This document shows positions 1-64,000 of a stretch of 64,000 nt of DNA, piece by piece. The DNA is taken from assembly GCA_965209055.1 (NCBI GenBank), contig OZ242374.1, positions 96,001 through 160,000 on the forward strand, read 5' to 3'. The stretch is from Acidobacteriota bacterium. Lineage in GTDB: Bacteria > Acidobacteriota > UBA6911 > RPQK01 > JAJDTT01. The notes under the pieces are model-generated. The model worked only from the letters and a program-made list of their open reading frames with translations. It searched no databases and was not told the origin of the DNA. The translations under genes and the position numbers were made by a program. The number at the start of each line of letters is the position of its first letter. Within the stretch, counting starts at the first letter, position 1.

Positions 1-103
1 CAATCACAGGAGGATTGCTCGGTCACAGGCTGACGCCGGAAGAATTCCTGGCTGATCTTGAATCAGGAAAGGACTACACTGGTCTGATTCCGGGAGAGCG
101 GAC

Positions 104-1237
104 TTGTTGAAGCGCCTTTTCGTCGTCCTGATTCTGGGTGCCCTGTTGGCGTGGGTGGGACTGCGCCTCTATCGCGAGTTGGCGGTGGAGTCCATGGACG
201 CGCCGCAACGGGGACCGGCGCTTCTGGTCGAGACCGCTACCGTACGGCCTCACGCGTTTGAGACCAATCTGGACCTCCTGGGCGAGTTGAGGCCCCAAGC
301 GGTGGTCGAGGTCATGTCCCGGATCAGCGGACGCCTCCAGCAGGTTCTGGCCGACCGGGGGGATCCGGTCAGCAAGGGACAACTGCTGGCGGTGGTCGAC
401 GACGTGGATCTCCTGCAGCAGATTCACCGGGCCGAGGCCGCCGTGGCCGTGGCCACCGCCGCGGTGAGCCGGGAGGAGGCCACCAACGAGAACCTGAAGG
501 TCCAGGTCGCGCGGTACCGTGAGCTCCACGAAGAAAATCTCATCTCGAATCAGGACCTGGAGGATCTGGTCAGCCGGATGCGGGTGTCGCAGGCGCAGTT
601 GGATCTGGTTCGGGCGCAGGTCAGGCAGGCGGAGGCCTCGCTCAGCGAGTACAAGATTCAGCACGGCCAGACCCGGATCTACTCACCGCTGGACGGCTTC
701 GTCGGAGTCCGTCACCTGGAGCCGGGCGCGCTGGTGAACCCCAGCGTGACTATCGTCTCGGTGCTGGAACTGGAGCGGGTCAAGACCGTGGTCCCGGTCT
801 CGGAAAGCGGAATCAGCAGCATCCGGGTGGGTCTTCCGGCCCGGGTCGTGGTGGACGTCTATCCCGACCGGGTGTACCAGGGAACCGTCACCCGGATCAG
901 TCCCTTCCTCAATCCGGAGACGCGGAGCGCCGACGTCGAGATCGAGATCGTGAACCGCGACGGGATGCTGAAACCGGGGATGTTCGCCCACGTGAGGATC
1001 GACGCCAGAATCTCCGAGACGGCGCTCAGCATCCCCCGTTCGGCGTTGCTGACCCGCGGCGAGCGGCACGGTGTCTATTTTCTGACCAAGGAACGGACCA
1101 CGGTGTTCCGTGATATCGAGATCGGTCGCATCGAGGGCGACGTGGTCGAAGTTCTGGCCGGCTTGGAGGATGGATCCGAGGTGGTCGCCTCCGGAGCCCA
1201 GAACTTGAACGAAGGGGATGCGGTGAGGTCCGAATGA
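104..1237 (+). CDS. RND efflux periplasmic adaptor (membrane fusion protein)
   Basis: N-terminal TM anchor, lipoyl-like halves (GDPVSKGQLLA; IYSPLDGFV), coiled hairpin, LKPGMFA motif; overlaps the downstream RND permease (ATGA). Confidence 0.92.
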   Translation: MLKRLFVVLILGALLAWVGLRLYRELAVESMDAPQRGPALLVETATVRPHAFETNLDLLGELRPQAVVEVMSRISGRLQQVLADRGDPVSKGQLLAVVDDVDLLQQIHRAEAAVAVATAAVSREEATNENLKVQVARYRELHEENLISNQDLEDLVSRMRVSQAQLDLVRAQVRQAEASLSEYKIQHGQTRIYSPLDGFVGVRHLEPGALVNPSVTIVSVLELERVKTVVPVSESGISSIRVGLPARVVVDVYPDRVYQGTVTRISPFLNPETRSADVEIEIVNRDGMLKPGMFAHVRIDARISETALSIPRSALLTRGERHGVYFLTKERTTVFRDIEIGRIEGDVVEVLAGLEDGSEVVASGAQNLNEGDAVRSE

Positions 1238-4200
1238 GTCTTCCCGATCTGGCGATCCGGCGCCCCGTCTTCATCGTCGTCGTCTTCCTCATCGTTGCCC
1301 TCATGGGCGGGATCTCCTTTCTCAACCTCCCGGTCGACTTGATGCCGGACGTCTCTTTTCCCACCATCAGCGTGACCACCACCTATCAGGGCGTGGGGCC
1401 CCGGGAGATCGAGGAACTGATCACCATTCCTCTGGAACGGGCCCTGGCCTCCACTCCCGGCATCAAGGAAATGACTTCGCGGTCCTCCGAGGGGACCAGC
1501 CGCGTGCGGGTCTCTTTCGAGTGGGGAGTGAACCTGGATGCGGGCGCTGAAGAACTCCGCGCCCGGATCGACCGGATTCGCGGACAGTTGCCCGAAGATG
1601 CGGATCCGCCGACCTTGTACAAGTACGATCTGAGCATCTTCCCCATTATGTTTCTGGGAATCTCCAGCGAGATGCCCCCCAGGGAGTTGCGCGAATTCGC
1701 GGAAAAGCAGATCCAATACCGGTTCGAGAGGATTCCGGGCGTGGCCCAGGCCGATATCTGGGGAGGCTTGGAGCGTGAGATCCACGTGGTGATGGACCGG
1801 GCCAAGATGCATACCCTCCGCATCAGCCCGGCCCAGGTCATGGCGGCACTGCGCCGCGAGAACCTGAACGAGCCTGCCGGACACGTCATCGAGGACACGT
1901 TCGAAGTGCTGATGCGAACCGAGGGCGAGTACGCCTCGATGGACGAAATCCGTCGAACCATGGTGACCATCCGGCAAGGCACCCCGATTTATATCGAGGA
2001 CATCGCCGCCGTCGAGGACAGCCATCAGGAAATCCGGCACCTGGTTCGGGTCAACGGCGTCCCCGGCATCAGGATGGGCGTCCGCAAGCAGTCGGGAGCC
2101 AACACGGTGCTGGTGGCGCGGTCGGTGGACCGGGCCATCGAGAGGATCAACCGGGACTTTCCGCAGGTCCGTGTCTACTCCCTCTACGACACCTCCAAGT
2201 TCATCACGCGGGCGGTGGGCAATGTTCGGAACGCCGCTTTCTTTGGTTCGCTCCTCGCCGTCTTCATTCTGGTGGTGTTCCTGCGCAACTTTCGCAGCGT
2301 GCTCGTGGTGGCCATCTCCATTCCCATTTCGGTGTTGGCCGCATTCGGCCTCATGTATTTCAGCGGGTTCACGTTGAACGTGATCACCTTCGGCGGACTG
2401 GCGCTGGGGGTCGGAGTGCTGGTGGACAACGCCATCGTCGTGCTGGAGAACATCTTCCGGCACCGGCAGGACGGTGAGGAGAAGAAGGCGGCGGCCCGCA
2501 ACGCCACCAAGGAGGTGGCTCTCGCCATCACTGCGTCGACCCTCACCACCATTGCCGTATTCCTGCCGGTCGTTTTCATGAGCGGCATGTCCGGTCTCAT
2601 GTTCCAGCAACTGGCCTGGGTGGTCTCCTTCTCGCTGTTCAGTTCGCTGTTGGTGTCGCTCACTCTGGTCCCCTTCCTCTCCAGCCGCTTCATCCGCGTC
2701 AGAGAGCCTGATCGAGCCGGCTGGCTCCAGGCTCTATCCCGAAAGGGCGCACAGTGGATGGAAGGATTGGACCGGAGCTATTCGGGTGTCCTCCGCTGGT
2801 CCCTGCGGCATCCGGCGCTGATCGTTTCCACCAGCGCCTTGGTGGTGGTGGGCGGGTTTTTGCTGGTGCCCTTCATCGGCCTGGAACTGCAGCCGGAGGC
2901 GGACGAGGGTCAGGTGCGGGTCCGGCTGGAGCTGGCCGAAGGGACCCGGCTGGAGGTGACGGACCAGTTGGCGAACCGGGCGGAGAGATTGGTGCGGGAG
3001 CGGGTTCCGGAACTCGACAACCTGCTGGTGGAGGTCGGTTCCCGGGGCGGTTGGCGAACGGCCAACACCAATACGGTGACTCTTCGAGTCTATCTGGTCC
3101 CGCTGGCCCAGCGGGAGCGGAGCAGCCAGCAGATCGCCGACGCCCTGCGTCCGTTGTTCGCCGACTTCCCGGGAGTGGTCCCCCGGGTCCGCACCAGCGG
3201 CGGCAACTATGCCATGCGCTGGGCCACCGAGAGTGAAGGCGATCGCCTCTCCATCGACATTCGCGGGCACGACATGAACGAATGTTTCAACTTGGCCGTG
3301 CAGATCAAGCGGATCATGGAGTCGCTGGAGGGAGTTTCCGACGCCGCCATCAGCAGGAGCCCGGGCCGGCCCGAAAGTCACATCCGGATCGATCGGGCCA
3401 AGGCGGCCACCATGGGCCTCACCGTCTCCAACGTCGCCACCACCGTACGCGCCAGCATCGGGGGCACCGTGGCCAGCTACTTCCGGGAGGGCGGGGACGA
3501 GTACGAGATTCTGGTGCGTTACCGGGAAGAGGATCGGCTGAGCAGCGAGGACGTCATGGCCATTCCGATCCAGACTCCGGCGGGTTCGGTGGTGCCGCTG
3601 CGCTCCCTGGTGGATTTGAACCGGAGTGAAGGCCCGAATTCCATCTCCCGGAAGGATCAGCAGAGAATCGTCTCGGTCTCGGGCAACCTCTCGGGAACCC
3701 GCGACATGGGATCGGTGGTCCGCGAGTTGGAAGTAGCGGTGAGGCCATTGGCGACGTCTCCGGACATCGCTCTGGTCTTCTCGGGCGAATGGGAGGAGCA
3801 GGAGGAGGCCCGGTTCCTGTTGCAGATCAGCTTCCTGCTGGCGGTGATTCTCGTCTATCTGGTGATGGCGGCGCAGTTCGAGTCGTTCAAGTACCCGTTT
3901 CTGATCATGTTCTCCATCCCGCTCGCCTTCATCGGAGTGATCCTGGCGTTGTTTCTGACCCAGACCAACTTCAATCTCCAGGGCTTCATCGGCTTGATCA
4001 TGCTGGTGGGAATCGTGGTGAACAACGCCATCGTCCTGGTCGACTACGTCCTGCAGCTTCATCGCCAACACGGTCTGCCGCTGATGGACGCCCTGTTGAC
4101 GGGAGGCCGCCGGCGTCTGCGGCCCATACTGATGACCACTCTGACCACGGTCCTGGGACTCACTCCCATGGCCATCGGAATCGGAGAGGGCGCCGAGCTT

Positions 4201-4365
4201 CAGGTCCCCATGGCCCGGGTCCTCATCGGCGGCCTGATCTCCTCCACCTTCATGACCCTCTTTCTGATCCCTACCCTCTTTCTCGTCCTCGAGCGGGTGT
4301 GGAGCCGCCGGCGCCAGGAAAGGCCGGACCTTGCCCTGGGCCAGCCGTCACGCGCGACGGGTTGA
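1234..4365 (+). CDS. RND efflux permease, AcrB/AcrD/AcrF family
   Basis: 1043 aa; AIRRPV start, VDNAIVVLENI and VNNAIVLVD motifs, RLRPILMTT, two large periplasmic loops. Confidence 0.95.
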   Translation: MSLPDLAIRRPVFIVVVFLIVALMGGISFLNLPVDLMPDVSFPTISVTTTYQGVGPREIEELITIPLERALASTPGIKEMTSRSSEGTSRVRVSFEWGVNLDAGAEELRARIDRIRGQLPEDADPPTLYKYDLSIFPIMFLGISSEMPPRELREFAEKQIQYRFERIPGVAQADIWGGLEREIHVVMDRAKMHTLRISPAQVMAALRRENLNEPAGHVIEDTFEVLMRTEGEYASMDEIRRTMVTIRQGTPIYIEDIAAVEDSHQEIRHLVRVNGVPGIRMGVRKQSGANTVLVARSVDRAIERINRDFPQVRVYSLYDTSKFITRAVGNVRNAAFFGSLLAVFILVVFLRNFRSVLVVAISIPISVLAAFGLMYFSGFTLNVITFGGLALGVGVLVDNAIVVLENIFRHRQDGEEKKAAARNATKEVALAITASTLTTIAVFLPVVFMSGMSGLMFQQLAWVVSFSLFSSLLVSLTLVPFLSSRFIRVREPDRAGWLQALSRKGAQWMEGLDRSYSGVLRWSLRHPALIVSTSALVVVGGFLLVPFIGLELQPEADEGQVRVRLELAEGTRLEVTDQLANRAERLVRERVPELDNLLVEVGSRGGWRTANTNTVTLRVYLVPLAQRERSSQQIADALRPLFADFPGVVPRVRTSGGNYAMRWATESEGDRLSIDIRGHDMNECFNLAVQIKRIMESLEGVSDAAISRSPGRPESHIRIDRAKAATMGLTVSNVATTVRASIGGTVASYFREGGDEYEILVRYREEDRLSSEDVMAIPIQTPAGSVVPLRSLVDLNRSEGPNSISRKDQQRIVSVSGNLSGTRDMGSVVRELEVAVRPLATSPDIALVFSGEWEEQEEARFLLQISFLLAVILVYLVMAAQFESFKYPFLIMFSIPLAFIGVILALFLTQTNFNLQGFIGLIMLVGIVVNNAIVLVDYVLQLHRQHGLPLMDALLTGGRRRLRPILMTTLTTVLGLTPMAIGIGEGAELQVPMARVLIGGLISSTFMTLFLIPTLFLVLERVWSRRRQERPDLALGQPSRATG

Positions 4366-4380
4366 TTCCTCTCGAATGAC

Positions 4381-5433
4381 TCATCCGCTCCGAATTCTCA
4401 TGGCCAGCCTGCGCATGGCGGCGGCGGCCTCGTCCACGTCCGCCTCGCTGATGCCGATATAGGTGACGGCTCTCAGAAAGGGCCCGGGCGTGCTGACCCG
4501 AACGCCCTCTTCCTCTTCCAGGCGCCGGGCGAACTCGGGACACGAGATGCCGAGACGGGCAGCGTCGAACCGCACGATGTTGGTCTCGACCGCGTCCAGG
4601 TCGATGTCCAGACCCGGGATCCCGGCGATGTGGCGGGCCAATCGGCCGGCATTCTCATGGTCCTCGGCCAGGCGGGAGATGTGGTGCCGCAGCGCGTGGG
4701 TCCCCGCCGCCGCGATGATCCCGGCCTGGCGCATCGCCCCGCCGATGCGTTGTTTCCACTGCCAGGCCTCTTCGATGAACTCCCGGCTTCCGGCCAGGAC
4801 GGCTCCCACCGGAGCGCCGAGACCCTTGCTCAGGTCGATCCAGACGGAGTCCAGGGTAGCGGCGTAGTCGGCGACGCTGATCCCGCTGGCCACCGAGGCG
4901 TTGAAGAGCCGGGCGCCGTCCATGTGGGTCCCCAATCCCCATTCGTGAGCGACTCCACAGACTTCCCGCAACTGTTCCAAGGGCCAGATGCGCCCGCCAG
5001 GAGCATTGACCGTCTGCTCGATGGAGACGACGCGCATGGTGGGGCGGTACCGGCTGGGCGGATACATGAGGTTTCTGACTTGCTCCGGCGTGAACATTCC
5101 GTCGGGACCGTCGATGGGGTAAGCCGTGGACGCCGCCAGGATCGCCGTCCCTCCCGATTCGGCGATGAGGGGATGGGCGGTCCGGTCCAGCAGGATCACG
5201 TCTCCCGGCCGGCAATGGACCGCCAGGCCGATCTGGTTGCACATGGTCCCGGAAGGCAGGAAGACCGCGTCCTCCTTACCCAGCATCTCCGCCACCATCT
5301 CCTGCAGCTCGTTGACCGAGGGGTCCTCTCCCTTCTGCTCGTCCCCCACCGGGGCAAAACAGGCGAAACGCCGCATCTCCGGAGTGGGCATGCTCAAGGT
5401 GTCGCTGTACAGATCGATCCTGATATCGGGCAT
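4381..5433 (-). CDS. ltaE: Low-specificity L-threonine aldolase family (PLP-dependent)
   Basis: DLYSDT, GDEQKGEDP, PSGTMCNQ, HMDGARLFNA and SKGLGAPVG (PLP lysine) motifs. Confidence 0.85.
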   Translation of the reverse strand: MPDIRIDLYSDTLSMPTPEMRRFACFAPVGDEQKGEDPSVNELQEMVAEMLGKEDAVFLPSGTMCNQIGLAVHCRPGDVILLDRTAHPLIAESGGTAILAASTAYPIDGPDGMFTPEQVRNLMYPPSRYRPTMRVVSIEQTVNAPGGRIWPLEQLREVCGVAHEWGLGTHMDGARLFNASVASGISVADYAATLDSVWIDLSKGLGAPVGAVLAGSREFIEEAWQWKQRIGGAMRQAGIIAAAGTHALRHHISRLAEDHENAGRLARHIAGIPGLDIDLDAVETNIVRFDAARLGISCPEFARRLEEEEGVRVSTPGPFLRAVTYIGISEADVDEAAAAMRRLAMRIRSG

Positions 5434-5437
5434 CGTT

Positions 5438-6190
5438 TTACTCCTGGTCTTTGAGAATTCGGGTGGGCACCAGCATCGGGACCCTCTTCCGGTACCGGCG
5501 GTAGTCGTCGCCGTGCCGCGTCATGAGGTCGCGCTCCTCCAGGGGCAGGGCAAGGAGGATGTAGCCGGTGGCGGCCGCGGCGAACATCAGGTGTCCGGCG
5601 CTCATCACGGGAGTGGCCCAGAAGGCGACGATGAGTCCCAGCATGAGCGGATGGCGCACGAGCCGGTAGAAACCCGGCGTTCGAAAGCGGTCGGGCGGGA
5701 TTTCCCGCCGCTTGAACCGGAAATAGGCTTGGCGCAGGCCGAACAGGTCGAGATGGCCGATCATGGCCGCCGACAGGGCTACGATCCCCCAACCCAGCCA
5801 TGAGAGTGCGGACAAAAACAGGACTCCGGCGCCATGTTCCACCTGCCAGACCGGTTCGGGCACGGGCCGCCATTGCCAGAACATGACTGCCAGGACGCCG
5901 CTGGTCAGGAGGACGTAAGTGCTCCGCTCCAACGGCTTGGGCACGATCCGGGTCCAGACGGCCTTGAACCCGGGCCGGGCCATGACGCTGTGCTGGAGGG
6001 CGAAAAGTCCCAGCAGGCCGGCATTCACCGGAATCGCATCCGACAGGGGATACGGGGTCCCGGAGTCGATGCTCTTGGGGACCATCAGGTTGCCCACGAA
6101 CCCGGCGGTATAGAGAACGGTGGCGAGGGCGACGCCGTAGGACGTGGCCCCGTAAAGAAGCACTGCGAAGCCACTCATGGGTGCGGCCAT
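5438..6190 (-). CDS. mddA: Methanethiol S-methyltransferase MddA-like membrane protein (ICMT/NnrU superfamily)
   Basis: GFVGNLMVPKSIDSG, LFALQHSVMARPGFK, ERSTYVL, WQWRP, HLDLFGLRQ, YRLVRHPLMLG, EERDL; start ATG at 6190 or 6178. Confidence 0.75.
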   Translation of the reverse strand: MAAPMSGFAVLLYGATSYGVALATVLYTAGFVGNLMVPKSIDSGTPYPLSDAIPVNAGLLGLFALQHSVMARPGFKAVWTRIVPKPLERSTYVLLTSGVLAVMFWQWRPVPEPVWQVEHGAGVLFLSALSWLGWGIVALSAAMIGHLDLFGLRQAYFRFKRREIPPDRFRTPGFYRLVRHPLMLGLIVAFWATPVMSAGHLMFAAAATGYILLALPLEERDLMTRHGDDYRRYRKRVPMLVPTRILKDQE

Positions 6191-6277
6191 TCTACCTGAT
6201 GAAGAAACTTGACTCGGATTTCCAAATGCCGCAAGGTCGGCGTCGATTCGACCCCGACCCATTGGGAGGCCTCATCC

Positions 6278-7753
6278 ATGCGCACACCTTCTCGAATCCG
6301 GATCGTTTTGCTGTTGTGGATCGTCCAGGCGGTCCTGCCGTTCTCTGCCGGACTTCATGCCGAACCTCCGGGAGAGGGGGGCCGCGTCGTCCACGTCGGG
6401 CCGGAGTACAACCTGGAAGAGCTGTTCCTTCACGACGACACGATCGTGGACCGGAGTCAGGGCCTGGTGCTGGCCCCGGCAACGGTGAGGAGACATCCCG
6501 GGAATCCGGTCCTGGTCAAGGACCGCCCCTGGGAAGTGGGAATCCTCAACTACACCTGTGTGCTCCAGGACCGGGAAGAGGGTCTCTTCAAGATGTGGTA
6601 CCAGATCATCCGGCCCAAGGCGGGGGGCGGAGGGAACGAGAGCTGGTGCCTCTACGCCACGTCTCCCGACGGGCTGGTCTGGGAAAAACCGGAACTGGGG
6701 ATCGTGGAGCACGACGGCTCCACCCGGAACAACATCCTCTTCTACGAGCACGAAGGGATTCGGGGGACGCCGTCCTACTGGGTGGAGAAGGACTATGCCG
6801 CCTCCGATCCGTCGCGCCGCTACAAGATGATGCTGCAGCGATGGGACTTCCGGGGACGCGGCGCCGCCATGGCCCATTCCCCCGACGGAATCCATTGGAC
6901 GATTCCCGAATTCGGCAACCGGCTGGGTCCCTTCGATACCCGGAACATCTTCTTCTGGGACGATATCGCCGGAGCCTACGTGGGCTATTTCCGCAGTCAC
7001 GTGGGCAGCCGGCGCTCGATATCCCGGGCCACCAGTCCCGACGGGTACCACTGGTCAAGGCCGGTGACCATCCACACTCCGGACGAGCAGGATCCCCCCA
7101 CCTGGCATCTCTACACTCCGGGGATCTTCAAGTACGCGGGGGCTCGCAACGCCTACTTCATGCTCACCGCCGGGTTCGACGAGGTCACCCACGCCATGTA
7201 CGGAGAGTTGGGGACGAGCCGGGACGGCATCGAATGGCATCGTTTCCGCCGGCCCTTCCTGGGGACTTCGCAAGAGGGGGAGTGGGACGGCGGGCACGTC
7301 ATGCCCATTCCCGCCGATGCGTCCATCGGAGGCGAGACCGCCCTCTTCTACCAGGGGAGCACCAGGCCCGCCCACGACGGCACGGGAGAGCGGGGCATCG
7401 GCGTGGCCTTCCTGGGCCGCGGCGCCTTCGTGGGACGGAAAGCGGCGTCCCAAGGGAGTCTTCTCACCCACCCGCTTCGGATTCGGGACAGCCGCAGCCG
7501 GTTTTTCCTCAATGCCGACGCGGGGGAGGGATCCATCCGGGCCGAGCTGCTGGACGGCTCGGGGCGGGTCCTGGAGGGCTTCTCCCGAGACGACTGCCGG
7601 CCGATTCGGGGCAAGGGAAGCCGGTTGCCGGTTCATTGGACCGGGCAGGAGGAGCTGAAGCAGCACCTGCGCAAGGGGACGGTCCGGCTCAAGCTCTACC
7701 TGGACCAGGCGACCGTCTACGGCTTCTACTGCCGCCGTCCGCCGCGCCGGTGA
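6278..7753 (+). CDS. Secreted glycoside-hydrolase-like beta-propeller protein with C-terminal beta-sandwich (paralogue 1)
   Basis: GGAGG RBS before ATG 6278; signal peptide; LFLHDD, SPDGLVWEKPELG, SPDGIHW, SRDGIEW repeats; family C-terminus GSIRAELLD..GF..DDC..VRLKLYL. Confidence 0.7.
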   Translation: MRTPSRIRIVLLLWIVQAVLPFSAGLHAEPPGEGGRVVHVGPEYNLEELFLHDDTIVDRSQGLVLAPATVRRHPGNPVLVKDRPWEVGILNYTCVLQDREEGLFKMWYQIIRPKAGGGGNESWCLYATSPDGLVWEKPELGIVEHDGSTRNNILFYEHEGIRGTPSYWVEKDYAASDPSRRYKMMLQRWDFRGRGAAMAHSPDGIHWTIPEFGNRLGPFDTRNIFFWDDIAGAYVGYFRSHVGSRRSISRATSPDGYHWSRPVTIHTPDEQDPPTWHLYTPGIFKYAGARNAYFMLTAGFDEVTHAMYGELGTSRDGIEWHRFRRPFLGTSQEGEWDGGHVMPIPADASIGGETALFYQGSTRPAHDGTGERGIGVAFLGRGAFVGRKAASQGSLLTHPLRIRDSRSRFFLNADAGEGSIRAELLDGSGRVLEGFSRDDCRPIRGKGSRLPVHWTGQEELKQHLRKGTVRLKLYLDQATVYGFYCRRPPRR

Positions 7754-7790
7754 CGGACCGGGGCTGGCACAGCCTGCAGAGGATGCAAAG

Positions 7791-9542
7791 ATGAATCGTT
7801 GGCGCAAGTGTCTCTTGATCCTGCCGTCCGTGCTTTTGACCGTGGCCGCCTGCCAGGTGCCGCGGGAAACTGAGACGGCCCCGGAGCCGACTCCCAACTG
7901 GCCTCCCCGCATCATCTACAACACCGACGGCAACTGGGCCTTCAACTACCTGGCCAACCGCGACCCCCGGGACCTGACCGTGATTCTGGATGCGCTCCAG
8001 GGAACCGCGGTGGACATCGTCACCGTCCTGGTGGGAATCGACGACGATCTCTCCTGGCGCGGGAGCCCGCACGGCGAGCTCTGGGGCGACAACATCGAGG
8101 ACTGGGACCCGGACGACGACACCGCCGTGGCTTCTGTGGGCGGCATGAGCATGTCCGACGTGGAGCGCCTGCACCGGAACCTGGCCGCGGTGGCCGACGA
8201 CGGCCACGATCTCCTGAAGATCTATATCGACCGGGCACGAGAGCTGAATCTGGGAATGTTCGCCTCCTTCCGCATGAACGACGCCCACGTCAATCTCGAG
8301 GACCGGGGGTGGTACGGCCGGTCCGTCCAAAAGCTGGAGAGGACCGACCTGCTGCTGGGCCATCCGGTCTGGTGGGGACCCGGCCAAGCCGACCGGTGGA
8401 ACTTTTCCTGGCAGTGGGACTACTCCAAGCAAGAGGTGCGAGACCGCTTTCTGGGCCTTTTCGAGGAGGTATTGACCCGCTACGACTTCGATGGGCTGGA
8501 GCTGGATTTCGGCCGTGGCGGTCTACTGTTTCGAACCGGGGAGCGGTTCCGGAACATCCCGACGCTGACCGGGTTCATGCGGAACGCCCGGGAGATCGTC
8601 CGCCGGAAGCAGTCGGGAAAAGGAAGGGAGCTCAAGCTCATCGCCCGGGTTCCCGTCAGCATCGACGCCGCTCTGGAGCTGGGTTTCGATCTCGAGACCT
8701 GGATCGGGGAAGGACTGGTGGATGCCGTGATCCTGGGTTCTCCTTCCTACTGCGTGCAGCGCATCGACATCGAGCGGGCCGTCGCGGCGGCATCGGGGAG
8801 CGGGGTCCTCGTCTACACCGGATTCGACTCCTCGACTCACGCGGCATCGCCCCAGGGGGGGTACGAACGGAATCCGGTCACGGTATTGAGGGCGTCGGCC
8901 TTGAACGGCTACAAGCAGGGGGCCGCCGGGGTCCATCTTTTCAACTACGGCTACCGAAGTCATCGCCAGAGTCCCGTTCCGGAAGCCGCCGAAGTGGTGG
9001 CCAAGCCGGTGGGGACCGACAGGCCGGGCCATTTCACCGCGTCCGATCTACAGGACCTGAAGGACCTGGGAGACGCCAAGGCCTTGGAGCGTCTGGACCG
9101 CTGCTACTATGCCGAATCCCGCGCCATGAACTTTCCCGGGGACTATCCGCCCCAGGTGCCCCAGCAACTGTCTCTCGCGGGCCGGGGCGCCGGGCCGGCT
9201 CATGCCATTCGGATCCGCGTGGATGACGACATCGGGGCGGGCCGGACCGACGGCAGAATCCGGAAGACCGAGTTGCGTCTGCGTCTGACCCACGTGGAGA
9301 AATCGCTGGGGCGCGTCCGCTGTGAAGTCAACGGGGAAGGGGTCGATCTCGCGTCCGCCGGCAGGATCCGGAACCGGAAGGGGGAGGAGTGGCTGGTGGT
9401 GGATAACCCGCCGGTGAAGGGTGGAGTCAATACCGTCCTCGTGGTGCTGGAGGGAAAAAAGACGCCGGAGGAGCACACCCATCGTCGCGCGCCCTGGCCC
9501 ACCCTGGAGAGCTGCGAGATCATCGTCAGAACGGGGTCCTGA
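7791..9542 (+). CDS. Lipoprotein with GH-like TIM barrel (GHL10/DUF187-like)
   Basis: Lipobox VAAC; IIYNTDG, SFRMNDAH, YDFDGLELDF and GVHLFNY motifs. Confidence 0.6.
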   Translation: MNRWRKCLLILPSVLLTVAACQVPRETETAPEPTPNWPPRIIYNTDGNWAFNYLANRDPRDLTVILDALQGTAVDIVTVLVGIDDDLSWRGSPHGELWGDNIEDWDPDDDTAVASVGGMSMSDVERLHRNLAAVADDGHDLLKIYIDRARELNLGMFASFRMNDAHVNLEDRGWYGRSVQKLERTDLLLGHPVWWGPGQADRWNFSWQWDYSKQEVRDRFLGLFEEVLTRYDFDGLELDFGRGGLLFRTGERFRNIPTLTGFMRNAREIVRRKQSGKGRELKLIARVPVSIDAALELGFDLETWIGEGLVDAVILGSPSYCVQRIDIERAVAAASGSGVLVYTGFDSSTHAASPQGGYERNPVTVLRASALNGYKQGAAGVHLFNYGYRSHRQSPVPEAAEVVAKPVGTDRPGHFTASDLQDLKDLGDAKALERLDRCYYAESRAMNFPGDYPPQVPQQLSLAGRGAGPAHAIRIRVDDDIGAGRTDGRIRKTELRLRLTHVEKSLGRVRCEVNGEGVDLASAGRIRNRKGEEWLVVDNPPVKGGVNTVLVVLEGKKTPEEHTHRRAPWPTLESCEIIVRTGS

Positions 9543-9557
9543 CATTCAGCCCCGCCA

Positions 9558-11093
9558 TCACAACGGAGGTTCGGAGACGCCGTACGCTTCGCGCAGGCGT
9601 TCGAGCTCAGCCTTCAGTTCCGCGGTGATCCGTTCCGTGCCCTCCCTCCCGTACAGGCTCCGCAGCTCCTGCGGGTCCCGCTCCAAGTCGAACAACTCCC
9701 ACTCGCCGCTCTCGTAGAACCGGATCAGTTTGTAACGTGCGGTCCGCACCCCTTCGTGCGCCGGGACGCCGTGAGCCAATTGGCTCTCATAGTAGTGGTA
9801 GTAGAAGGACCGCCGCCAATTCCGGGGCGGCGCGCCTTTGAGGATGGGCACCAGGCTGCGGCCCTGCATTCGGGGCGGGACCCGGACCCCGGCCATCTCG
9901 AGAAACGTGGCGGCGTAATCCAGGTTCGAGACCAGTTCGCGGCTGGTCGAGCCGGGCTCGACCGCACCGGGCCACCGGATCACCAGCGGGGTCCGCAGCG
10001 ACTCCCGGTACATCCAGCGCTTGTCGAACCAGCCGTGCTCTCCCAGGTAGAAGCCCTGGTCGGAGCTGTAGACCACGACCGTGTTCCGGGACAGGCCGGT
10101 GGCGTCCAGGTAGCGGAGGAGGCGCCCGACGTTGTCGTCGACGGAAGCGATGCAGCGCAGGTAGTCCTTGATGTAGCGCTGGTACTTCCAGCGGACGAGT
10201 TCCTTCCCCGTCAGGTTCGCCGCCTGGAAGGCCTCGTTCTTGGGCTGGTAGATGGCGTCCCAGACCGCTTTCTGATCCGGGTTCATCCTTCCGTAGGTCC
10301 GGTTCCAGCGGATCATGAAGGGGTCGTCCCGGGGTGTTCCCGGGGAAGGCCGGAACTTCAGGTCGTGGGCGGTCATGTGCCGTCCGATCTCCATCCGGTT
10401 GGCGGCCGCCGGCGATGCCCGTCCCGAGTAGTCGTCGAACAGGGTCGGCGGTTCCCACATCTGCTCGCCGTCATAGAGGGTCAGGTGCTCCGGTCCGGGC
10501 ATCCAGTGGCGGTGCGGCGCCTTGTGTTGGCTCATGAGCAGGAAGGGCTGGCCCGGGTTCCGGTTCTTGAGCCATTCCAGCGAGAGGTCCGTGACGATGT
10601 CCGTGGTGTATCCGGTATGCCGGCGGCGCCTGTCGTCCGGACCGACCCGCATGTCCGGGTTGTAGTACGCCCCCTGTCCCGGCAGCACTTCCCAATCGTC
10701 GAAGCCGGTGGGCGCCGACTTCAGATGCCATTTGCCGAAGACGGCCGTCTGGTACCCGGCCTCCTGCAGCAGCTTGGGAAAGGTCTGCTGCGAGCCGTCG
10801 AACGGCAGGAGGTTGTTCAGGACGCCGTTGAGGTGGCTGTACTTGCCGGTGAGGATCACGGCCCGGCTCGGGGCGCAGATGGAATTGGTGACCAGCGCCC
10901 GGTCGAACCGCATTCCCTCCCGGGCGATCCGGTCGATGTTGGGGGTCCGGTTCAGCTTGGAGCCATAGGCCCCGACGGCCTGGTAGGCGTGGTCGTCGGT
11001 GAAGATGAAGAGGATGTTGGGTGGCTTGGCGGCAGCCGGGCCGAATCCGGCCAGCAGCAGCAACAGCGGCAACGAAGCCGCAATCAGGCGCAT
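9558..11093 (-). CDS. Secreted Cys-type sulfatase (N-acetylglucosamine-6-sulfatase-like)
   Basis: Signal peptide; [17 protein letters not shown] formylglycine motif, [24 protein letters not shown]. Confidence 0.92.
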
Positions 11094-11152
11094 CACGGGG
11101 GGAATTCTACTATCGGCGCCAGGTGCCGCGCACCGAAAGTCGTTCCAAGGGG

Positions 11153-11193
11153 TTGACATACATAGAAGTGCAATGCATTATTCTTCTATGTAT
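11153..11193 (+). promoter_or_regulatory. Sigma70-type promoter with overlapping inverted-repeat operator upstream of padR
   Basis: TTGACA (11153-11158), 17 nt, CATTAT; perfect 11-bp inverted repeat ATACATAGAAG (11158-11168) / CTTCTATGTAT (11183-11193) in an AT-rich patch. Confidence 0.65.
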
Positions 11194-11237
11194 CAAGCCA
11201 TGGACTCTGTCGCCGTCCGCGCGGGAGGCGAGGCCAA

Positions 11238-11606
11238 ATGAATTTCAGCAAGGACCTGGTGGCGGCTTCGGCGACGCCGCTGGTACTGGCGATTTTGGCC
11301 GAGGGGGACAGCTACGGTTACGCCATACTCAGGCGTGTCCGGGAGCTCTCCGGAGGGCAGTTGCAATGGACGGACGGCATGCTCTATCCGGTGCTGCACC
11401 GAATGGATCGGCTCGGCTACGTCGAGACGCGGTGGGAGACCTCCAGGAGCGGACGGAGGCGCAAGTACTATCGGATCAGCCGGCGGGGACGGACGCAACT
11501 GGAGCTCCAGCGGCGGCAGTGGCAAGTGGTGGACGCCACGCTTCGGGCCGTCTGGCACGAGAGGTCCTGGACGGCGACCTGGCAGCCGCAGGCGCAGGAG
11601 AGCTGA
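11238..11606 (+). CDS. PadR family transcriptional regulator
   Basis: LAILAEGDSYGYAI, GMLYPVLHRM, RRRKYYRIS winged-helix motifs; GGAGG RBS. Confidence 0.93.
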   Translation: MNFSKDLVAASATPLVLAILAEGDSYGYAILRRVRELSGGQLQWTDGMLYPVLHRMDRLGYVETRWETSRSGRRRKYYRISRRGRTQLELQRRQWQVVDATLRAVWHERSWTATWQPQAQES

Positions 11607-11611
11607 AGCAA

Positions 11612-12988
11612 ATGTCCGCATCCGGTCGACAACGGGAGGCTCTGGAGGGACAGATCGCGGAGTGGCGCGCCTATCTGCGCCGCCGCCGGGCCATCTTCGA
11701 CCCGGACGTGGAAGAGCTGGAGAGCCATCTGCGGGAACAGGTGAAGGAGTTGATCGACGCCGGGTTGGCGCCGGACGAAGCCTTTCTGTTGGGAGTCAAG
11801 CGGATGGGCAGCCTGGACGCTCTTTCGCGCGAGTTCGCGCGGGAGCATTCGGAGCGTCTCTGGAAACAACTGGTGCTGGTGAACGGGGAAGGCGGCGAGC
11901 CGGGCCGGGCCGGGTTTGTGGAGACGGCGGTGGCCGTCTGCGTGGCCGTGGCCGCCGCGCTGGCCGTCAAGGCGCCCGAACTCTTCGGCCACTCCCAAAT
12001 CGGCTACGGCGACGGATTCTACCCCCGGAACATCAGCCTCCTGGTCTTGCCTCTCCTCACGGGCTACTTCGTCTGGAAACGGCGCACTCTCGATCTCCGT
12101 TGCCTCTGGTTGGCGCTCCCCTTCGTCGCGGCGGCCCTCTTCATGAACCTTCTCCCCTTCAAGGCCGGCGGGCACACGGAGGTGCTCGCGGCGCTTCACC
12201 TGCCGATCGCGCTCTGGCTGGTCGTGGGAATCGCCTACGCGGGCGGACGTTGGCGCCGCGGGGGCGGGCGCATGGACTTCATCCGTTTCTCCGGCGAGTT
12301 GTTCATCTACTACGTGCTGATCGCCTTGGGCGGAGTCGTGCTGACGGGCTTCACCGGGGTCATGTTCAAATCCATCGGCCTCGATGTGGAGGGGCTGGCC
12401 GAGAAGTGGCTGCTGCCCTGCGGCGCCGCGGGGGCCGTCATCATCGGGGCCTGGCTGGTGGAGGCCAAGCAGAGCGTCATCGAAAACATGGCGCCCGTCC
12501 TGACGCGTCTGTTCACCCCCCTGTTCACCCTGGTCCTGCTGGCCTTTCTGGCGACCATGGCCTGGACCGGCAGCGGCATCGACGTGGAGCGGGAAGTGCT
12601 GATCGGTTTCGATTTGCTGCTGGCGCTGGTGCTGGGCCTGTTGCTCTATGCCGTGTCGGCACGTGACCCGAAGACGCCGCCGGATGCCTTCGACGTGCTG
12701 CAATTCGTGCTGGTGGTCAGCGCTCTGATCGTCGACCTTCTGGCTCTGGCGGCCATCGCGACTCGCATCTCCGAGTTCGGATTCAGCCCCAACCGGGTGG
12801 CGGCGCTGGGCGAGAACCTGATTTTGCTGGTCAATCTGGCGTGGTCGGCCTGGATCTACGGGCGCTTCCTGGTCGGACGCGGTTCGTTCCTCGCTCTGGA
12901 GCGCTGGCAGACGGCGTATCTTCCGGTCTATGCGGTCTGGGCCGGTTTCGTGGCGGTCGGCTTCCCGCCGCTGTTCGATTACGCCTGA
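11612..12988 (+). CDS. Permease-prefix-domain multi-pass membrane protein
   Basis: N-terminal DVEELESHLRE..GLAPDEAF..RMG prefix domain, then about 10 TM helices; SEFGFSPNRVAALG; directly follows padR. Confidence 0.75.
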   Translation: MSASGRQREALEGQIAEWRAYLRRRRAIFDPDVEELESHLREQVKELIDAGLAPDEAFLLGVKRMGSLDALSREFAREHSERLWKQLVLVNGEGGEPGRAGFVETAVAVCVAVAAALAVKAPELFGHSQIGYGDGFYPRNISLLVLPLLTGYFVWKRRTLDLRCLWLALPFVAAALFMNLLPFKAGGHTEVLAALHLPIALWLVVGIAYAGGRWRRGGGRMDFIRFSGELFIYYVLIALGGVVLTGFTGVMFKSIGLDVEGLAEKWLLPCGAAGAVIIGAWLVEAKQSVIENMAPVLTRLFTPLFTLVLLAFLATMAWTGSGIDVEREVLIGFDLLLALVLGLLLYAVSARDPKTPPDAFDVLQFVLVVSALIVDLLALAAIATRISEFGFSPNRVAALGENLILLVNLAWSAWIYGRFLVGRGSFLALERWQTAYLPVYAVWAGFVAVGFPPLFDYA

Positions 12989-13001
12989 GTCCGACCCTCC
13001 C

Positions 13002-14417
13002 TCAATCCCCGGCTCCCGCGCCTTGGTTTTGCCACCAGCGGAACTCGTTGCTTCCGATCTCGGCCACGGCCGCCACGTCCAGATCCTGGTCCCCATCCAA
13101 ATCGGCCATGATGACCATATTGGCGCGGGGCCAGGAAGTCTTCAGGGAGTGGGCGGGCCACTTCGACCGGGGGTTCCCGGGATTCTCGAGCCAGACGACC
13201 TGCCCTGCGGGGCCCCACGCCGTGGCCGCCACGTCCGGGTCGCCGTCGCCGTCCAGATCGCCCGCCACCGCCTCGAAGGCGCCGGGAAGAGGTTCCAGGA
13301 TGGTGTGCCGGGGCCACGGGCCGTCGCCGGGGGTGCCGTCGTTTTCGTACCAGACGACTCCGGACCGGTCCTCCGCGCCCGGCCGCACGCCCATGCCCAG
13401 GGCCAGAACCAGATCCGGATCGCCGTCACCATCCATGTCGACCGGATTCCCGTGCGCGGGTCGGACAGGGTCGTCTATGAGGTGACGCTTCCAGGGCCGG
13501 GATACCGGATCGCCGCTGTTTTCGTACCAGAGGACCAGCCCGTCGGCGGCCGCCGTTCCCATGAGGTCTTCGTCGCCGTCGCCGTCCACGTCGGCCACCC
13601 GGATGCAACGGGTCTCGGCAACGTTGGCGTCAATCAAGTGCTTGGGCCACTCCTGCCCCTCTTCATAACAGAGTTGAGTCGGCGGACCATTGCACAGCGT
13701 CCCCGGGTTCTCGAACCAGGCAAACTGGTTCCCCATCCTCCAGGAGGAGGCGGCGACGTCCGGATCGCCGTCGCCGTCCAGGTCCGAGACCGCGACGTTG
13801 TAGGCGCCGGCCAGCCGCGTGGTGATGACGTGCCGCTTCCACAGTTCCGGGGTGTCGTGTGTTCCGGGATTCTGGAACCAGAGGAGGTGACCGTACAGAT
13901 TCTTGACGATCACGACATCGGGGTGGGTGTCCTGGTTGACGTCGCTCACCATGTGCCGCTCCAGCCGCTCCGGATCGTCCTTCTGGATGAAGCGGCGCGT
14001 GAAGGTGCCGGAACCGTCATTTCGGAACCAGTAGAGGTTGTTGGCGGGAGTGTAATCCGCACTGGTCAGGTCCAGGTCTCCGTCCTTGTCCAGATCGGCG
14101 GCCCAGATGCCGTAGGGATAGGCGTAGCCGTCCATGATCAGGTGCTCGGTGAAGCGAACCGGACCCGGGTCAGGGGTGGAAACCCTCCCCGGCGGGGCGT
14201 CCGCGGGAACCTGGTCGGTCTGGCACCCCGCCAGGACGCCGGACAAGAGCAACAGGCACCCGATCCGGGGCCGGCTCGCAGCAACGCTCCTGAATGCGCG
14301 AATTTGAGTTGGAACGGATCTCACGACGTGGCCTCCCAGGTTGGTCCGCGGGGAAGTTCGCCACGGACAGTCTGGCCAGGATAATGCCCAGCCGCGGCAA
14401 TACCAAATTCGGGTCAA
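13002..14417 (-). CDS. FG-GAP/VCBS repeat beta-propeller lipoprotein (true start probably near 14325)
   Basis: Seven D[LVM][DN]xDxxxD[LV] calcium-blade repeats, each followed by a W[FYL][ERQ]N-like motif; lipobox LAGC. Confidence 0.85.
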   Translation of the reverse strand: MTRIWYCRGWALSWPDCPWRTSPRTNLGGHVVRSVPTQIRAFRSVAASRPRIGCLLLLSGVLAGCQTDQVPADAPPGRVSTPDPGPVRFTEHLIMDGYAYPYGIWAADLDKDGDLDLTSADYTPANNLYWFRNDGSGTFTRRFIQKDDPERLERHMVSDVNQDTHPDVVIVKNLYGHLLWFQNPGTHDTPELWKRHVITTRLAGAYNVAVSDLDGDGDPDVAASSWRMGNQFAWFENPGTLCNGPPTQLCYEEGQEWPKHLIDANVAETRCIRVADVDGDGDEDLMGTAAADGLVLWYENSGDPVSRPWKRHLIDDPVRPAHGNPVDMDGDGDPDLVLALGMGVRPGAEDRSGVVWYENDGTPGDGPWPRHTILEPLPGAFEAVAGDLDGDGDPDVAATAWGPAGQVVWLENPGNPRSKWPAHSLKTSWPRANMVIMADLDGDQDLDVAAVAEIGSNEFRWWQNQGAGAGD

Positions 14418-14530
14418 CGAGGCTCCCGGGAGACGTCATGTGTCAATGTCCCTTGAGAAACCCACGCAACCGGCGGTACGAAATTCGCCGGCCAAGCTGT
14501 TTGGAGCGAATTGTGAACCGGGAATGGCTT

Positions 14531-14540
14531 TGCTATGATT
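14531..14540 (+). promoter_or_regulatory. Putative extended -10 promoter element (TGcTATGAT)
   Basis: TGCTATGATT about 67 nt upstream of the STAS gene; the identical 10-mer occurs at 20241-20250. Confidence 0.4.
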
Positions 14541-14606
14541 CCGTGCGGTTACGTTGTCCCCGGGCAGAAGCGAATATCCGGCCCATATCTTCAGGGAGTC
14601 TATTTG

Positions 14607-14945
14607 ATGGAGGTTCACGCGGAGCGGGAAGGTGGCGCCTTGATCGCCCGGGCCGAGGGCCGTATCGATGGCGCCAACGCGCGTGAATTCGAGAATGCCC
14701 TGCATGCGGCGCTCGGCAAGGATGACAGTATGTTGATCCTGGATCTGCAGTCTCTCTCCTACATCAGCAGCGCGGGTCTTCGGGTCATTTTGATGGCTGC
14801 AAAAATTCTCCAGGGGCGGGGCGGAAAGTTCGTGGTCTGTTCGCTCTCGGAATCAATCGACGAGGTGTTTGAGATCAGTGGTTTCAACCGGATCATCCCG
14901 ACCCATGAGACCCGTTCCGATGCACTCGCCGCCCTTGGCGAGTAG
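14607..14945 (+). CDS. STAS-domain anti-sigma factor antagonist (RsbV/SpoIIAA-like), copy 1
   Basis: GRIDGANA, LDLQSLSYISSAGLR (phosphoacceptor Ser), VFEISGF; GGGAG RBS. Confidence 0.92.
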   Translation: MEVHAEREGGALIARAEGRIDGANAREFENALHAALGKDDSMLILDLQSLSYISSAGLRVILMAAKILQGRGGKFVVCSLSESIDEVFEISGFNRIIPTHETRSDALAALGE

Positions 14946-15138
14946 GCAGTCCCCAAGTACCCTTGATTGGGGGGCGCATCCGTCAGACAGGTGGCGACAA
15001 CGTCGCATCATGAGAATTTCTGGCCCCCAATGGCGGCCAATGCCGGGAAACGGACGTAATTGCTGCGACCGGCTCCCGGCGTAGTGTATGGATTTTCGGA
15101 AAGAGTAGGCTTGCGCCGGAGTCTACGGGAGACATGAA

Positions 15139-16329
15139 GTGGGAACGAATGATTTGGACCTGATGAACCGTCCGTGCAAGATCCTGGTGGTGGACGACGA
15201 ACCGGATCTTGAGCCGCTCATGCTTCAGCGTATGCGGCGGCCAATACGCTCCGGCCGGTACACTTTCGTGTTTGCCCGAAACGGTGTCGAAGCTCTCGAA
15301 CGGCTGAACGAGGAGCAGGACATCGACATGGTGCTGTCAGACATCAACATGCCCCAAATGGATGGGCTCACGTTGTTGCAGCAGATCCCCAAGGTCGATC
15401 CCAACATCCGTTCCGTCATCATTTCGGCGTACGGTGACATGAAGAATATCCGGACGGCGATGAACCGGGGAGCGTTTGACTTCGTCACCAAGCCGCTGGA
15501 TTTCAAAGACCTTCGAATCACCATCGACCGGACGGTCCAGCACATGATGGAGTGGCGCGAGGCCCTGGCTTCGCGGGACAAGCTGGTCGCGTTGCAGAAC
15601 GAACTCAATGTCGCCAACCAGATGCAGCAATCCATCCTTCCCAGTCAGTTCCCCAAGGGCACCGACTACGAAGTGTCCGCCAGCATGGAGGCGGCTCGCA
15701 ATGTGGGCGGAGATTTTTACGATGTCATCCACCTCCACGAAGGCCGGATCGGTCTGGCCATTGCGGACGTTTCGGACAAGGGAGTGCCTGCCGCGCTCTT
15801 CATGATGTCCAGCCGGACTCTGCTCAAGGGCGCCGCCATCGGCACTCTGGATCCGGGCCGGGTCCTGAGGGAGGTCAATAACCTGCTTGACGAGGACAAC
15901 GACGCCGCCATGTTCGTCACCCTCCTGTACGCGGTGTACGATCCGGCCAGCGGAGAACTGACCTACGCCAACGGCGGACACAACTCCCCGCTGGTCGTCC
16001 ATGCCGACGGACGCTCCTCTCTGCTTCCTCTCACTCATGGGATCGCCCTGGGTGTGATTCCCGACCTCGATTTCCACGAAAACACCGTGGTCCTTTCACC
16101 CGGAGACACCGTGGTTTTCTACACCGACGGCGTCACCGAGGCCATGGACGACGACGGCGAAGAGTTCGGTACGGAACGTCTGTTCGAGATCTTTGCGGAT
16201 GGGCCCCCGAAAGATTCCGAGGAGGCCAACAACGCGGTCTTCGAGGCGGTCAGGGACTTCGTCGGGGATACTCCTCAATCGGACGACATCACCTGCATGG
16301 TGCTCTATCGAAGGGAGAGCGATCGTTGA
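15139..16329 (+). CDS. Response-regulator receiver fused to SpoIIE/PP2C phosphatase (RsbU/RsbY-like)
   Basis: ILVVDDE, SDINMPQMDG, DFVTKP receiver motifs; VGGDFYD, IADVSDKG, NGGHN, YTDGVTE, SDDIT PP2C motifs. Confidence 0.93.
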   Translation: MGTNDLDLMNRPCKILVVDDEPDLEPLMLQRMRRPIRSGRYTFVFARNGVEALERLNEEQDIDMVLSDINMPQMDGLTLLQQIPKVDPNIRSVIISAYGDMKNIRTAMNRGAFDFVTKPLDFKDLRITIDRTVQHMMEWREALASRDKLVALQNELNVANQMQQSILPSQFPKGTDYEVSASMEAARNVGGDFYDVIHLHEGRIGLAIADVSDKGVPAALFMMSSRTLLKGAAIGTLDPGRVLREVNNLLDEDNDAAMFVTLLYAVYDPASGELTYANGGHNSPLVVHADGRSSLLPLTHGIALGVIPDLDFHENTVVLSPGDTVVFYTDGVTEAMDDDGEEFGTERLFEIFADGPPKDSEEANNAVFEAVRDFVGDTPQSDDITCMVLYRRESDR

Positions 16330-16745
16330 GCCGGAAGCTGGCCCTGAAGATTGCACCCAGGGCCGAAGAATTGGATACGATCACAGCCGCCGTGGAAGAA
16401 TTCGGCGACGCCGAGAAATGGCCGCCGCAACTCGTCTTTCGAGTCAATCTGGTGCTCGAGGAGTTGGGACTCAACATCATCAACCACGGCAGGACCGACG
16501 ATCTCCATGAGATCGAGATCACTTTGACCTCGGAACCGGGATCGCTCACCATCGAGATCGTGGACAATGGCCTTCCCTTCGATCCGTTGGAGGATGCGCC
16601 CTCGCCCGATCTGGACTCCGGAGTCGCAGACCGTGCCGTGGGCGGTCTGGGTGTCTACCTGGTGCGCACCATGATGGACGAGATGCACTATCGCCGCGAC
16701 GGAGGTAGAAACTACCTGACCCTGGTCAAAGAGTTGGCCGAGTGA
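16326..16745 (+). CDS. Anti-sigma factor / serine kinase (RsbW-like HATPase), copy 1
   Basis: LEELGLNIINHG, DNGLPFDP, GGLGVYLVRTMMDEMHY; TTG start overlaps the PP2C stop. Confidence 0.9.
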   Translation: MSRKLALKIAPRAEELDTITAAVEEFGDAEKWPPQLVFRVNLVLEELGLNIINHGRTDDLHEIEITLTSEPGSLTIEIVDNGLPFDPLEDAPSPDLDSGVADRAVGGLGVYLVRTMMDEMHYRRDGGRNYLTLVKELAE

Positions 16746-16924
16746 CGCCGGGATCCGCCATGGAGGCGCGCTCCAACTCCTCCCGGCTCCAAGCGCGCCA
16801 CGCCGGCGCGGCGGGTGGAACGGACGGCAACGTTCGCCATAGCCTGACGTTGGCAGTTCCAGGCTCCCAACCCCCGGTGCTGTCAAACACGCGAGCGATC
16901 TGATCGGTCGCCTATGGGTTCGCG

Positions 16925-17812
16925 ATGGACAGGGCCGCTGCCATGGAGACGCCGTCCGGCAAAGCTGCGGCGGATGAGAACTTCCCCGTCGGCTCCTGGT
17001 TGTTGCCGGCGGACCTGAGACCTCATATTGCAACCTTCTATGCCTATGCCCGGGCGATCGACGATATTGCCGACAACCCCGACCTGGATCCGGGAGACAA
17101 GATCGAGCGACTGGACGGCTTCGCCCGAGCGGTGAGGGGCGCCGAAACAGGTGATCCGGCTTTTGGCAAAGCTCACGCCGTCCGCCGCAGTCTGGAGATC
17201 ACGCAGGTCACCCATCGGCATTGTGTCGATCTGACGCGCGCCTTCATACAGGACGCGACCAAACTGCGGTATGCCGACTGGAACGATCTCATCGGTTACT
17301 GTGATCTTTCGGCAGCGCCCGTGGGGCGCTACCTGGTCGACCTTCATGGCGAATCGAAGGCCGCGTATCCCGCCTGCGACGCCCTTTGCAACGCGCTCCA
17401 GGTGCTCAACCACCTGCAGGACTGCGGACCTGACTACCGTTCGTTGAACCGGGTCTATCTTCCTCAGAACTGGATGGCGGCGGCCGGGGCCGGTGTCGAG
17501 GCGCTGGGACGCAGGCGTTCGACTCCGGCGCTCAGGCGAGTATTGAATCGGTGCCTCGATGCAACCGAGACGTTGTTGGAGTCGGCGGATCGCCTGCCGG
17601 ACCGGTTTCGCAACCTTCGTTTCGCCATGGAAACGGCCGTGATCGTAGCCATCGCCCGGAAGCTCAGCAGGGAGTTGCGCCGGCGGGACCCTTTGGCCGA
17701 ACGGGTCGTGCTGACCAAGGTTCAGTACGCGGCCTGCTTTTGGCGTGGAATCGGCCGGACCTTGCTCGTGAGGGTCCGGCGTCGGCGCACCGAAGCCGAA
17801 CAAGTAACATGA
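16925..17812 (+). CDS. hpnC: Hydroxysqualene synthase HpnC
   Basis: ENFPVGS, YARAIDDIAD, SAAPVGR, ALQVLNHLQD, RVYLP motifs. Confidence 0.92.
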   Translation: MDRAAAMETPSGKAAADENFPVGSWLLPADLRPHIATFYAYARAIDDIADNPDLDPGDKIERLDGFARAVRGAETGDPAFGKAHAVRRSLEITQVTHRHCVDLTRAFIQDATKLRYADWNDLIGYCDLSAAPVGRYLVDLHGESKAAYPACDALCNALQVLNHLQDCGPDYRSLNRVYLPQNWMAAAGAGVEALGRRRSTPALRRVLNRCLDATETLLESADRLPDRFRNLRFAMETAVIVAIARKLSRELRRRDPLAERVVLTKVQYAACFWRGIGRTLLVRVRRRRTEAEQVT

Positions 17813-17860
17813 TCGTCGTGTTTCCGATGAAGAAATGCGGGCTGGAGGGCCGACGTCGCA

Positions 17861-18793
17861 GTGGTTGTGCGACATGAAGGTTTCCGCCGCGGGAAGGCTG
17901 ACAACGTGAGGACGGTATCTCGATCGCAAGCCGGACCGGGAAGCCGGCCCGGCGGTCGGATCAATCCCGCGGATCACGTGAATCGTGTCGTAGCGCGTTC
18001 GGGCACGTCGTTCCTGTGGGGCATGAGAGCGCTTTCGGCGGAGCGGCGCCGTGCAATCTACGCCATCTATGCGTTCTGCCGGGAAGTCGACGACATTGCC
18101 GACGAACCGGGCGAAGACGCCGACAAGAGGCGAGCGCTGGCGGCATGGAGGCAAGAGATCGACCGGCTCTATGCGGGGGAGCCGAATTGGCCGACCACGA
18201 GGGCTCTGTTGAAACCGGTGCGCCGTTACAACTTGCCGCAAGAGGAATTCCTGGCGGTGATCGAGGGTATGGAAATCGATGCCGGGCCCACCGTGCGGAT
18301 GCAGAACCTGGATGATTTGTTGCACTATTGCCGCAAGGTCGCGGGAGCTGTCGGCAGGCTGTCCATCCATGCTTTCGGCGTGCCGCGCAACCCCGGATTT
18401 CAAATCGCCGAGACGCTGGGGAACGCTTTGCAACTGACGAATATCCTTCGTGACCTGAAGGCGGATGCGGCGCTGCATCGGCTCTACGTGCCACAGGAGT
18501 TGCTGAGCAAGCACGGCGTCGCCGCCACGTCGTTGAACGCAACCCTGAGTCATCCAGGCTTCAGCGCAGCCTGCGCCGAACTGGCCGGTCTCGCTCGAGG
18601 TTACTACGCCGAAACCGAAAGACTGATCGCCGAATTCGGATGGCGGAGGATTCGCCCTGCCGTTCTCATGATGGCGGTGTACCGGGAATTGCTCGATCGC
18701 CTGGAAGAGCGGGGATGGACGCGGCTCGACGTCGGCATCCGGCTGACGCGGTTCCGGAAGCTGCTGCTCGCTCTGCGTTACGGACTGTGCTGA
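17861..18793 (+). CDS. hpnD: Presqualene diphosphate synthase HpnD (start may be near 17906)
   Basis: SGTSFLWGM, YAFCREVDDIAD, VAGAVG, LQLTNILRD, RLYVP motifs. Confidence 0.92.
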   Translation: MVVRHEGFRRGKADNVRTVSRSQAGPGSRPGGRINPADHVNRVVARSGTSFLWGMRALSAERRRAIYAIYAFCREVDDIADEPGEDADKRRALAAWRQEIDRLYAGEPNWPTTRALLKPVRRYNLPQEEFLAVIEGMEIDAGPTVRMQNLDDLLHYCRKVAGAVGRLSIHAFGVPRNPGFQIAETLGNALQLTNILRDLKADAALHRLYVPQELLSKHGVAATSLNATLSHPGFSAACAELAGLARGYYAETERLIAEFGWRRIRPAVLMMAVYRELLDRLEERGWTRLDVGIRLTRFRKLLLALRYGLC

Positions 18794-18805
18794 CGGAGGT
18801 TCACC

Positions 18806-20083
18806 GTGCCCCGAACCCACGTCATCGGCGCCGGTTTGGCGGGTCTCGCCACCGCGGTGTCGCTGGTGCGGCGGGGCCGGGACGTGACGCTCTACGAAGC
18901 GGGCGGCCATGCGGGAGGCCGCTGCCGCTCCTACGCCGATGCCAAGCTTGAGCGCACGATAGACAACGGCAACCATCTGCTGCTGAGCGGCAACCGCGCC
19001 GCGATGCGCTACCTGGCTGACATCGAGGCCGCCGACTCCCTGATCGGCCCGGCTTCCGCCTGCTTTCCGTTCCTGGATTTGCGCACGGGTCAAAGGTGGC
19101 TGCTGCGGCCGAATGCCGGACGACTCCCGTGGTGGATCCTGAAGTCCGGGCGGCGGGTGCCGGACACAAGGGTCTGGAATTACTTTTCGGCGCTGCGGTT
19201 CGTCACGGCGGGTGCCGACGCGACCGTGACCGACTGCGTCGGAGGAACCGGCGTTCTCTTCGAGAGATTCTGGAAACCGCTGGCGGTCGGTGCATTGAAT
19301 ACGCCGGCTCGATCCGGGGCGGCGAGGCTCCTGTGGTCCGTTTTGCGTGAGACATTCGCCCGAGGGGAGGCGGCCTGCCGGCCGCGGATCGCCAAGACAG
19401 GACTCTCCGCCGCCTTCGTGGACCCGGCCCTGAAGTTCCTTCACCAAAGGGGCGCGACGGTTCGGTTCGGCCGCCGATTACGCAGGATCAGCTACCGGGG
19501 CCGCCGCGCGAACGGTCTGGACTTCGGCTCCGAAAGAATACGATTGCGGGAAGGCGGGTCCGTGGTACTGGCTGTTCCTCCTCTGGCTGCGGCGGAGCTG
19601 GTGCCGGGGTTGTCCGTCCCCGGCGAAACCCACGCCATCGTCAACGCTCATTTCCGGTTGTCCAAACCGGCCGGAATGCCGCCGGAGCTTCCTCTCCTCG
19701 GACTGATCGGGGGAACCGCGCAGTGGCTCTTCATTCGCGGCGACGTGGCTTCCGTCACCGTCAGCGCAGCGGACGCACTGGCAGGCGAGCCGGCAGAAGT
19801 CATTGCCCGCAGGAGTTGGAACGACGTTGCGGCGGCGTTGGGCCAGGAGCGCGAAAGGATACCCCGCTGCCGCGTCGTCAAGGAAAAGCGCGCCACGTTC
19901 GCGCAGACGCCCGGCCAGGTGAGGCGGCGTCCCTCGACCGGAAGCGAGTTCGCCAACCTGTTGCTGGCCGGGGATTGGATCGACACGGGTCTGCCCGCAA
20001 CCATCGAGAGCGCAGTTCGTTCCGGTCAGATGGCGGCTCGCGTCATAGCGGGATCCGGGACGCCTGGTGCGGAGCGCCCGTAG
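18806..20083 (+). CDS. hpnE: Hydroxysqualene dehydroxylase HpnE (FAD-dependent)
   Basis: GAGLAGL, GGRCRS, IDNGNHLLLSGN, EKRATF, AGDWIDTGLPATIESAVRSG. Confidence 0.92.
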   Translation: MPRTHVIGAGLAGLATAVSLVRRGRDVTLYEAGGHAGGRCRSYADAKLERTIDNGNHLLLSGNRAAMRYLADIEAADSLIGPASACFPFLDLRTGQRWLLRPNAGRLPWWILKSGRRVPDTRVWNYFSALRFVTAGADATVTDCVGGTGVLFERFWKPLAVGALNTPARSGAARLLWSVLRETFARGEAACRPRIAKTGLSAAFVDPALKFLHQRGATVRFGRRLRRISYRGRRANGLDFGSERIRLREGGSVVLAVPPLAAAELVPGLSVPGETHAIVNAHFRLSKPAGMPPELPLLGLIGGTAQWLFIRGDVASVTVSAADALAGEPAEVIARRSWNDVAAALGQERERIPRCRVVKEKRATFAQTPGQVRRRPSTGSEFANLLLAGDWIDTGLPATIESAVRSGQMAARVIAGSGTPGAERP

Positions 20084-20240
20084 CCGGTTGACGGGTTCGA
20101 TCAGACTCCCGGACCCTGGATCAATGACCGGAATGCGACAACGCGCATGGGGCCGGAAACCGCCGGTTGATCAATCCTGCGGCCGGGATATTTGATCCGG
20201 CAGCGGCCTTCCTGAAAATGGGAGGGGGGTCGTTACTGTG

Positions 20241-20250
20241 TGCTATGATT
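20241..20250 (+). promoter_or_regulatory. Putative extended -10 promoter element upstream of the oxygenase/export operon
   Basis: TGCTATGATT, identical to 14531-14540, within a 390-bp intergenic region. Confidence 0.35.
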
Positions 20251-20474
20251 TGTTGCTGACTCGGTCCAGGGAATTGGATCGAGCATAAAACCCTTTACGG
20301 CGGGCACTTTCGGCGCATCCGCATGTGATTGGCTGGCACGCGCGGCGCATTGATCGGGCCTGGAGATTCACCGTCGAATCTGGAATGGCCTTCGACCGGG
20401 ACAGTTCTCCGGACGGAGCGTCCTGAAGATCCGCTGCTGTCCATCAGTCAGGCAGACTGTCAGGAGATCGACGA

Positions 20475-21647
20475 ATGCTGCAATCCCCCTCGGCATATGT
20501 CGAGGGCTACCGGGAGGCCCGGCGCTACGACCAGACGCTTGCCGACAGCTATATCCGGCACACAACCGTCGGCGACCCCGCGCTCGATCCGGTGATGGAC
20601 GAGGTCTCCTCGTTGCCGCCCCACGTATTGCATCGATTCATCCGAGCCGGGATCGACCAGGACGAAGAGGGTCTTCGCGCCGCGCCGCAGTCACTGCGCG
20701 GTTTTTTCGAGAATCTGGAAGATCCCCCCTGGTTCGACTACGAAGCTTTTCGTCCCGGCGTCCGGGCCTTTCACCTGAACACGACGAAAATCCTCGTCGC
20801 CTTTGTCACGGGCGTGCTGATCGAGGGATTTGCGACGCTGATCGCCAAGTCTTTCGCCACGACGGGACGCGTCTTGAGCCCCTTGACCGCGAGAAGGCGC
20901 CTGATGCAGAACAACCGCCATCTGCTGGAGGTGTTTTTCCCCGGAGGTCTGCGGAGGGATGGAGATGGTTGGAAGCTCTCCATGCGCCTTCGCTTCGTTC
21001 ACGCCCGAGTGAGGCACCTGTTGGCGAATTCCGACGCTTGGGATGCCGATGCTTGGGGTACGCCGATCAGCGCGGCGCACCTGGGTTTCGCCACCACCGT
21101 CTTTTCCATGCGCCTGCTCCAGCATTCGATTTCCGTGGGGGCCAGGTATTCCGGGGAGGAGCGAGAGAGTGTGCTGCAAGTCTGGCGATACGCCGGGTAC
21201 GTCATGGGGGTGCCCGAGTCCATCCTCTTTTCCAGTGAAAGCCACGCGCGCGAAATATTCGATGTAGCCCACATGTGCGAGCCGACCCCGGACAGTGATT
21301 CGGCCACCATGGCCAACGCGCTGGTAGAGGCGATTCCCCTGACGGCGGGAATCGAAGACCCGGAGGAACAGGTCGCCGTGAAGGACCTGGCCTACCGGCT
21401 GTCACGCTCCCTGATCGGAAACAGGCTTGCCGACCAGTTGCAGTTTCCAAAGTCGAATACCTTGGGTGTGCTGTTCGCTTACCGGTTGAAACAACGTTTT
21501 CAGCATCTGCTCAAGAGCCAGCAGTTGATCAGGTCGGAGAATTTTTGCCAGATGCTCGAAATCTCGGTCTACGACGAGGCCGTGTTGGGCGCGATGAGTT
21601 ACAAATTGCCTGACCACGTTCGGGCGTCGAAATCGAGTCCCTGGTGA
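20475..21647 (+). CDS. MpaB/Lcp-like (DUF2236) heme oxygenase family protein
   Basis: GDPALD, PPWFD, GDGWKLSMRLRFVHARVRHLL (putative heme His), WD..AWGTPIS, WRYAGYVMGVPE; no signal peptide; AGGAG RBS. Confidence 0.8.
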   Translation: MLQSPSAYVEGYREARRYDQTLADSYIRHTTVGDPALDPVMDEVSSLPPHVLHRFIRAGIDQDEEGLRAAPQSLRGFFENLEDPPWFDYEAFRPGVRAFHLNTTKILVAFVTGVLIEGFATLIAKSFATTGRVLSPLTARRRLMQNNRHLLEVFFPGGLRRDGDGWKLSMRLRFVHARVRHLLANSDAWDADAWGTPISAAHLGFATTVFSMRLLQHSISVGARYSGEERESVLQVWRYAGYVMGVPESILFSSESHAREIFDVAHMCEPTPDSDSATMANALVEAIPLTAGIEDPEEQVAVKDLAYRLSRSLIGNRLADQLQFPKSNTLGVLFAYRLKQRFQHLLKSQQLIRSENFCQMLEISVYDEAVLGAMSYKLPDHVRASKSSPW

Positions 21648-23947
21648 ACGAAGGTATGACGTCGCCCTTCTTGGACCGCTACATTGCTGTTGTCCTGAAC
21701 CACCGCTGGACGGTGTTGGTGGTTGCGACAGTGGTCATGCTGGTCATGACGGCAGGTGCCCGGTACATCACCACCACGAACGACTACCGAATTCTGTTCG
21801 ACGAAGACAATCCCCAACTCGCCGCATTCGATGCCCTGGAGAACACCTATGCCGCATCCAACAGGGCATTGATCGCCATTGCGCCCGGGGCGGGTTCCGT
21901 ATTCACGCTCGAGGCGCTTGGGGCGATCGAGGAACTGACCGAAGCTGCCTGGGGCGCCCCCTATTCCACACGGGTCGATTCCCTCACCAACTATTCCCAT
22001 AGCGAAGCGGTCGAGGACGACCTGGTGGTCGAGCCGCTGGTCGATGACGCACAGTCTCTGAACGATGCCGACCTGGCCCGAATCCGGACGATTGCGCTGA
22101 ATGCTTCCGAGATCGCCGGGCGCCTGGTCTCCACCGACGGCCGAGTCGGCGGCTTGACCATCAATTTCGTCCTGCCCGAAGATCCGGACGCCGCGGTGGC
22201 GGAGATCAACGACTATCTCAACGCCGCTCTGGAAGAGGCTCGCGGACGGCATCCTGAAATCGCCTATTTCCTGACCGGCGATGTCGTCATGCACCGCGCC
22301 TTCGCCGAAGCCACACAGGACGATCTTCAGATCCTGGTTCCCATCGTTTTTCTGGTGATCGCGGCCTCCGCCGCGATTCTTCTGCGCTCGTTTCTTGCCA
22401 CCCTGTCCATCTCGGTCCTGCTCGTATTCATCGTCAACACGACAATGGGGTTGGCGGGCTGGCTCGGAACCGTGATGAGTCCGACCAATGCCGGGGTACC
22501 CATTATCGTGATGGCGGTCGCCGTTGCGGATTCAATTCACATCGTCACCAGCACCTTGCTGGGCATGAGCCGCGGTTTGAGCAGGAACGCCGCGATCGCG
22601 GCATCCGTGCGGACCAATGCTTATCCCGTATTTCTGACGACTCTCACAACGGTGATCGGCTTTCTCAGCCTGAACGCTTCGGACTCGCCTCCGTTTCGCG
22701 TCCTGGGCAATCTGGTGGCGTTCGGTGTTTCTTGTGCTTTCGTTTATTCCATGTTGCTTCTGCCGGCGGTGCTTTCGATCCTGCCGCTGCGCGCGCGCCG
22801 GCTGCTCCCTGAAAAGACTCTCTTCTTCGAACGCTTCGGCGCCTTTGTCGTGGCCAAGCGCAGATTTCTGCTCTGGTTCGTTCCCCTCATCGCCATAGGC
22901 CTCGTCATGGGCATCCCCCGCAACCAGTTGAGCGACAATTGGCCCAAGTATTTCGACGAGCGCTACCAGTTCCGGCGCGATACGGATTTCGTCATCGAAA
23001 ACCTGACCGGCTTGGATACGCTGGAGTATTCGCTGAAAGCGGGACGGGAAGGCGGCATCACCGATCCCGAATATCTGGGCGCCGTCGAGAAATTCGCCGA
23101 ATGGTACCGCACGCAACCCGAAGTGACCCATGTCCAGGCGTTCCCGGACATCATGAAACGCCTGAACAAGAACATGCACGGCGACGACCCCGGTTACTAT
23201 CGGTTGCCGGACGACCCCGAACTCGCGGCCCAATACCTGTTGGTCTACGAGCTGTCGCTTCCCTTCGGCAATGACCTGAACAACCGGATCGACATCGCCA
23301 AGTCCGAGACCCGCATGACGGTGACGGTCCGTGACTCTTCGTCGCGGGGCCTGCGCGAGTTGGACGCTCGCGCTCAAGATTGGCTCCGCGCCAACCTGCC
23401 CCATCGAGTCGTGCCGGCCACGGGCCTCAGTGTGGTCTTTGCCCACCTTTCTCTTCGAAACATCGAAAGCATGCTGCGGGGGACGATCATTGCCATGGCC
23501 ATCGTCTCGTTCATCCTGGTCCTGATATTCCGGAGCGTGCGCCACGGACTCATCAGTCTGATTCCCAACTTCATTCCTGCGGCAATGAGCTTCGGATTCT
23601 GGGGCTATCTGGTGGGCAATCTGGGTCTGGCCGGTTCCGTGATGACCGCGATTGCGTTCGGTATCGTCGTAGACGACACGATTCATTTCCTGACCAAGTA
23701 TCTGAAGGGGCGCCGCCAGGGCCTGGATGCGGCCGCGGCCGTGCGTTCCACATTCAACACTGTCGGAAAGGCTCTGTGGACCACGACTGCGGTCTTGTCG
23801 GCCGGCTTCCTGGTGTTCGCTTCATCGGGATTCGAGGTCAGCCGGTCGCTCGGACTCATGGTCACGATCACCATAGTGTTCGCGCTTCTCGCCGATTTCT
23901 TTCTGCTGCCGCCTCTGTTGATGGCCCTCGATCGGAGAAAATCATGA
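21644..23947 (+). CDS. MMPL/RND family lipid transporter
   Basis: 767 aa, two repeats with AVAVADSIH and GIVVDDTIHF, TTLTTVIGFLSL; overlaps the oxygenase stop (GTGA). Confidence 0.9.
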   Translation: MNEGMTSPFLDRYIAVVLNHRWTVLVVATVVMLVMTAGARYITTTNDYRILFDEDNPQLAAFDALENTYAASNRALIAIAPGAGSVFTLEALGAIEELTEAAWGAPYSTRVDSLTNYSHSEAVEDDLVVEPLVDDAQSLNDADLARIRTIALNASEIAGRLVSTDGRVGGLTINFVLPEDPDAAVAEINDYLNAALEEARGRHPEIAYFLTGDVVMHRAFAEATQDDLQILVPIVFLVIAASAAILLRSFLATLSISVLLVFIVNTTMGLAGWLGTVMSPTNAGVPIIVMAVAVADSIHIVTSTLLGMSRGLSRNAAIAASVRTNAYPVFLTTLTTVIGFLSLNASDSPPFRVLGNLVAFGVSCAFVYSMLLLPAVLSILPLRARRLLPEKTLFFERFGAFVVAKRRFLLWFVPLIAIGLVMGIPRNQLSDNWPKYFDERYQFRRDTDFVIENLTGLDTLEYSLKAGREGGITDPEYLGAVEKFAEWYRTQPEVTHVQAFPDIMKRLNKNMHGDDPGYYRLPDDPELAAQYLLVYELSLPFGNDLNNRIDIAKSETRMTVTVRDSSSRGLRELDARAQDWLRANLPHRVVPATGLSVVFAHLSLRNIESMLRGTIIAMAIVSFILVLIFRSVRHGLISLIPNFIPAAMSFGFWGYLVGNLGLAGSVMTAIAFGIVVDDTIHFLTKYLKGRRQGLDAAAAVRSTFNTVGKALWTTTAVLSAGFLVFASSGFEVSRSLGLMVTITIVFALLADFFLLPPLLMALDRRKS

Positions 23948-24768
23948 TTTACTCTTGTTCCGTCCGGTCTCCCCTCGCGCATGTGGTTCCTGCCGTCGTC
24001 GTCATGGCCTGTCTGGCTTCGCCGGCGTTCGCCCGTTCCGACGACGCTTCCCCCGAAGAAATCGGCCTGAAGATTGCGCTCGAAGCGCGGGAGCAGGGAG
24101 ACGGATTCGGCAATTTTACGGCTCAACAGACCATGGTGTTGCGGAACAAGCAGGGGAAGCAGAGTCGGCGCCAACTCCGGGTCAGGGTGCTCGAAGTGCC
24201 CGGAGACGGAGACAAGAGCATGTTCGTCTTCGATGAGCCGCGGGACGTCAAGGGAACGGCTTTCCTGATCCACGCCCATCGCGACAAGGCGGACGACCAG
24301 TGGCTCTATCTCCCGGCGCTGAAGCGGGTGAAACGGATCAGTTCGTCGAACCGCTCCGGCTCCTTCATGGGCAGCGAGTTCGCCTATGAGGACATGAGCG
24401 CGCAGGAAGTGGAGAGATTCAGCTACCGATACCTGCGGGACGAGCCTTGCGGCGAGTTGACGTGCACCGTCTCCGAGCGCGTCCCTGTGGACAAGAAATC
24501 GGGTTACCGCAGGCAGTTGGTCTGGCAGGACAAAGACGCGTTTCGCGTTTGGAAGGTGGAATACTACGATCGCAAGGATTCGCACCTGAAGACCCTCACC
24601 TTGAGGAACTACCGGCAGTACCTGGATCGCTACTGGCAGGCGGGCGAGATGACGATGGTGAATCATCTCACCGGGAAAAGCACCGTTCTGACATGGACGG
24701 AATATGAATTCCGGACCAAGCTCAACGATCGCGACTTCACCCGCACCGGGCTGCAACGGATTCGTTAA
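23944..24768 (+). CDS. Outer membrane lipoprotein-sorting (LolA-like) periplasmic protein
   Basis: Signal peptide; FDEPRDVKGTAFL, DDQWLYLPALKRVKRI, SFMGSEFAYED; ATGA overlap with MMPL. Confidence 0.88.
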   Translation: MIYSCSVRSPLAHVVPAVVVMACLASPAFARSDDASPEEIGLKIALEAREQGDGFGNFTAQQTMVLRNKQGKQSRRQLRVRVLEVPGDGDKSMFVFDEPRDVKGTAFLIHAHRDKADDQWLYLPALKRVKRISSSNRSGSFMGSEFAYEDMSAQEVERFSYRYLRDEPCGELTCTVSERVPVDKKSGYRRQLVWQDKDAFRVWKVEYYDRKDSHLKTLTLRNYRQYLDRYWQAGEMTMVNHLTGKSTVLTWTEYEFRTKLNDRDFTRTGLQRIR

Positions 24769-26018
24769 TGCCCCGCCGTCTCGTCATTCGGTGCGCGCGA
24801 TTCTGCACTGCGGGGCTTCTCATCCCAGTCTGTATTGGCGGACTCCGGGCCGAGATCGTCAGGCACGAGACTTCGGGGCGCGTGAGCCTTGAAAGCCGGT
24901 GGCATCCCCAAAGTGCGGCGTACCCCGGCCAGCGTTCACACGCAAGCGGTCTGGCCATCGAGCCCGAATTCTATCTCGAAGACCATGGAGGCCGGAGCTT
25001 CAATCTGGCGCCGTTTTTTCGTTACGACGCCGGGGACCCGAGCCGAACCCATGTCGATCTGCGTGAAGCCTACCTTCTGCTGTTCGGCGACGTCGCGAAT
25101 AGCGAATGGGAGCTCCGTCTAGGGGTGGACCGGGTGTTCTGGGGAGTCACCGAATCCCGCCACCTGGTCAACATCGTCAACCAGATCGACCTGGTGGAAC
25201 ATCCCTACAAGGAACCCAAGCTGGGCCAACCCATGGCCCACCTTACTTTTTCCGGCGATTGGGGAACGGCGGAAGTCTTCGGCCTGACGTATCACCGTGG
25301 CCGCACCTTTCCGGGCCGCTTCGGCCGTCTGCGACTTCCGTTTGTTGTGGACAACGACATGATTTCCTATGAGAGCGACGCCAAGCAGTGGCATCTGGAT
25401 TTAGCCGGCCGCTACAGTCGCAGTTTCGGGCCTCTCGACCTGGGCATGAGCGTTTTCGACGGCACCAGTCGAGATCCCTTTCTGACTCTGGATCCGGGCC
25501 TCTCCGGAGAACCGGCCTTGGTCCCATACTACGAGCAGATCCGGCAGTTCGGGCTGGACGCCCAGGTGACGGCCGGGTCCTGGCTGTTCAAGCTCGAGGC
25601 GATTCGGCGAACCGGCGCCCAAAACCTTCTCGGCGTGGAAGAAGACTACTCGGCTTCCACGTTTGGCGGCGAGTACACGTTCTATTCCGTATCCGGCTCG
25701 GCGTTGGATCTTACGCTGCTCAGCGAATGGAACTACGACGACCGGCGCCAATATGCCACCAACATCTTCCAGAATGATTTTTTCCTGGCCGCGAGGATAG
25801 CCTTCAACGACGTTCAGAGCACCGAGCTTCTCGCCAGCATTCTGCGAGACGCCGACAGTTCAGGACAGGTGCTGACTCTGGAATTGAACCGGCGCATCTC
25901 GGATCAGTGGTCTCTGCGTCTGGAGTCGATCGCCTTTCGGGGTATCCAGGAAGTGGATCTCACCTATTTGACTCGGCGCGACAGCTTCGTCGAATTGGCC
26001 TTGATTTACAATTTTTGA
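24768..26018 (+). CDS. Putative outer-membrane beta-barrel protein
   Basis: Signal peptide, DLREAY and VFWGVTES..LVNIVNQID motifs, amphipathic strands, C-terminal YNF (BAM signal); TAATG coupling to the upstream gene. Confidence 0.75.
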   Translation: MPRRLVIRCARFCTAGLLIPVCIGGLRAEIVRHETSGRVSLESRWHPQSAAYPGQRSHASGLAIEPEFYLEDHGGRSFNLAPFFRYDAGDPSRTHVDLREAYLLLFGDVANSEWELRLGVDRVFWGVTESRHLVNIVNQIDLVEHPYKEPKLGQPMAHLTFSGDWGTAEVFGLTYHRGRTFPGRFGRLRLPFVVDNDMISYESDAKQWHLDLAGRYSRSFGPLDLGMSVFDGTSRDPFLTLDPGLSGEPALVPYYEQIRQFGLDAQVTAGSWLFKLEAIRRTGAQNLLGVEEDYSASTFGGEYTFYSVSGSALDLTLLSEWNYDDRRQYATNIFQNDFFLAARIAFNDVQSTELLASILRDADSSGQVLTLELNRRISDQWSLRLESIAFRGIQEVDLTYLTRRDSFVELALIYNF

Positions 26019-26254
26019 GGGTCGCCGGGTTCCCTCGGCATCAGGCAGCCGCGCCGCTCAAATCGCCGGCTCGGGCGTCCTCAGGCGGGAAAAGGAGTCG
26101 GCCTCATCAGTGGCATTCAGCCTTCCGTACCATTTCCCGGCAACGAAAACCATCTGCCGACCGTGGCGTGGTGGTTTCGCTTGAAGGTCCACCGGTGGTA
26201 ATATCGCGGCAAATTGTCGGAAGGATTAGGTCACAATATCCGGGAGTCAGAGCA

Positions 26255-26593
26255 ATGGAGGTTCACGCCGAGCGGGAAGGAGGGATCTTGATCACCCGAG
26301 CGGAGGGCCGTGTCGACGGCACCAATGCCCGCGAATTCGAGGAGGCGCTCCACGCAGTAATCGGGGAGGACGATCGTCTCCTGATCATGGACTTACAAGA
26401 TCTTTCCTACATCAGCAGTGCCGGCCTTCGAGCTTTTCTGATGATTGCAAAGAAGCTGCAGGGACGAGGTGGAAAGCTCGTTGTGTGCTCGCTCACCGAT
26501 ACCATCAACGAGGTGTTTGAGATCAGTGGTTTCAGCAGAATCATCCCCACTCACGCCTCCCGGTCCGAAGCCGTCGCCAAACATGGCGGATAG
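26255..26593 (+). CDS. STAS-domain anti-sigma factor antagonist, copy 2
   Basis: 112 aa, about 74% identical to copy 1 by manual alignment; LSYISSAGLR. Confidence 0.92.
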   Translation: MEVHAEREGGILITRAEGRVDGTNAREFEEALHAVIGEDDRLLIMDLQDLSYISSAGLRAFLMIAKKLQGRGGKLVVCSLTDTINEVFEISGFSRIIPTHASRSEAVAKHGG

Positions 26594-26761
26594 GATCTAA
26601 TCGTGGAGACCGGAGTGGATGCCGGTCGAGTCTGCTGCGTCGCACTGTCGGGGCGCGCCCGATGACCGGCCGTATTCGCAAGCGGACGGGAATTGCGCCG
26701 GTGACAAGGCACAGTCGCCCGTCGTCTCCTTTATGAGGTTCAGTCTGAGCGAGAGGCGTCG

Positions 26762-27181
26762 TTGAGCCGAAAGCTGTCCCTGGAAATCGACCCCAGAGTT
26801 GAGGAACTGAGTGTGATTACGGCCGCTGTGGAGCAGTTCGGCGACGCGGAAAAATGGCCGTCCGACATGATCTTTCAAATCAACCTGGTGATCGAAGAGC
26901 TGGGACTCAACATCATGACCCACGGGAAGACCAAGAACCTCGAGAAGATCGAGATCACGCTGACCGCGGAAGGTGAGTCCCTCACCGTCGAAATCGTGGA
27001 CAACGGCCATCCGTTCGATCCGACCAGCGAGGCTCCCGAGCCCGATCTGGATGTGGAATTAGGGGAACGCACCATCGGCGGCCTCGGGATCCATATCGTA
27101 CGCAGCCTGGTGGACAACTTGCGCTATCGGCGTCAGGGGGGGAGAAACCACGTGACTCTGGTCAAGGAGCGGGTCCGGTGA
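26762..27181 (+). CDS. Anti-sigma factor / serine kinase (RsbW-like), copy 2
   Basis: 139 aa paralogue of 16326-16745; EELGLNIMTHG, DNGHPFDP, GGLGIHIV. Confidence 0.9.
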   Translation: MSRKLSLEIDPRVEELSVITAAVEQFGDAEKWPSDMIFQINLVIEELGLNIMTHGKTKNLEKIEITLTAEGESLTVEIVDNGHPFDPTSEAPEPDLDVELGERTIGGLGIHIVRSLVDNLRYRRQGGRNHVTLVKERVR

Positions 27182-28362
27182 AGCGATGGTCCGGCCGGCC
27201 GGCCGGCGTCCTCATTTTGGTGGCCGCATGGTTGCTGACAGCATTGCCGGTTCCGGCGCAGGAACCCGGCGTTTCCGACGACCGCATTCTCTTCGGACAG
27301 TCCGCCGCTTTCAGCGGTCCTGCCCAGGAGTTGGGTATCAGCATGCGTCTCGGCATCCAGGCCGCCTTCCACGAGGTCAACCGGGCGGGCGGCATCGATG
27401 GCCGTCGGCTGGAGTTGACGTCGCTGGACGATGCCTACGAACCGGAGGCCGCCGTTGCCAATACCGTCACTCTGATCAGGGAACAAGAGGTCTTCGCTCT
27501 CATCGGCGCAGTCGGCACACCCACCTCACGCGCGGCCGTACCGGTTGCCGCGGACGCCAGCGTGCCGTATATCGCCCCCTTCACGGGTGCCGAGTTCCTG
27601 CGCGCCGCCGAGTGGAGCAACGTCATCAACCTTCGGGCCTCCTACAACCAGGAGACCGAAGAAATGGTAGCCAGGTTGACTGAGGACATGGGAATCAAGC
27701 GGATCGCCGTATTGTTCCAGGACGATTCCTTCGGCCGGGCCGGATACCGTGGGGTTCGGGCCGCGCTCGATCGACGGAATATGACGCCGGTGGCCATCGG
27801 CCTTTACCCTCGCAATACCCTGGCGGTAAAGATGGCTCTCCTGGACATCAACGACGGGGACCCCAAAGCCGTGATTCTCATCGGCGCGTACAAACCTCTC
27901 GCCACATTCATTTCCTGGGCCCGGTTTTCGGGCCTCCAAGCCGTATTCATGAACATCTCCTTCGTCGGCAGCAACGCGTTGGCGAAGGAGCTCGGCTCCG
28001 CCGGCGCCGGTGTTTACGTCACTCAGGTCGTGCCCTTCCCGACCGACAAATCGCGTTCCATCGTCCGCGACTACAATCGCGCCCTTGCCGCCTACGCATC
28101 CGGCGTGGTTCCCGGGTTCATCTCCTTCGAAGGCTATCTGGCCGGGCGCCTGGCCATTGCCGGCCTGAAGCAGTCCGGGGGTGAGATTAGTCGAGCCGGT
28201 TTTCTGGACGGTTTTCGCCAAGCCGGAATGATGGACCTCGGTGGGTTCCGGCTTCGTTTCGGCGACCAGGACAACCAGGGATCGGATGCCGTTTATCTGA
28301 CCGTAATCGGTCGTGACGGTCAATATCGTCCCATCAGCTCAATGCTGGAAGCGGCGCCGTGA
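27178..28362 (+). CDS. Periplasmic ligand-binding protein (type I, branched-chain amino acid ABC SBP-like)
   Basis: Signal peptide; FGQSAAFSGPA, LDDAYEP, GAVGTPTS, RASYNQE; no ABC permease or ATPase nearby. Confidence 0.85.
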   Translation: MKRWSGRPAGVLILVAAWLLTALPVPAQEPGVSDDRILFGQSAAFSGPAQELGISMRLGIQAAFHEVNRAGGIDGRRLELTSLDDAYEPEAAVANTVTLIREQEVFALIGAVGTPTSRAAVPVAADASVPYIAPFTGAEFLRAAEWSNVINLRASYNQETEEMVARLTEDMGIKRIAVLFQDDSFGRAGYRGVRAALDRRNMTPVAIGLYPRNTLAVKMALLDINDGDPKAVILIGAYKPLATFISWARFSGLQAVFMNISFVGSNALAKELGSAGAGVYVTQVVPFPTDKSRSIVRDYNRALAAYASGVVPGFISFEGYLAGRLAIAGLKQSGGEISRAGFLDGFRQAGMMDLGGFRLRFGDQDNQGSDAVYLTVIGRDGQYRPISSMLEAAP

Positions 28363-30536
28363 TCGAACGACTGAACCGCTTGCTCGGTAGTCTGCTGCAG
28401 AGTCGCTTTCGGATCTCGACGCAGCTCTACGTCACCATCGGAGGCGCCGTCGCCCTGACGATCGCCGCGAGTCTCGTGGGCTGGTTTTCCTTTGACCGCG
28501 TGGGCGATCTGCAGCGGCGGGTCAATGAACTTCGGTTCCCGGAATTGGAGGCCGCGTTCGGTGTGGCGCAGTACAGCGCCGCCCTGGTCGCGGCTGCGCC
28601 TCGGCTGACCACCGCCGAAACGACCGACGACTTCGCCCAGGTTGCGGCAAGCATCAACGAGTCGAAAACGGCGCTCGAGGAGCAGTTGGCCGTTTTGGAG
28701 CGCCAGGATGCGGCCGACGAACGTTTCCGGCGCATTCGCGCTCACGCCGATACCTTGAGATCGAACATCGAGGCCATCGAAACCGACATGTCGGCGATTT
28801 ACGAATTGGCCGAGCGGAGTTCGGCTCTGCGCACCGAACTCGCGGATCTGCAAGGACGCCTGCAGCGGGTCATCTTCCCGACCGTGGATGACCAATTCTT
28901 TTACACCATCACGGGACACCGAACCTTGGGGGAGCCTCCGGCTCCTCGTTGGAAACATTTCTCGGAAGATCAGTTCGATCGCTTTCGTCACTTGACCGAT
29001 CTGCTGGCGGACGCCAATACCGCCACGCAACTTCTGGACAGTGCTTTCACGGTTTCGGACGCCTTCCTGATCGAGCCTTTGCGAGACAAGTTCGAGGCGT
29101 CTCGCAATCGCATCGAAAGGAGCCTGTCGTCGCTGGGAGAGTCCGAATTGCTTGGGCAGATCTCCGCCGACTTCCAACTTCTTTTCGAGTTGGGCGCCGG
29201 AGAGGAGGGCTGCCTCAATCTGCTGGTCCGCCAATTGAGACTGACCGCGCGGCAGAGAGACCTCTTGGCGGAGAACCGCGGAATCGCCATTGACCTGGTG
29301 GCGGCCGTCGACGAGTTGGTGAAAGCGTCTCAGGCGAGAGCGGCAGCCGACACTCAAGAATCCACACAAGCCATTCTGGCGGGCCGAGTCCTCCTCGTCG
29401 CCATCAACGGGCTCAGCATCGTCGGCGCCGTGCTCATCGCCTGGCTGATCGTGGGACGGATACTGCTGCGCCGCCTGGCGCTGTTGTCGCAGCGCATGCG
29501 GCGAATGGCCGGGGGAGAACTGGAGGGCAAGGTCGAGATCGAAGGAAGGGACGAGGTGGCCGACATGGCCGCCGCCCTGGAGGTGTTTCGGCGCCACGCG
29601 CTGGAGGTCCAGCGTCTGAACCTGGTGGAGAAGCTGGCAGAGGAATTGCGGGGTAAGAACGAACAGTTGGAGAGCGTCCTCGCCGACTTGCGGAAAGCTC
29701 AGGACCAGATCGTCATGCGTGAAAAGCTGGCGGCGCTCGGTGAGCTCACCGCGGGCGTTGCCCATGAGATCAAGAATCCTTTGAACTTCGTCAAGAACTT
29801 CGCGGAGGCGTCGCAGGAACTCCTGGAGGAACTCCAGGAAGTCCTGGAAGAAGAAGGCGAGAAACTGAGTAAGGACGACCGCGAGCTGGTCGCGGAGCTG
29901 ATTCAGGACATCACCGACAATCTACGCCGCATCCACCAGCACGGCGAACGGGCCAACCGGATCGTTCACGACATGCTTATGATGGGCCGTGGCTCGGGCG
30001 AATGGCAGGTGACGGACGTCAACAACCTGCTCGACGAGCACACCCGTCTTGCCTACCACAGCGCGAGGGCGACCGATCCCGATTTCCAGCTCCATATGGA
30101 GATGAGTCTGGACCCGGAGGCCGGTCAATTCGAAGTCGTTCCGCAGGACATGGGCCGGGTTTTTCTGAACATGGTGGGCAACGCCTGCTACGCCACCGAT
30201 CAGAAACGGCGCGCGGCGATCGAGGCGGGGAAAGGCTTTTTCGACTACATGCCGACTCTGTGGGTCGCCACCCGGCGTCTCGAAGACCGGATCGAGGTCC
30301 GAATCAAGGACAATGGGAACGGAATTCCGCCTGAGATCGTAGAAAAGATCTTCAATCCGTTCTTTACCACGAAACCCACCGACCAGGGAACGGGCCTGGG
30401 CCTTGCTCTCTCCAACGACATCGTGCGGGAGCATGGAGGATCCATTCGAGTGGAAACCGAACCCGGCGAGTTCACCGAAATGATTGTCGAAGTCCCCGTG
30501 ATGCGCCCCGTTGCCATGGAAGGGGCTTCGGGGTAG
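28359..30536 (+). CDS. Membrane sensor histidine kinase (large helical TorS-like periplasmic domain, HAMP, HisKA, HATPase)
   Basis: Two TMs; GRDEVADMA HAMP; AGVAHEIKNPLNF H-box; N box NMVGNA; DNGNGI, FNPFFTTK, GTGLGL. Confidence 0.93.
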   Translation: MIERLNRLLGSLLQSRFRISTQLYVTIGGAVALTIAASLVGWFSFDRVGDLQRRVNELRFPELEAAFGVAQYSAALVAAAPRLTTAETTDDFAQVAASINESKTALEEQLAVLERQDAADERFRRIRAHADTLRSNIEAIETDMSAIYELAERSSALRTELADLQGRLQRVIFPTVDDQFFYTITGHRTLGEPPAPRWKHFSEDQFDRFRHLTDLLADANTATQLLDSAFTVSDAFLIEPLRDKFEASRNRIERSLSSLGESELLGQISADFQLLFELGAGEEGCLNLLVRQLRLTARQRDLLAENRGIAIDLVAAVDELVKASQARAAADTQESTQAILAGRVLLVAINGLSIVGAVLIAWLIVGRILLRRLALLSQRMRRMAGGELEGKVEIEGRDEVADMAAALEVFRRHALEVQRLNLVEKLAEELRGKNEQLESVLADLRKAQDQIVMREKLAALGELTAGVAHEIKNPLNFVKNFAEASQELLEELQEVLEEEGEKLSKDDRELVAELIQDITDNLRRIHQHGERANRIVHDMLMMGRGSGEWQVTDVNNLLDEHTRLAYHSARATDPDFQLHMEMSLDPEAGQFEVVPQDMGRVFLNMVGNACYATDQKRRAAIEAGKGFFDYMPTLWVATRRLEDRIEVRIKDNGNGIPPEIVEKIFNPFFTTKPTDQGTGLGLALSNDIVREHGGSIRVETEPGEFTEMIVEVPVMRPVAMEGASG

Positions 30537-30647
30537 CAACTGTAGGATCCCGTCCCGAATTCTTACCGGCCGGTTCCCCGAGCGAGTGTGGTTTCGAGGA
30601 ACGAGATGTTCTAATATCGGGCGGAATTCCGCACTGCGAGTCAACGT

Positions 30648-32081
30648 ATGGATTTTCACTCCTACGATCTCGATGCCCGTTACTACGACGAGATGTTCCA
30701 GGGGGACGGCACTCCTCGCGAACATTTCCAGTCGCTGCATGAAACCCTGAGCCGTCTGTCGGTCGAGGACGTCGGCAGCATTCAGGAACGGGTCACGCGT
30801 TCGTTCTCCAACGAAGGGATCACCTTTACCGTCTACGGCGACGAGGAAGCCGAGGAGCGCATCATTCCCATCGACTGCGTTCCCCGAATCCTGTCCGCCG
30901 AGGAATGGCGCTGGCTCGTCACCGGCCTGAAGCAGCGCCTCCGGGCGCTGAACCTGTTTCTGGGCGACATCTACAACGAGGCAAGCATCATCGCGGATGG
31001 CGTGATCCCGGTGGACGTGGTGAAGGGCTGTCCCCAGTACCGCAATGAAATGCGGGGAGTTTCGGTGCCCCATGGCGTCTGGGTGGGCGTTTGCGGCACC
31101 GACCTGGTGCGTACCAACGACGGTTTCTACGTGTTGGAGGACAACCTGAGGGTCCCCTCGGGAGTTTCCTACATGATCGCCAACCGAAAGGCGGTGAAAG
31201 CCAATTTCCGCCTCCTTTATCGAAACTCCCGGGTCAGAGAAGTCGAGCACTATGGAAGGGTCCTGCTCCAGACCCTGCGGGAGCTGGCGCCCAGGGACCG
31301 GTCCGGACCCTGCATCGTGTTGCTGACACCCGGTGTCTACAATTCCGCCTTCTACGAGCACATATTTCTGGCCAACGAGATCGGCGCGGAGCTGGTGGAA
31401 GGCCGGGACCTGTTGGTCAATGACGGTTTCGTCTACATGCGCACGACGGTGGGCCTGAAGCGCGTCGACGTGATCTACCGGCGCGTGGACGACGATTTTC
31501 TCGATCCCCTGGTCTTTCGTCCCGACTCGCTGCTCGGCGTCCCCGGATTGATTCATGCCTTCAAGCAGGGCAACGTGGCCCTGGTGAACGCTCCCGGCAC
31601 CGGCGTCGCCGATGACAAGAGCGTCTACGCATTCGTCCCGGATATGATCCGGTACTACTTGGGAGAAGAGCCGCTGCTGAAGAACGTGAAGACTTGGCTA
31701 TGCCGTCGACCCGAGGAGCTGGAATATACCCTCGACAACCTGGAGGACCTCGTCGTGAAGCGGGTGGGAGAGTCCGGAGGATACGGCATGTTGGTGGGAC
31801 CGCACTCGACTGCGGAAGAACGCGACGCCTACGCCAAGCAGGTGCGGGCCAACCCGGCCGATTTCATATCTCAGCCTGTCCTTTCGCTCTCGCGTGCGCC
31901 TTGTGTGATCGACGGACGGACAGAGCCGCGCCACGTCGATCTTCGCCCGTTTGTTCTCAATGGCCGCCGGATCCGCATCGTCCCCGGAGCGTTCTGCCGC
32001 GTGGCGTTGCGCCGGGGCAGCCTGGTGGTGAACTCGAGTCAGGGTGGAGGCGGCAAGGACCTGTGGGTATTGGAAGATTGA
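30648..32081 (+). CDS. Circularly permuted type 2 ATP-grasp protein
   Basis: YDEMF, GITFTVY, VLEDNLRVPSGVSY, SAFYEH, VIYRRVDD, NAPGTGVADDK, RHVDLRPF, VVNSSQGGGGKDLWVL. Confidence 0.93.
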   Translation: MDFHSYDLDARYYDEMFQGDGTPREHFQSLHETLSRLSVEDVGSIQERVTRSFSNEGITFTVYGDEEAEERIIPIDCVPRILSAEEWRWLVTGLKQRLRALNLFLGDIYNEASIIADGVIPVDVVKGCPQYRNEMRGVSVPHGVWVGVCGTDLVRTNDGFYVLEDNLRVPSGVSYMIANRKAVKANFRLLYRNSRVREVEHYGRVLLQTLRELAPRDRSGPCIVLLTPGVYNSAFYEHIFLANEIGAELVEGRDLLVNDGFVYMRTTVGLKRVDVIYRRVDDDFLDPLVFRPDSLLGVPGLIHAFKQGNVALVNAPGTGVADDKSVYAFVPDMIRYYLGEEPLLKNVKTWLCRRPEELEYTLDNLEDLVVKRVGESGGYGMLVGPHSTAEERDAYAKQVRANPADFISQPVLSLSRAPCVIDGRTEPRHVDLRPFVLNGRRIRIVPGAFCRVALRRGSLVVNSSQGGGGKDLWVLED

Positions 32082-32161
32082 GTTGATGGGGGCGCGAGTT
32101 CCACGCGGCGCCCGGCGACGGATCCTGGTGGAGTGACTCGACTGCATTTGGGGAGGGAGCA

Positions 32162-33553
32162 ATGAGAGAGAGAACGAAGATGCCGTTGCACAAGCGGCTG
32201 GTGCGGGGAGCGGTGGGGAAATTGCTGTTGGTGGCGATCTGCCTGTTGTGCGGGACGACGGCGGCGCAGGCGGCGGTGGACGACGAGGTGCTGTACGTGT
32301 TCAACACCTTCTCGTTCATGATCTGGGGCGCCATGGTGATGTGGATGTGCGCCGGATTCACGATGCTGGAGTCCGGATCGGTGCGGACCAAGAACGCCTC
32401 CATGATCTGCATGAAGAACATCGGTCTGTACTCGATTGCGGGGTTGGCCTACTACGTGATCGGCTACAACCTGATGTACGCGGACGTGGGGAGCGTGATC
32501 GGGTCGTTCAAGCTGCTGTACGGACCGTCGGCGCAGGATCTGGCGCTGGTGGCGGGCGAGGACGGAGCGGCGGCGGCGGTGACGGGGGCCGACAGCAAGT
32601 ACTCGACCATGTCGGACTGGTTTTTCCAGATGGTGTTCGTGGCGACGGCGGCGTCGATCGTCTCGGGGGCGCTGGCCGAGCGGGTGAAGATGTGGTCGTT
32701 TTTCGTGTTCGTGGCGGTGCTGACGGCGGTGATCTACCCGGTGGTGGGCGCCTGGACGTGGGGCGGCGGCTGGCTGGGTGAGATGGGCTTCCAGGACTTC
32801 GCGGGATCGACGATCGTGCACGGCACGGGGGGCTGGGCGGCCTTGGCGGGGATCCTGATCGTGGGGCCGCGTCTGGGCAAGTTCCGCAAGGACGGGACGG
32901 CGAAGCCGACGCCGCCGTCGAACGTGATCGTGGTGACGCTGGGGGTGTTCATCCTGTGGTTCGGGTGGTTCGGATTCAACGGCGGGTCGCAGTTGGCGCT
33001 GGGGAGCGCGGCGGACGCGCTGGCGATGAGCCACGTGTTGGTGAACACGAACCTGGCGGCGGCGGCCGGAGTAGTGACGGCGCTGATCGTGTCGCGGCCG
33101 ATCCTGGGGCGCAACGACCTGTTCGCGACGTTGAACGGTGCGATCGCGGGACTGGTGGCGATCACGGCGGGACCGGACATCGTCTCGCACCACTGGTCGA
33201 TCGTCATCGGGGCGATCGGAGCGATCCTGTGCACGGCGGGGATCAAGTTCCTGGAGCGGGCGAAGATCGACGACGTGGTGGGCGCGGTGCCGGCGCACCT
33301 GTTTGCGGGGATCTGGGGCACGATCGCGGTCTGTATCGCGGCGGGCGGCAACCTCGGGGTGCAGTTGTTGGGCATCGTGGCGGTGGGAGCGTTCGTGTTC
33401 ACGACGTCCCTGATCCTGTGGAAGGTGCTGGCGATGACGATGAGCGTTCGGGTGTCGGAGCAAGTGGAACGGCTGGGACAGGACGTGGGCGAGTTGGGCA
33501 TGGAAGCCTATCCCGAGTTCGTGCTCATGCCGGAAGAACTGGACGAGGAATAA
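32162..33553 (+). CDS. amtB: Ammonium transporter (Amt family)
   Basis: AGFTMLESGSVRTKN, FQMVF, SGALAER, DFAGSTIVH, GWFGFNGGS, NGAIAGLVAIT, IDDVVGAVPAH (twin His present). Confidence 0.95.
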   Translation: MRERTKMPLHKRLVRGAVGKLLLVAICLLCGTTAAQAAVDDEVLYVFNTFSFMIWGAMVMWMCAGFTMLESGSVRTKNASMICMKNIGLYSIAGLAYYVIGYNLMYADVGSVIGSFKLLYGPSAQDLALVAGEDGAAAAVTGADSKYSTMSDWFFQMVFVATAASIVSGALAERVKMWSFFVFVAVLTAVIYPVVGAWTWGGGWLGEMGFQDFAGSTIVHGTGGWAALAGILIVGPRLGKFRKDGTAKPTPPSNVIVVTLGVFILWFGWFGFNGGSQLALGSAADALAMSHVLVNTNLAAAAGVVTALIVSRPILGRNDLFATLNGAIAGLVAITAGPDIVSHHWSIVIGAIGAILCTAGIKFLERAKIDDVVGAVPAHLFAGIWGTIAVCIAAGGNLGVQLLGIVAVGAFVFTTSLILWKVLAMTMSVRVSEQVERLGQDVGELGMEAYPEFVLMPEELDEE

Positions 33554-33583
33554 CGGCCGGTTCTCATCGACTGGGGGTCCAAG

Positions 33584-34573
33584 TTGCTTTCACGTAGCGC
33601 CCAAGGCCTGTATTGGATGGGCCGTTACCTCGAGAGGGCGGAGCATCTCTGCCGCCTGATGCGTTTGCAGGTCGAGGCGTTGGTGGATCGCCCGATTCGG
33701 GAGATCCACTTTGGCTGGAGCCGCATTTACATCAGTCTGAACCGGAATCCGCCGGGGGGCAGCCTGGAGCTTCTGTGGGGCGACGAAGAAGACCCGCTGG
33801 TCGACTCGTATACGCTGGCTGATTCCTACACCTTGGCCGACGATCTCACCTTTGAGAGGTCGAATTCCGATTCGATATACAGCTGCTTCTCCTTGGGCCG
33901 AGAGAACGCCCGCCAGATGCGCAACCGGATCAGCGGCGAAATGTGGAGTTGCCTGAACCTGTCCTATTTGAGGCTCCAGGAGATGACCATCCAGAAAATC
34001 TGGGAGGTCTCCCCGGAGGATTTCTACGTCGCCACGGCGCATGACATCGACACCTTCGTCGGTGTCGCCGAAGTGACCATGTATCGGGACGAAGGCTGGC
34101 GTTTCTGGCGGTTGGGGCGAGCCATCGAGCGGGTCCAATCCTCGGCCTCATTGTTTCTGGCTCAAATTGAAGCCGGACGGCGGATCGACGAGTCCTTGGG
34201 CGAGGACTGGACCAGCCTCCTGCGTTTCTGCCAGGCGTTCGATGCCTACAATCGAAAACACAGCGTCGACGTCAAACCGGATCGGGTCCTGGACTTGCTT
34301 GTGACCGATCCGCAACTGCCCGGCTCCCTCTTTCGGTCCCTTGATGCGGCGGTCGCGGAGCTGGACGCCATCGGCCCCGGCCCCAGCGCTCACTCGGGGG
34401 CGCCGGCCCGGCGTTTGGCCGGGCGCTTGCGAGCTCTGATCCACTATGCCTGGCCGGACCGGGAGGACCACGAGAGTCTCCTCCAGTGGATCGGGGAGCA
34501 CTGCCGGAAACTCCATGGTTTGGTCATGGCCGCCTATGTCGACTACCCCATCGAGGACTCCCCTCTGCGCTGA
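33584..34573 (+). CDS. Alpha-E domain protein (DUF403)
   Basis: MLSR..LYWMGRYLERAE, RENARQMRNRISGEMW, LGRAIER. Confidence 0.9.
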   Translation: MLSRSAQGLYWMGRYLERAEHLCRLMRLQVEALVDRPIREIHFGWSRIYISLNRNPPGGSLELLWGDEEDPLVDSYTLADSYTLADDLTFERSNSDSIYSCFSLGRENARQMRNRISGEMWSCLNLSYLRLQEMTIQKIWEVSPEDFYVATAHDIDTFVGVAEVTMYRDEGWRFWRLGRAIERVQSSASLFLAQIEAGRRIDESLGEDWTSLLRFCQAFDAYNRKHSVDVKPDRVLDLLVTDPQLPGSLFRSLDAAVAELDAIGPGPSAHSGAPARRLAGRLRALIHYAWPDREDHESLLQWIGEHCRKLHGLVMAAYVDYPIEDSPLR

Positions 34574-34577
34574 TCCC

Positions 34578-35450
34578 ATGACCGGGACGGTCCGATATGA
34601 GATCGAGCACGTTTCCCGGTACCGGTACGCATTCCCGGCCCGGGAGTGCGTCATGTTGCTCTGTCTGAAGCCGCGCGGCGACGGCGGCCAGCGACTCCGG
34701 GATTTCAGGATCGAAACCAGTCCAGCGGCTTCCCTGACCAGTGAAACGGACTGCTTCGGAAACGTCCGTCACGTTCTCTATATGCACCGCGAGCACGATG
34801 GCCTGGAAATTTCCGCACGGTCGACGGTCGAACCGGCGGTTCCGGATCCTCTTCCCGGGAGTCTCGGCACCCAGGCCTGGCGGGAGATCCTCTCCTGGAG
34901 CGAATCTGTGGACTATTGGGACTTCACTCGCCCCAGCGCTCTGGCGCGGCCGTCAACGCTGCTGGACGAGTTCGTGTCCAGGAAAGGTATCGAGCGCGGG
35001 GACGATCCTCTCGAGGGGCTGCTTCGCCTCTCCCGCCGGCTTCACCGCAGCTTCAGCTACGTGCCGGGCAGTACGTCGGCGGCATCTCCCATCGACGACA
35101 TCCTTCAATCGGGCCGGGGGGTCTGCCAGGACTACGCGCATGTCATGATCGCCGTCGCCCGGTCCTGGGGCATTCCCTCGCGGTACGTCTCCGGGTACCT
35201 GAGCGAAACCGGCCAGCCCGGCGAGCAGGCTGTCGGAAATGCCACCCATGCCTGGGTCGAATGCCGGCTGCCGGAACTGGGTTGGATCGGCTTCGACCCC
35301 ACCAACGTGAGTCTGGTCGACCAGCGGCACGTGCGAATCGCCGTGGGCCGCGACTATAAGGACGTCTCGCCGACCCAAGGTGTCCGCCAGGGAGGCGGAG
35401 AGACCAATCTCGAGGTGGATGTACAGGTCATCCAGAAAGATGCGCTCTAA
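34578..35450 (+). CDS. Transglutaminase-like protein (bacterial N-terminal domain plus Cys-His-Asp core)
   Basis: YEIEHVSRYRY, DCFGN, GVCQDYAH, RYVSGYL, HAWVE, FDPTN, GRDYKDVSP. Confidence 0.92.
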   Translation: MTGTVRYEIEHVSRYRYAFPARECVMLLCLKPRGDGGQRLRDFRIETSPAASLTSETDCFGNVRHVLYMHREHDGLEISARSTVEPAVPDPLPGSLGTQAWREILSWSESVDYWDFTRPSALARPSTLLDEFVSRKGIERGDDPLEGLLRLSRRLHRSFSYVPGSTSAASPIDDILQSGRGVCQDYAHVMIAVARSWGIPSRYVSGYLSETGQPGEQAVGNATHAWVECRLPELGWIGFDPTNVSLVDQRHVRIAVGRDYKDVSPTQGVRQGGGETNLEVDVQVIQKDAL

Positions 35451-37167
35451 GGTCGACCCCATCACTCGTGAAATCGTTCAGAATGCGCTCTCCTCGGGTG
35501 CGGACGAGATGGCGCTGGCCCTCTACCGCACCGCTTACTCCACCATCGTAAGGGACTGCCTGGATTACTCCACCTCCCTGTGCAACGAGCGCGGGGAGAT
35601 GATCGCCCAGGGCGTCACCATACCGCTGCACCTGGGTTCGGTGCCGCACGCCATGGAGACCCTGCTGGAGAAGTACGGCCGGAAGATGGAGCCGGGGGAT
35701 GTTTTCATCATGAACGATCCCTTCGGCGGGGGAATGCACATTCCCGACATCTACGTGGTGAAACCGGTTTTCTGGGAAGGTGAAATCGTCTGTTTCGCCG
35801 TGACGACAGCCCACCATCTGGACCTGGGGGGGAGACTGCCGGGGAGCTCGGCCTGCGACAACACGGAGATATTCCAGGAGGGGCTGCGCATCCCATGGCT
35901 CAAGCTCCATCACCGGGGGGATCCGGACGAAGCGATCTTCGCCCTGCTGCGCACCAACGTCCGGGTGCCTGAGAAAACCGTGGGGGACATCCGGGCGCAG
36001 GTCGCCGCCTGCAATATCGGGGAGCAGGCGGTGGAGCGGCTCATCGCTCGCTATGGCGCCGAGACTCTTTCGGCCTGTGGCGACGATCTCATCGACTACA
36101 CGGAAAAACTCATGCGCGCCGAGATCGCGTCGTGGCCCGACGGAACCAGCACCTTCGTGGACTACATGGACAGCGACGGAGTCGGCGGGCCCCGGGTCCG
36201 TTTCCAGGTCACCGCCACCATAGAGGACGACACCTTCACCGCTGATTTCAGAGGAACCGATCCTCAGGTCCGGGGAGCGCTCAATTCGACTCGCTCCTTC
36301 ACCTGCGGGGCAGTGGCCGTGTGCGTGCGCTGCGCCATGAGCGGGGATGTGCCCAACACGGCGGGGATGTTCCGTCCTCTGAATGTCATCACCGAACCTG
36401 GAACCGTTGCGGACGTCGTAATGCCGGGAGCCTCTTCAATGCGGGGCGTCACCGGATTTCGCATGGTCGACACCATCTTCGGAGCCATGGCCGGTCTGCT
36501 TCCCGATCGTATCCCGGCCGCCGGAGAGGGTGGAAACACCCTGGTCGTTTTCGGTGGCCGGCACCAGGACCGGTCTGCCTATATCTACTACGAGTCGCTC
36601 ACCGGCACCTGGGGAGGCCGGCCGGGGATGGATGGCAACGATGGTCTCTGCAATCCCATCGTCGTGGCCAGCAACATCCCGGTGGAGCAGGCGGAAGCCG
36701 AATACCCGGTGCGGATTCGTCGGTACGGCTTGGTGGGCGATACCGGAGGACCGGGAAAGTACAGGGGAGGGTTGGCCGTGGAACGGGAATGGGAACTGCT
36801 GGAGGGCGAAACCCATCTCGCCATACGCTCCGACCGCCGCGATCATTTGCCCTACGGCTTGGTTTCCGGGAAACCGGGAAAAGGTTCGATAAACGTCCTG
36901 CACAGAAAGGACGGCAGCCGAGAGGTGCTGCCCGTCATGATCTCGACGACGATGAGAGCGGGTGAAGTTCTTTATCATCGGCAACCTGGGGGCGGCGGGT
37001 GGGGAGACCCGTTGGAGCGGTCTCCCCAGTCCGTAAGGCGGGACGTGAAGAACCAGAAGGTTTCGCTCCGGTCGGCCCGGGAAGACTACGCCGTCAGCTT
37101 GGATTCGGAGGATTGCCGGATCGGCGAGAGGGCTCCGGGTCGAAAATCGCAGCGCCGAATGGAGTGA
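35440..37167 (+). CDS. Hydantoinase B / 5-oxoprolinase subunit B family protein
   Basis: DPITREI, RTAYSTIVRDCLDYS, NDPFGGGMHIPD, HHLDLGG, IFQEGL, GGPGKYRGG, GGGGWGDPLER; overlaps the transglutaminase stop. Confidence 0.9.
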   Translation: MRSKVDPITREIVQNALSSGADEMALALYRTAYSTIVRDCLDYSTSLCNERGEMIAQGVTIPLHLGSVPHAMETLLEKYGRKMEPGDVFIMNDPFGGGMHIPDIYVVKPVFWEGEIVCFAVTTAHHLDLGGRLPGSSACDNTEIFQEGLRIPWLKLHHRGDPDEAIFALLRTNVRVPEKTVGDIRAQVAACNIGEQAVERLIARYGAETLSACGDDLIDYTEKLMRAEIASWPDGTSTFVDYMDSDGVGGPRVRFQVTATIEDDTFTADFRGTDPQVRGALNSTRSFTCGAVAVCVRCAMSGDVPNTAGMFRPLNVITEPGTVADVVMPGASSMRGVTGFRMVDTIFGAMAGLLPDRIPAAGEGGNTLVVFGGRHQDRSAYIYYESLTGTWGGRPGMDGNDGLCNPIVVASNIPVEQAEAEYPVRIRRYGLVGDTGGPGKYRGGLAVEREWELLEGETHLAIRSDRRDHLPYGLVSGKPGKGSINVLHRKDGSREVLPVMISTTMRAGEVLYHRQPGGGGWGDPLERSPQSVRRDVKNQKVSLRSAREDYAVSLDSEDCRIGERAPGRKSQRRME

Positions 37168-37319
37168 AACAGGAGAAGTCGATCCGGTGGGTGGAGGGAC
37201 TTGTCCAACCGGGTGAATGTCGCTGAAGGGGGAGGAATAGAAGGACCGGTTCCGGTATTGTTACACGGCGGTCCTAAACCGGGCGCAGGTCCGGTAGTTT
37301 TTCACTGCGCGGGTGCCAA

Positions 37320-38861
37320 ATGCTGAAGGGCGCACGAGTACGCATGAAGATTCGCGATGATGGAATTCTCCGACGTTCTGGTGCGCTGACGGAAACAGCG
37401 CGGTCGCAGCGTGGCGTACCCCCGGGCGCATGCCGATCCGGCTCGCCGTCGTATCGCGGAGATGACACAGACGGAGACACGGCTGTCCCCGGTCTGCGGA
37501 ACATTTCCTATTTTTCCTTTTTCCTCAAGCGGATCGTGTTGGCCGGCGTCGTCTGGACGCTGTCGTTGACGGCTGCTCCCGCTAGCGGCGACGACCAGGA
37601 AAAAGATGAGAAGAAGGCTCCGGCCGCGACTGAACGCAGCGTGGGAAACGAGCTTCCCAGTTGGGTTTCTCTCGCCGGCGAGTTCCGCGGCCGCTTCGAA
37701 GGTCGCCGGAGCCTGGGTTACCGGAAGGGGAACGACGACGGATACGGTCTGATCCGGACCCGTCTGGACCTGGGGCTCACACCGGCCTCCTGGCTGAAGT
37801 TCGGGTTTCAGGGACAGGACGCCAGTGCACCGGGCATCCGTGAAGGGTTGCCGAACATCGGAGTCTTCCGCGACGGGTTCGACTTGCGGCAGGCATACGC
37901 CCAGGTCGGGAGCGAGAACTCACCGGTCACGTTGACTGTGGGCCGCCAGGTCCTGGCCTATGGAGATCAGCGCCTCGTCGGCGCGTTGAACTGGACCAAC
38001 ACCTCCCGGGCCTTTGACGCCGTAAAGCTCCAATTCCGCGGAGACGGGGCCCGGGTCGACGTCTTCTCAGCGCAAGTGGTGCAGAACGACCCTGCGGTTC
38101 GAATCAACCGCTCCATGGAAGGGAACAACCTGCATGGCGTGTACGGCGCCATCGAAAACGTGATCCCCGGCTCCACCCTGGAACCCTACCTCCTGTTGCG
38201 GTCGGCTGCTTCCGTCGTCAACGAGTTGAACCAGAGAGGCAAGCTCAACCGCTACACCATGGGCTTGAGAGCTTGGGCGAAGGGGCTGGGGCCCTGGGAC
38301 TACAACCTGGCTATGGTCCGGCAGTGGGGCGACATGGCCGGCGCGGTGATCGACGCCTGGGGCTATTACGTGGAGTTGGGCTATTCCATCGCCGCCGAAT
38401 CGAGCCCCAGGCTCTATGTTCACTATAACTTCGGCTCGGGTGACGAGGACGCCAGCGACGGCCGGGCGGGCGCCTTTGACAACCTGTATCCCACCGCCCA
38501 CTTCCACTATGGCTACAACGACCTGGTGGGCTGGCGCAATCTGAAGGACATCCGGCTCGGAGCCGAGTTCAAGCCCCATCCGAAGTTTGGACTGACTGTC
38601 GATTTCCATTCCTTCTGGCTGGCCACGGGCAATGACGCCCTCTACAACGTTTCGGGGGTATTGTCCGTTGCGCCGCCGGCCGGCGGGGCCACCGACCTGA
38701 AGGTCGGAAACGAGCTGGACGCCATGTTCACGATGCCGGTGTCCAAGGCCGTGAACCTGGGCGGCGGCATCGGCTACCTGTTCCCCGGTCCCTTTCTCAA
38801 GGCCAATACGCCAGGGGACGGGAACACCTTCACCTACCTGGTCGCGTCGTACAGGTTCTGA
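37320..38861 (+). CDS. Alginate-export-family outer-membrane porin (start uncertain, probably well downstream)
   Basis: GEFRGRFE, DLRQAY, GRQVLAYGDQRLVG..NWTN, GSGD, FDNLYPTAH, C-terminal YRF. Confidence 0.8.
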   Translation: MLKGARVRMKIRDDGILRRSGALTETARSQRGVPPGACRSGSPSYRGDDTDGDTAVPGLRNISYFSFFLKRIVLAGVVWTLSLTAAPASGDDQEKDEKKAPAATERSVGNELPSWVSLAGEFRGRFEGRRSLGYRKGNDDGYGLIRTRLDLGLTPASWLKFGFQGQDASAPGIREGLPNIGVFRDGFDLRQAYAQVGSENSPVTLTVGRQVLAYGDQRLVGALNWTNTSRAFDAVKLQFRGDGARVDVFSAQVVQNDPAVRINRSMEGNNLHGVYGAIENVIPGSTLEPYLLLRSAASVVNELNQRGKLNRYTMGLRAWAKGLGPWDYNLAMVRQWGDMAGAVIDAWGYYVELGYSIAAESSPRLYVHYNFGSGDEDASDGRAGAFDNLYPTAHFHYGYNDLVGWRNLKDIRLGAEFKPHPKFGLTVDFHSFWLATGNDALYNVSGVLSVAPPAGGATDLKVGNELDAMFTMPVSKAVNLGGGIGYLFPGPFLKANTPGDGNTFTYLVASYRF

Positions 38862-38942
38862 CGGCGGAATGGATCGGCGGCCCTGGTCTTCGCCGGGACA
38901 CCCGTCCGGACATGACGCTCCGGACCGGGCGGCCTCCGGCTC

Positions 38943-39680
38943 CTATACCTGAGCCCTCTCCAGAAGGACGGTGACCCCCATGTCCAGGTATTTCTGGCGG
39001 GTTTCGGGCGTGTAGTTGCGGAAGAGGACCTTGGTGCCGGTTCCGCGAAGCTGCTCGCAGGTGTGCCGGACACAGTCGTCGACACTCTTGAACGGGTGGT
39101 GGGGGTGGCTCTCCAGGCTGAACGTCAGGTCCATGGGCCCGAAGGAGAGACAATCCACGCCCGATTGAGCCAATTGCCGGGAGGCGGTCACGGCCGCCAC
39201 CGACTCGAGCTGCATCCAGAGGACACCCGTCTCACCCCACCAGCGCCGGTACTCCCGGTGATCGTCCTCGGGATTGAAGTTCAGCCGGTGAACGCCGCCC
39301 CAACTGCGGACACCGTCCGGGGCGTAATAGAAGTTGTCCACGGCTTCGCGAACCGTCTCCACGGTCTCGACCTGCGGCACCTCGATGCCGGCCGGACCCA
39401 GGTCCAGGACGTTTCCGATCAGGTAGGTATGCCGTGTGTGCTTGATTCGGAACTGCACCGGCATGTCCAGTTCGGCCGCGACGGCGCAAACCCGGATCAG
39501 GTTCGACTCGTTGTAGGCGTCATGCTGGCTGTCGACCCACAGGAAATCGTAGGAGCCGGTCTCGGCGATGGGACGGAGCATCTCGTCCCCGGCCGTGGGT
39601 GGAGCGTACGCGCCGATAATGATTTCGCCTGCGTGGATGCGTTTTTTCAGAGCTGCCGCGCGGGCGCTGATGGAGGTCAT
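38943..39680 (-). CDS. HpcH/HpaI aldolase/citrate lyase family protein
   Basis: DFLWVDSQH, LDLGPAGIEVPQVET, P.GVRSWG, MQLES, FGPMDL. Confidence 0.8.
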   Translation of the reverse strand: MTSISARAAALKKRIHAGEIIIGAYAPPTAGDEMLRPIAETGSYDFLWVDSQHDAYNESNLIRVCAVAAELDMPVQFRIKHTRHTYLIGNVLDLGPAGIEVPQVETVETVREAVDNFYYAPDGVRSWGGVHRLNFNPEDDHREYRRWWGETGVLWMQLESVAAVTASRQLAQSGVDCLSFGPMDLTFSLESHPHHPFKSVDDCVRHTCEQLRGTGTKVLFRNYTPETRQKYLDMGVTVLLERAQV

Positions 39681-39822
39681 GGTCGTTCTCCTGTCGGGAC
39701 GGTTGGTGAATCAAAGGGCAGATTATACACCGCGTCGAAGTCCGGGGAGCGTCCCGGCGGGCACGGATTCGGGCTGATAGACTCTCGGCGATCGATTCCA
39801 TCACAGGAGTGTGAGGTGAGCC

Positions 39823-40704
39823 ATGCACAGACTTTCCCAGGGTCCTCTCTACTACGAATACAGCCGGCACAATGAAGTGCGTCTGCGGATCGAGCCTGGA
39901 GAGAAGGTGCTGGTCGAGGCTGAAGACGCCTTCTCGGGGCAGGTGCGGACCAACGAGGATCGCCGCGACCGGAAGGCGATGCCTTTCGGCAACCCGCAGA
40001 CCGGTCCCATCTACGTGAACGGTGCGCGACCCGGAGATGCGCTGGCCGTCCATATCCACGAGATTCGCCCCAGTATCGGCCAATGCGCCACCCGGACCAG
40101 CGATCCCAAGCAGCTCGCCGAGTGGATCGGCACGGACTGTCCCCACGGCACCCACGTCTGCCCCATCCGGGACGGAAAGATCTATTGGAGCGACGAGATC
40201 ACGATTCCGTATCGGCCCATGCTGGGTTGCATCGGGACGGCTCCGGACATGGGAGTGCCCACCACGGGTCCCGCAGGACCCCACGGGGGCAACATGGACA
40301 TCATCGAGACCGGTCCCGGCAGCACCGTCTATCTCCCGGTCTACGTTCCGGGCGCCTACCTCTATCTGGGAGACGCCCACGCCGCCATGGGCCATGGCGA
40401 ACTCTCGGCCAGCGGGCTCGAAATGCCTTCGGAGACGATCATCACCGTGGACCTGATCCGCGAAAAGACCATTCCCGGACCCCGGATCGAGTCGGCGGAA
40501 GAGATCATGACCGTGGCCACCGGCTGTCCCATGGAACGGGCCACGGCTCAGGCCTACGCCTGGCTCATCCTCTGGATGGAGGAGGAATATGGCTGGAACC
40601 GCTGGAAAGCCTACGATCTGCTGACCCACGTGGGCCGGATCTCGGTCGGCTACTACGCCATCGGGACGGTGGCGGCCAAGATCGCCAAGGAGTACCTGGC
40701 CTGA
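39823..40704 (+). CDS. Acetamidase/formamidase family protein
   Basis: NPQTGPIYVNGARPGDAL, PMLGCIGTAP, HGGNMD, GDAHAAMGHGE. Confidence 0.9.
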   Translation: MHRLSQGPLYYEYSRHNEVRLRIEPGEKVLVEAEDAFSGQVRTNEDRRDRKAMPFGNPQTGPIYVNGARPGDALAVHIHEIRPSIGQCATRTSDPKQLAEWIGTDCPHGTHVCPIRDGKIYWSDEITIPYRPMLGCIGTAPDMGVPTTGPAGPHGGNMDIIETGPGSTVYLPVYVPGAYLYLGDAHAAMGHGELSASGLEMPSETIITVDLIREKTIPGPRIESAEEIMTVATGCPMERATAQAYAWLILWMEEEYGWNRWKAYDLLTHVGRISVGYYAIGTVAAKIAKEYLA

Positions 40705-40803
40705 CCCGCGTTTTTCGCGCGTCTTGAAGAGCCGCCGGCAACAGCGGCGCCTTCCCGCCTGCCGCTGCCGCTCCTACACCGGGAGGGGGGACCCGGCTCG
40801 CCG

Positions 40804-41961
40804 TCAGTTTTCGTCCGGCCGGATGAAGAATACGTATTCGTTGGTGTCGCGTCCCCGGTAGATGATGCTGTAGATCACCATAAGCTCGTCCGGGACCGAA
40901 TCGTCGTAGGTGTTGATGACGCAGTTCTGCCCGTAACCGTCGGGGTGCCCCTCGTCGCCGCTGACGATGATCCCTTCTCCCCAATTGACACCGTCGTCGG
41001 ACTGGTAGAGGACATAGCGGCGGCTCCCCTCGCTGTAGTGTCCCGATCTGCCGTGCAGATAGTACTTGCCGCCGAGGTAGGCGAGCTCGGGATCGCGAAT
41101 CATCTTGTCCAGGAAGGCTTTCTTCTGGGGACTCCAGGTATGCCCCTGGTCCTTGCTGATGCAGTAGTAGAAGTGATCCTCGTCGGCTGACTTATAGGCC
41201 CCAGCCAGCAACCGGCCGTCCTCCATGATGGTCATGGTTCCGTACCATGCCTCATCGTCCAACGACATGGCGCTTCTCTTGCTCCATGTGCGCCCATCGT
41301 TCTGGCTGACGTAAAGGACGTGGGGACCCCCATGGCTGTCGACCATGACGTAGTTGGTCTCTCCCACCACCGCCGTGGAGCAGGGATAGCCGACGAATTT
41401 GCCGTCCAGGGTTTCGTAATCGGACCACGTGCCCCCATTGTCGTAGCTTCGGATCAGCCCCAGCTTGATCCGGGTTTCTTCGGAGCGGACCCGGAATTGG
41501 GTCAGAAACAGGACAATGGTGCCTTGCTCCGTGACCAGACCCTCCTCGACCCAGACCGGATGCTTCTGATCCCGGGCGTAGGCCTCGAAGGAGTATGGGA
41601 GCTTGTTGTACCGGTCCCAGGTCTTGCCCCGGTTCCGGCTGACGGCGTACTCGCTCCAACCGTCCAGGTTGTGGTCGCTGGTGTTGGCGTAGAAGGCAAC
41701 GATGTCGCCGTTGGGGTATTCCATGCACACCGGACCTCCGTGGGAGCATCGCCCGGGCGCATCGTTCTCGAAATCCGCGATGACGTTGCCGAAGATGTCA
41801 TCGCCCACCTTGGTGGACGGGTCGTGATCGTAGATCACCGCGCCGTCAATGGGATGGTACTGTCCGGAATCCTGCGCCAGCAGATGCCGGGGCAATGGAG
41901 CGAACATCCACCCAAGGGCCAATACCAGGACTGCAACCAGATCCACTCGCCGACTTGTCAT
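40804..41961 (-). CDS. Secreted BNR/Asp-box (sialidase-fold) protein
   Basis: Signal peptide; Asp-boxes SRNRGKTW, SYDNGGTW, SQNDGRTW, SKDQGHTW, SDDGVNW. Confidence 0.8.
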   Translation of the reverse strand: MTSRRVDLVAVLVLALGWMFAPLPRHLLAQDSGQYHPIDGAVIYDHDPSTKVGDDIFGNVIADFENDAPGRCSHGGPVCMEYPNGDIVAFYANTSDHNLDGWSEYAVSRNRGKTWDRYNKLPYSFEAYARDQKHPVWVEEGLVTEQGTIVLFLTQFRVRSEETRIKLGLIRSYDNGGTWSDYETLDGKFVGYPCSTAVVGETNYVMVDSHGGPHVLYVSQNDGRTWSKRSAMSLDDEAWYGTMTIMEDGRLLAGAYKSADEDHFYYCISKDQGHTWSPQKKAFLDKMIRDPELAYLGGKYYLHGRSGHYSEGSRRYVLYQSDDGVNWGEGIIVSGDEGHPDGYGQNCVINTYDDSVPDELMVIYSIIYRGRDTNEYVFFIRPDEN

Positions 41962-42199
41962 CGTCTTTCCTCCTCTGGTTCGGAAACGTTGCGAGGGACA
42001 TTATCCTCTCTAGTCACCTCACTTCAACAATCTGGGGAAAAAGTCCCATGTAGAACTGAGGCGGGGCTACGTACGTCGGCCGGACAAGGCGTGACGAGTA
42101 GACCTGTTCGACCCTTTGTGAACGAGGAGCGACCGAGTCAGCCGGATTACAGAACCGGCCGAATGCCGTGACGACTCCTGGCATGGCCTGTCCACGGAA

Positions 42200-42349
42200 A
42201 CGCTCTCGATATTGACTGATTTGAGCGATTGCCAGCTCGATATCTTCAAGGAGAGCTTGTCCTATACCTGGGCTCTCGGCCTCGTAGTAGCTTGTGGCAC
42301 GGTGCAACTCTTCCTCAGCTTCGGGGTGGAAAACAACCCGGCGGTTCAC
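42200..42349 (-). pseudogene. Truncated RelE/ParE-family toxin
   Basis: First ~49 aa (VVFHPEAEEELHRATSYYEAESPGIGQALLEDIELAIAQI) are ParE-like and overlap the antitoxin stop; the expected RFPY..Y..ILAVAH half is absent and the frame runs on to 42014 in unrelated sequence. Confidence 0.6.
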
Positions 42350-42570
42350 CCCAGCCGCGCCCTGGCGTCCAGGATCACATCTTCCGCGCGTCTCGCCTCA
42401 ACAACTCCTCGTTCTATCTGGTCGTTCCTTCGTTCCGCTTCTTCCACCCACAGGCGTTCGACCTCAGCCTCAGAGAGAGCGTCGAGGCTGTTCAACAGTT
42501 TCTTGGCCAGTCTGGCGCGGGAGGCCGGATTCAGCCGGAGCGCTTCGGTTTCGAGTTCTTTGAGGGTCAT
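42346..42570 (-). CDS. Putative addiction-module antitoxin (TIGR02574-like)
   Basis: 74 aa: EALRLNPASRARLA..LLNSLD..VERLWVEEAERR..IERG. Confidence 0.82.
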   Translation of the reverse strand: MTLKELETEALRLNPASRARLAKKLLNSLDALSEAEVERLWVEEAERRNDQIERGVVEARRAEDVILDARARLG

Positions 42571-42860
42571 GGCCGCACCGCCTTTTTCTATCTTCGTTCC
42601 ATTATACGCTCCTTGGATGAGGAGCCTGCACATGACTTGATCCTGCGTAGCCGCGACCCAAAATCGCTCGTGTTCCGGACCCGCTTCAACGACTGCCGCA
42701 AGAAGGACCCCATAGTGTGCCAGTTTTTCGAGTGCCACCAGAAAGAAGATCTCAGGAGTCCTCTCCGGTGTTGACCGGATCGTGATCGTGGGCGCCGGTG
42801 CGAACGGCAAAGTGGTACCATTCCCCAACGCTTCCGGTCCCCAATCGCAGGAGAACAGTG

Positions 42861-43520
42861 ATGAACAAGACAGGCCCCCTGTTCCTTGCCGCATTCCTGG
42901 TGGGCGCTCTCGCCTCGTTCCCGGTATCGGCTCAGAATGCGGATCCCAAGATGAGTTTCTTCATCGTCAGCTCCGGCGCCGGGAACGGTGCCGATCTGGG
43001 CGGACTTGCCGGAGCCGACCAGCGCTGCCGGATGCTGGCACGGGCCGTCGGTGTCGGCGACAAGACCTGGCGTGCGTACCTGAGCGCGACGGCGTCGGAT
43101 GGCGAGGCGGCCGTCAACGCCCGGGACCGGATCGGCAGCGGGCCCTGGCACAACGCCAAGGGCGTCCAGGTCGCCCGGGACGTCGACGATCTGCACTCGG
43201 ACAACAACAACCTCACCAAGGAAACGCAAGTGAACGAGTTGGGGTTGATGGTCAACGGACGTGGGGACAGTCCCAACCGGCACGATATCCTGACCGGTTC
43301 CCAGTTGGACGGCACGGCCTTCCCGGCCGGCAAGGACACCACCTGCGGGAACTGGACCAGCCACGGCGAAGGAAGCGCCCAGGTCGGCCATCACGACCGC
43401 ACCGGCGGGGGCCAGAATCCCTCCTCCTGGAACTCGGCACACGGTTCCCGGGGCTGCAGCCAGGAGAACCTGCAGGGTACCGGAGGCGATGCGCTGTACT
43501 ACTGCTTCGCTACCGATTGA
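42861..43520 (+). CDS. Secreted lectin-like protein (endostatin/C-type-lectin-like fold)
   Basis: AGGAG RBS, signal peptide; FFIVS, DLGGLAGADQRC, WRAYLS, NARDRIG.GPW, HDILTGS, TCGNWTS, LYYCFA. Confidence 0.75.
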   Translation: MNKTGPLFLAAFLVGALASFPVSAQNADPKMSFFIVSSGAGNGADLGGLAGADQRCRMLARAVGVGDKTWRAYLSATASDGEAAVNARDRIGSGPWHNAKGVQVARDVDDLHSDNNNLTKETQVNELGLMVNGRGDSPNRHDILTGSQLDGTAFPAGKDTTCGNWTSHGEGSAQVGHHDRTGGGQNPSSWNSAHGSRGCSQENLQGTGGDALYYCFATD

Positions 43521-43581
43521 AGCCTCCGTCCCGTCGGGTCAATCGATCGAGCTTTCGAGCCGTTCCACCCCTGCGAGGCCC

Positions 43582-44925
43582 TTGGCAAGCCAGCCGGCGC
43601 CGGAGTCGTCATTAGGGAACAGGCGAACTTTCTTCAGAGACACGTGGCGGCTGGCCGCCGCCCTCGTTTGGGCACCGGGCTCTGCGTTTCCCCAGACTGC
43701 GCTGGGAAGTGCTCCAACCGGCTCCGGCCGACTGGAGAAGGTGCGGGATTTCGATATTCGGAAGGATCCCCGCTATTACTATGGTCCGGGACCCTCTCCG
43801 GTCATCTTTCCGGACGGCGAGATCCTTCTGGCTTTCCGCCGGCATCCCGCCGCCGCCCGCAAGCACACTCACATCGAAACGGAGAATTTCGTCGTCAGTT
43901 CCCGTGACGGCGGACAAACCTGGGGAACTCCCGTCCCCGTCGACTACGGGGGCGTCCACAACGTCAATCTGACCCTGCTCGCGGACGGTTCGGTCCTCTA
44001 CTGCACCGCGGTCATGGAGACCGTCACCAGGGCCTCCTATGAGCGGGTTCGAGCCTTGCCCCAGGAAAGGGTTCCAGGCGGCGCCGGACGCTATCGCCTG
44101 TCCTACAGCGCCGAGGAACTGGGAATCTACGCCGTGATCTCGGGCGTCAGCGTGAGGCGATCCCTGGATCGAGGTCGAACCTGGAGTCCCCGCTACTGGG
44201 TCTCTCCCATCGACGGCGTTCCTTCCCTGCTGCCGGGGGCTCCTTCACCCGCGAACCTCAGGAGTCCCGTGATCCAGCTCCACAGTGGACGGCTCGTTCT
44301 TCCCGTGTATTCCTATCCCAATCCATGGCGTGCGGCCCTGATGGAATCGCCGGACATGGGCAAGAGCTGGTCGTTCGTTGGAGAAATCGCGGGACCCTCG
44401 GACCCGTTGCAGTTGCCTTCCGGCGGCCTGGTCGACGGCGCCGTCGCCTACAACGAGACCTTCGTCCAGGAGACGGCCTCGGGCAGGTTGGTGGCTTTCA
44501 TCCGGATTCACGCCGGCGCCACCGAGCGCCAGCGTGAGAATTGGGGCGGGGACGTGAATCCGGCCGGCCGTCTGGTGACGGCGTCCTCCGACGACGGCGG
44601 GAGGACCTGGAGCGCGCCGGTGCGCCATCGGCTCTGGGGTTATCCCTATTGGGCCACGGCGCTGCCCAGCGGACGGATCCTCCTGGCCTACGGATACCGC
44701 CAAGAGCCCTTCGGCGTCCGGGCGCGCCTGCTGGACCCGGAGTGCAGGCATATCGACGAGGCCGAGGAACTGGTGGTGCGGGATGACGGATTCATGCGCG
44801 ATCTGGGTTATCCCCAAGGCGCCCTGATGCAGGACGGGCGGGTCCTCCTGACCTATTACTTCAACCGCCAGCGGGAAGAGGGGAGGCACGTCTACCTGGC
44901 GGCCTCCATCCTGGAGGAGGTCTGA
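43582..44925 (+). CDS. Tat-exported BNR/sialidase-fold protein (start TTG 43582 inferred)
   Basis: NRRTFF twin-arginine motif; Asp-boxes SRDGGQTW, SLDRGRTW, SPDMGKSW, SDDGGRTW; DLGYP. Confidence 0.75.
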   Translation: MASQPAPESSLGNRRTFFRDTWRLAAALVWAPGSAFPQTALGSAPTGSGRLEKVRDFDIRKDPRYYYGPGPSPVIFPDGEILLAFRRHPAAARKHTHIETENFVVSSRDGGQTWGTPVPVDYGGVHNVNLTLLADGSVLYCTAVMETVTRASYERVRALPQERVPGGAGRYRLSYSAEELGIYAVISGVSVRRSLDRGRTWSPRYWVSPIDGVPSLLPGAPSPANLRSPVIQLHSGRLVLPVYSYPNPWRAALMESPDMGKSWSFVGEIAGPSDPLQLPSGGLVDGAVAYNETFVQETASGRLVAFIRIHAGATERQRENWGGDVNPAGRLVTASSDDGGRTWSAPVRHRLWGYPYWATALPSGRILLAYGYRQEPFGVRARLLDPECRHIDEAEELVVRDDGFMRDLGYPQGALMQDGRVLLTYYFNRQREEGRHVYLAASILEEV

Positions 44926-44950
44926 GGCAGAGCATGAGACCGCCTCCGGG

Positions 44951-46117
44951 TCAGGAGCGGGCTCGCCGTTGTCCCGGAATGCTGTGCAGCAGGCCCCTCA
45001 TGTAACCCACGGCGAAGGCGATGTACTGCTTCGGCAAGGGCTCGTCTCCCGTAATTCCCATGGCGTGGTCGTAGTCGATGACCCCCTCGTAGTCCACCTC
45101 CGCCAGGGTCCTCAGCACCTTCTCCATCTCCATGTCCCCCTCGTCCACGGCGACCTCGGAGTATCCCCCGTTGGCCGGAAGGGTGCCGCGAACGTTCCGG
45201 AAATGGACGTGGAACAGCTTATCCTGGCTCCCGAAATGCCGGATGCCTTTGAGCACGTCCTCTCCGGATTCGTACCGTGTCCCGACGCAGAAGGTGATCC
45301 CGTTGTTGGGACTGGGGACTTCCGAGAACAGGCGGTCGAAGTCCTTGAACCGGCACAGAATCTGAGGATTTCCCAGGTATTCGTAAAGCGGGGGGTCGTT
45401 GCCGTGCATGGCGACCCGGGTGCGGCTCCCGTCGACGACGGGGATGACCTGGCGATAGATGTTCAGGAGGCCGTCCCAGAGCTGCTGCGAGGTGACGCGG
45501 TACCTGGGAGGGGCCGCCGCCTTGGACTTCTCCAGGTCGAAGGAATAGTACTCGTAGCCTCCGCGGCCGCGCGGACGGCTCCAGGCGGTCCTCCGGTAGT
45601 CCAGGTGCAGGGCCGCCTGGCAGGCCTGGATACCGTAGACCGGGATCTCGAACTCGGCCAGGATCTCTCCGATCCGCTTCAGGTTGTCGATTTGTTTCTG
45701 GCCGCCGGGCCGCCCCAGGTGGGCGTCCAGGTAGTGGGGGCCCAGGGAGTTGGCCCGTTCGATGCGAAGTCCGACTCTCCGGAGCCGGTCGGTCAGCCGC
45801 CGGAAAGCGTCCCGGGTAAAGCTGCCGGTCTCGTTGTAGCCCTCGACCATGCTCAGGACGATGTCCACGTAGTCGACGCCGATCTGCTTCAGGAAACGAA
45901 GGTCGACGTCGTCCTCGCTCTTCATCCAATTGGCGTTGACGCGGGTGCCGATGCGGATTCGAGGCCGGTTCGACGGGGTTGCTTTCCTTACCGGGGCGGG
46001 CTGTGAGCAGGCGCCGAGCGTGGCCGCCAGCCCGGCCTGGCCCAGGAAGGTTCTCCGGGTGGAATCGAGGGGTCCGTTCATGAAGGTCCTCCTGGCGTTG
46101 TTCGAGCGGCGCGTCAT
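44951..46117 (-). CDS. Mannonate dehydratase (UxuA)-like TIM-barrel protein with Tat/lipoprotein signal
   Basis: TRRTFL..LGAC; AMHGNDPP, SPNNGITFCVG, HVHFRNVRG, DEGDMEM, DYDH, AFAVGYMRGL. Confidence 0.8.
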   Translation of the reverse strand: MTRRSNNARRTFMNGPLDSTRRTFLGQAGLAATLGACSQPAPVRKATPSNRPRIRIGTRVNANWMKSEDDVDLRFLKQIGVDYVDIVLSMVEGYNETGSFTRDAFRRLTDRLRRVGLRIERANSLGPHYLDAHLGRPGGQKQIDNLKRIGEILAEFEIPVYGIQACQAALHLDYRRTAWSRPRGRGGYEYYSFDLEKSKAAAPPRYRVTSQQLWDGLLNIYRQVIPVVDGSRTRVAMHGNDPPLYEYLGNPQILCRFKDFDRLFSEVPSPNNGITFCVGTRYESGEDVLKGIRHFGSQDKLFHVHFRNVRGTLPANGGYSEVAVDEGDMEMEKVLRTLAEVDYEGVIDYDHAMGITGDEPLPKQYIAFAVGYMRGLLHSIPGQRRARS

Positions 46118-48003
46118 CTTGCCGCCGCGGTGGTGAAGGTGGCGTCGGTTCCGTAGCTGACGCCCTGCTCGTTTTCTCCCACCAGGCGATAGTGGTAGGT
46201 GGTCCCGGGCGCCAGATCCGTGAGGTTGGAAAAGACCAACCTGGGGGTGACCTGCAACCCGGCATAGCCGGCGGAAGATTCCCGACCGTAACCGGTATCG
46301 GTCCCATACTGGAAATGGAACCGGGTCCGCACGCCCATGGGATTGAGCCGTCCTTCCACCTTGACCGACTGTGCCTGGACCCGGCTTGCCGCGCCGGTCC
46401 TCACCAGGGGACGATGGCCGGCCGGCAGGGTGTAGGTTCGGTCCTCGCCATGGGCCGTGCCTGCTGCGTTCGTTGCCGCCAGCCGGTAGTGATAGGTGGT
46501 CCCCGGCGTCAGGCGGCCGATGTCCGTGTTGACGTTGTAGAGTTCGTCGTCGGTCCTCATGACGGCCCCCGATCCGAAGACCTCGATCTCGCCCAGCCCC
46601 CAGTGACGGGCCTCATATCCCGAAAGGAGGCGTACCTTCAGGTGCCCGGCCCGGGTCGCCAGGCCCTGGTCCAGGGTGAAGGCGAAGTTGGCATTCGGGT
46701 CCCCCTTGCGGGGAAGGGTCCGGCTGAGAATCGGCGTATAGGTTTCTCCGTCCTCCGAGGCCAGGATCTCCACCTCCTTGCCGGGCGCTTCCGGGTTCTG
46801 GTGGAGCTGGATCGCGTCGATGGTCACGTGCCGTTCAAAGGTGTAAACGAACTCCTGGGGCGCTTCCGGGTCGGGAGAGCTCTTCCACATGCGGCCGGAG
46901 CCGTGGCGCCAGCCGTCGGTGAGCGTCGCCGGATCGTCCGGCGAGTCCTGGGGCCAGGAGACCAGCCGGCCTCCGTTGTCGGGGAAGAGCAGCGACTCGT
47001 TGCGGTAGACCAATTGGAATTCGTCGAAATCGATGGATCCCGAGGGCGGGTTCTCCACGTCGATGAACGCCGCCAGGTGGAAGAAGTCGTCGTTGAGGTG
47101 ACCCTGGACCTGGTCGATGGAGCCGTAGTCATAGCGCCGGGCGACGCCCCCTTGCCGGGTAGGATTGTTTCCTCCGTAGCTCCAGTACGAAGTATCGTTC
47201 CAGAGGCGGTAGTCCACCCTGTGCCACTCGCCGTCCATCAGGAAATCGGTCAACAGGAACCCGGTGTAGGCCCAGTTGGACGCCCTCCAGCCGGGATCGT
47301 CCACCATCTCCACGTTGACGTAAGCCTGGCTCCACCAGAGCAACTCCGAGCCATTGGGTTTCCAGTCGTTTCCCCGCACCCAGACCGTGACCTTGGCGTC
47401 CCTCAGGTCCGGGTCCCCGGCGGCGAGGCAGGGGCCGGGATCCCGGTCGGGGTCGAGGCAGCGGCCGCACCACAGGTATTTGGTCAGGTGCAGCGTGCCG
47501 ATCCCGTCGTCGTGGTTGTGGTCGTTCCGGCTGGGCTCGGCCAGCCTCACGTATCCTCCCGACGGCCCGCCGGAGGTGAACAGGGACTGGTTCAGCCAAG
47601 TGTCCCAGCCCCCCATTCCCTCGTCCCAGCTCTCGTGGTAGTAGGCGGCCAAACGGGGCGGGAGGGGCCGTTCGGCGGTCCGGAACCCGTAGTCCTTCGA
47701 TGGGCCGTACTCGAAGTAGTAGGTGGTGGGTTCTCCGTGAGGATGAATGGAACCGTTGACGGTCAACGCCCGGGTCCCCAGGGCGCTGCCCGATCCCGTC
47801 GTCACCGTGGGCGCATTGCCCGGGCCGGGGCGTTCCGGCGCTTCCGTGCAGGCCATGAACCAGAAACAGGCTCCCGCCACGAGCCCGCCCATGACCCTGG
47901 TGCGATTCGGGAAGAACCGGGTGGGGCGAAAATAATGTGAAGTGGCTCGCGACGCTCGTAACCTGGACTCTGGCGGCGGGCACTCACGTCGTCGCGTCAA
48001 CAT
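46114..48003 (-). CDS. Putative lipoprotein with FN3-like and F5/8-type-C (discoidin)-like domains
   Basis: Possible lipobox FMAC; two PGTTYHYRL FN3-like motifs; LTDG..W..EILASEDG..LGEIEVFG discoidin-like segment. Confidence 0.65.
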   Translation of the reverse strand: MLTRRRECPPPESRLRASRATSHYFRPTRFFPNRTRVMGGLVAGACFWFMACTEAPERPGPGNAPTVTTGSGSALGTRALTVNGSIHPHGEPTTYYFEYGPSKDYGFRTAERPLPPRLAAYYHESWDEGMGGWDTWLNQSLFTSGGPSGGYVRLAEPSRNDHNHDDGIGTLHLTKYLWCGRCLDPDRDPGPCLAAGDPDLRDAKVTVWVRGNDWKPNGSELLWWSQAYVNVEMVDDPGWRASNWAYTGFLLTDFLMDGEWHRVDYRLWNDTSYWSYGGNNPTRQGGVARRYDYGSIDQVQGHLNDDFFHLAAFIDVENPPSGSIDFDEFQLVYRNESLLFPDNGGRLVSWPQDSPDDPATLTDGWRHGSGRMWKSSPDPEAPQEFVYTFERHVTIDAIQLHQNPEAPGKEVEILASEDGETYTPILSRTLPRKGDPNANFAFTLDQGLATRAGHLKVRLLSGYEARHWGLGEIEVFGSGAVMRTDDELYNVNTDIGRLTPGTTYHYRLAATNAAGTAHGEDRTYTLPAGHRPLVRTGAASRVQAQSVKVEGRLNPMGVRTRFHFQYGTDTGYGRESSAGYAGLQVTPRLVFSNLTDLAPGTTYHYRLVGENEQGVSYGTDATFTTAAAR

Positions 48004-48078
48004 GTCCTGCCCCCTTTCGCGCGGATTCTAACACGCGACCGGCGGAGCGTCCCTCGGGTGAGCGTCAGGCAGGACGAT

Positions 48079-49590
48079 TCATTCTTCGGTGCCTTCCCTT
48101 CCGTCCTCGGCTTCCGCCGTCTCCCAAGTCGCTCGGATCGCCAGGAAGGCGATTCCCTGGAGCAACCGCTCGAAAACAAAGTGATGCAACGGGTAGAGGG
48201 CGTACCAGTAGGCGAGGCCCAGAAATCCCCGGGGGTCGAATTCCGCGGTCTGCCGGACCCTTGACCCCGATCCGTCGGGTTCCACCTCGAACTGGAGCCA
48301 AGCGCGGCCGGGAAGGCGCATCTCGGCGACGAGCCGGAGCAGCCGGTCCTCTTCGTACGCCTCCACTCGCCAGAAATCGATGGTCTCTCCAACCGCCGGT
48401 TGGTCGGGGCTCTTTCGTCCGCGCCGCATGCCGGGACCGCCGGCCAGCAGGTCCAGCGCGCCCCGAACTTTCCAGAGCCAGTCCGACCCGTACCATCCCG
48501 ACTCTCCTCCGATTCGCCGGATCGGCAGGAAGGCCTGCGGGGCCGGAACCGGGACGTAGCGAACTCGAGAATCGACGATCCGGGTCCCGTACCGGGCTCC
48601 GGCCCGGGTCGTGACGCCGCCCAGGGAAGAGATGGCGTCGGACCAGCGTGTCTCCGCGAACTCACGGTCTTCATTGGCGAGCGCCCGCTGGATCGCCTGG
48701 ACCAGCCCGCGAGGACGGATGCCGAACGTCTCGAGGGCTCGCGCGCCGTCGACGACGGTTTCGTTGCGGAGGCTCTCCACGAGCTTGCGGCCCACCCTGG
48801 CGTAGATGGGAGTGATCAGCCCCAGCCACAAGCCGGACAGCCGGGGAGAGAGGACGGGAACGGAGATCATCCTTCGGCGCAGCCCCCGCTGGCGGGCGTA
48901 TTCTTCCATGATGTCGGCATAGGACGCTCGTTCGGACCCTCCAATCTCGATGATCCGGCTCCCTTCAAGAGGAGTCTCCAACCCGGCGATCAGGTATTCG
49001 ATGACGTCTTCCACGGCGATGGGCTGCGACATCGTGTGAACCCAGCGGGGAGTCAGCATGACGGGCAGCTTCTCCACCAGGGACCGGATCATCTCGAAGG
49101 AAAGGCTTCCCGACCCGATGATGATGGAGGACCTGAATTCGATGGTGGGAATCCCGGAGCCGCGGAGAATCCGGCCCACCTCCTGACGGCTCCGAAGATG
49201 GCCCGACAGCCTTGCGCCGCTCCCCAGTCCCCCCAGGTAGACGATGCGCCCGACGCCCGCCTGCCGGGCTGCGGTAGAGAACGCCTTCGCGGCCCTTCGA
49301 TCCTGGTCGGCGTAGTCCCCGGCCGACGCCATGGAGTGCACCAGGTAGACCGCCGTGGAGATCCCGCGCATGGCGTCCGGGAGCGTCTCCGGCTTGAGCA
49401 GGTCCCCTTGCACCACCTCGGTGGTGTCATCGGCCTGTGGCCTTAGGACCTCCGGCCGCCGGACCAGGCACCGAACCGCGCAGGCATCGGCTTCGAGCCG
49501 GCGGAGCAAACGGCCGCCGATGTACCCGGTGGACCCGGTCAGCAGAATTTTTTCCCGGTCGCCGGCCACTGCCGATATTCTCGGCTTCAT
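48079..49590 (-). CDS. Atypical SDR oxidoreductase with C-terminal DUF2867 (YbjT-like)
   Basis: LLTGSTGYIG, YLVHSM, HLRSRQEVG, IIGSGSLSFEM, IDFWRVE, AEMRLPGRAWLQF. Confidence 0.9.
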   Translation of the reverse strand: MKPRISAVAGDREKILLTGSTGYIGGRLLRRLEADACAVRCLVRRPEVLRPQADDTTEVVQGDLLKPETLPDAMRGISTAVYLVHSMASAGDYADQDRRAAKAFSTAARQAGVGRIVYLGGLGSGARLSGHLRSRQEVGRILRGSGIPTIEFRSSIIIGSGSLSFEMIRSLVEKLPVMLTPRWVHTMSQPIAVEDVIEYLIAGLETPLEGSRIIEIGGSERASYADIMEEYARQRGLRRRMISVPVLSPRLSGLWLGLITPIYARVGRKLVESLRNETVVDGARALETFGIRPRGLVQAIQRALANEDREFAETRWSDAISSLGGVTTRAGARYGTRIVDSRVRYVPVPAPQAFLPIRRIGGESGWYGSDWLWKVRGALDLLAGGPGMRRGRKSPDQPAVGETIDFWRVEAYEEDRLLRLVAEMRLPGRAWLQFEVEPDGSGSRVRQTAEFDPRGFLGLAYWYALYPLHHFVFERLLQGIAFLAIRATWETAEAEDGREGTEE

Positions 49591-49730
49591 GTATCCATTG
49601 TCCGAAATTTCCGGAGCGGCGGCGGAGGAGCAGCGGAGGAACGGCGGCGCAGCGGCGCCTTGCCATGCGCCGATCTTCCGGAGATACACCGGGCAACAAA
49701 CCGTGGCGCCGCCGCCCACGTCGCGCCAGG

Positions 49731-52127
49731 TCAGAACCGCATCTTCAACCGCACCGTGGCCAGCCGGCCGGGCGCCAGGGCGGTGCCCGAGAACAGGCCG
49801 TTGAAGTTGATCACGTTGAGCCGGTCGGTCAGGTTGCGCACGTCGAACTGTATCGAGACCGATTGCGCGTCGGCCTCCCAGAGCCGGGCCCCGACGGAAA
49901 GATCAAGGCTGAAATTGGGCCGGACTCTGGCCCGCTCGAAATTCACCCGCGCCAGAATCTCCGGAGCAATGAAGCGCTCTTCATCGGCGCCGGATTCCGG
50001 CGCCTCTCCTTCTTCCTCGTCCTCACCCTCATCGTCGTCTTCGTCGTCGGCCAACTCCACCGGCAACCCGCTGCCGTACCGGGCCCCGATCCCGAGCCAG
50101 ACCCGCCGGTGGAGATCGAACAAGAACCGGGCTGCGACCGTGTTGCGCTGATCCTGACTGATGGGAAACCGCTCGACCACATCCCGCAATTCCTCCGCCT
50201 CGCCTCCCTCGATGAACAGCCCTCCCGTTACGGGCGAGGTGGCCCGGCCCAGCAGGTTCGAATAGCTGACGAAGGAGGAGACCCGTCTCCAGCGCGGCAG
50301 CTCGAGCCGGACTTCGGTCCCCTCGATGCGGGCCGTGTCGAAGGTGATGGGGAACGAGACGCCCGTGTTCAGAAAGACGTCGTCGTCGATGTAGTTCCGA
50401 AAGGTCCGCCAGTAGTGGCTCAGGTCGAGGCGCAAAACGTTGGCCACGGTCTTGCGCAACCCGATCTCGAAGAAGTTGGCCCGGCTCGCGGGCACCGGGA
50501 TCGTTCCCTCGACGGCGTCGATCTCCAATGCCGGGGCCCCGCTGGACAGCAGCAGATTCTCCATGGGAGGCGGTTGGAAGATGCGGTCGTAGGAGGCGAA
50601 CAATTGTATTTCGGCCTTGGGGACGTAGTAGCTGACGGCGGCCCTGGGGCTGACGGCCGTGTCCTCCACCAGCAGGCTGTAGGCATCGAAGCGGACTCCC
50701 AGAGTCGTGGCGAAGTTTCCGAGACGGATCTGGTCCTGAACGAACAGGCCCATCTCCGTGCTGCGCCGCTCGTCTTGGAAAGCCAGGTCCGGGCGGCTCG
50801 ATTCTCCCGGTGCCGACAGGAGAAAGACCTCGTGGATGTCGTTGATCCGGACGTCGCCCCCGAACTTCAAGGTGTGCCGATGATGGTCGACGGTGACGTC
50901 GCCGACCAACGCGGCTTCGCGAAATCCGCGATCCTGCCCGACATGGACCGGGGTCGCCAGCGGGTTGCTCCACAGCTCGCTGGAAAGGTCTCGGATCATT
51001 CCACGTATGGAGCCCAATGTGCTCGGCGAGATGGTCCGCTGGTAGTGGATCTGCCCGGCCATCTCGCCCATGCGGCGATCCTGGCGCTGTCCCGCCGCCT
51101 GCTGTTCCAGGTCGTTGGGCACCAGAAATCCGGTACGGTTGTACCGGAGGTAGGCGGTCAACTGGTCGCGAGGGGAAAGGTCATGGGCCAGCCGGGCGTT
51201 GACGCCTCCCGCACTTGCCCGGTTGGTAAAGTTCTCGATGGAGGGCGGGTCCAGGTATCGATCCGTAATTCCGGATTGCAGTCCTATCGAGAAGGAACTG
51301 CGGTCCGCGGCGAACTGGTGGGACATGGAACCGAACCAGGTTCCGTATCCCCCGGCCTGCAGATCCAGAGCCGTGTGGTGTCCCCGCCGCTCGGCCCGGC
51401 GTGTGTCCAGCGCGATCACTCCCCCCAACCGGCGGCCGTACTCGGCCGGGATCCCGGCCGTGAGAACGTTCACCGCTTCGAACTCGTCGTTTTCGAACGC
51501 GGGGGCGAACGCGATGGATCGGTTGTCGTAGAGGGGCATCCCGTCGATGACGTATTGGGTGTCGTATTCCGAACCTCGCGGATGCAGGACGGCGTTGGCC
51601 TCCAGCAGCCAGCCGGGCAGGGTGGTCACGACGTCGATGGTGCTGCGGCCCAGAGTCGTTCCGGGAGTGCGATTCAAGTTCATCCGCCCCACTTGCATGG
51701 CATTGGAGGGTTGCAGGGGATCCAGGAGAGGCGCCGAATCTTCGACCGTCAATTCCTCGTGGGGCGTGCCGACCTCCAGGACGACTTGAACGGACTGCGG
51801 GACTGCCGAGCGGATCTCCACTCGCCGGGACAGGTCTTCGAAACCGGCATGGGAGACCGTGAGCCGGTACTGGCCGGGGCGCAAACGCTTGAGGACGGCA
51901 TGGCCTGTCTCGTCGGCCGTCACAGTCGCGACGAATTCCGGGCTCCGGCCGACGAGTCGGACCCCGGCCGGGATCGCGCCGCCGCTGGGATCGGACACCT
52001 GGACCGCCAGGCGCCCTTCCATGACCTGCGCCATACCCAGCGCAGGCAATCCAAGGGCTGCCAGTCCGGCGGCAACCAAGAGCCGGGGAAAACGCAGCAA
52101 GAGATAGGGCATCCGGCTCTCCATCAT
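49731..52127 (-). CDS. TonB-dependent receptor with N-terminal carboxypeptidase-regulatory-like domain
   Basis: Signal peptide; VSDPSGGAIP..PGQYRLTVSHAGF; plug LHPRGS..YVIDG; PAEYG; NLTDR; C-terminal MRF. Confidence 0.88.
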   Translation of the reverse strand: MMESRMPYLLLRFPRLLVAAGLAALGLPALGMAQVMEGRLAVQVSDPSGGAIPAGVRLVGRSPEFVATVTADETGHAVLKRLRPGQYRLTVSHAGFEDLSRRVEIRSAVPQSVQVVLEVGTPHEELTVEDSAPLLDPLQPSNAMQVGRMNLNRTPGTTLGRSTIDVVTTLPGWLLEANAVLHPRGSEYDTQYVIDGMPLYDNRSIAFAPAFENDEFEAVNVLTAGIPAEYGRRLGGVIALDTRRAERRGHHTALDLQAGGYGTWFGSMSHQFAADRSSFSIGLQSGITDRYLDPPSIENFTNRASAGGVNARLAHDLSPRDQLTAYLRYNRTGFLVPNDLEQQAAGQRQDRRMGEMAGQIHYQRTISPSTLGSIRGMIRDLSSELWSNPLATPVHVGQDRGFREAALVGDVTVDHHRHTLKFGGDVRINDIHEVFLLSAPGESSRPDLAFQDERRSTEMGLFVQDQIRLGNFATTLGVRFDAYSLLVEDTAVSPRAAVSYYVPKAEIQLFASYDRIFQPPPMENLLLSSGAPALEIDAVEGTIPVPASRANFFEIGLRKTVANVLRLDLSHYWRTFRNYIDDDVFLNTGVSFPITFDTARIEGTEVRLELPRWRRVSSFVSYSNLLGRATSPVTGGLFIEGGEAEELRDVVERFPISQDQRNTVAARFLFDLHRRVWLGIGARYGSGLPVELADDEDDDEGEDEEEGEAPESGADEERFIAPEILARVNFERARVRPNFSLDLSVGARLWEADAQSVSIQFDVRNLTDRLNVINFNGLFSGTALAPGRLATVRLKMRF

Positions 52128-52265
52128 AGTCGGGACAGTGACGGGCGCCCAACAATCGGCCTTGAAGCCTCCCCGCCATTCCTCCTTCTCGTTGGTCCCG
52201 GAAACCGGGCTGTGATAGGTTTTCCGGAAAGATCCCACCCTTCCACCGGAACCGAAGGAGCCATC

Positions 52266-53786
52266 ATGCGGGTACCAGTAACTATGTTCGCATTCCTGGC
52301 CTGGAGCAGCGCTTCCGTTTGGGCCCAGGAATCGGGACTGGAAATCGGCTCCCGGCTGGAGCTGTTCGTGGATGACGCCCTGATCGAGGAGACCCGCGGG
52401 GACGCCCGGGTGGAGCTCCGCCGGCCCGTTCCCAGGGAGGTCGTCCTGGTGACCGACCGGAGCTGGGAAGGGAATGCGTGCGGCCACTTCACCATATTCC
52501 AGGACGACGGCCGCTACCGCATGTATTACCGGGGGTCCCACTTCGAGACCGGCAAGAGGCTGGTGCGTCCGCATCGAGAGGTGATCTGCTACGCCGAGAG
52601 CCTGGACGGGGTCCGCTGGTACCGCCCCAACCTGGGCATGGTGGAGTTCGAAGGGTCCAAAGCCAACAACATCATTCTGGACCGGCTTCCCGTGGGAGGA
52701 TCGGTTCACAATTTCGTCCCCTTCAAGGACGCCAACCCCGCGGCGGCGCCGGACGCCCGCTACAAGGCCGTGTCGAGAGGGAGTCCGGAACGGGGGCTCT
52801 ACGCCTGGAAGTCTCCCGACGGCATCCACTGGGACCTCATGTCCGACAGGCCCGTCATCACCAAGGGTTATTTCGATTCTCAGAACCTGGCCTTCTGGGA
52901 TTCGGTGCGCGGCGAGTATCGCGAGTACCACCGGGAATTCAGAAAGGCCGCCGGGTTGCCGGAGGGACATCGCGGGCTCCGCGACGTTTTGACCGGCACC
53001 TCCCAGGACTTTCTGAACTGGACCGAGCCGGTCTGGCTCCGCTATCCCGGCGCGCCTGACGAGGAGCTCTACACCAACCAGATCCGGCCCTACCACCGGG
53101 CTCCACACATCCTGTTGGGCTTTCCCAGCCGCTACATCGAGCTGGGATGGTCCGATTCCATGAGAGCCCTTCCCGAGTTGGAGCACCGGCGCCTGCGAGC
53201 CGGAGTCCATATTCGTTACGGCACGGCTCTGACCGAGGGCCTCTTCATGGCCGGCCGGGACCGGATCCGCTTTCACCGCTGGGAGGAGGCCTACATCCGT
53301 CCGGGGCTGAGGCCGGTGGACAATTGGGTCTATGGGGACAACTTTCAGAACTGGGGCATCGTGGAGACCCGAAGCCACATCGAGGGAGCTCCCAATGAAC
53401 TCTCGGTCTATGTCAACGAGAGTTACTGGAGGGGGGACGGAACCAAACTTCGACGCCATACCCTTCGAATCGACGGTTTCGTGGCGGTGACGGCTCCCAT
53501 GGCGGGGGGCGAGATCGTCACCCGGCCTCTCGTCTTCGAGGGCGGGCGACTCACCCTCAACTTCTCGACGTCGGCCGCCGGAAGCATCCGGGTGGAGCTG
53601 CAGGATGCGTCGGGTACCCCACTGGAAGGTTTCGGCCTCGACGACTGCTCCGTGGTCTTCGGCGACGAGCTGGAAAGGGAGGTCCGGTGGAAGGGAGGGC
53701 CCGACGTCTCCTCCCTCGCGGGCCGTCCAGTGCGGCTGCGCTTCGCGCTCCGGGACGCGGACCTGTTCGCCCTCCGATTCCGGTGA
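52266..53786 (+). CDS. Secreted GH-like beta-propeller protein (paralogue 2, tandem copy A)
   Basis: AAGGAG RBS, signal peptide; LELFVDD, SLDGVRWYRPNLG, SPDGIHW, FDSQN, LRIDGF, family C-terminus. Confidence 0.75.
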   Translation: MRVPVTMFAFLAWSSASVWAQESGLEIGSRLELFVDDALIEETRGDARVELRRPVPREVVLVTDRSWEGNACGHFTIFQDDGRYRMYYRGSHFETGKRLVRPHREVICYAESLDGVRWYRPNLGMVEFEGSKANNIILDRLPVGGSVHNFVPFKDANPAAAPDARYKAVSRGSPERGLYAWKSPDGIHWDLMSDRPVITKGYFDSQNLAFWDSVRGEYREYHREFRKAAGLPEGHRGLRDVLTGTSQDFLNWTEPVWLRYPGAPDEELYTNQIRPYHRAPHILLGFPSRYIELGWSDSMRALPELEHRRLRAGVHIRYGTALTEGLFMAGRDRIRFHRWEEAYIRPGLRPVDNWVYGDNFQNWGIVETRSHIEGAPNELSVYVNESYWRGDGTKLRRHTLRIDGFVAVTAPMAGGEIVTRPLVFEGGRLTLNFSTSAAGSIRVELQDASGTPLEGFGLDDCSVVFGDELEREVRWKGGPDVSSLAGRPVRLRFALRDADLFALRFR

Positions 53787-55342
53787 CGTCGACCTGAACC
53801 ATCGACCCAAGGAGACTCATCATGCCATTGCGAGTGATCTTGTTCGTCCTCCTGTTCTGGAACGGTATTTCCGTCCGGGGCCAAGATGCGGGACTGGAGA
53901 TCGGGTCGCGCCTCGAGCTGTTCGTGGACGACCGGCTGATCGAGGAGACCCGGGGAGCCGCCCGGCTCGAACTTCGGCGGCCCCAACCCAGGGAGGTCGT
54001 CCTCGTGACCGATCGGAGTTGGGAGGGCAACGCGTGCGGTTACTTCACCGTCTTTCAGGACGGCGGCCGCTATCGCATGTACTACCGCGGATCCCAATTC
54101 ATCACGGGCGAAACCCTGAAACTCGGGCATCGCGAGGTGGTCTGCTACGTGGAGAGCCTGGACGGGATCCGCTGGTACCGTCCCAATCTGGGTCTGGTGG
54201 AGTTCGAAGGGTCGAAATCCAACAACATCATTCTGGACCGGATTCCCGTGGGCGGCACGATTCACAATTTCGTGCCGTTCAAGGATGCGAATCCGGCGGC
54301 CGCTCCGGACGCCCGCTACAAGGCCCTGTCCAGCGGGAGCGAGTCACGGGGACTCTACGCCTGGAAGTCTCCCGACGGCATCCACTGGGACCTCATGGCC
54401 GACCGGCCGGTCATCACCAAGGGCGCCTTCGATTCCCAGAACCTGGCCTTCTGGGATCCGGTGCGCCGCGAGTACCGCGAGTACCACCGGTACTTCAGGA
54501 AGCTTGACGGCGACCCCGGCGGAAGGCGCGGCATCCGCGACATCCTGACCGGCACTTCCCGGGACTTTCTGGACTGGACCGATCCCGTCACGCTCAGCTA
54601 CCCGGGTGCGCCTGACGAGGAGCTCTACACCAACCAGATCCTGCCCTACTACCGGGCTCCCCACATCCTTTTGGGCTTTCCCACCCGCTACGTCGAGTGG
54701 GGATGGACCGATTCGATGAAGGCCCTTTCCGAGCAGGAGCACCGGCGACTGAGAGCGGGGGTCCATGTCCGGTTCGGCACGGCACTGACGGAGGGCATCT
54801 TCATGGCCGGACGGGACCGGACCAGTTTCCGGCGCTGGCAGGAGGCCTTCGTTCGTCCCGGACTGAGGCCGGTGGACAACTGGGTCTACGGGGACAACTA
54901 TCAGAACTGGGGTCTGGTGGAGACCCGAAGCCATATGGAGGGAGCGCCCAATGAGCTCTCCGTCTATGTGAATGAGGGCTACTGGAGGGGGAACAGCACC
55001 AATATCCGCCGCTATACCCTTCGAATCGACGGCTTCGTGGCGGTGACGGCTCCCATGGCCGGAGGCGAGATCGTCACCCGGCCTCTCGTCTTCGAGGGCG
55101 GGCGACTCATCCTCAACTTCTCGACTTCGGCCGCCGGGAGCATCCGCGTGGAGCTGCAGGACGCGGCGGGAACTCCCCTGCAGGGTTTCAGTCTCGACGA
55201 CTGCTCCGTGGTCTTCGGCGACGAGCTGGAAAGGGAAGTCCGTTGGAAGGGAGGGCCCGATGTCTCCTCCCTGGCGGGCCGTCCGGTGCGGCTGCGCTTT
55301 GCGCTCCGGGACGCCGACCTCTTCGCCCTTCGCTTTCGCTGA
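52327..55342 (+). repeat. Tandem gene duplication (~1.45 kb unit)
   Basis: Long near-identical DNA tracts, e.g. 53461-53780 vs 55017-55336. Confidence 0.85.
53822..55342 (+). CDS. Secreted GH-like beta-propeller protein (paralogue 3, tandem copy B)
   Basis: AAGGAG RBS; same length (506 aa) as copy A and highly similar in DNA and protein outside the signal peptide. Confidence 0.75.
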   Translation: MPLRVILFVLLFWNGISVRGQDAGLEIGSRLELFVDDRLIEETRGAARLELRRPQPREVVLVTDRSWEGNACGYFTVFQDGGRYRMYYRGSQFITGETLKLGHREVVCYVESLDGIRWYRPNLGLVEFEGSKSNNIILDRIPVGGTIHNFVPFKDANPAAAPDARYKALSSGSESRGLYAWKSPDGIHWDLMADRPVITKGAFDSQNLAFWDPVRREYREYHRYFRKLDGDPGGRRGIRDILTGTSRDFLDWTDPVTLSYPGAPDEELYTNQILPYYRAPHILLGFPTRYVEWGWTDSMKALSEQEHRRLRAGVHVRFGTALTEGIFMAGRDRTSFRRWQEAFVRPGLRPVDNWVYGDNYQNWGLVETRSHMEGAPNELSVYVNEGYWRGNSTNIRRYTLRIDGFVAVTAPMAGGEIVTRPLVFEGGRLILNFSTSAAGSIRVELQDAAGTPLQGFSLDDCSVVFGDELEREVRWKGGPDVSSLAGRPVRLRFALRDADLFALRFR

Positions 55343-55356
55343 CTCCGCGTCTGAAC

Positions 55357-56139
55357 ATGGGATTACTCGACAGCTTCTCCCTGAAGGGCAAAGTGGCGCT
55401 CGTGACCGGCGGGGCGGGGCGGCACGCGCCGGCCTTCATCCAGGGCCTGGCCGAAGCCGGGGCGACGGTCTACGGAGGCGACCTCCGGGCGGACCGGATG
55501 CGGACCGTGGCCGACGGGCTGGCCGAACGGGGCCTGTCGGTGATTCCGGTCCCGTTGGACCAGGGGGACGAGCAGTCGATCCGGGATCTGAAGACCGCCA
55601 TTCTGGATCGGGACGGCGGGCTGGATGTTCTGGTCAATGCCGCGGTGGGCCGGAGCATGGGGGATTGGACCGATGACCCGATGCGCTTCTCCCGGAGCAT
55701 GCAGGTCAACGCGACCGGCCTCTTCTCAGTGACGCGGACGTTCGGCGATGTGATGGCGGAGCGCGGCGGAGGCTCCATCGTCAACGTGGCCTCGATTCAC
55801 GGCCGGATCGGACCCGACCGGAGCCTGTACCAGGGCCTGGACCGCAGTCCCTTCGTTCCCGACTACTTTTTTCACAAAGGGGGCATGATCAATTTCACCC
55901 GGTTCGTGGCCAGCTACTACGGACCGGCCAAGGTGCGATGCAACTGCGTCAGTCCGGGGGGTATCCGGATCCTGCCGGCCACGGATGAGTTCGTCCGGCG
56001 CTACAGCGCCCGCACCATGCTGAACCGGATGGCCGAAGCGCGGGACGTCGCCGCCGCCATCCTGTACCTGGCGTCGGATGCGTCCAGCTACGTGACCGGA
56101 GCCAACCTGGTCGTCGACGGAGGGTATACGGCCATGTAG
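55357..56139 (+). CDS. Classical SDR oxidoreductase
   Basis: VALVTGGAG, LVNAA, SIVNVASIHG, YFFHK (YxxxK), NCVSPGG, TGANLVVDGG. Confidence 0.9.
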   Translation: MGLLDSFSLKGKVALVTGGAGRHAPAFIQGLAEAGATVYGGDLRADRMRTVADGLAERGLSVIPVPLDQGDEQSIRDLKTAILDRDGGLDVLVNAAVGRSMGDWTDDPMRFSRSMQVNATGLFSVTRTFGDVMAERGGGSIVNVASIHGRIGPDRSLYQGLDRSPFVPDYFFHKGGMINFTRFVASYYGPAKVRCNCVSPGGIRILPATDEFVRRYSARTMLNRMAEARDVAAAILYLASDASSYVTGANLVVDGGYTAM

Positions 56140-56225
56140 CCGATGCAGAGTCGGTGCCGGAGGGCGCCCGTGCCGTGCGTCGATCCGGATCGGTCCCTCC
56201 GCAGACTTGTCTCGAGAGGTTCGCC

Positions 56226-57884
56226 ATGAACGTTTCCAAGTCGGATTCAACCCCGGTCGCACTCCCGCGATCGGGATCTGTGCGCCTTCCGGCGTGTCTT
56301 TTGGCCTGTTTTCTCTGGACTGGCGGCGGGATCGCCATGGCGGCCGGGCCGGAACCGGTTCAGATCGGTAAGCAGAAGCAGCTCTTCCTGGACGACCGGA
56401 TCGTGGCGTCCCGGCGAGGCGTCTATTCGCTGGTCAATCAACCGCTGAAATACGCCGGAAACCCCGTCCTGCAGATGGACCGCTGCTGGGGCGCCGACAT
56501 GGATTTCGGACACAGCAACCTGATCTACGACCGGGAAGAGAAGATCTACAAGATGTGGAACCAGGTGGTGGACTATCTCTGGAAGGAGAACCTTCTGGGG
56601 TATTACACCTCCGTCAACGGCATCGACTGGGAGGCGCCGGCGGTGGGGCAGTTCGACTTCCGTTCGCCATTCTGCAGAGGGCGGTCCTCCCGGGAGCACA
56701 ATTTCGTCTTCGGCAAGCCGGGAGGAGTCCGGGCGCCGGGAGTGTTCAAGGATCCCCACGAAAAGGACCCGGAGAAGCGCTACAAGATGCTCTACCGGCG
56801 TCCCTCGCTCAAGCCGGGGCAAGAGGGATTCCACGCCGAGACCGTCAAGGGGGGTGTCTGGGCGGCCCATTCGCCCGACGGGATCCGCTGGACCAACTAT
56901 CCCAGTCCCCAAGTCAATCCCGTCTACATGAACAACGACACCCACCAGGTGGTGTTCTGGGACCAGGCCCGAAGCCGGTACGTGGCCCACATTCGGCTCT
57001 GGCCTCCCCTCTTCGAAGGCGATTCCCGATTCCTGGCGCGAGAGGGCCGCGTACGGGCTCCCGGCATCGCCACCAGCACCGATTTCCTGAAGTGGGACGC
57101 GCCCCGGGGGATGAAGGACCCGGTGGAGGTCAACCGGCCCTACCTCCTGATCCCGCCCGAAGAGAGGGACGCTCCCTGCACCGGAGGCTTCTACACCTTG
57201 GAGTGCCTGCCGTACGAGAACCAGTACGTGGCCTTTCTGACCCGCTACCACATCTGCAGCGGGATGGAGCCGGGGATCCCCCCGGTCCGGGGAACCGCCC
57301 GGACGCCGTGGCTGGACACCGTGGACATCCAATTGGTCGCCAGCCGGGACGGCCGGAAGTGGCGCCGGTTGGGGAACGGCCGTCCGTTCCTGCCGGTCGG
57401 GTCCGCCGACACCTACGATGCGGGGATGGTCTACATGGCCCAGTTGCCGGTGGTGCGGAGAGACCTGGGAGAGATCTGGCTCTACTACATCGGCTACCGC
57501 AAGGGTCACTGGGCGCTTCCGCGAGGGGAGAACGAGGAGAGCAGCATCAACCTGGCCAAGTTGCGCCTGGACGGATTCGTCTCGCTGACGGCCGGGGACG
57601 GGGAGTTCACCACCAAGCCCCTGGTTTTCGACGGGGAACGACTGGAGATCAACGCCCGGACCGCGGGCGACGAGGGGCGAGTCACGGTCGAGGTTCTGGA
57701 TGCCTCGACGGGGGAACCGTTGGCGGGATTCGGCCGGGAGGATTGCGACGCCTTCCGGGGAAACTCGATCGCGCACACCGTCACCTGGAGAAACCGCCGG
57801 AATCTGAAGGATCTGGCGGGGGAACCGGTCCGGCTTCGATTTCAACTGCGGCGGGCCAAGATCTTCGCCTTTCAATTTCAGTAA
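56226..57884 (+). CDS. Secreted GH-like beta-propeller protein (paralogue 4)
   Basis: KQLFLDD, GNPVL, DPEKRYKM, SPDGIRW, SRDGRKW, LRLDGFVS, family C-terminus. Confidence 0.72.
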   Translation: MNVSKSDSTPVALPRSGSVRLPACLLACFLWTGGGIAMAAGPEPVQIGKQKQLFLDDRIVASRRGVYSLVNQPLKYAGNPVLQMDRCWGADMDFGHSNLIYDREEKIYKMWNQVVDYLWKENLLGYYTSVNGIDWEAPAVGQFDFRSPFCRGRSSREHNFVFGKPGGVRAPGVFKDPHEKDPEKRYKMLYRRPSLKPGQEGFHAETVKGGVWAAHSPDGIRWTNYPSPQVNPVYMNNDTHQVVFWDQARSRYVAHIRLWPPLFEGDSRFLAREGRVRAPGIATSTDFLKWDAPRGMKDPVEVNRPYLLIPPEERDAPCTGGFYTLECLPYENQYVAFLTRYHICSGMEPGIPPVRGTARTPWLDTVDIQLVASRDGRKWRRLGNGRPFLPVGSADTYDAGMVYMAQLPVVRRDLGEIWLYYIGYRKGHWALPRGENEESSINLAKLRLDGFVSLTAGDGEFTTKPLVFDGERLEINARTAGDEGRVTVEVLDASTGEPLAGFGREDCDAFRGNSIAHTVTWRNRRNLKDLAGEPVRLRFQLRRAKIFAFQFQ

Positions 57885-57895
57885 CGGGTGACGGC

Positions 57896-58897
57896 ATGCC
57901 GCCGGGTACGGATCTACGTCTGGGCATCCTGGGGGTCTCCCATGGCCATCCCTATTCCATGTCCGCCTTCTGCAACGGCTACGACCGGGAGGGATTGAAA
58001 GAGGCCTACCCCAACATCGTTCGCTACCTGGAGGCCCAACCGCCTGAGAACCGGCGGCTCTCCGGGGCCAGGGTGGTGTCGATCTGGGCCGAGGACCGCC
58101 GCAAGGCGGAACACGCCGCCTGGATCGGGCGGATTCCCCACGTGGCGGATCGGCCGGAGGACCTCCTGGACGGAGTGGACGGCGTCCTCATCACCGAGAA
58201 CGAGGGAGACACCCACCTTCCCCTGGCCCGGCCTTTCCTGGAACGCGGCATCCCCATCTTCTTCGACCGGCCCCTGGTCAGCCGCTGGGAAACGATGCGG
58301 CAACTGTGGAGCGAGGCGGGAGCGGACTACCCGCTCATGAGCTGCTCCAACCTGCGCTACAATCCGGCGCTCCGGGAATTCAAGGCGGAACCCGGCCCGG
58401 TGGGGACGGCCCGCCTGTTCCGAGGCCTGTCGGCCATGGACTGGTTCGGCTACGGCTGGCACATGGGAGAGACCCTGGTTCAACTCTGGGGCCGGGAACC
58501 CGTGAGCGTCGCCTTTCTGGGAGAATCGGGACCTCTCAAGACCGTTCCCTGGCGGGACGGCGCCGGGAACCGGCACCAGGTCCAAGGGGGAGACTGGTCG
58601 GTGGAGGTGACCTGGTCGAACCGGCGCCGCGCCCATCTGCAGGTCCTGCATCCCCTGGCCAAGACGTTGGAAATGTCGCTGCACGGAACCGGGGGACACT
58701 TGGTGCTGCCGGCCGACGACCCCTTCTTCATGATGCGGAGCCTGCTCGGCGACTTCACGTCCATGGTCCGGACGGGAAAGCGCCCCGTCGAGTTGATGAA
58801 CGACACGGTGGCCGTGTGCCGTATCATGATCGGCGCCGACATCTCCCGGCGGGCGGAGGGACGGAGGGTAAGGGTAGAAAACGAACTCAAGCTCTGA
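57896..58897 (+). CDS. Gfo/Idh/MocA-like NAD-binding oxidoreductase
   Basis: LRLGILG, DLLDGVDGVLI, HLPLARPFLERGIPIFFDRP, SCSNLRY, YGWH. Confidence 0.72.
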   Translation: MPPGTDLRLGILGVSHGHPYSMSAFCNGYDREGLKEAYPNIVRYLEAQPPENRRLSGARVVSIWAEDRRKAEHAAWIGRIPHVADRPEDLLDGVDGVLITENEGDTHLPLARPFLERGIPIFFDRPLVSRWETMRQLWSEAGADYPLMSCSNLRYNPALREFKAEPGPVGTARLFRGLSAMDWFGYGWHMGETLVQLWGREPVSVAFLGESGPLKTVPWRDGAGNRHQVQGGDWSVEVTWSNRRRAHLQVLHPLAKTLEMSLHGTGGHLVLPADDPFFMMRSLLGDFTSMVRTGKRPVELMNDTVAVCRIMIGADISRRAEGRRVRVENELKL

Positions 58898-58963
58898 AGC
58901 CGGTCGCCTGAGCCTTTTCGATCCACCGAGGACTGCGTTTCCTCGATGTCCCGACATTTACAC

Positions 58964-59009
58964 TTGCAAACTGAGGCTATGGTGTCATAATATGACACCA
59001 TAGCCTCAG
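58964..59009 (+). promoter_or_regulatory. hicAB promoter/operator with perfect 19-bp inverted repeat
   Basis: TTGCAA (58964), 16 nt, CATAAT; CTGAGGCTATGGTGTCATA-A-TATGACACCATAGCCTCAG (58971-59009). Confidence 0.75.
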
Positions 59010-59269
59010 CAGGTCGACATCGGAAAACACTGAATGAGATTTTTGAGCGGCCGACGCGCGCCGGCTTGGCCTGGTCGCGTATTGAGAAGTTGTTGTTGGC
59101 GCTTGGTGCGAGGTTATCGGAAGGGCGGGGTTCCCGCATCCGTGTGCACCTGAATGGAGTTCGTGCGGTGTTCCATCGTCCGCATCCTCGGAAGGAAGTC
59201 GGCAAGGGTGCGCTCAGGTCCGTTCAAAGATTCTTGAAAACGGCCGGGATCGGGCCGGAGGAGGAATAA
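59000..59269 (+). CDS. hicA: HicA-family toxin (no canonical start codon for the full-length protein)
   Basis: Frame reads IASAGRHRKTLNEIFERPTRAGLAWSRIEKLLLALGARLSEGRGSRIRV..VFHRPHP; ATA at 59000 where ATG is expected; first TTG is at 59066. Confidence 0.8.
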   Translation: MASAGRHRKTLNEIFERPTRAGLAWSRIEKLLLALGARLSEGRGSRIRVHLNGVRAVFHRPHPRKEVGKGALRSVQRFLKTAGIGPEEE

Positions 59270-59598
59270 TGCTGGAATACAAAGGATACGTTGGCCACGC
59301 CGAATACGACTCCGAAGCCCACGTATTCCATGGCGAGGTGCTGGACACGCGCGACGTGATCACTTTCGAGAGCGACACGGTCAGGGGTCTTGAGGAGGCA
59401 TTTCGTGAATCTATCGATGACTACCTGGATTTTTGCACTCAGTGCGGAGAAGATCCGGACAAACCATTTACTGGCCGCCTGACGCTGCGGCTTCCGGCTG
59501 AACTCCACCGCCGAGTCTATGTTCAGGCTAAAGAGGACGGCAAGAGCTTGAATCAATGGATTTCCGACAACCTTGAAACCCAGTTCACGAGGCGATAA
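59269..59598 (+). CDS. hicB: HicB-family antitoxin
   Basis: MLEYKGY, FHGEV..RDVITF, FRESIDDYL, PDKPFTGRLTLRLPAELH, KSLNQW (RHH); TAATG coupling. Confidence 0.92.
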   Translation: MLEYKGYVGHAEYDSEAHVFHGEVLDTRDVITFESDTVRGLEEAFRESIDDYLDFCTQCGEDPDKPFTGRLTLRLPAELHRRVYVQAKEDGKSLNQWISDNLETQFTRR

Positions 59599-59676
59599 AC
59601 CATTCAAGCAACCGGCGCCATGTGAGTTTTCTGCTGCACATCGCAGTGCCGTCAGACCAAGAAGAGATCCACCGCA

Positions 59677-60174
59677 ATGAATGACAAACGCGCGATGCTT
59701 CGGCATTTTCTCTCCGCGCTCGCCTACCGGACGCAGAAGGCGCTCCGGGGTGCGCCGGAATCCTTCGGCGCCTTTCAGGCCGGCAACCAGGTGCGGACGC
59801 CGGTCGAGCTGGTCCGGCACATGACCAGCGTTCTCGGCTACGCGCGCACGTTTTTCGAGGGAGGGCGGTACTGGCCGGAGCCGCTGCCGGACCTTGCCGC
59901 GGAAGTGAATCGATTCCATGACATGCTGGAGGATTTGTCGGAGCACCTCGTGGCCGGCACCGAACTGGAGGGAACGACCGGGGAACGGCTCCTGCAGGGA
60001 CCGTTCGCCGACGCCATGACCCATGCCGGACAGCTCGCCATGCTTCGCCGCCTGGCCGGCTCTCCGGTGCGTCCGGAGAATTTCGTGATGGCTGCCGTGG
60101 ATCCGGACAATCTCGGTCCCGACCAACCGGAGCCGGTGAGCCCCGACACGGTCTGGCCGGAGAGGCCTCGCTGA
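59677..60174 (+). CDS. DinB-superfamily-like protein
   Basis: RTPVELVRHM and DAMTHAGQLAMLRRLAG four-helix motifs. Confidence 0.65.
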   Translation: MNDKRAMLRHFLSALAYRTQKALRGAPESFGAFQAGNQVRTPVELVRHMTSVLGYARTFFEGGRYWPEPLPDLAAEVNRFHDMLEDLSEHLVAGTELEGTTGERLLQGPFADAMTHAGQLAMLRRLAGSPVRPENFVMAAVDPDNLGPDQPEPVSPDTVWPERPR

Positions 60175-60191
60175 CCGGTTCCGATTCCCCT

Positions 60192-61616
60192 CTACCGGAA
60201 GCGGAAGGAATAGAGGTCGGCGTCCTGCAACCGGATGTGGAGGCGGACCGGACGACCCGCCAGGGAGGAGACGTCCGGGCTGCCCTTCCACTTCACCACC
60301 CGGTCGATCTCGTCCCCGTAGACCTCGTCGCAGTCCTGTAGTCCGAAGCCCGGAAGCGGATTGTTGCTCCCGTCCCGAAGCTCGAAGCGGAGGCTGCCCA
60401 CGGCGGAGGTGGCGAAGTTGATCTCCAGCTCGCTCCCCGCGAAGACCAGGGGACGGGTGATGAGAATACCGCCGTCATAGTCGCCGTGGACGGAGGCGAA
60501 CCCGTCCACTCGGAGACTGAGCCGGCGGATGTGAGTGTCGTCCGTTCTCCAGTTGTGCATGGCGTACATGGACAGTTCCCGGGGTCCGGTCTGCAGGATC
60601 CCGTGTTCCATGTACAGCGCCCGCTCGTGCCACGTATTGGGATCGGGCCCCGGCCGCAGATAGGCCTCCCGGAAGGTTCGGTCCCAGTTGATGCCGTCCC
60701 GGCTGGAGAGCAGGACAATGTCGTTGACGCCGGAGCCGGCGGGCCAATCGGGAACCGGCACCCGCTCCACCACGAAGCGGGACGGGAACATGAGAAAGTA
60801 GCTGGGCGCCCGTTCGTAGACCACGGTGTCGTTGGTGTAGAACTGTTCGATGGGGGAGCTTCCCGATTCGATGAGCCGCGGCTCCGACCAGTTCCGAAAA
60901 TCCCGGGACAACGAACGGCGCACCCAGCGGACTCCCAGATCCTTCCAGGAGGTGTTGTCGATCGCCACGCCGGGGACCTTTCGGATGCCGCGCAAGTAGA
61001 TGGCGTACCGTTCCTGCTGCGGGTCCCAGATCAGGATGTTGTGGGAGTCGACCGGAAAGCTGTCGATCAGCGGCTTCTCCCGGAACGGACGCCAGTGAAT
61101 CCCATCCTCCGAGACCAATGCCCGGATCTGGTTCCGGCCGCGGATGATCCCCTTGTACCGTTCCCCGGGAGGCACATCCGGGTTCGGGTCCTTGAGAACC
61201 GAGAGGTTGCCGGCCCGGTTCTCGGCTTCCCAGACCAGGTTGGTCTTCTTGCGGTCCCCGAACGGGATCGGACCGATCATGGGTTTCACCCAGGTGATGC
61301 CGTCCTTGCTCTCGGCGTAGGCGGTCCGATGAGTGGCGGCGTCGGCGCGGTACCAGGCCCGAAACCGGTCTCCGTCCTTGAAGGCCACCATGTAGGAAAC
61401 ACCCTTCTCTTCCCACGGGTGCTCCATACGAAGAGCGGCCTCCCGTCGAACGGGAGAGTGCATCTTCAACCGGACCCCGTCCATGCGGTCGATCAGAAAT
61501 CGATCCACGAACAGTTGGCGCTCACTTCCGATTTGGGCCGGTGAATGGCCCGGTTGCAGGATGGGCATGGCCAGCAACGCCAAAAGGCATGTGGCCACTG
61601 CTTTCGAGTGATTCAT
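60192..61616 (-). CDS. Secreted GH-like beta-propeller protein (paralogue 5)
   Basis: RQLFVD, SKDGITWVKP, SEDGIHW, SRDGINW, LRVDGF; C-terminus ..DVSSLAGRPVRL matches paralogues 2 and 3. Confidence 0.72.
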   Translation of the reverse strand: MNHSKAVATCLLALLAMPILQPGHSPAQIGSERQLFVDRFLIDRMDGVRLKMHSPVRREAALRMEHPWEEKGVSYMVAFKDGDRFRAWYRADAATHRTAYAESKDGITWVKPMIGPIPFGDRKKTNLVWEAENRAGNLSVLKDPNPDVPPGERYKGIIRGRNQIRALVSEDGIHWRPFREKPLIDSFPVDSHNILIWDPQQERYAIYLRGIRKVPGVAIDNTSWKDLGVRWVRRSLSRDFRNWSEPRLIESGSSPIEQFYTNDTVVYERAPSYFLMFPSRFVVERVPVPDWPAGSGVNDIVLLSSRDGINWDRTFREAYLRPGPDPNTWHERALYMEHGILQTGPRELSMYAMHNWRTDDTHIRRLSLRVDGFASVHGDYDGGILITRPLVFAGSELEINFATSAVGSLRFELRDGSNNPLPGFGLQDCDEVYGDEIDRVVKWKGSPDVSSLAGRPVRLHIRLQDADLYSFRFR

Positions 61617-61689
61617 CTGGGATTCTCCCGGTTGGATGTTTCCGAACAGGGTGTCATGATTGGAGGCAATCCACAATTCGAGGAAAGCA

Positions 61690-63300
61690 TTGAAGCCCCG
61701 TCTGATTTTCTCTTTGGCGTGTCTCCTGGTGGCGCCCGGCCTGGAGGCGAAAACCACCGGCGTCATTCCGCTGGAGCCGGGAAAACGGGAACTCTTTCTG
61801 GACGAACACATTCTCGAAGAGACCCGGAACCTGGTCCGGAGTTTCCACCGGCCCCGCAAACGGGGGGTCGTCCTCAAGGCCGACATCCCCTCGGACGGGA
61901 CCCTCGTTCAAACGGTCAGCGCTCCCATGTGGATTCCCGATGAGGGGATTTACAAGTTCGTCTACGAAGCCAGGCACCGGCCGACCGGAGGAAAGGGCAC
62001 GACCTACTGGGCGTTGGCGCTCTCCCGGGACGGCCTCAACTGGGAAAAACCGAACTTGGGGGTGCTGGAGTTCAACGGCAACAGGGAGAACAACCTGATC
62101 GACTCTCCTGAGCGGCAGCGCCTCTGGCAGGTGGTCTACGATCCGGACGATCCGGATCCCGGGCGGCGCTACAAGGGGTTCCTGGGCGCCAGCGGGCGGC
62201 GTCCGGTGGTGAGTCCCGACTGCATCCGTTGGAAACTGCTGGAGGTGGAGAAGCTCCCTTCGGGCGATGCGGGCACCCTCACCTACGACCGGGAGAACCG
62301 CCAGTTCCTGGGATTGCTCAAGTTCCTCGGCAAGCACGGGCGCTCCTACAACCTCTCCGTCAGCAAGGACTTCGTGAACTGGTCGGAGCCTCGGTTCCTC
62401 TTCGGCACCGACGACGAGGACCAGAAAATGGCCCTGGACGTGATCCGCCGCCGGCTGGCCGATCCGGGCCTGGCCAAGCCTCTGATGGTGGATCCCGATC
62501 CGGCCACCGGTTGGACGCAGCCGCCGGGGGAATTCCGGAACCGGGGGACCTGGAACGTCCAGTGCTACAACATCGGCGTGTTTCCCTACGAAGGGATGCA
62601 CCTGGGCTGGCTCATGTTCTTCTATCCCACCGGGATCCGGCTCCCCGAGGGGACCAATACCGACGGGTTCAACGAGATGCAGTTGGCCATGACCCGCGAT
62701 CTCAAGACCTGGAAGCGGCTGGGCGGCCGCCAGCCGTTCATCTCCACCTCCCGCCTGGATGAGGGCCTGGTGGGAAACTACGACCGGCTGCAGCTCAACG
62801 TGACGAACCAACCCGTGGACCGGGGAGACGAGCTCTGGTTCTACTACACCGGCATGAAGCGCCGCGTCCCCCAGCATGACCGGTACCGGAACGGCGCGCC
62901 CCGCGATCCGTCCACCCTGTCGGCCGAGGAGCGGGCGGACTGGATCGAAGACACCCTCAGCGCCGTGTACGTCTCGGTCCTGCGCCGGGACGGGTTCATT
63001 TCGCTGGATGCGAAAGCGGCCGGGGGATTCCTGCTGACGAAACCTCTGAAGCTGGCCGGGGACCGCCTGTTCCTGAACCTCCAGGCTCCGGAAGGGGAAG
63101 CCCGGGTGGAGGTCCTGGACGAAACGGGCCGCGCCGTGCCCGGCTTCGGGCTGGATGATTCGGCGGCGGCCGGAGGGGACCGGGTCCGGGTCGCGGCCGG
63201 ATGGAAGGGAAAGGACGGATTGTCCGGCCTGGCGGGCCGGACGGTGAGGCTGAAGATCCATCTTCGGGACGCCTCGTTGTATTCCTTCTGGACCGAATGA
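61690..63300 (+). CDS. Secreted GH-like beta-propeller protein (paralogue 6; TTG start at 61690 or 61660)
   Basis: RELFLDE, SRDGLNWEKPNLG, DPGRRYKG, LRRDGFIS, family C-terminus. Confidence 0.72.
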   Translation: MKPRLIFSLACLLVAPGLEAKTTGVIPLEPGKRELFLDEHILEETRNLVRSFHRPRKRGVVLKADIPSDGTLVQTVSAPMWIPDEGIYKFVYEARHRPTGGKGTTYWALALSRDGLNWEKPNLGVLEFNGNRENNLIDSPERQRLWQVVYDPDDPDPGRRYKGFLGASGRRPVVSPDCIRWKLLEVEKLPSGDAGTLTYDRENRQFLGLLKFLGKHGRSYNLSVSKDFVNWSEPRFLFGTDDEDQKMALDVIRRRLADPGLAKPLMVDPDPATGWTQPPGEFRNRGTWNVQCYNIGVFPYEGMHLGWLMFFYPTGIRLPEGTNTDGFNEMQLAMTRDLKTWKRLGGRQPFISTSRLDEGLVGNYDRLQLNVTNQPVDRGDELWFYYTGMKRRVPQHDRYRNGAPRDPSTLSAEERADWIEDTLSAVYVSVLRRDGFISLDAKAAGGFLLTKPLKLAGDRLFLNLQAPEGEARVEVLDETGRAVPGFGLDDSAAAGGDRVRVAAGWKGKDGLSGLAGRTVRLKIHLRDASLYSFWTE

Positions 63301-64000
63301 GCGCCAAGCGAAACGGAGAATCTCCCGTGAGTCGACGCCTTTGGACCCTGTTCGCGGCCCTGACTCTCCTGCTGCTGCCGGGGCAGGGAAGATCCGCCGC
63401 CGCGGAAGAACCGGTCCCCCTGGAGCCGGGCCGCAAACAGCTCTTCCTGGACGACCACATCGTCGGCGAGATCCGGAATCTGGACCGGGTCATGCACCGG
63501 CCCGCCAAGCGGGGAGCCGTGCTGCTGCCGGACCGGCCCTGGGACGGCCGCTTCACCGCCACCGTCTCGGCGCCCATGTGGATCGAGGGGGAGGGGCGCT
63601 ACAAGATGGTCTACGAGGGACGGCCTCTCCGTTACGCCGAAGAGGGCTTCCGTTGGGCGCTGGCCACCTCCCGGGACGGCCTGGCCTGGGAAAAGCCCGA
63701 CCTGGGCGCGGTGGACTTCCGCGGGTCCCGGGCCAACAACCTCATCGCCGCTCCGGAGAACAAGCGGCTCTGGCACGTGGTCCACGATCCCGAAGATCCC
63801 GATCCCGCCCGGCGCTACAAGGGATTCCTGGGCCACAGCGGCCGCCGGCCCGTGGTGAGCCCCGACGCCGTGCACTGGACGATCCTGGAAGTTCCGGTCC
63901 TGCCGTCCGGCGATGCCGGCACCCTGACCTACGACCGGGAACGGCGCCAGTTTCTGGGCCTGCTCAAGTTCGGCGGCAAGTATGGCCGTTCCTACAACCT
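63297..64000 (+). CDS. Secreted GH-like beta-propeller protein (paralogue 7), partial; tandem copy of 61690-63300
   Basis: Not in the ORF track because it runs off the window; manual translation gives MSAKRNGESPVSRRLWTLF..PLEPGRKQLFLDDH..SAPMW..SRDGLAWEKPDLG..SGDAGTLTYD. Confidence 0.8.
   Translation, partial: MSAKRNGESPVSRRLWTLFAALTLLLLPGQGRSAAAEEPVPLEPGRKQLFLDDHIVGEIRNLDRVMHRPAKRGAVLLPDRPWDGRFTATVSAPMWIEGEGRYKMVYEGRPLRYAEEGFRWALATSRDGLAWEKPDLGAVDFRGSRANNLIAAPENKRLWHVVHDPEDPDPARRYKGFLGHSGRRPVVSPDAVHWTILEVPVLPSGDAGTLTYDRERRQFLGLLKFGGKYGRSYN

Follow-up and report, generated by a model that had tools for sequence, protein, structure and literature searches.

A four-gene core encoding an MpaB/Lcp-family oxygenase (mpaB), an HAE3/MMPL pump, a LolA-like carrier and an outer-membrane barrel is shared by uncultured bacteria from many phyla. 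In the stretch of DNA analysed here (64 kb, referred to as the window) this core lies in a 16-kb cluster together with hpnCDE and a partner-switch and sensor module. We put the probability that these genes form a modular system that makes, cuts and exports a terpenoid and has an envelope sensor of its own at roughly one half. HpnC, HpnD and HpnE would convert farnesyl diphosphate to squalene, as suggested by their equivalog-level family membership, and the MpaB/Lcp-family protein, a putative haem-b dioxygenase of the cytoplasm or inner membrane, would cleave a trisubstituted C=C bond of squalene to an aldehyde and a ketone, giving a shortened “apo-squalenoid”. The pump, carrier and barrel, whose genes are probably translationally coupled to mpaB, would take this apolar product, or else uncleaved squalene, across the envelope. 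The export step is suggested by the domains present and by the gene coupling, and monoterpene transport by AmeABCD is the model for it. A periplasmic binding protein (PBP) would report its ligand to a histidine kinase (HK), which would phosphorylate a receiver-PP2C protein (RR-PP2C) and so set the phosphorylation state of STAS proteins, with RsbW kinases opposing. The conserved gene order suggests this relay order, and the output of the relay need not be a sigma factor. Squalene as the oxygenase substrate, its cleavage product and the sensed ligand are all three what we infer.

The original prediction of 14 co-oriented genes holds, as all 14 ORFs were found at 14607–30536 of the plus strand, each with a named domain in Pfam or NCBIfam (Table 1). 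Two starts were corrected from the translations: the LolA-like gene begins at 23944 (MIYSC...) instead of at an upstream TTG, and STAS2 begins at 26255 with MEVHAE, the identical start being found in STAS1. Neighbouring genes overlap by 1–4 nt at six junctions (RR-PP2C/RsbW1, mpaB/MMPL, RsbW2/PBP and PBP/HK, each by 4 nt, plus MMPL/LolA and LolA/barrel). To its left the locus is bordered by a minus-strand FG-GAP gene (13002–14417), and to its right by an ATP-grasp/alpha-E/transglutaminase set that is unrelated to it and starts at 30648. Five intergenic gaps measure 168–391 nt. Given that promoter and terminator scanning of the locus did no better than shuffles, and that the hpnE–mpaB gap is the 391-nt one, co-transcription is only presumed. 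The arrangement nevertheless exceeds chance, because the same families recur jointly in other genomes.

Table 1. Genes of the cluster, with positions in the window and domain evidence (Pfam or NCBIfam)
Feature	Position	Strand	Evidence
STAS1, anti-sigma-factor-antagonist family (RsbV/SpoIIAA type)	14607..14945	+	Pfam STAS 71.5 bits
RR-PP2C, response-regulator receiver fused to PP2C (SpoIIE) phosphatase	15139..16329	+	Response_reg 87, SpoIIE 187.5 bits
RsbW1, RsbW/SpoIIAB-type serine kinase or anti-sigma-like protein	16326..16745	+	HATPase_c_2 92.4 bits
HpnC, squalene synthase step of three-enzyme route	16925..17812	+	TIGR03464
HpnD, presqualene diphosphate synthase	17861..18793	+	TIGR03465
HpnE, hydroxysqualene dehydroxylase, FAD enzyme	18806..20083	+	TIGR03467
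MpaB/Lcp-family, putative haem-b alkene-cleaving oxygenase, cytoplasmic or membrane-associated	20475..21647	+	PF09995
HAE3/MMPL-type RND inner-membrane transporter	21644..23947	+	Pfam MMPL 97.7 bits
LolA-like periplasmic carrier with signal sequence	23944..24768	+	Pfam LolA_like 206.8 bits
Outer-membrane beta-barrel, weak DUF1302 relative	24768..26018	+	DUF1302 26.7 bits
STAS2, STAS1 paralogue	26255..26593	+	Pfam STAS 73.6 bits
RsbW2, RsbW1 paralogue	26762..27181	+	Pfam HATPase_c_2 85.6 bits
PBP, type I, Leu/Ile/Val-binding-protein fold family, signal sequence	27178..28362	+	Peripla_BP_6 187.8
HK, sensor histidine kinase	28359..30536	+	Pfam HAMP, HisKA, HATPase_c

The claim that the locus makes squalene fits the scores of HpnC (270.5 against a cut-off of 250.45), HpnD (310.9 against 278.6, residues 44–308 matched) and HpnE (388.6 against 283.05), all of which exceed the cut-offs of NCBIfam equivalog models, with enzymatic activity predicted from the family. 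In Pfam, two of the genes carry SQS_PSY and one Amino_oxidase. HpnD may in fact begin further downstream than the GTG at 17861. Neither the window nor six loci scanned in full yielded a squalene-hopene cyclase or any other hopanoid gene; hpnCDE could serve hopanoids if the genome has a hopene cyclase outside the window.

Assignment of the “modify” step to the Lcp/MpaB family is borne out by Pfam (MPAB_Lcp_cat, PF09995, 68.6 bits against a cut-off of 23), by profile comparison with Lcp of strain K30 (5o1l/5o1m, E 1e-8) and by fold, the AF2 model (pLDDT 80.5) matching Lcp in Foldseek at TM 0.62–0.70, followed by t-anethole oxygenase. H176, kept in 20 of 20 aligned homologues, aligns with Lcp H198, the proximal haem ligand, and the invariant R142 aligns with Lcp R164. 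In this alignment, read by eye, invariant Gln145 and Asn146 take the place of the distal Lys167 and Thr168 of Lcp, and its proposed base Glu148 aligns with Ser126, so the chemistry may differ from that of Lcp. The protein has no N-terminal signal sequence, its sole hydrophobic helix being internal (104–125), and the AF2 model does not place its conserved C-terminal tail (347–390). It is among the best-conserved proteins of the set (mean pairwise difference 0.31 across phyla). All characterised relatives break carbon–carbon double bonds of isoprenoid or polyene chains, as seen for Lcp (PDB titles) and, in the excerpted text of the reports, for Nro1 (PMC12724181) and for MpaB', whose cleavage site is the terminal C19=C20 bond in the farnesyl chain of a farnesylated aromatic compound (bioRxiv 10.1101/524025).

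The MMPL protein, with about 12 hydrophobic segments, has TIGR00921 (HAE3) as its best NCBIfam model, at 165.7 bits and under the cut-off of 351.9, and it misses the HpnN models widely (73.5 against 751.85; 24.7 against 1100). The LolA-like protein also hits DUF1329 (32.8 bits), matches PDB 3bk5 at E 1e-82 and has an N-terminal hydrophobic segment. The barrel (416 aa, C-terminus ...YNF) is a weak Pfam match to DUF1302, for which the cut-off is 23.2; its AF2 model (pLDDT 72) consists of a signal helix and about 18 strands, the barrel being taken to have 16–18, and Foldseek matches it to porins and AlgE at TM 0.44–0.59. The predicted export function agrees with this set of domains, which is that of the terpene pump AmeABD: according to excerpts of its description, AmeABCD expels monoterpenes, and confers tolerance to them, by means of an HAE3 RND pump joined to a DUF1329/LolA protein and to an outer-membrane protein of the DUF1302 family (PMC6394551). 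A second transporter precedent comes from Thalassolituus, in which, according to an excerpted report, n-C28 induces an MMPL-LolA fusion together with a porin encoded next to it (PMC6304351); that its authors interpret this system as uptake-related counts against the export reading.

We compared 80 related loci, all from metagenome-assembled genomes, in eight phylum-level groups. The core unit is jointly present in 65 of them. In 47 loci and seven of the eight named groups, one or more isoprenoid genes lie within 10 kb of the core, drawn from hpnCDE, a one-enzyme squalene-synthase relative, IspH, Dxs and mevalonate genes; the other 33 loci, which include all 13 from Nitrospirota, have none within that distance. 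The full hpnCDE set is found in 12 loci and part of it in three, and 23 have the single-enzyme relative, for which squal_synth is the best NCBIfam model and squalene synthases are the best PDB matches; thus 38 of the 80 loci, in six of eight groups, have one of two non-homologous squalene routes beside the core. IspH is found near the core in 31 loci, Dxs in nine, and mevalonate genes in seven, as an HMG-CoA reductase::mevalonate kinase fusion (6) and/or IPP isomerase (6). The PBP and HK pair adjoins the core in 20 loci of five groups, in co-oriented, divergent and convergent orientations, and RR-PP2C is present in all 15 PBP and HK loci with room upstream. A second type of input, an 846-aa HAMP-PP2C protein, substitutes in five loci (L050, L056 and L068–L070), and the Nitrospirota versions have no RsbW beside the sensor module. 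The core stands alone, with neither isoprenoid nor signalling genes near, in 19 loci. The sub-modules predicted to belong together therefore do co-occur in other genomes. Placement inside a partner-switching circuit stands for one lineage only, the full 14-gene arrangement being found in three of the 80 loci (L001, L002, L017); elsewhere the modules are shuffled.

STAS1 scores 83.2 against the cut-off of 53.45 for NCBIfam TIGR00377 and carries the serine motif SYISSAGL; receiver and PP2C Asp motifs were likewise found by eye in RR-PP2C, which comes closest to RssB among NCBIfam models but, at 113 bits, stays far under the cut-off of 700. The paralogues are 74% (STAS) and 63% (RsbW) identical in amino acids and 75% and 72.5% in DNA. 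The PBP matches PDB 4kv7 at E 7e-95 and is 55–92% identical to the kinase-adjacent homologues of 19 other loci; its family is best known for amino acids, which counts against the main reading. The HK is ordered as a membrane helix, a periplasmic domain of about 295 residues, a second membrane helix, HAMP, HisKA and HATPase (hydrophobic segments at about 22–45 and 337–377), with no receiver domain in Pfam and a TorS_sensor_domain score of 15.9, under the cut-off of 27. The alternative sigma factor envisaged in the original prediction did not materialise: no sigma-factor domain was found across 131 of the 133 window ORFs of 150 aa or more, and none among the recurrent neighbours of related loci.

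The layout resembles a cassette with duplicated partner-switch genes on either side. L037 has an uninterrupted STAS/RR-PP2C/RsbW/PBP/HK operon, and L017 carries a 2,222-nt direct repeat of 97.7% identity flanking the cassette, the window's own bracketing repeats (STAS, RsbW) being 72–75% identical. Most likely, a cassette of hpnCDE plus core recombined into a resident operon of the L037 type, duplicating its STAS and RsbW genes.

The pump set could instead supply the outer membrane with a structural lipid, either uncleaved squalene or some other isoprenoid of the envelope, as a hopanoid-free counterpart of HpnN, with the MpaB-family protein only trimming, turning over or regulating the lipid pool. 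Movement of hopanoids by HpnN is the known lipid role of HAE3 pumps in the excerpted source (PMC6394551). Carriers of the LolA-like type bring lipidated cargo to the outer membrane, and the presence of Dxs, IspH and mevalonate genes beside the core fits a bulk flux better than a trace signal. However, the anchor gene is mpaB, which has a 4-nt overlap with the pump gene, its conservation is hard to reconcile with an accessory role, and the pump falls far short of the HpnN models; we consider this reading unlikely. It is also unlikely that the oxygenase takes as its substrate an isoprenoid other than squalene, such as a polyprenol, the side chain of a quinone or a carotenoid-like polyene, with the squalene genes being neighbours only through the general clustering of isoprenoid genes. 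The farnesylated substrate of MpaB', the 33 loci without isoprenoid genes nearby, and the fact that IspH, Dxs and mevalonate genes supply every isoprenoid agree with such a substrate, but two unrelated squalene routes have each been recruited beside the core, which indicates squalene itself, and no phytoene desaturase/cyclase set or prenyltransferase is among the recurrent neighbours.

A tolerance or catabolic device that oxidises and expels foreign apolar isoprenoids or hydrocarbons, with no biosynthetic role, would accord with the 19 loci of core alone, with the degradative roles of Lcp and Nro1, with the monoterpene tolerance given by AmeABCD and with the response of the Thalassolituus MMPL-LolA protein to n-C28. 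We hold such a device to be improbable, given the genes raising squalene flux that adjoin the core in 47 of 80 loci, the non-secreted oxygenase, and beta-oxidation and aldehyde-dehydrogenase genes that are not recurrent beside the core. Unrelated operons lying side by side by accident in this genome would be compatible with gaps that leave room for separate promoters and with the rarity of the full layout, but this is very improbable and already contradicted by the neighbourhood census: modules recur adjacent in several phyla in varied orders and orientations, and we estimate the chance of two single-copy genes falling within 10 kb in a genome of about 5 Mb at less than 1%.

The make, cut and export reading has parallels in several known systems. 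A description of the cluster was not found in the literature searched, as had been supposed, nor was the context of squalene synthesis and a pump found described for the oxygenase in the papers retrieved on the Lcp/MpaB family or on squalene and symbionts. Hopanoid loci, which often include ispH and dxs, share hpnCDE (there with shc, hpnH and hpnN), a nearby HAE3-family RND pump and, in relatives of the window, IspH and Dxs, but differ in their cyclase and in a pump of the HpnN type. RsbU/RsbV/RsbW and RssB share the STAS antagonist, the RsbW-type kinase and the receiver-input PP2C phosphatase; the window has two STAS/RsbW pairs per phosphatase, no sigma factor gene near and input from a binding-protein-dependent kinase. 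TorT/TorS and LuxP/LuxQ are binding-protein-dependent sensor kinases in which, as here, the PBP gene overlaps the kinase gene and a large periplasmic domain lies between two membrane helices, followed by HAMP. The window kinase is non-hybrid, without receiver or HPt domain, and differs from TorS in its sub-threshold sensor-domain score; its PBP is of the Leu/Ile/Val-binding type, with binding predicted.

Lcp, fungal MpaB' and Nro1 share with the window oxygenase the PF09995 family, the fold and the conserved proximal His and Arg; MpaB' and Nro1, as described in excerpt, are also non-secreted, and a membrane location may be common to them. The window protein is about 20% identical to Lcp, differs at its distal Lys/Thr positions, and is set apart from these three oxygenases by its link to squalene synthesis and a pump. 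The closest export systems are AmeABCD of Castellaniella defragrans and the DUF1302/DUF1329/BNR/RND clusters of Shewanella and Pseudomonas. By the domain descriptions in the excerpted source, AmeABCD shares the HAE3-type RND pump, the LolA-superfamily (DUF1329-like) protein, the DUF1302-like protein and the terpene link, and the structures named for the family of AmeB (3bk5, 4z48, 3buu) are those matched by the window's LolA-like protein. The locus has no AmeC-type BNR (COG4447) gene, and AmeA is 605 aa long, against 416 aa for a barrel barely above the DUF1302 cut-off. Whereas AmeABCD sits in a catabolic island, the pump of the window is coupled to an oxygenase and biosynthetic genes.

The locus comprises 14 co-oriented genes, and each carries the domain that had been named for it from the sequence alone, as seen in Pfam and NCBIfam searches. 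In order, they encode STAS, a receiver-PP2C phosphatase (RR-PP2C), an RsbW-type HATPase_c_2 protein (RsbW1), HpnC, HpnD, HpnE, an MPAB_Lcp_cat protein (MpaB), an MMPL transporter (MMPL), a LolA_like protein, an outer-membrane barrel with a weak DUF1302 match, STAS2, RsbW2, a Peripla_BP_6 periplasmic binding protein (PBP) and a HAMP-HisKA-HATPase histidine kinase (HK). We refer to mpaB with the genes for MMPL, the LolA-like protein and the barrel as the core, and to hpnCDE plus the core as the cassette. The starts of two genes are corrected here from their translations (see the table of positions). Overlaps of 1-4 nt occur at six junctions (RR-PP2C/RsbW1, mpaB/MMPL, MMPL/LolA, LolA/barrel, RsbW2/PBP and PBP/HK, the last of 4 nt), and five gaps of 168-391 nt set apart six likely sub-units. 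The locus is bounded upstream by an FG-GAP gene on the opposite strand and downstream by an unrelated ATP-grasp/alpha-E/transglutaminase set. Scanning 14000-31000 for promoter and terminator consensus sequences gave 4 promoter-like and 12 terminator-like sites, close to the 3.2 and 14.4 found in shuffled sequences, and is therefore uninformative on operon structure; an Rfam scan of the same region gave zero matches. When the hpnE-mpaB spacer is aligned with those of the three loci that share the 14-gene order (L001, L002 and L017), clear sharing is limited to the ribosome-binding stretch before the ATG.

Positions of features in the window and, where a locus is named, in comparison loci
Feature	Position	Strand	Remark
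HlyD/AcrB-type RND pair	104-4365
Long ORF	5438-7915	-	among those lacking a Pfam match
Sulfatase	9558-11159	-
Long ORF	11021-12988	+	among those lacking a Pfam match
Locus	14607-30536	+	14 genes
mpaB	20475-21647	+	390 aa
LolA-like gene	23944	+	corrected start
Second STAS gene	26255	+	corrected start
Circularly permuted ATP-grasp, alpha-E, transglutaminase-like set	30648-35450		transglutaminase-like gene also after the cassette in L037
Ammonium transporter gene	32162-33553		interrupts the preceding set
BNR-repeat protein	40804-41961	-	10-13 kb downstream of locus
Putative addiction-module antitoxin	42346-42894	-
BNR-repeat protein	43489-44925	+	10-13 kb downstream of locus
TonB-dependent receptor	49731-53810	-	1,359 aa, carboxypeptidase-regulatory domain
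Long ORF	59224-63875	-	among those lacking a Pfam match
Direct repeat, first copy	L017:3788-6000		STAS/RR-PP2C/RsbW
Direct repeat, second copy	L017:16169-18389		STAS/RR-PP2C/RsbW
FAD amine-oxidase-family gene	L019:13473-14867		example; also L014, L015, L016, L020, L031
HAMP-PP2C membrane phosphatase	L070:13374-15914		846 aa, example; also L050, L056, L068, L069
Secreted protein of ~256 aa	L010:7343-8113		example; also L011-L013, L050, L056, L068-L071

MpaB matches PF09995 at 68.6 bits, against a gathering score of 23. A profile of 20 MpaB homologues retrieves the rubber oxygenase Lcp K30 (5o1l/5o1m, E 1e-8), and in the alignment the proximal haem ligand H198 of Lcp falls on MpaB H176 and Lcp R164 on MpaB R142, both invariant in 20/20 sequences. 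The AlphaFold model (pLDDT 80.5, pTM 0.82) has the Lcp-like all-helical fold (Foldseek TM 0.62-0.70 and E 2e-6 to 5o1l and 5o1m), and its next match after Lcp is t-anethole oxygenase, also an alkene-cleaving enzyme. Judged from sequence and model, MpaB is a putative haem-b, O2-dependent C=C-cleaving oxygenase of the PF09995 family. The characterised MpaB relatives are all enzymes that cleave C=C bonds of isoprenoid-like chains: in the case of MpaB' the bond is the terminal one in the side chain of a farnesylated compound (bioRxiv 10.1101/524025), and the membrane-bound MpaB-family enzyme Nro1 cleaves nitrile rubber (PMC12724181). The C-terminal 44 residues of MpaB (347-390) are strongly conserved, with invariant positions that include R353, N356, F357, Q359, Y366, P379, H381 and W390, and since they are conserved despite being modelled at a pLDDT of ~30, they look like a tail that needs a partner or the membrane to fold. 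A search for longer (fused) forms of 684-2000 aa, which is weak evidence, returned none at E 1e-20, and look-alikes in the ESM Atlas were confined to MpaB-family clusters.

Upstream of mpaB, the adjacent genes hpnC, hpnD and hpnE (gaps of 48 and 12 nt) encode proteins that all exceed their NCBIfam equivalog cut-offs (HpnC 270.5 vs 250.45, HpnD 310.9 vs 278.6 and HpnE 388.6 vs 283.05). By family membership they are the three-step squalene synthesis set, and are predicted to form squalene from FPP. No squalene-hopene cyclase domain was found in 131 of the 133 window ORFs of at least 150 aa, the other two being those that run off the window's end, and no hopanoid genes were found in six fully scanned comparison loci, the flanks of which are unrelated. 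Downstream of mpaB, the best NCBIfam model for MMPL is TIGR00921 (HAE3), at 165.7 bits and under the cut-off of 351.9. The LolA-like protein matches LolA_like (206.8) and DUF1329 (32.8 vs a cut-off of 23.1), as well as PDB entry 3bk5 (E 1e-82), with 4z48 and 3buu also found. The barrel passes DUF1302 (26.7 vs 23.2) and its sequence has no match in the PDB; its model, a signal helix followed by ~18 strands (pLDDT 72), resembles porins and AlgE in Foldseek (TM 0.44-0.59).

The genomic context of mpaB was surveyed across other genomes. The protein collection holds 1,384 MpaB relatives at E <=1e-5, and when one genome per species was scanned for the pattern, 334 loci proved to encode a relative. 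The best 80 of these (L001-L080) were retained together with flanks of at most 10 kb. All 80 are metagenome-assembled genomes by record title, and phylum labels were assigned by hand, in part from record titles. The window's 14 proteins were mapped onto these loci by tblastn, and ORFs, called by a simple longest-ORF method, were clustered and the recurrent clusters annotated.

Genes found within 10 kb of mpaB in the best 80 loci
Feature	Loci
MMPL, LolA and barrel, all three	65/80
None of MMPL, LolA and barrel	6/80 (two contigs <5 kb)
hpnCDE, complete	12/80
hpnCDE, partial	3/80
Sqs-type squalene-synthase relative	23/80
Either squalene route	38/80
IspH	31/80
Dxs	9/80
Mevalonate genes	7/80
At least one isoprenoid gene	47/80
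PBP + HK	20/80
RR-PP2C	15/80
STAS	18/80
RsbW	11/80
Core only, neither isoprenoid nor signalling genes	19/80

The Sqs-type protein of other loci is a different, ~355-aa SQS_PSY protein, whose best NCBIfam model is squal_synth (103-120 bits, under the cut-off of 286.75) and whose best PDB matches are squalene synthases. An assignment of the low-identity SQS_PSY neighbours as phytoene synthases was rejected on the same best models and PDB matches. That two non-homologous squalene routes have each been recruited beside the core is the strongest single argument for squalene as the substrate of the oxygenase. Isoprenoid genes accompany mpaB in 16/16 loci of Gammaproteobacteria, 5/5 of Opitutales, 14/19 of Acidobacteriota, 5/11 of Latescibacterota, 4/9 of Gemmatimonadota, 2/3 of Binatia, 1/3 of Alphaproteobacteria and 0/13 of Nitrospirota, and as the census reaches at most 10 kb from mpaB, the absence of squalene genes near Nitrospirota cores says nothing about those genomes. 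The seven mevalonate loci, all from Gammaproteobacteria, encode an HMG-CoA reductase::mevalonate kinase fusion (six loci) and/or IPP isomerase (six loci) upstream of mpaB, with HMG-CoA reductase, mevalonate kinase and IPP isomerase all above NCBIfam cut-offs.

Several further genes recur in these neighbourhoods. Beside the Sqs-type gene and IspH, 10 loci (L009-L013, L019, L021, L023, L044 and L080) carry a trio made up of a second binding protein (35-40% identical), an MFS transporter scoring above the cut-off of the L-lactate transporter model, and an sCache_3 protein. Inside the core, between MMPL and the LolA-like gene, five Nitrospirota loci and one of Opitutia have an additional gene of the FAD amine-oxidase family; its best NCBIfam model is HpnE (86 bits, below cut-off), and L020 has a second copy that is 39% identical. 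The ~256-aa secreted protein, found near signalling genes in 10 loci, has no Pfam or NCBIfam match and shows a barrel-like sequence pattern with an aromatic C-terminus.

The signalling genes that flank the cassette include an STAS antagonist, an RsbW-type kinase and a PP2C phosphatase, the component set of a partner switch. The two STAS proteins exceed the cut-off of the anti-sigma-antagonist model TIGR00377 (83.2 and 77.9 vs 53.45), HATPase_c_2 scores 92.4 and 85.6 in RsbW1 and RsbW2, and SpoIIE scores 187.5 in RR-PP2C. Inspection of the sequences by eye shows the receiver aspartate, the aspartates of the PP2C domain and the serine motif of STAS. The sole receiver domain of the locus sits on the PP2C phosphatase. 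PBP carries a signal sequence, and in HK hydrophobic segments at ~22-45 and 337-377 flank ~295 periplasmic residues and are followed by HAMP; the periplasmic domain finds chance-level matches only when compared with the PDB by sequence. PBP and HK are found in five groups, including 11/13 Nitrospirota loci, and RR-PP2C is present in 15/15 loci with sequence available upstream of PBP. A second type of set, in which an 846-aa HAMP-PP2C membrane phosphatase accompanies RsbW and STAS near mpaB, occurs in Terriglobia and Longimicrobiales, which suggests that the core has recruited partner switches more than once.

Among the 80 loci, the full 14-gene order is limited to L001 and L002, whose proteins are 88-96% identical to those of the window, and L017. 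As all three belong to the Acidobacteriota, the window probably stems from a relative of theirs. L017 has this order with both RR-PP2C copies: STAS/RR-PP2C/RsbW is present twice, as a direct repeat of 2,222 nt with 97.7% identity that brackets hpnCDE and the core. The corresponding window paralogues are more diverged, STAS1 and STAS2 being 74% identical in protein and 75% in DNA, and RsbW1 and RsbW2 63% and 72.5%. In L037, an uninterrupted STAS/RR-PP2C/RsbW/PBP/HK operon is divergent from mpaB. From this intact operon, the window paralogues and the bracketing repeat of L017, we infer that homologous recombination brought the cassette into a signalling operon that was already in place; the L017 repeat could be a route to excision or amplification of the cassette.

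On a wider scale, the MpaB tree mixes phyla, with 21 label changes against a minimum of 6 (0/200 shuffles as low), and distances computed for each of the four core proteins are correlated with one another (r 0.57-0.74, 61 loci, 0/500 permutations). L016, L024, L040, L056, L068-L070 and L074 carry transposase genes, of the Mutator family and the rve type, no more than 10 kb from the core. Together, the mixed tree, the correlated distances and the nearby transposases suggest that the core has been transferred repeatedly as a unit, a pattern to which mislabelled bins and shared ancestry could add. Conservation of the core is unusually high, MpaB being ~60% identical between phyla, and with the mixed tree this suggests that the core is a trait traded between lineages and under strong selection. 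The cassette itself is a mosaic. Window MpaB is 76% identical to Gemmatimonadota and Latescibacterota versions (L004-L007) and 63% to that of L017, from which it is set apart in the tree; window MMPL, LolA-like protein and barrel are 72-77% identical to those of L017, against 61-73% to the Gemmatimonadota and Latescibacterota versions.

The mechanism that we propose runs as follows. HpnCDE would make squalene, and the haem oxygenase, acting on the cytoplasmic side of the membrane, would cleave it at one of the trisubstituted double bonds. The apolar carbonyl product would then pass to the putative HAE3 pump, from there to the LolA-like carrier and through the barrel to the outside, while the binding-protein-dependent kinase, on meeting its ligand, would set the activity of the receiver-PP2C and so the output of the STAS/RsbW switch. 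Family membership, fold, haem ligand, gene coupling and co-occurrence are observed, and from them the substrate, the product, the direction of transport, the sensed ligand and the output are predicted. For this make-cleave-export-sense mechanism as a whole, we estimate a probability of about 0.5. If it holds, bacterial squalene would have a fate beyond hopanoids and sterols, namely oxidative cleavage and export, and the large bacterial MpaB/Lcp branch would gain a first physiological role outside rubber degradation. We regard as unlikely the more specific proposal that the core is a horizontally mobile cassette by which uncultured bacteria from many phyla make and release a shortened squalene derivative, an apo-squalenoid aldehyde or ketone, as a signal or defence compound that diffuses or is volatile, with PBP, kinase and partner-switch relay sensing the same compound; if true, it would be a terpenoid loop of cell-to-cell or host-directed communication, a type as yet undescribed among bacteria. 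In a full-text literature search, with subscription journals outside its scope, no paper was found to connect a gene of the MpaB/Lcp family with squalene synthesis, or to describe the cassette. In the literature searched, the parts are of known kinds, and their combination, breadth and mobility are undescribed.

Comparison with described systems shows where these parts depart from their models. Lcp is secreted (PMC5522427), whereas no N-terminal signal sequence was found in MpaB; the distal Lys167/Thr168 of Lcp are replaced by invariant Gln145/Asn146, and Lcp E148 falls on MpaB S126 in an alignment read by eye. The putative binding-protein-dependent sensor pair resembles TorT/TorS in its arrangement, as the PBP gene adjoins that of a kinase with a periplasmic domain and the two recur together in the census, but not in the kinase itself, which lacks a TorS-type sensor domain (TorS_sensor_domain 15.9 vs a cut-off of 27) and, having no receiver or HPt domain in Pfam, is not a hybrid. 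Unlike RsbV/RsbW/RsbU, the switch has no cognate sigma factor gene in the window: the predicted coupling to an alternative sigma factor found no counterpart, with no sigma-factor domain in the 131/133 ORFs scanned. The pump misses both models of the hopanoid transporter HpnN widely (TIGR03480 73.5 vs 751.85; NF052374 24.7 vs 1100). A search of the literature for LolA-like/MMPL/DUF1302 sets matched one paper, in which a Thalassolituus MMPL-LolA fusion and a neighbouring porin are induced on n-C28 (PMC6304351). AmeABCD of Castellaniella defragrans, a DUF1302 outer-membrane protein, DUF1329/LolA, BNR and HAE3 pump set that confers tolerance to apolar monoterpenes (PMC6394551), is the closest described system to the window pump set; the same set of four genes is cofit in Shewanella and Pseudomonas (bioRxiv 10.1101/072470). 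The AmeC-type BNR (COG4447) protein is missing from the window cassette, with no BNR gene in the locus (Pfam) or among the recurrent neighbours of the core. As in AmeABCD, a DUF1302 outer-membrane protein and a DUF1329/LolA protein are encoded beside the pump, in the window with overlapping junctions, and the cassette would be a further natural context for this little-studied HAE3/LolA-like/DUF1302 pump class.
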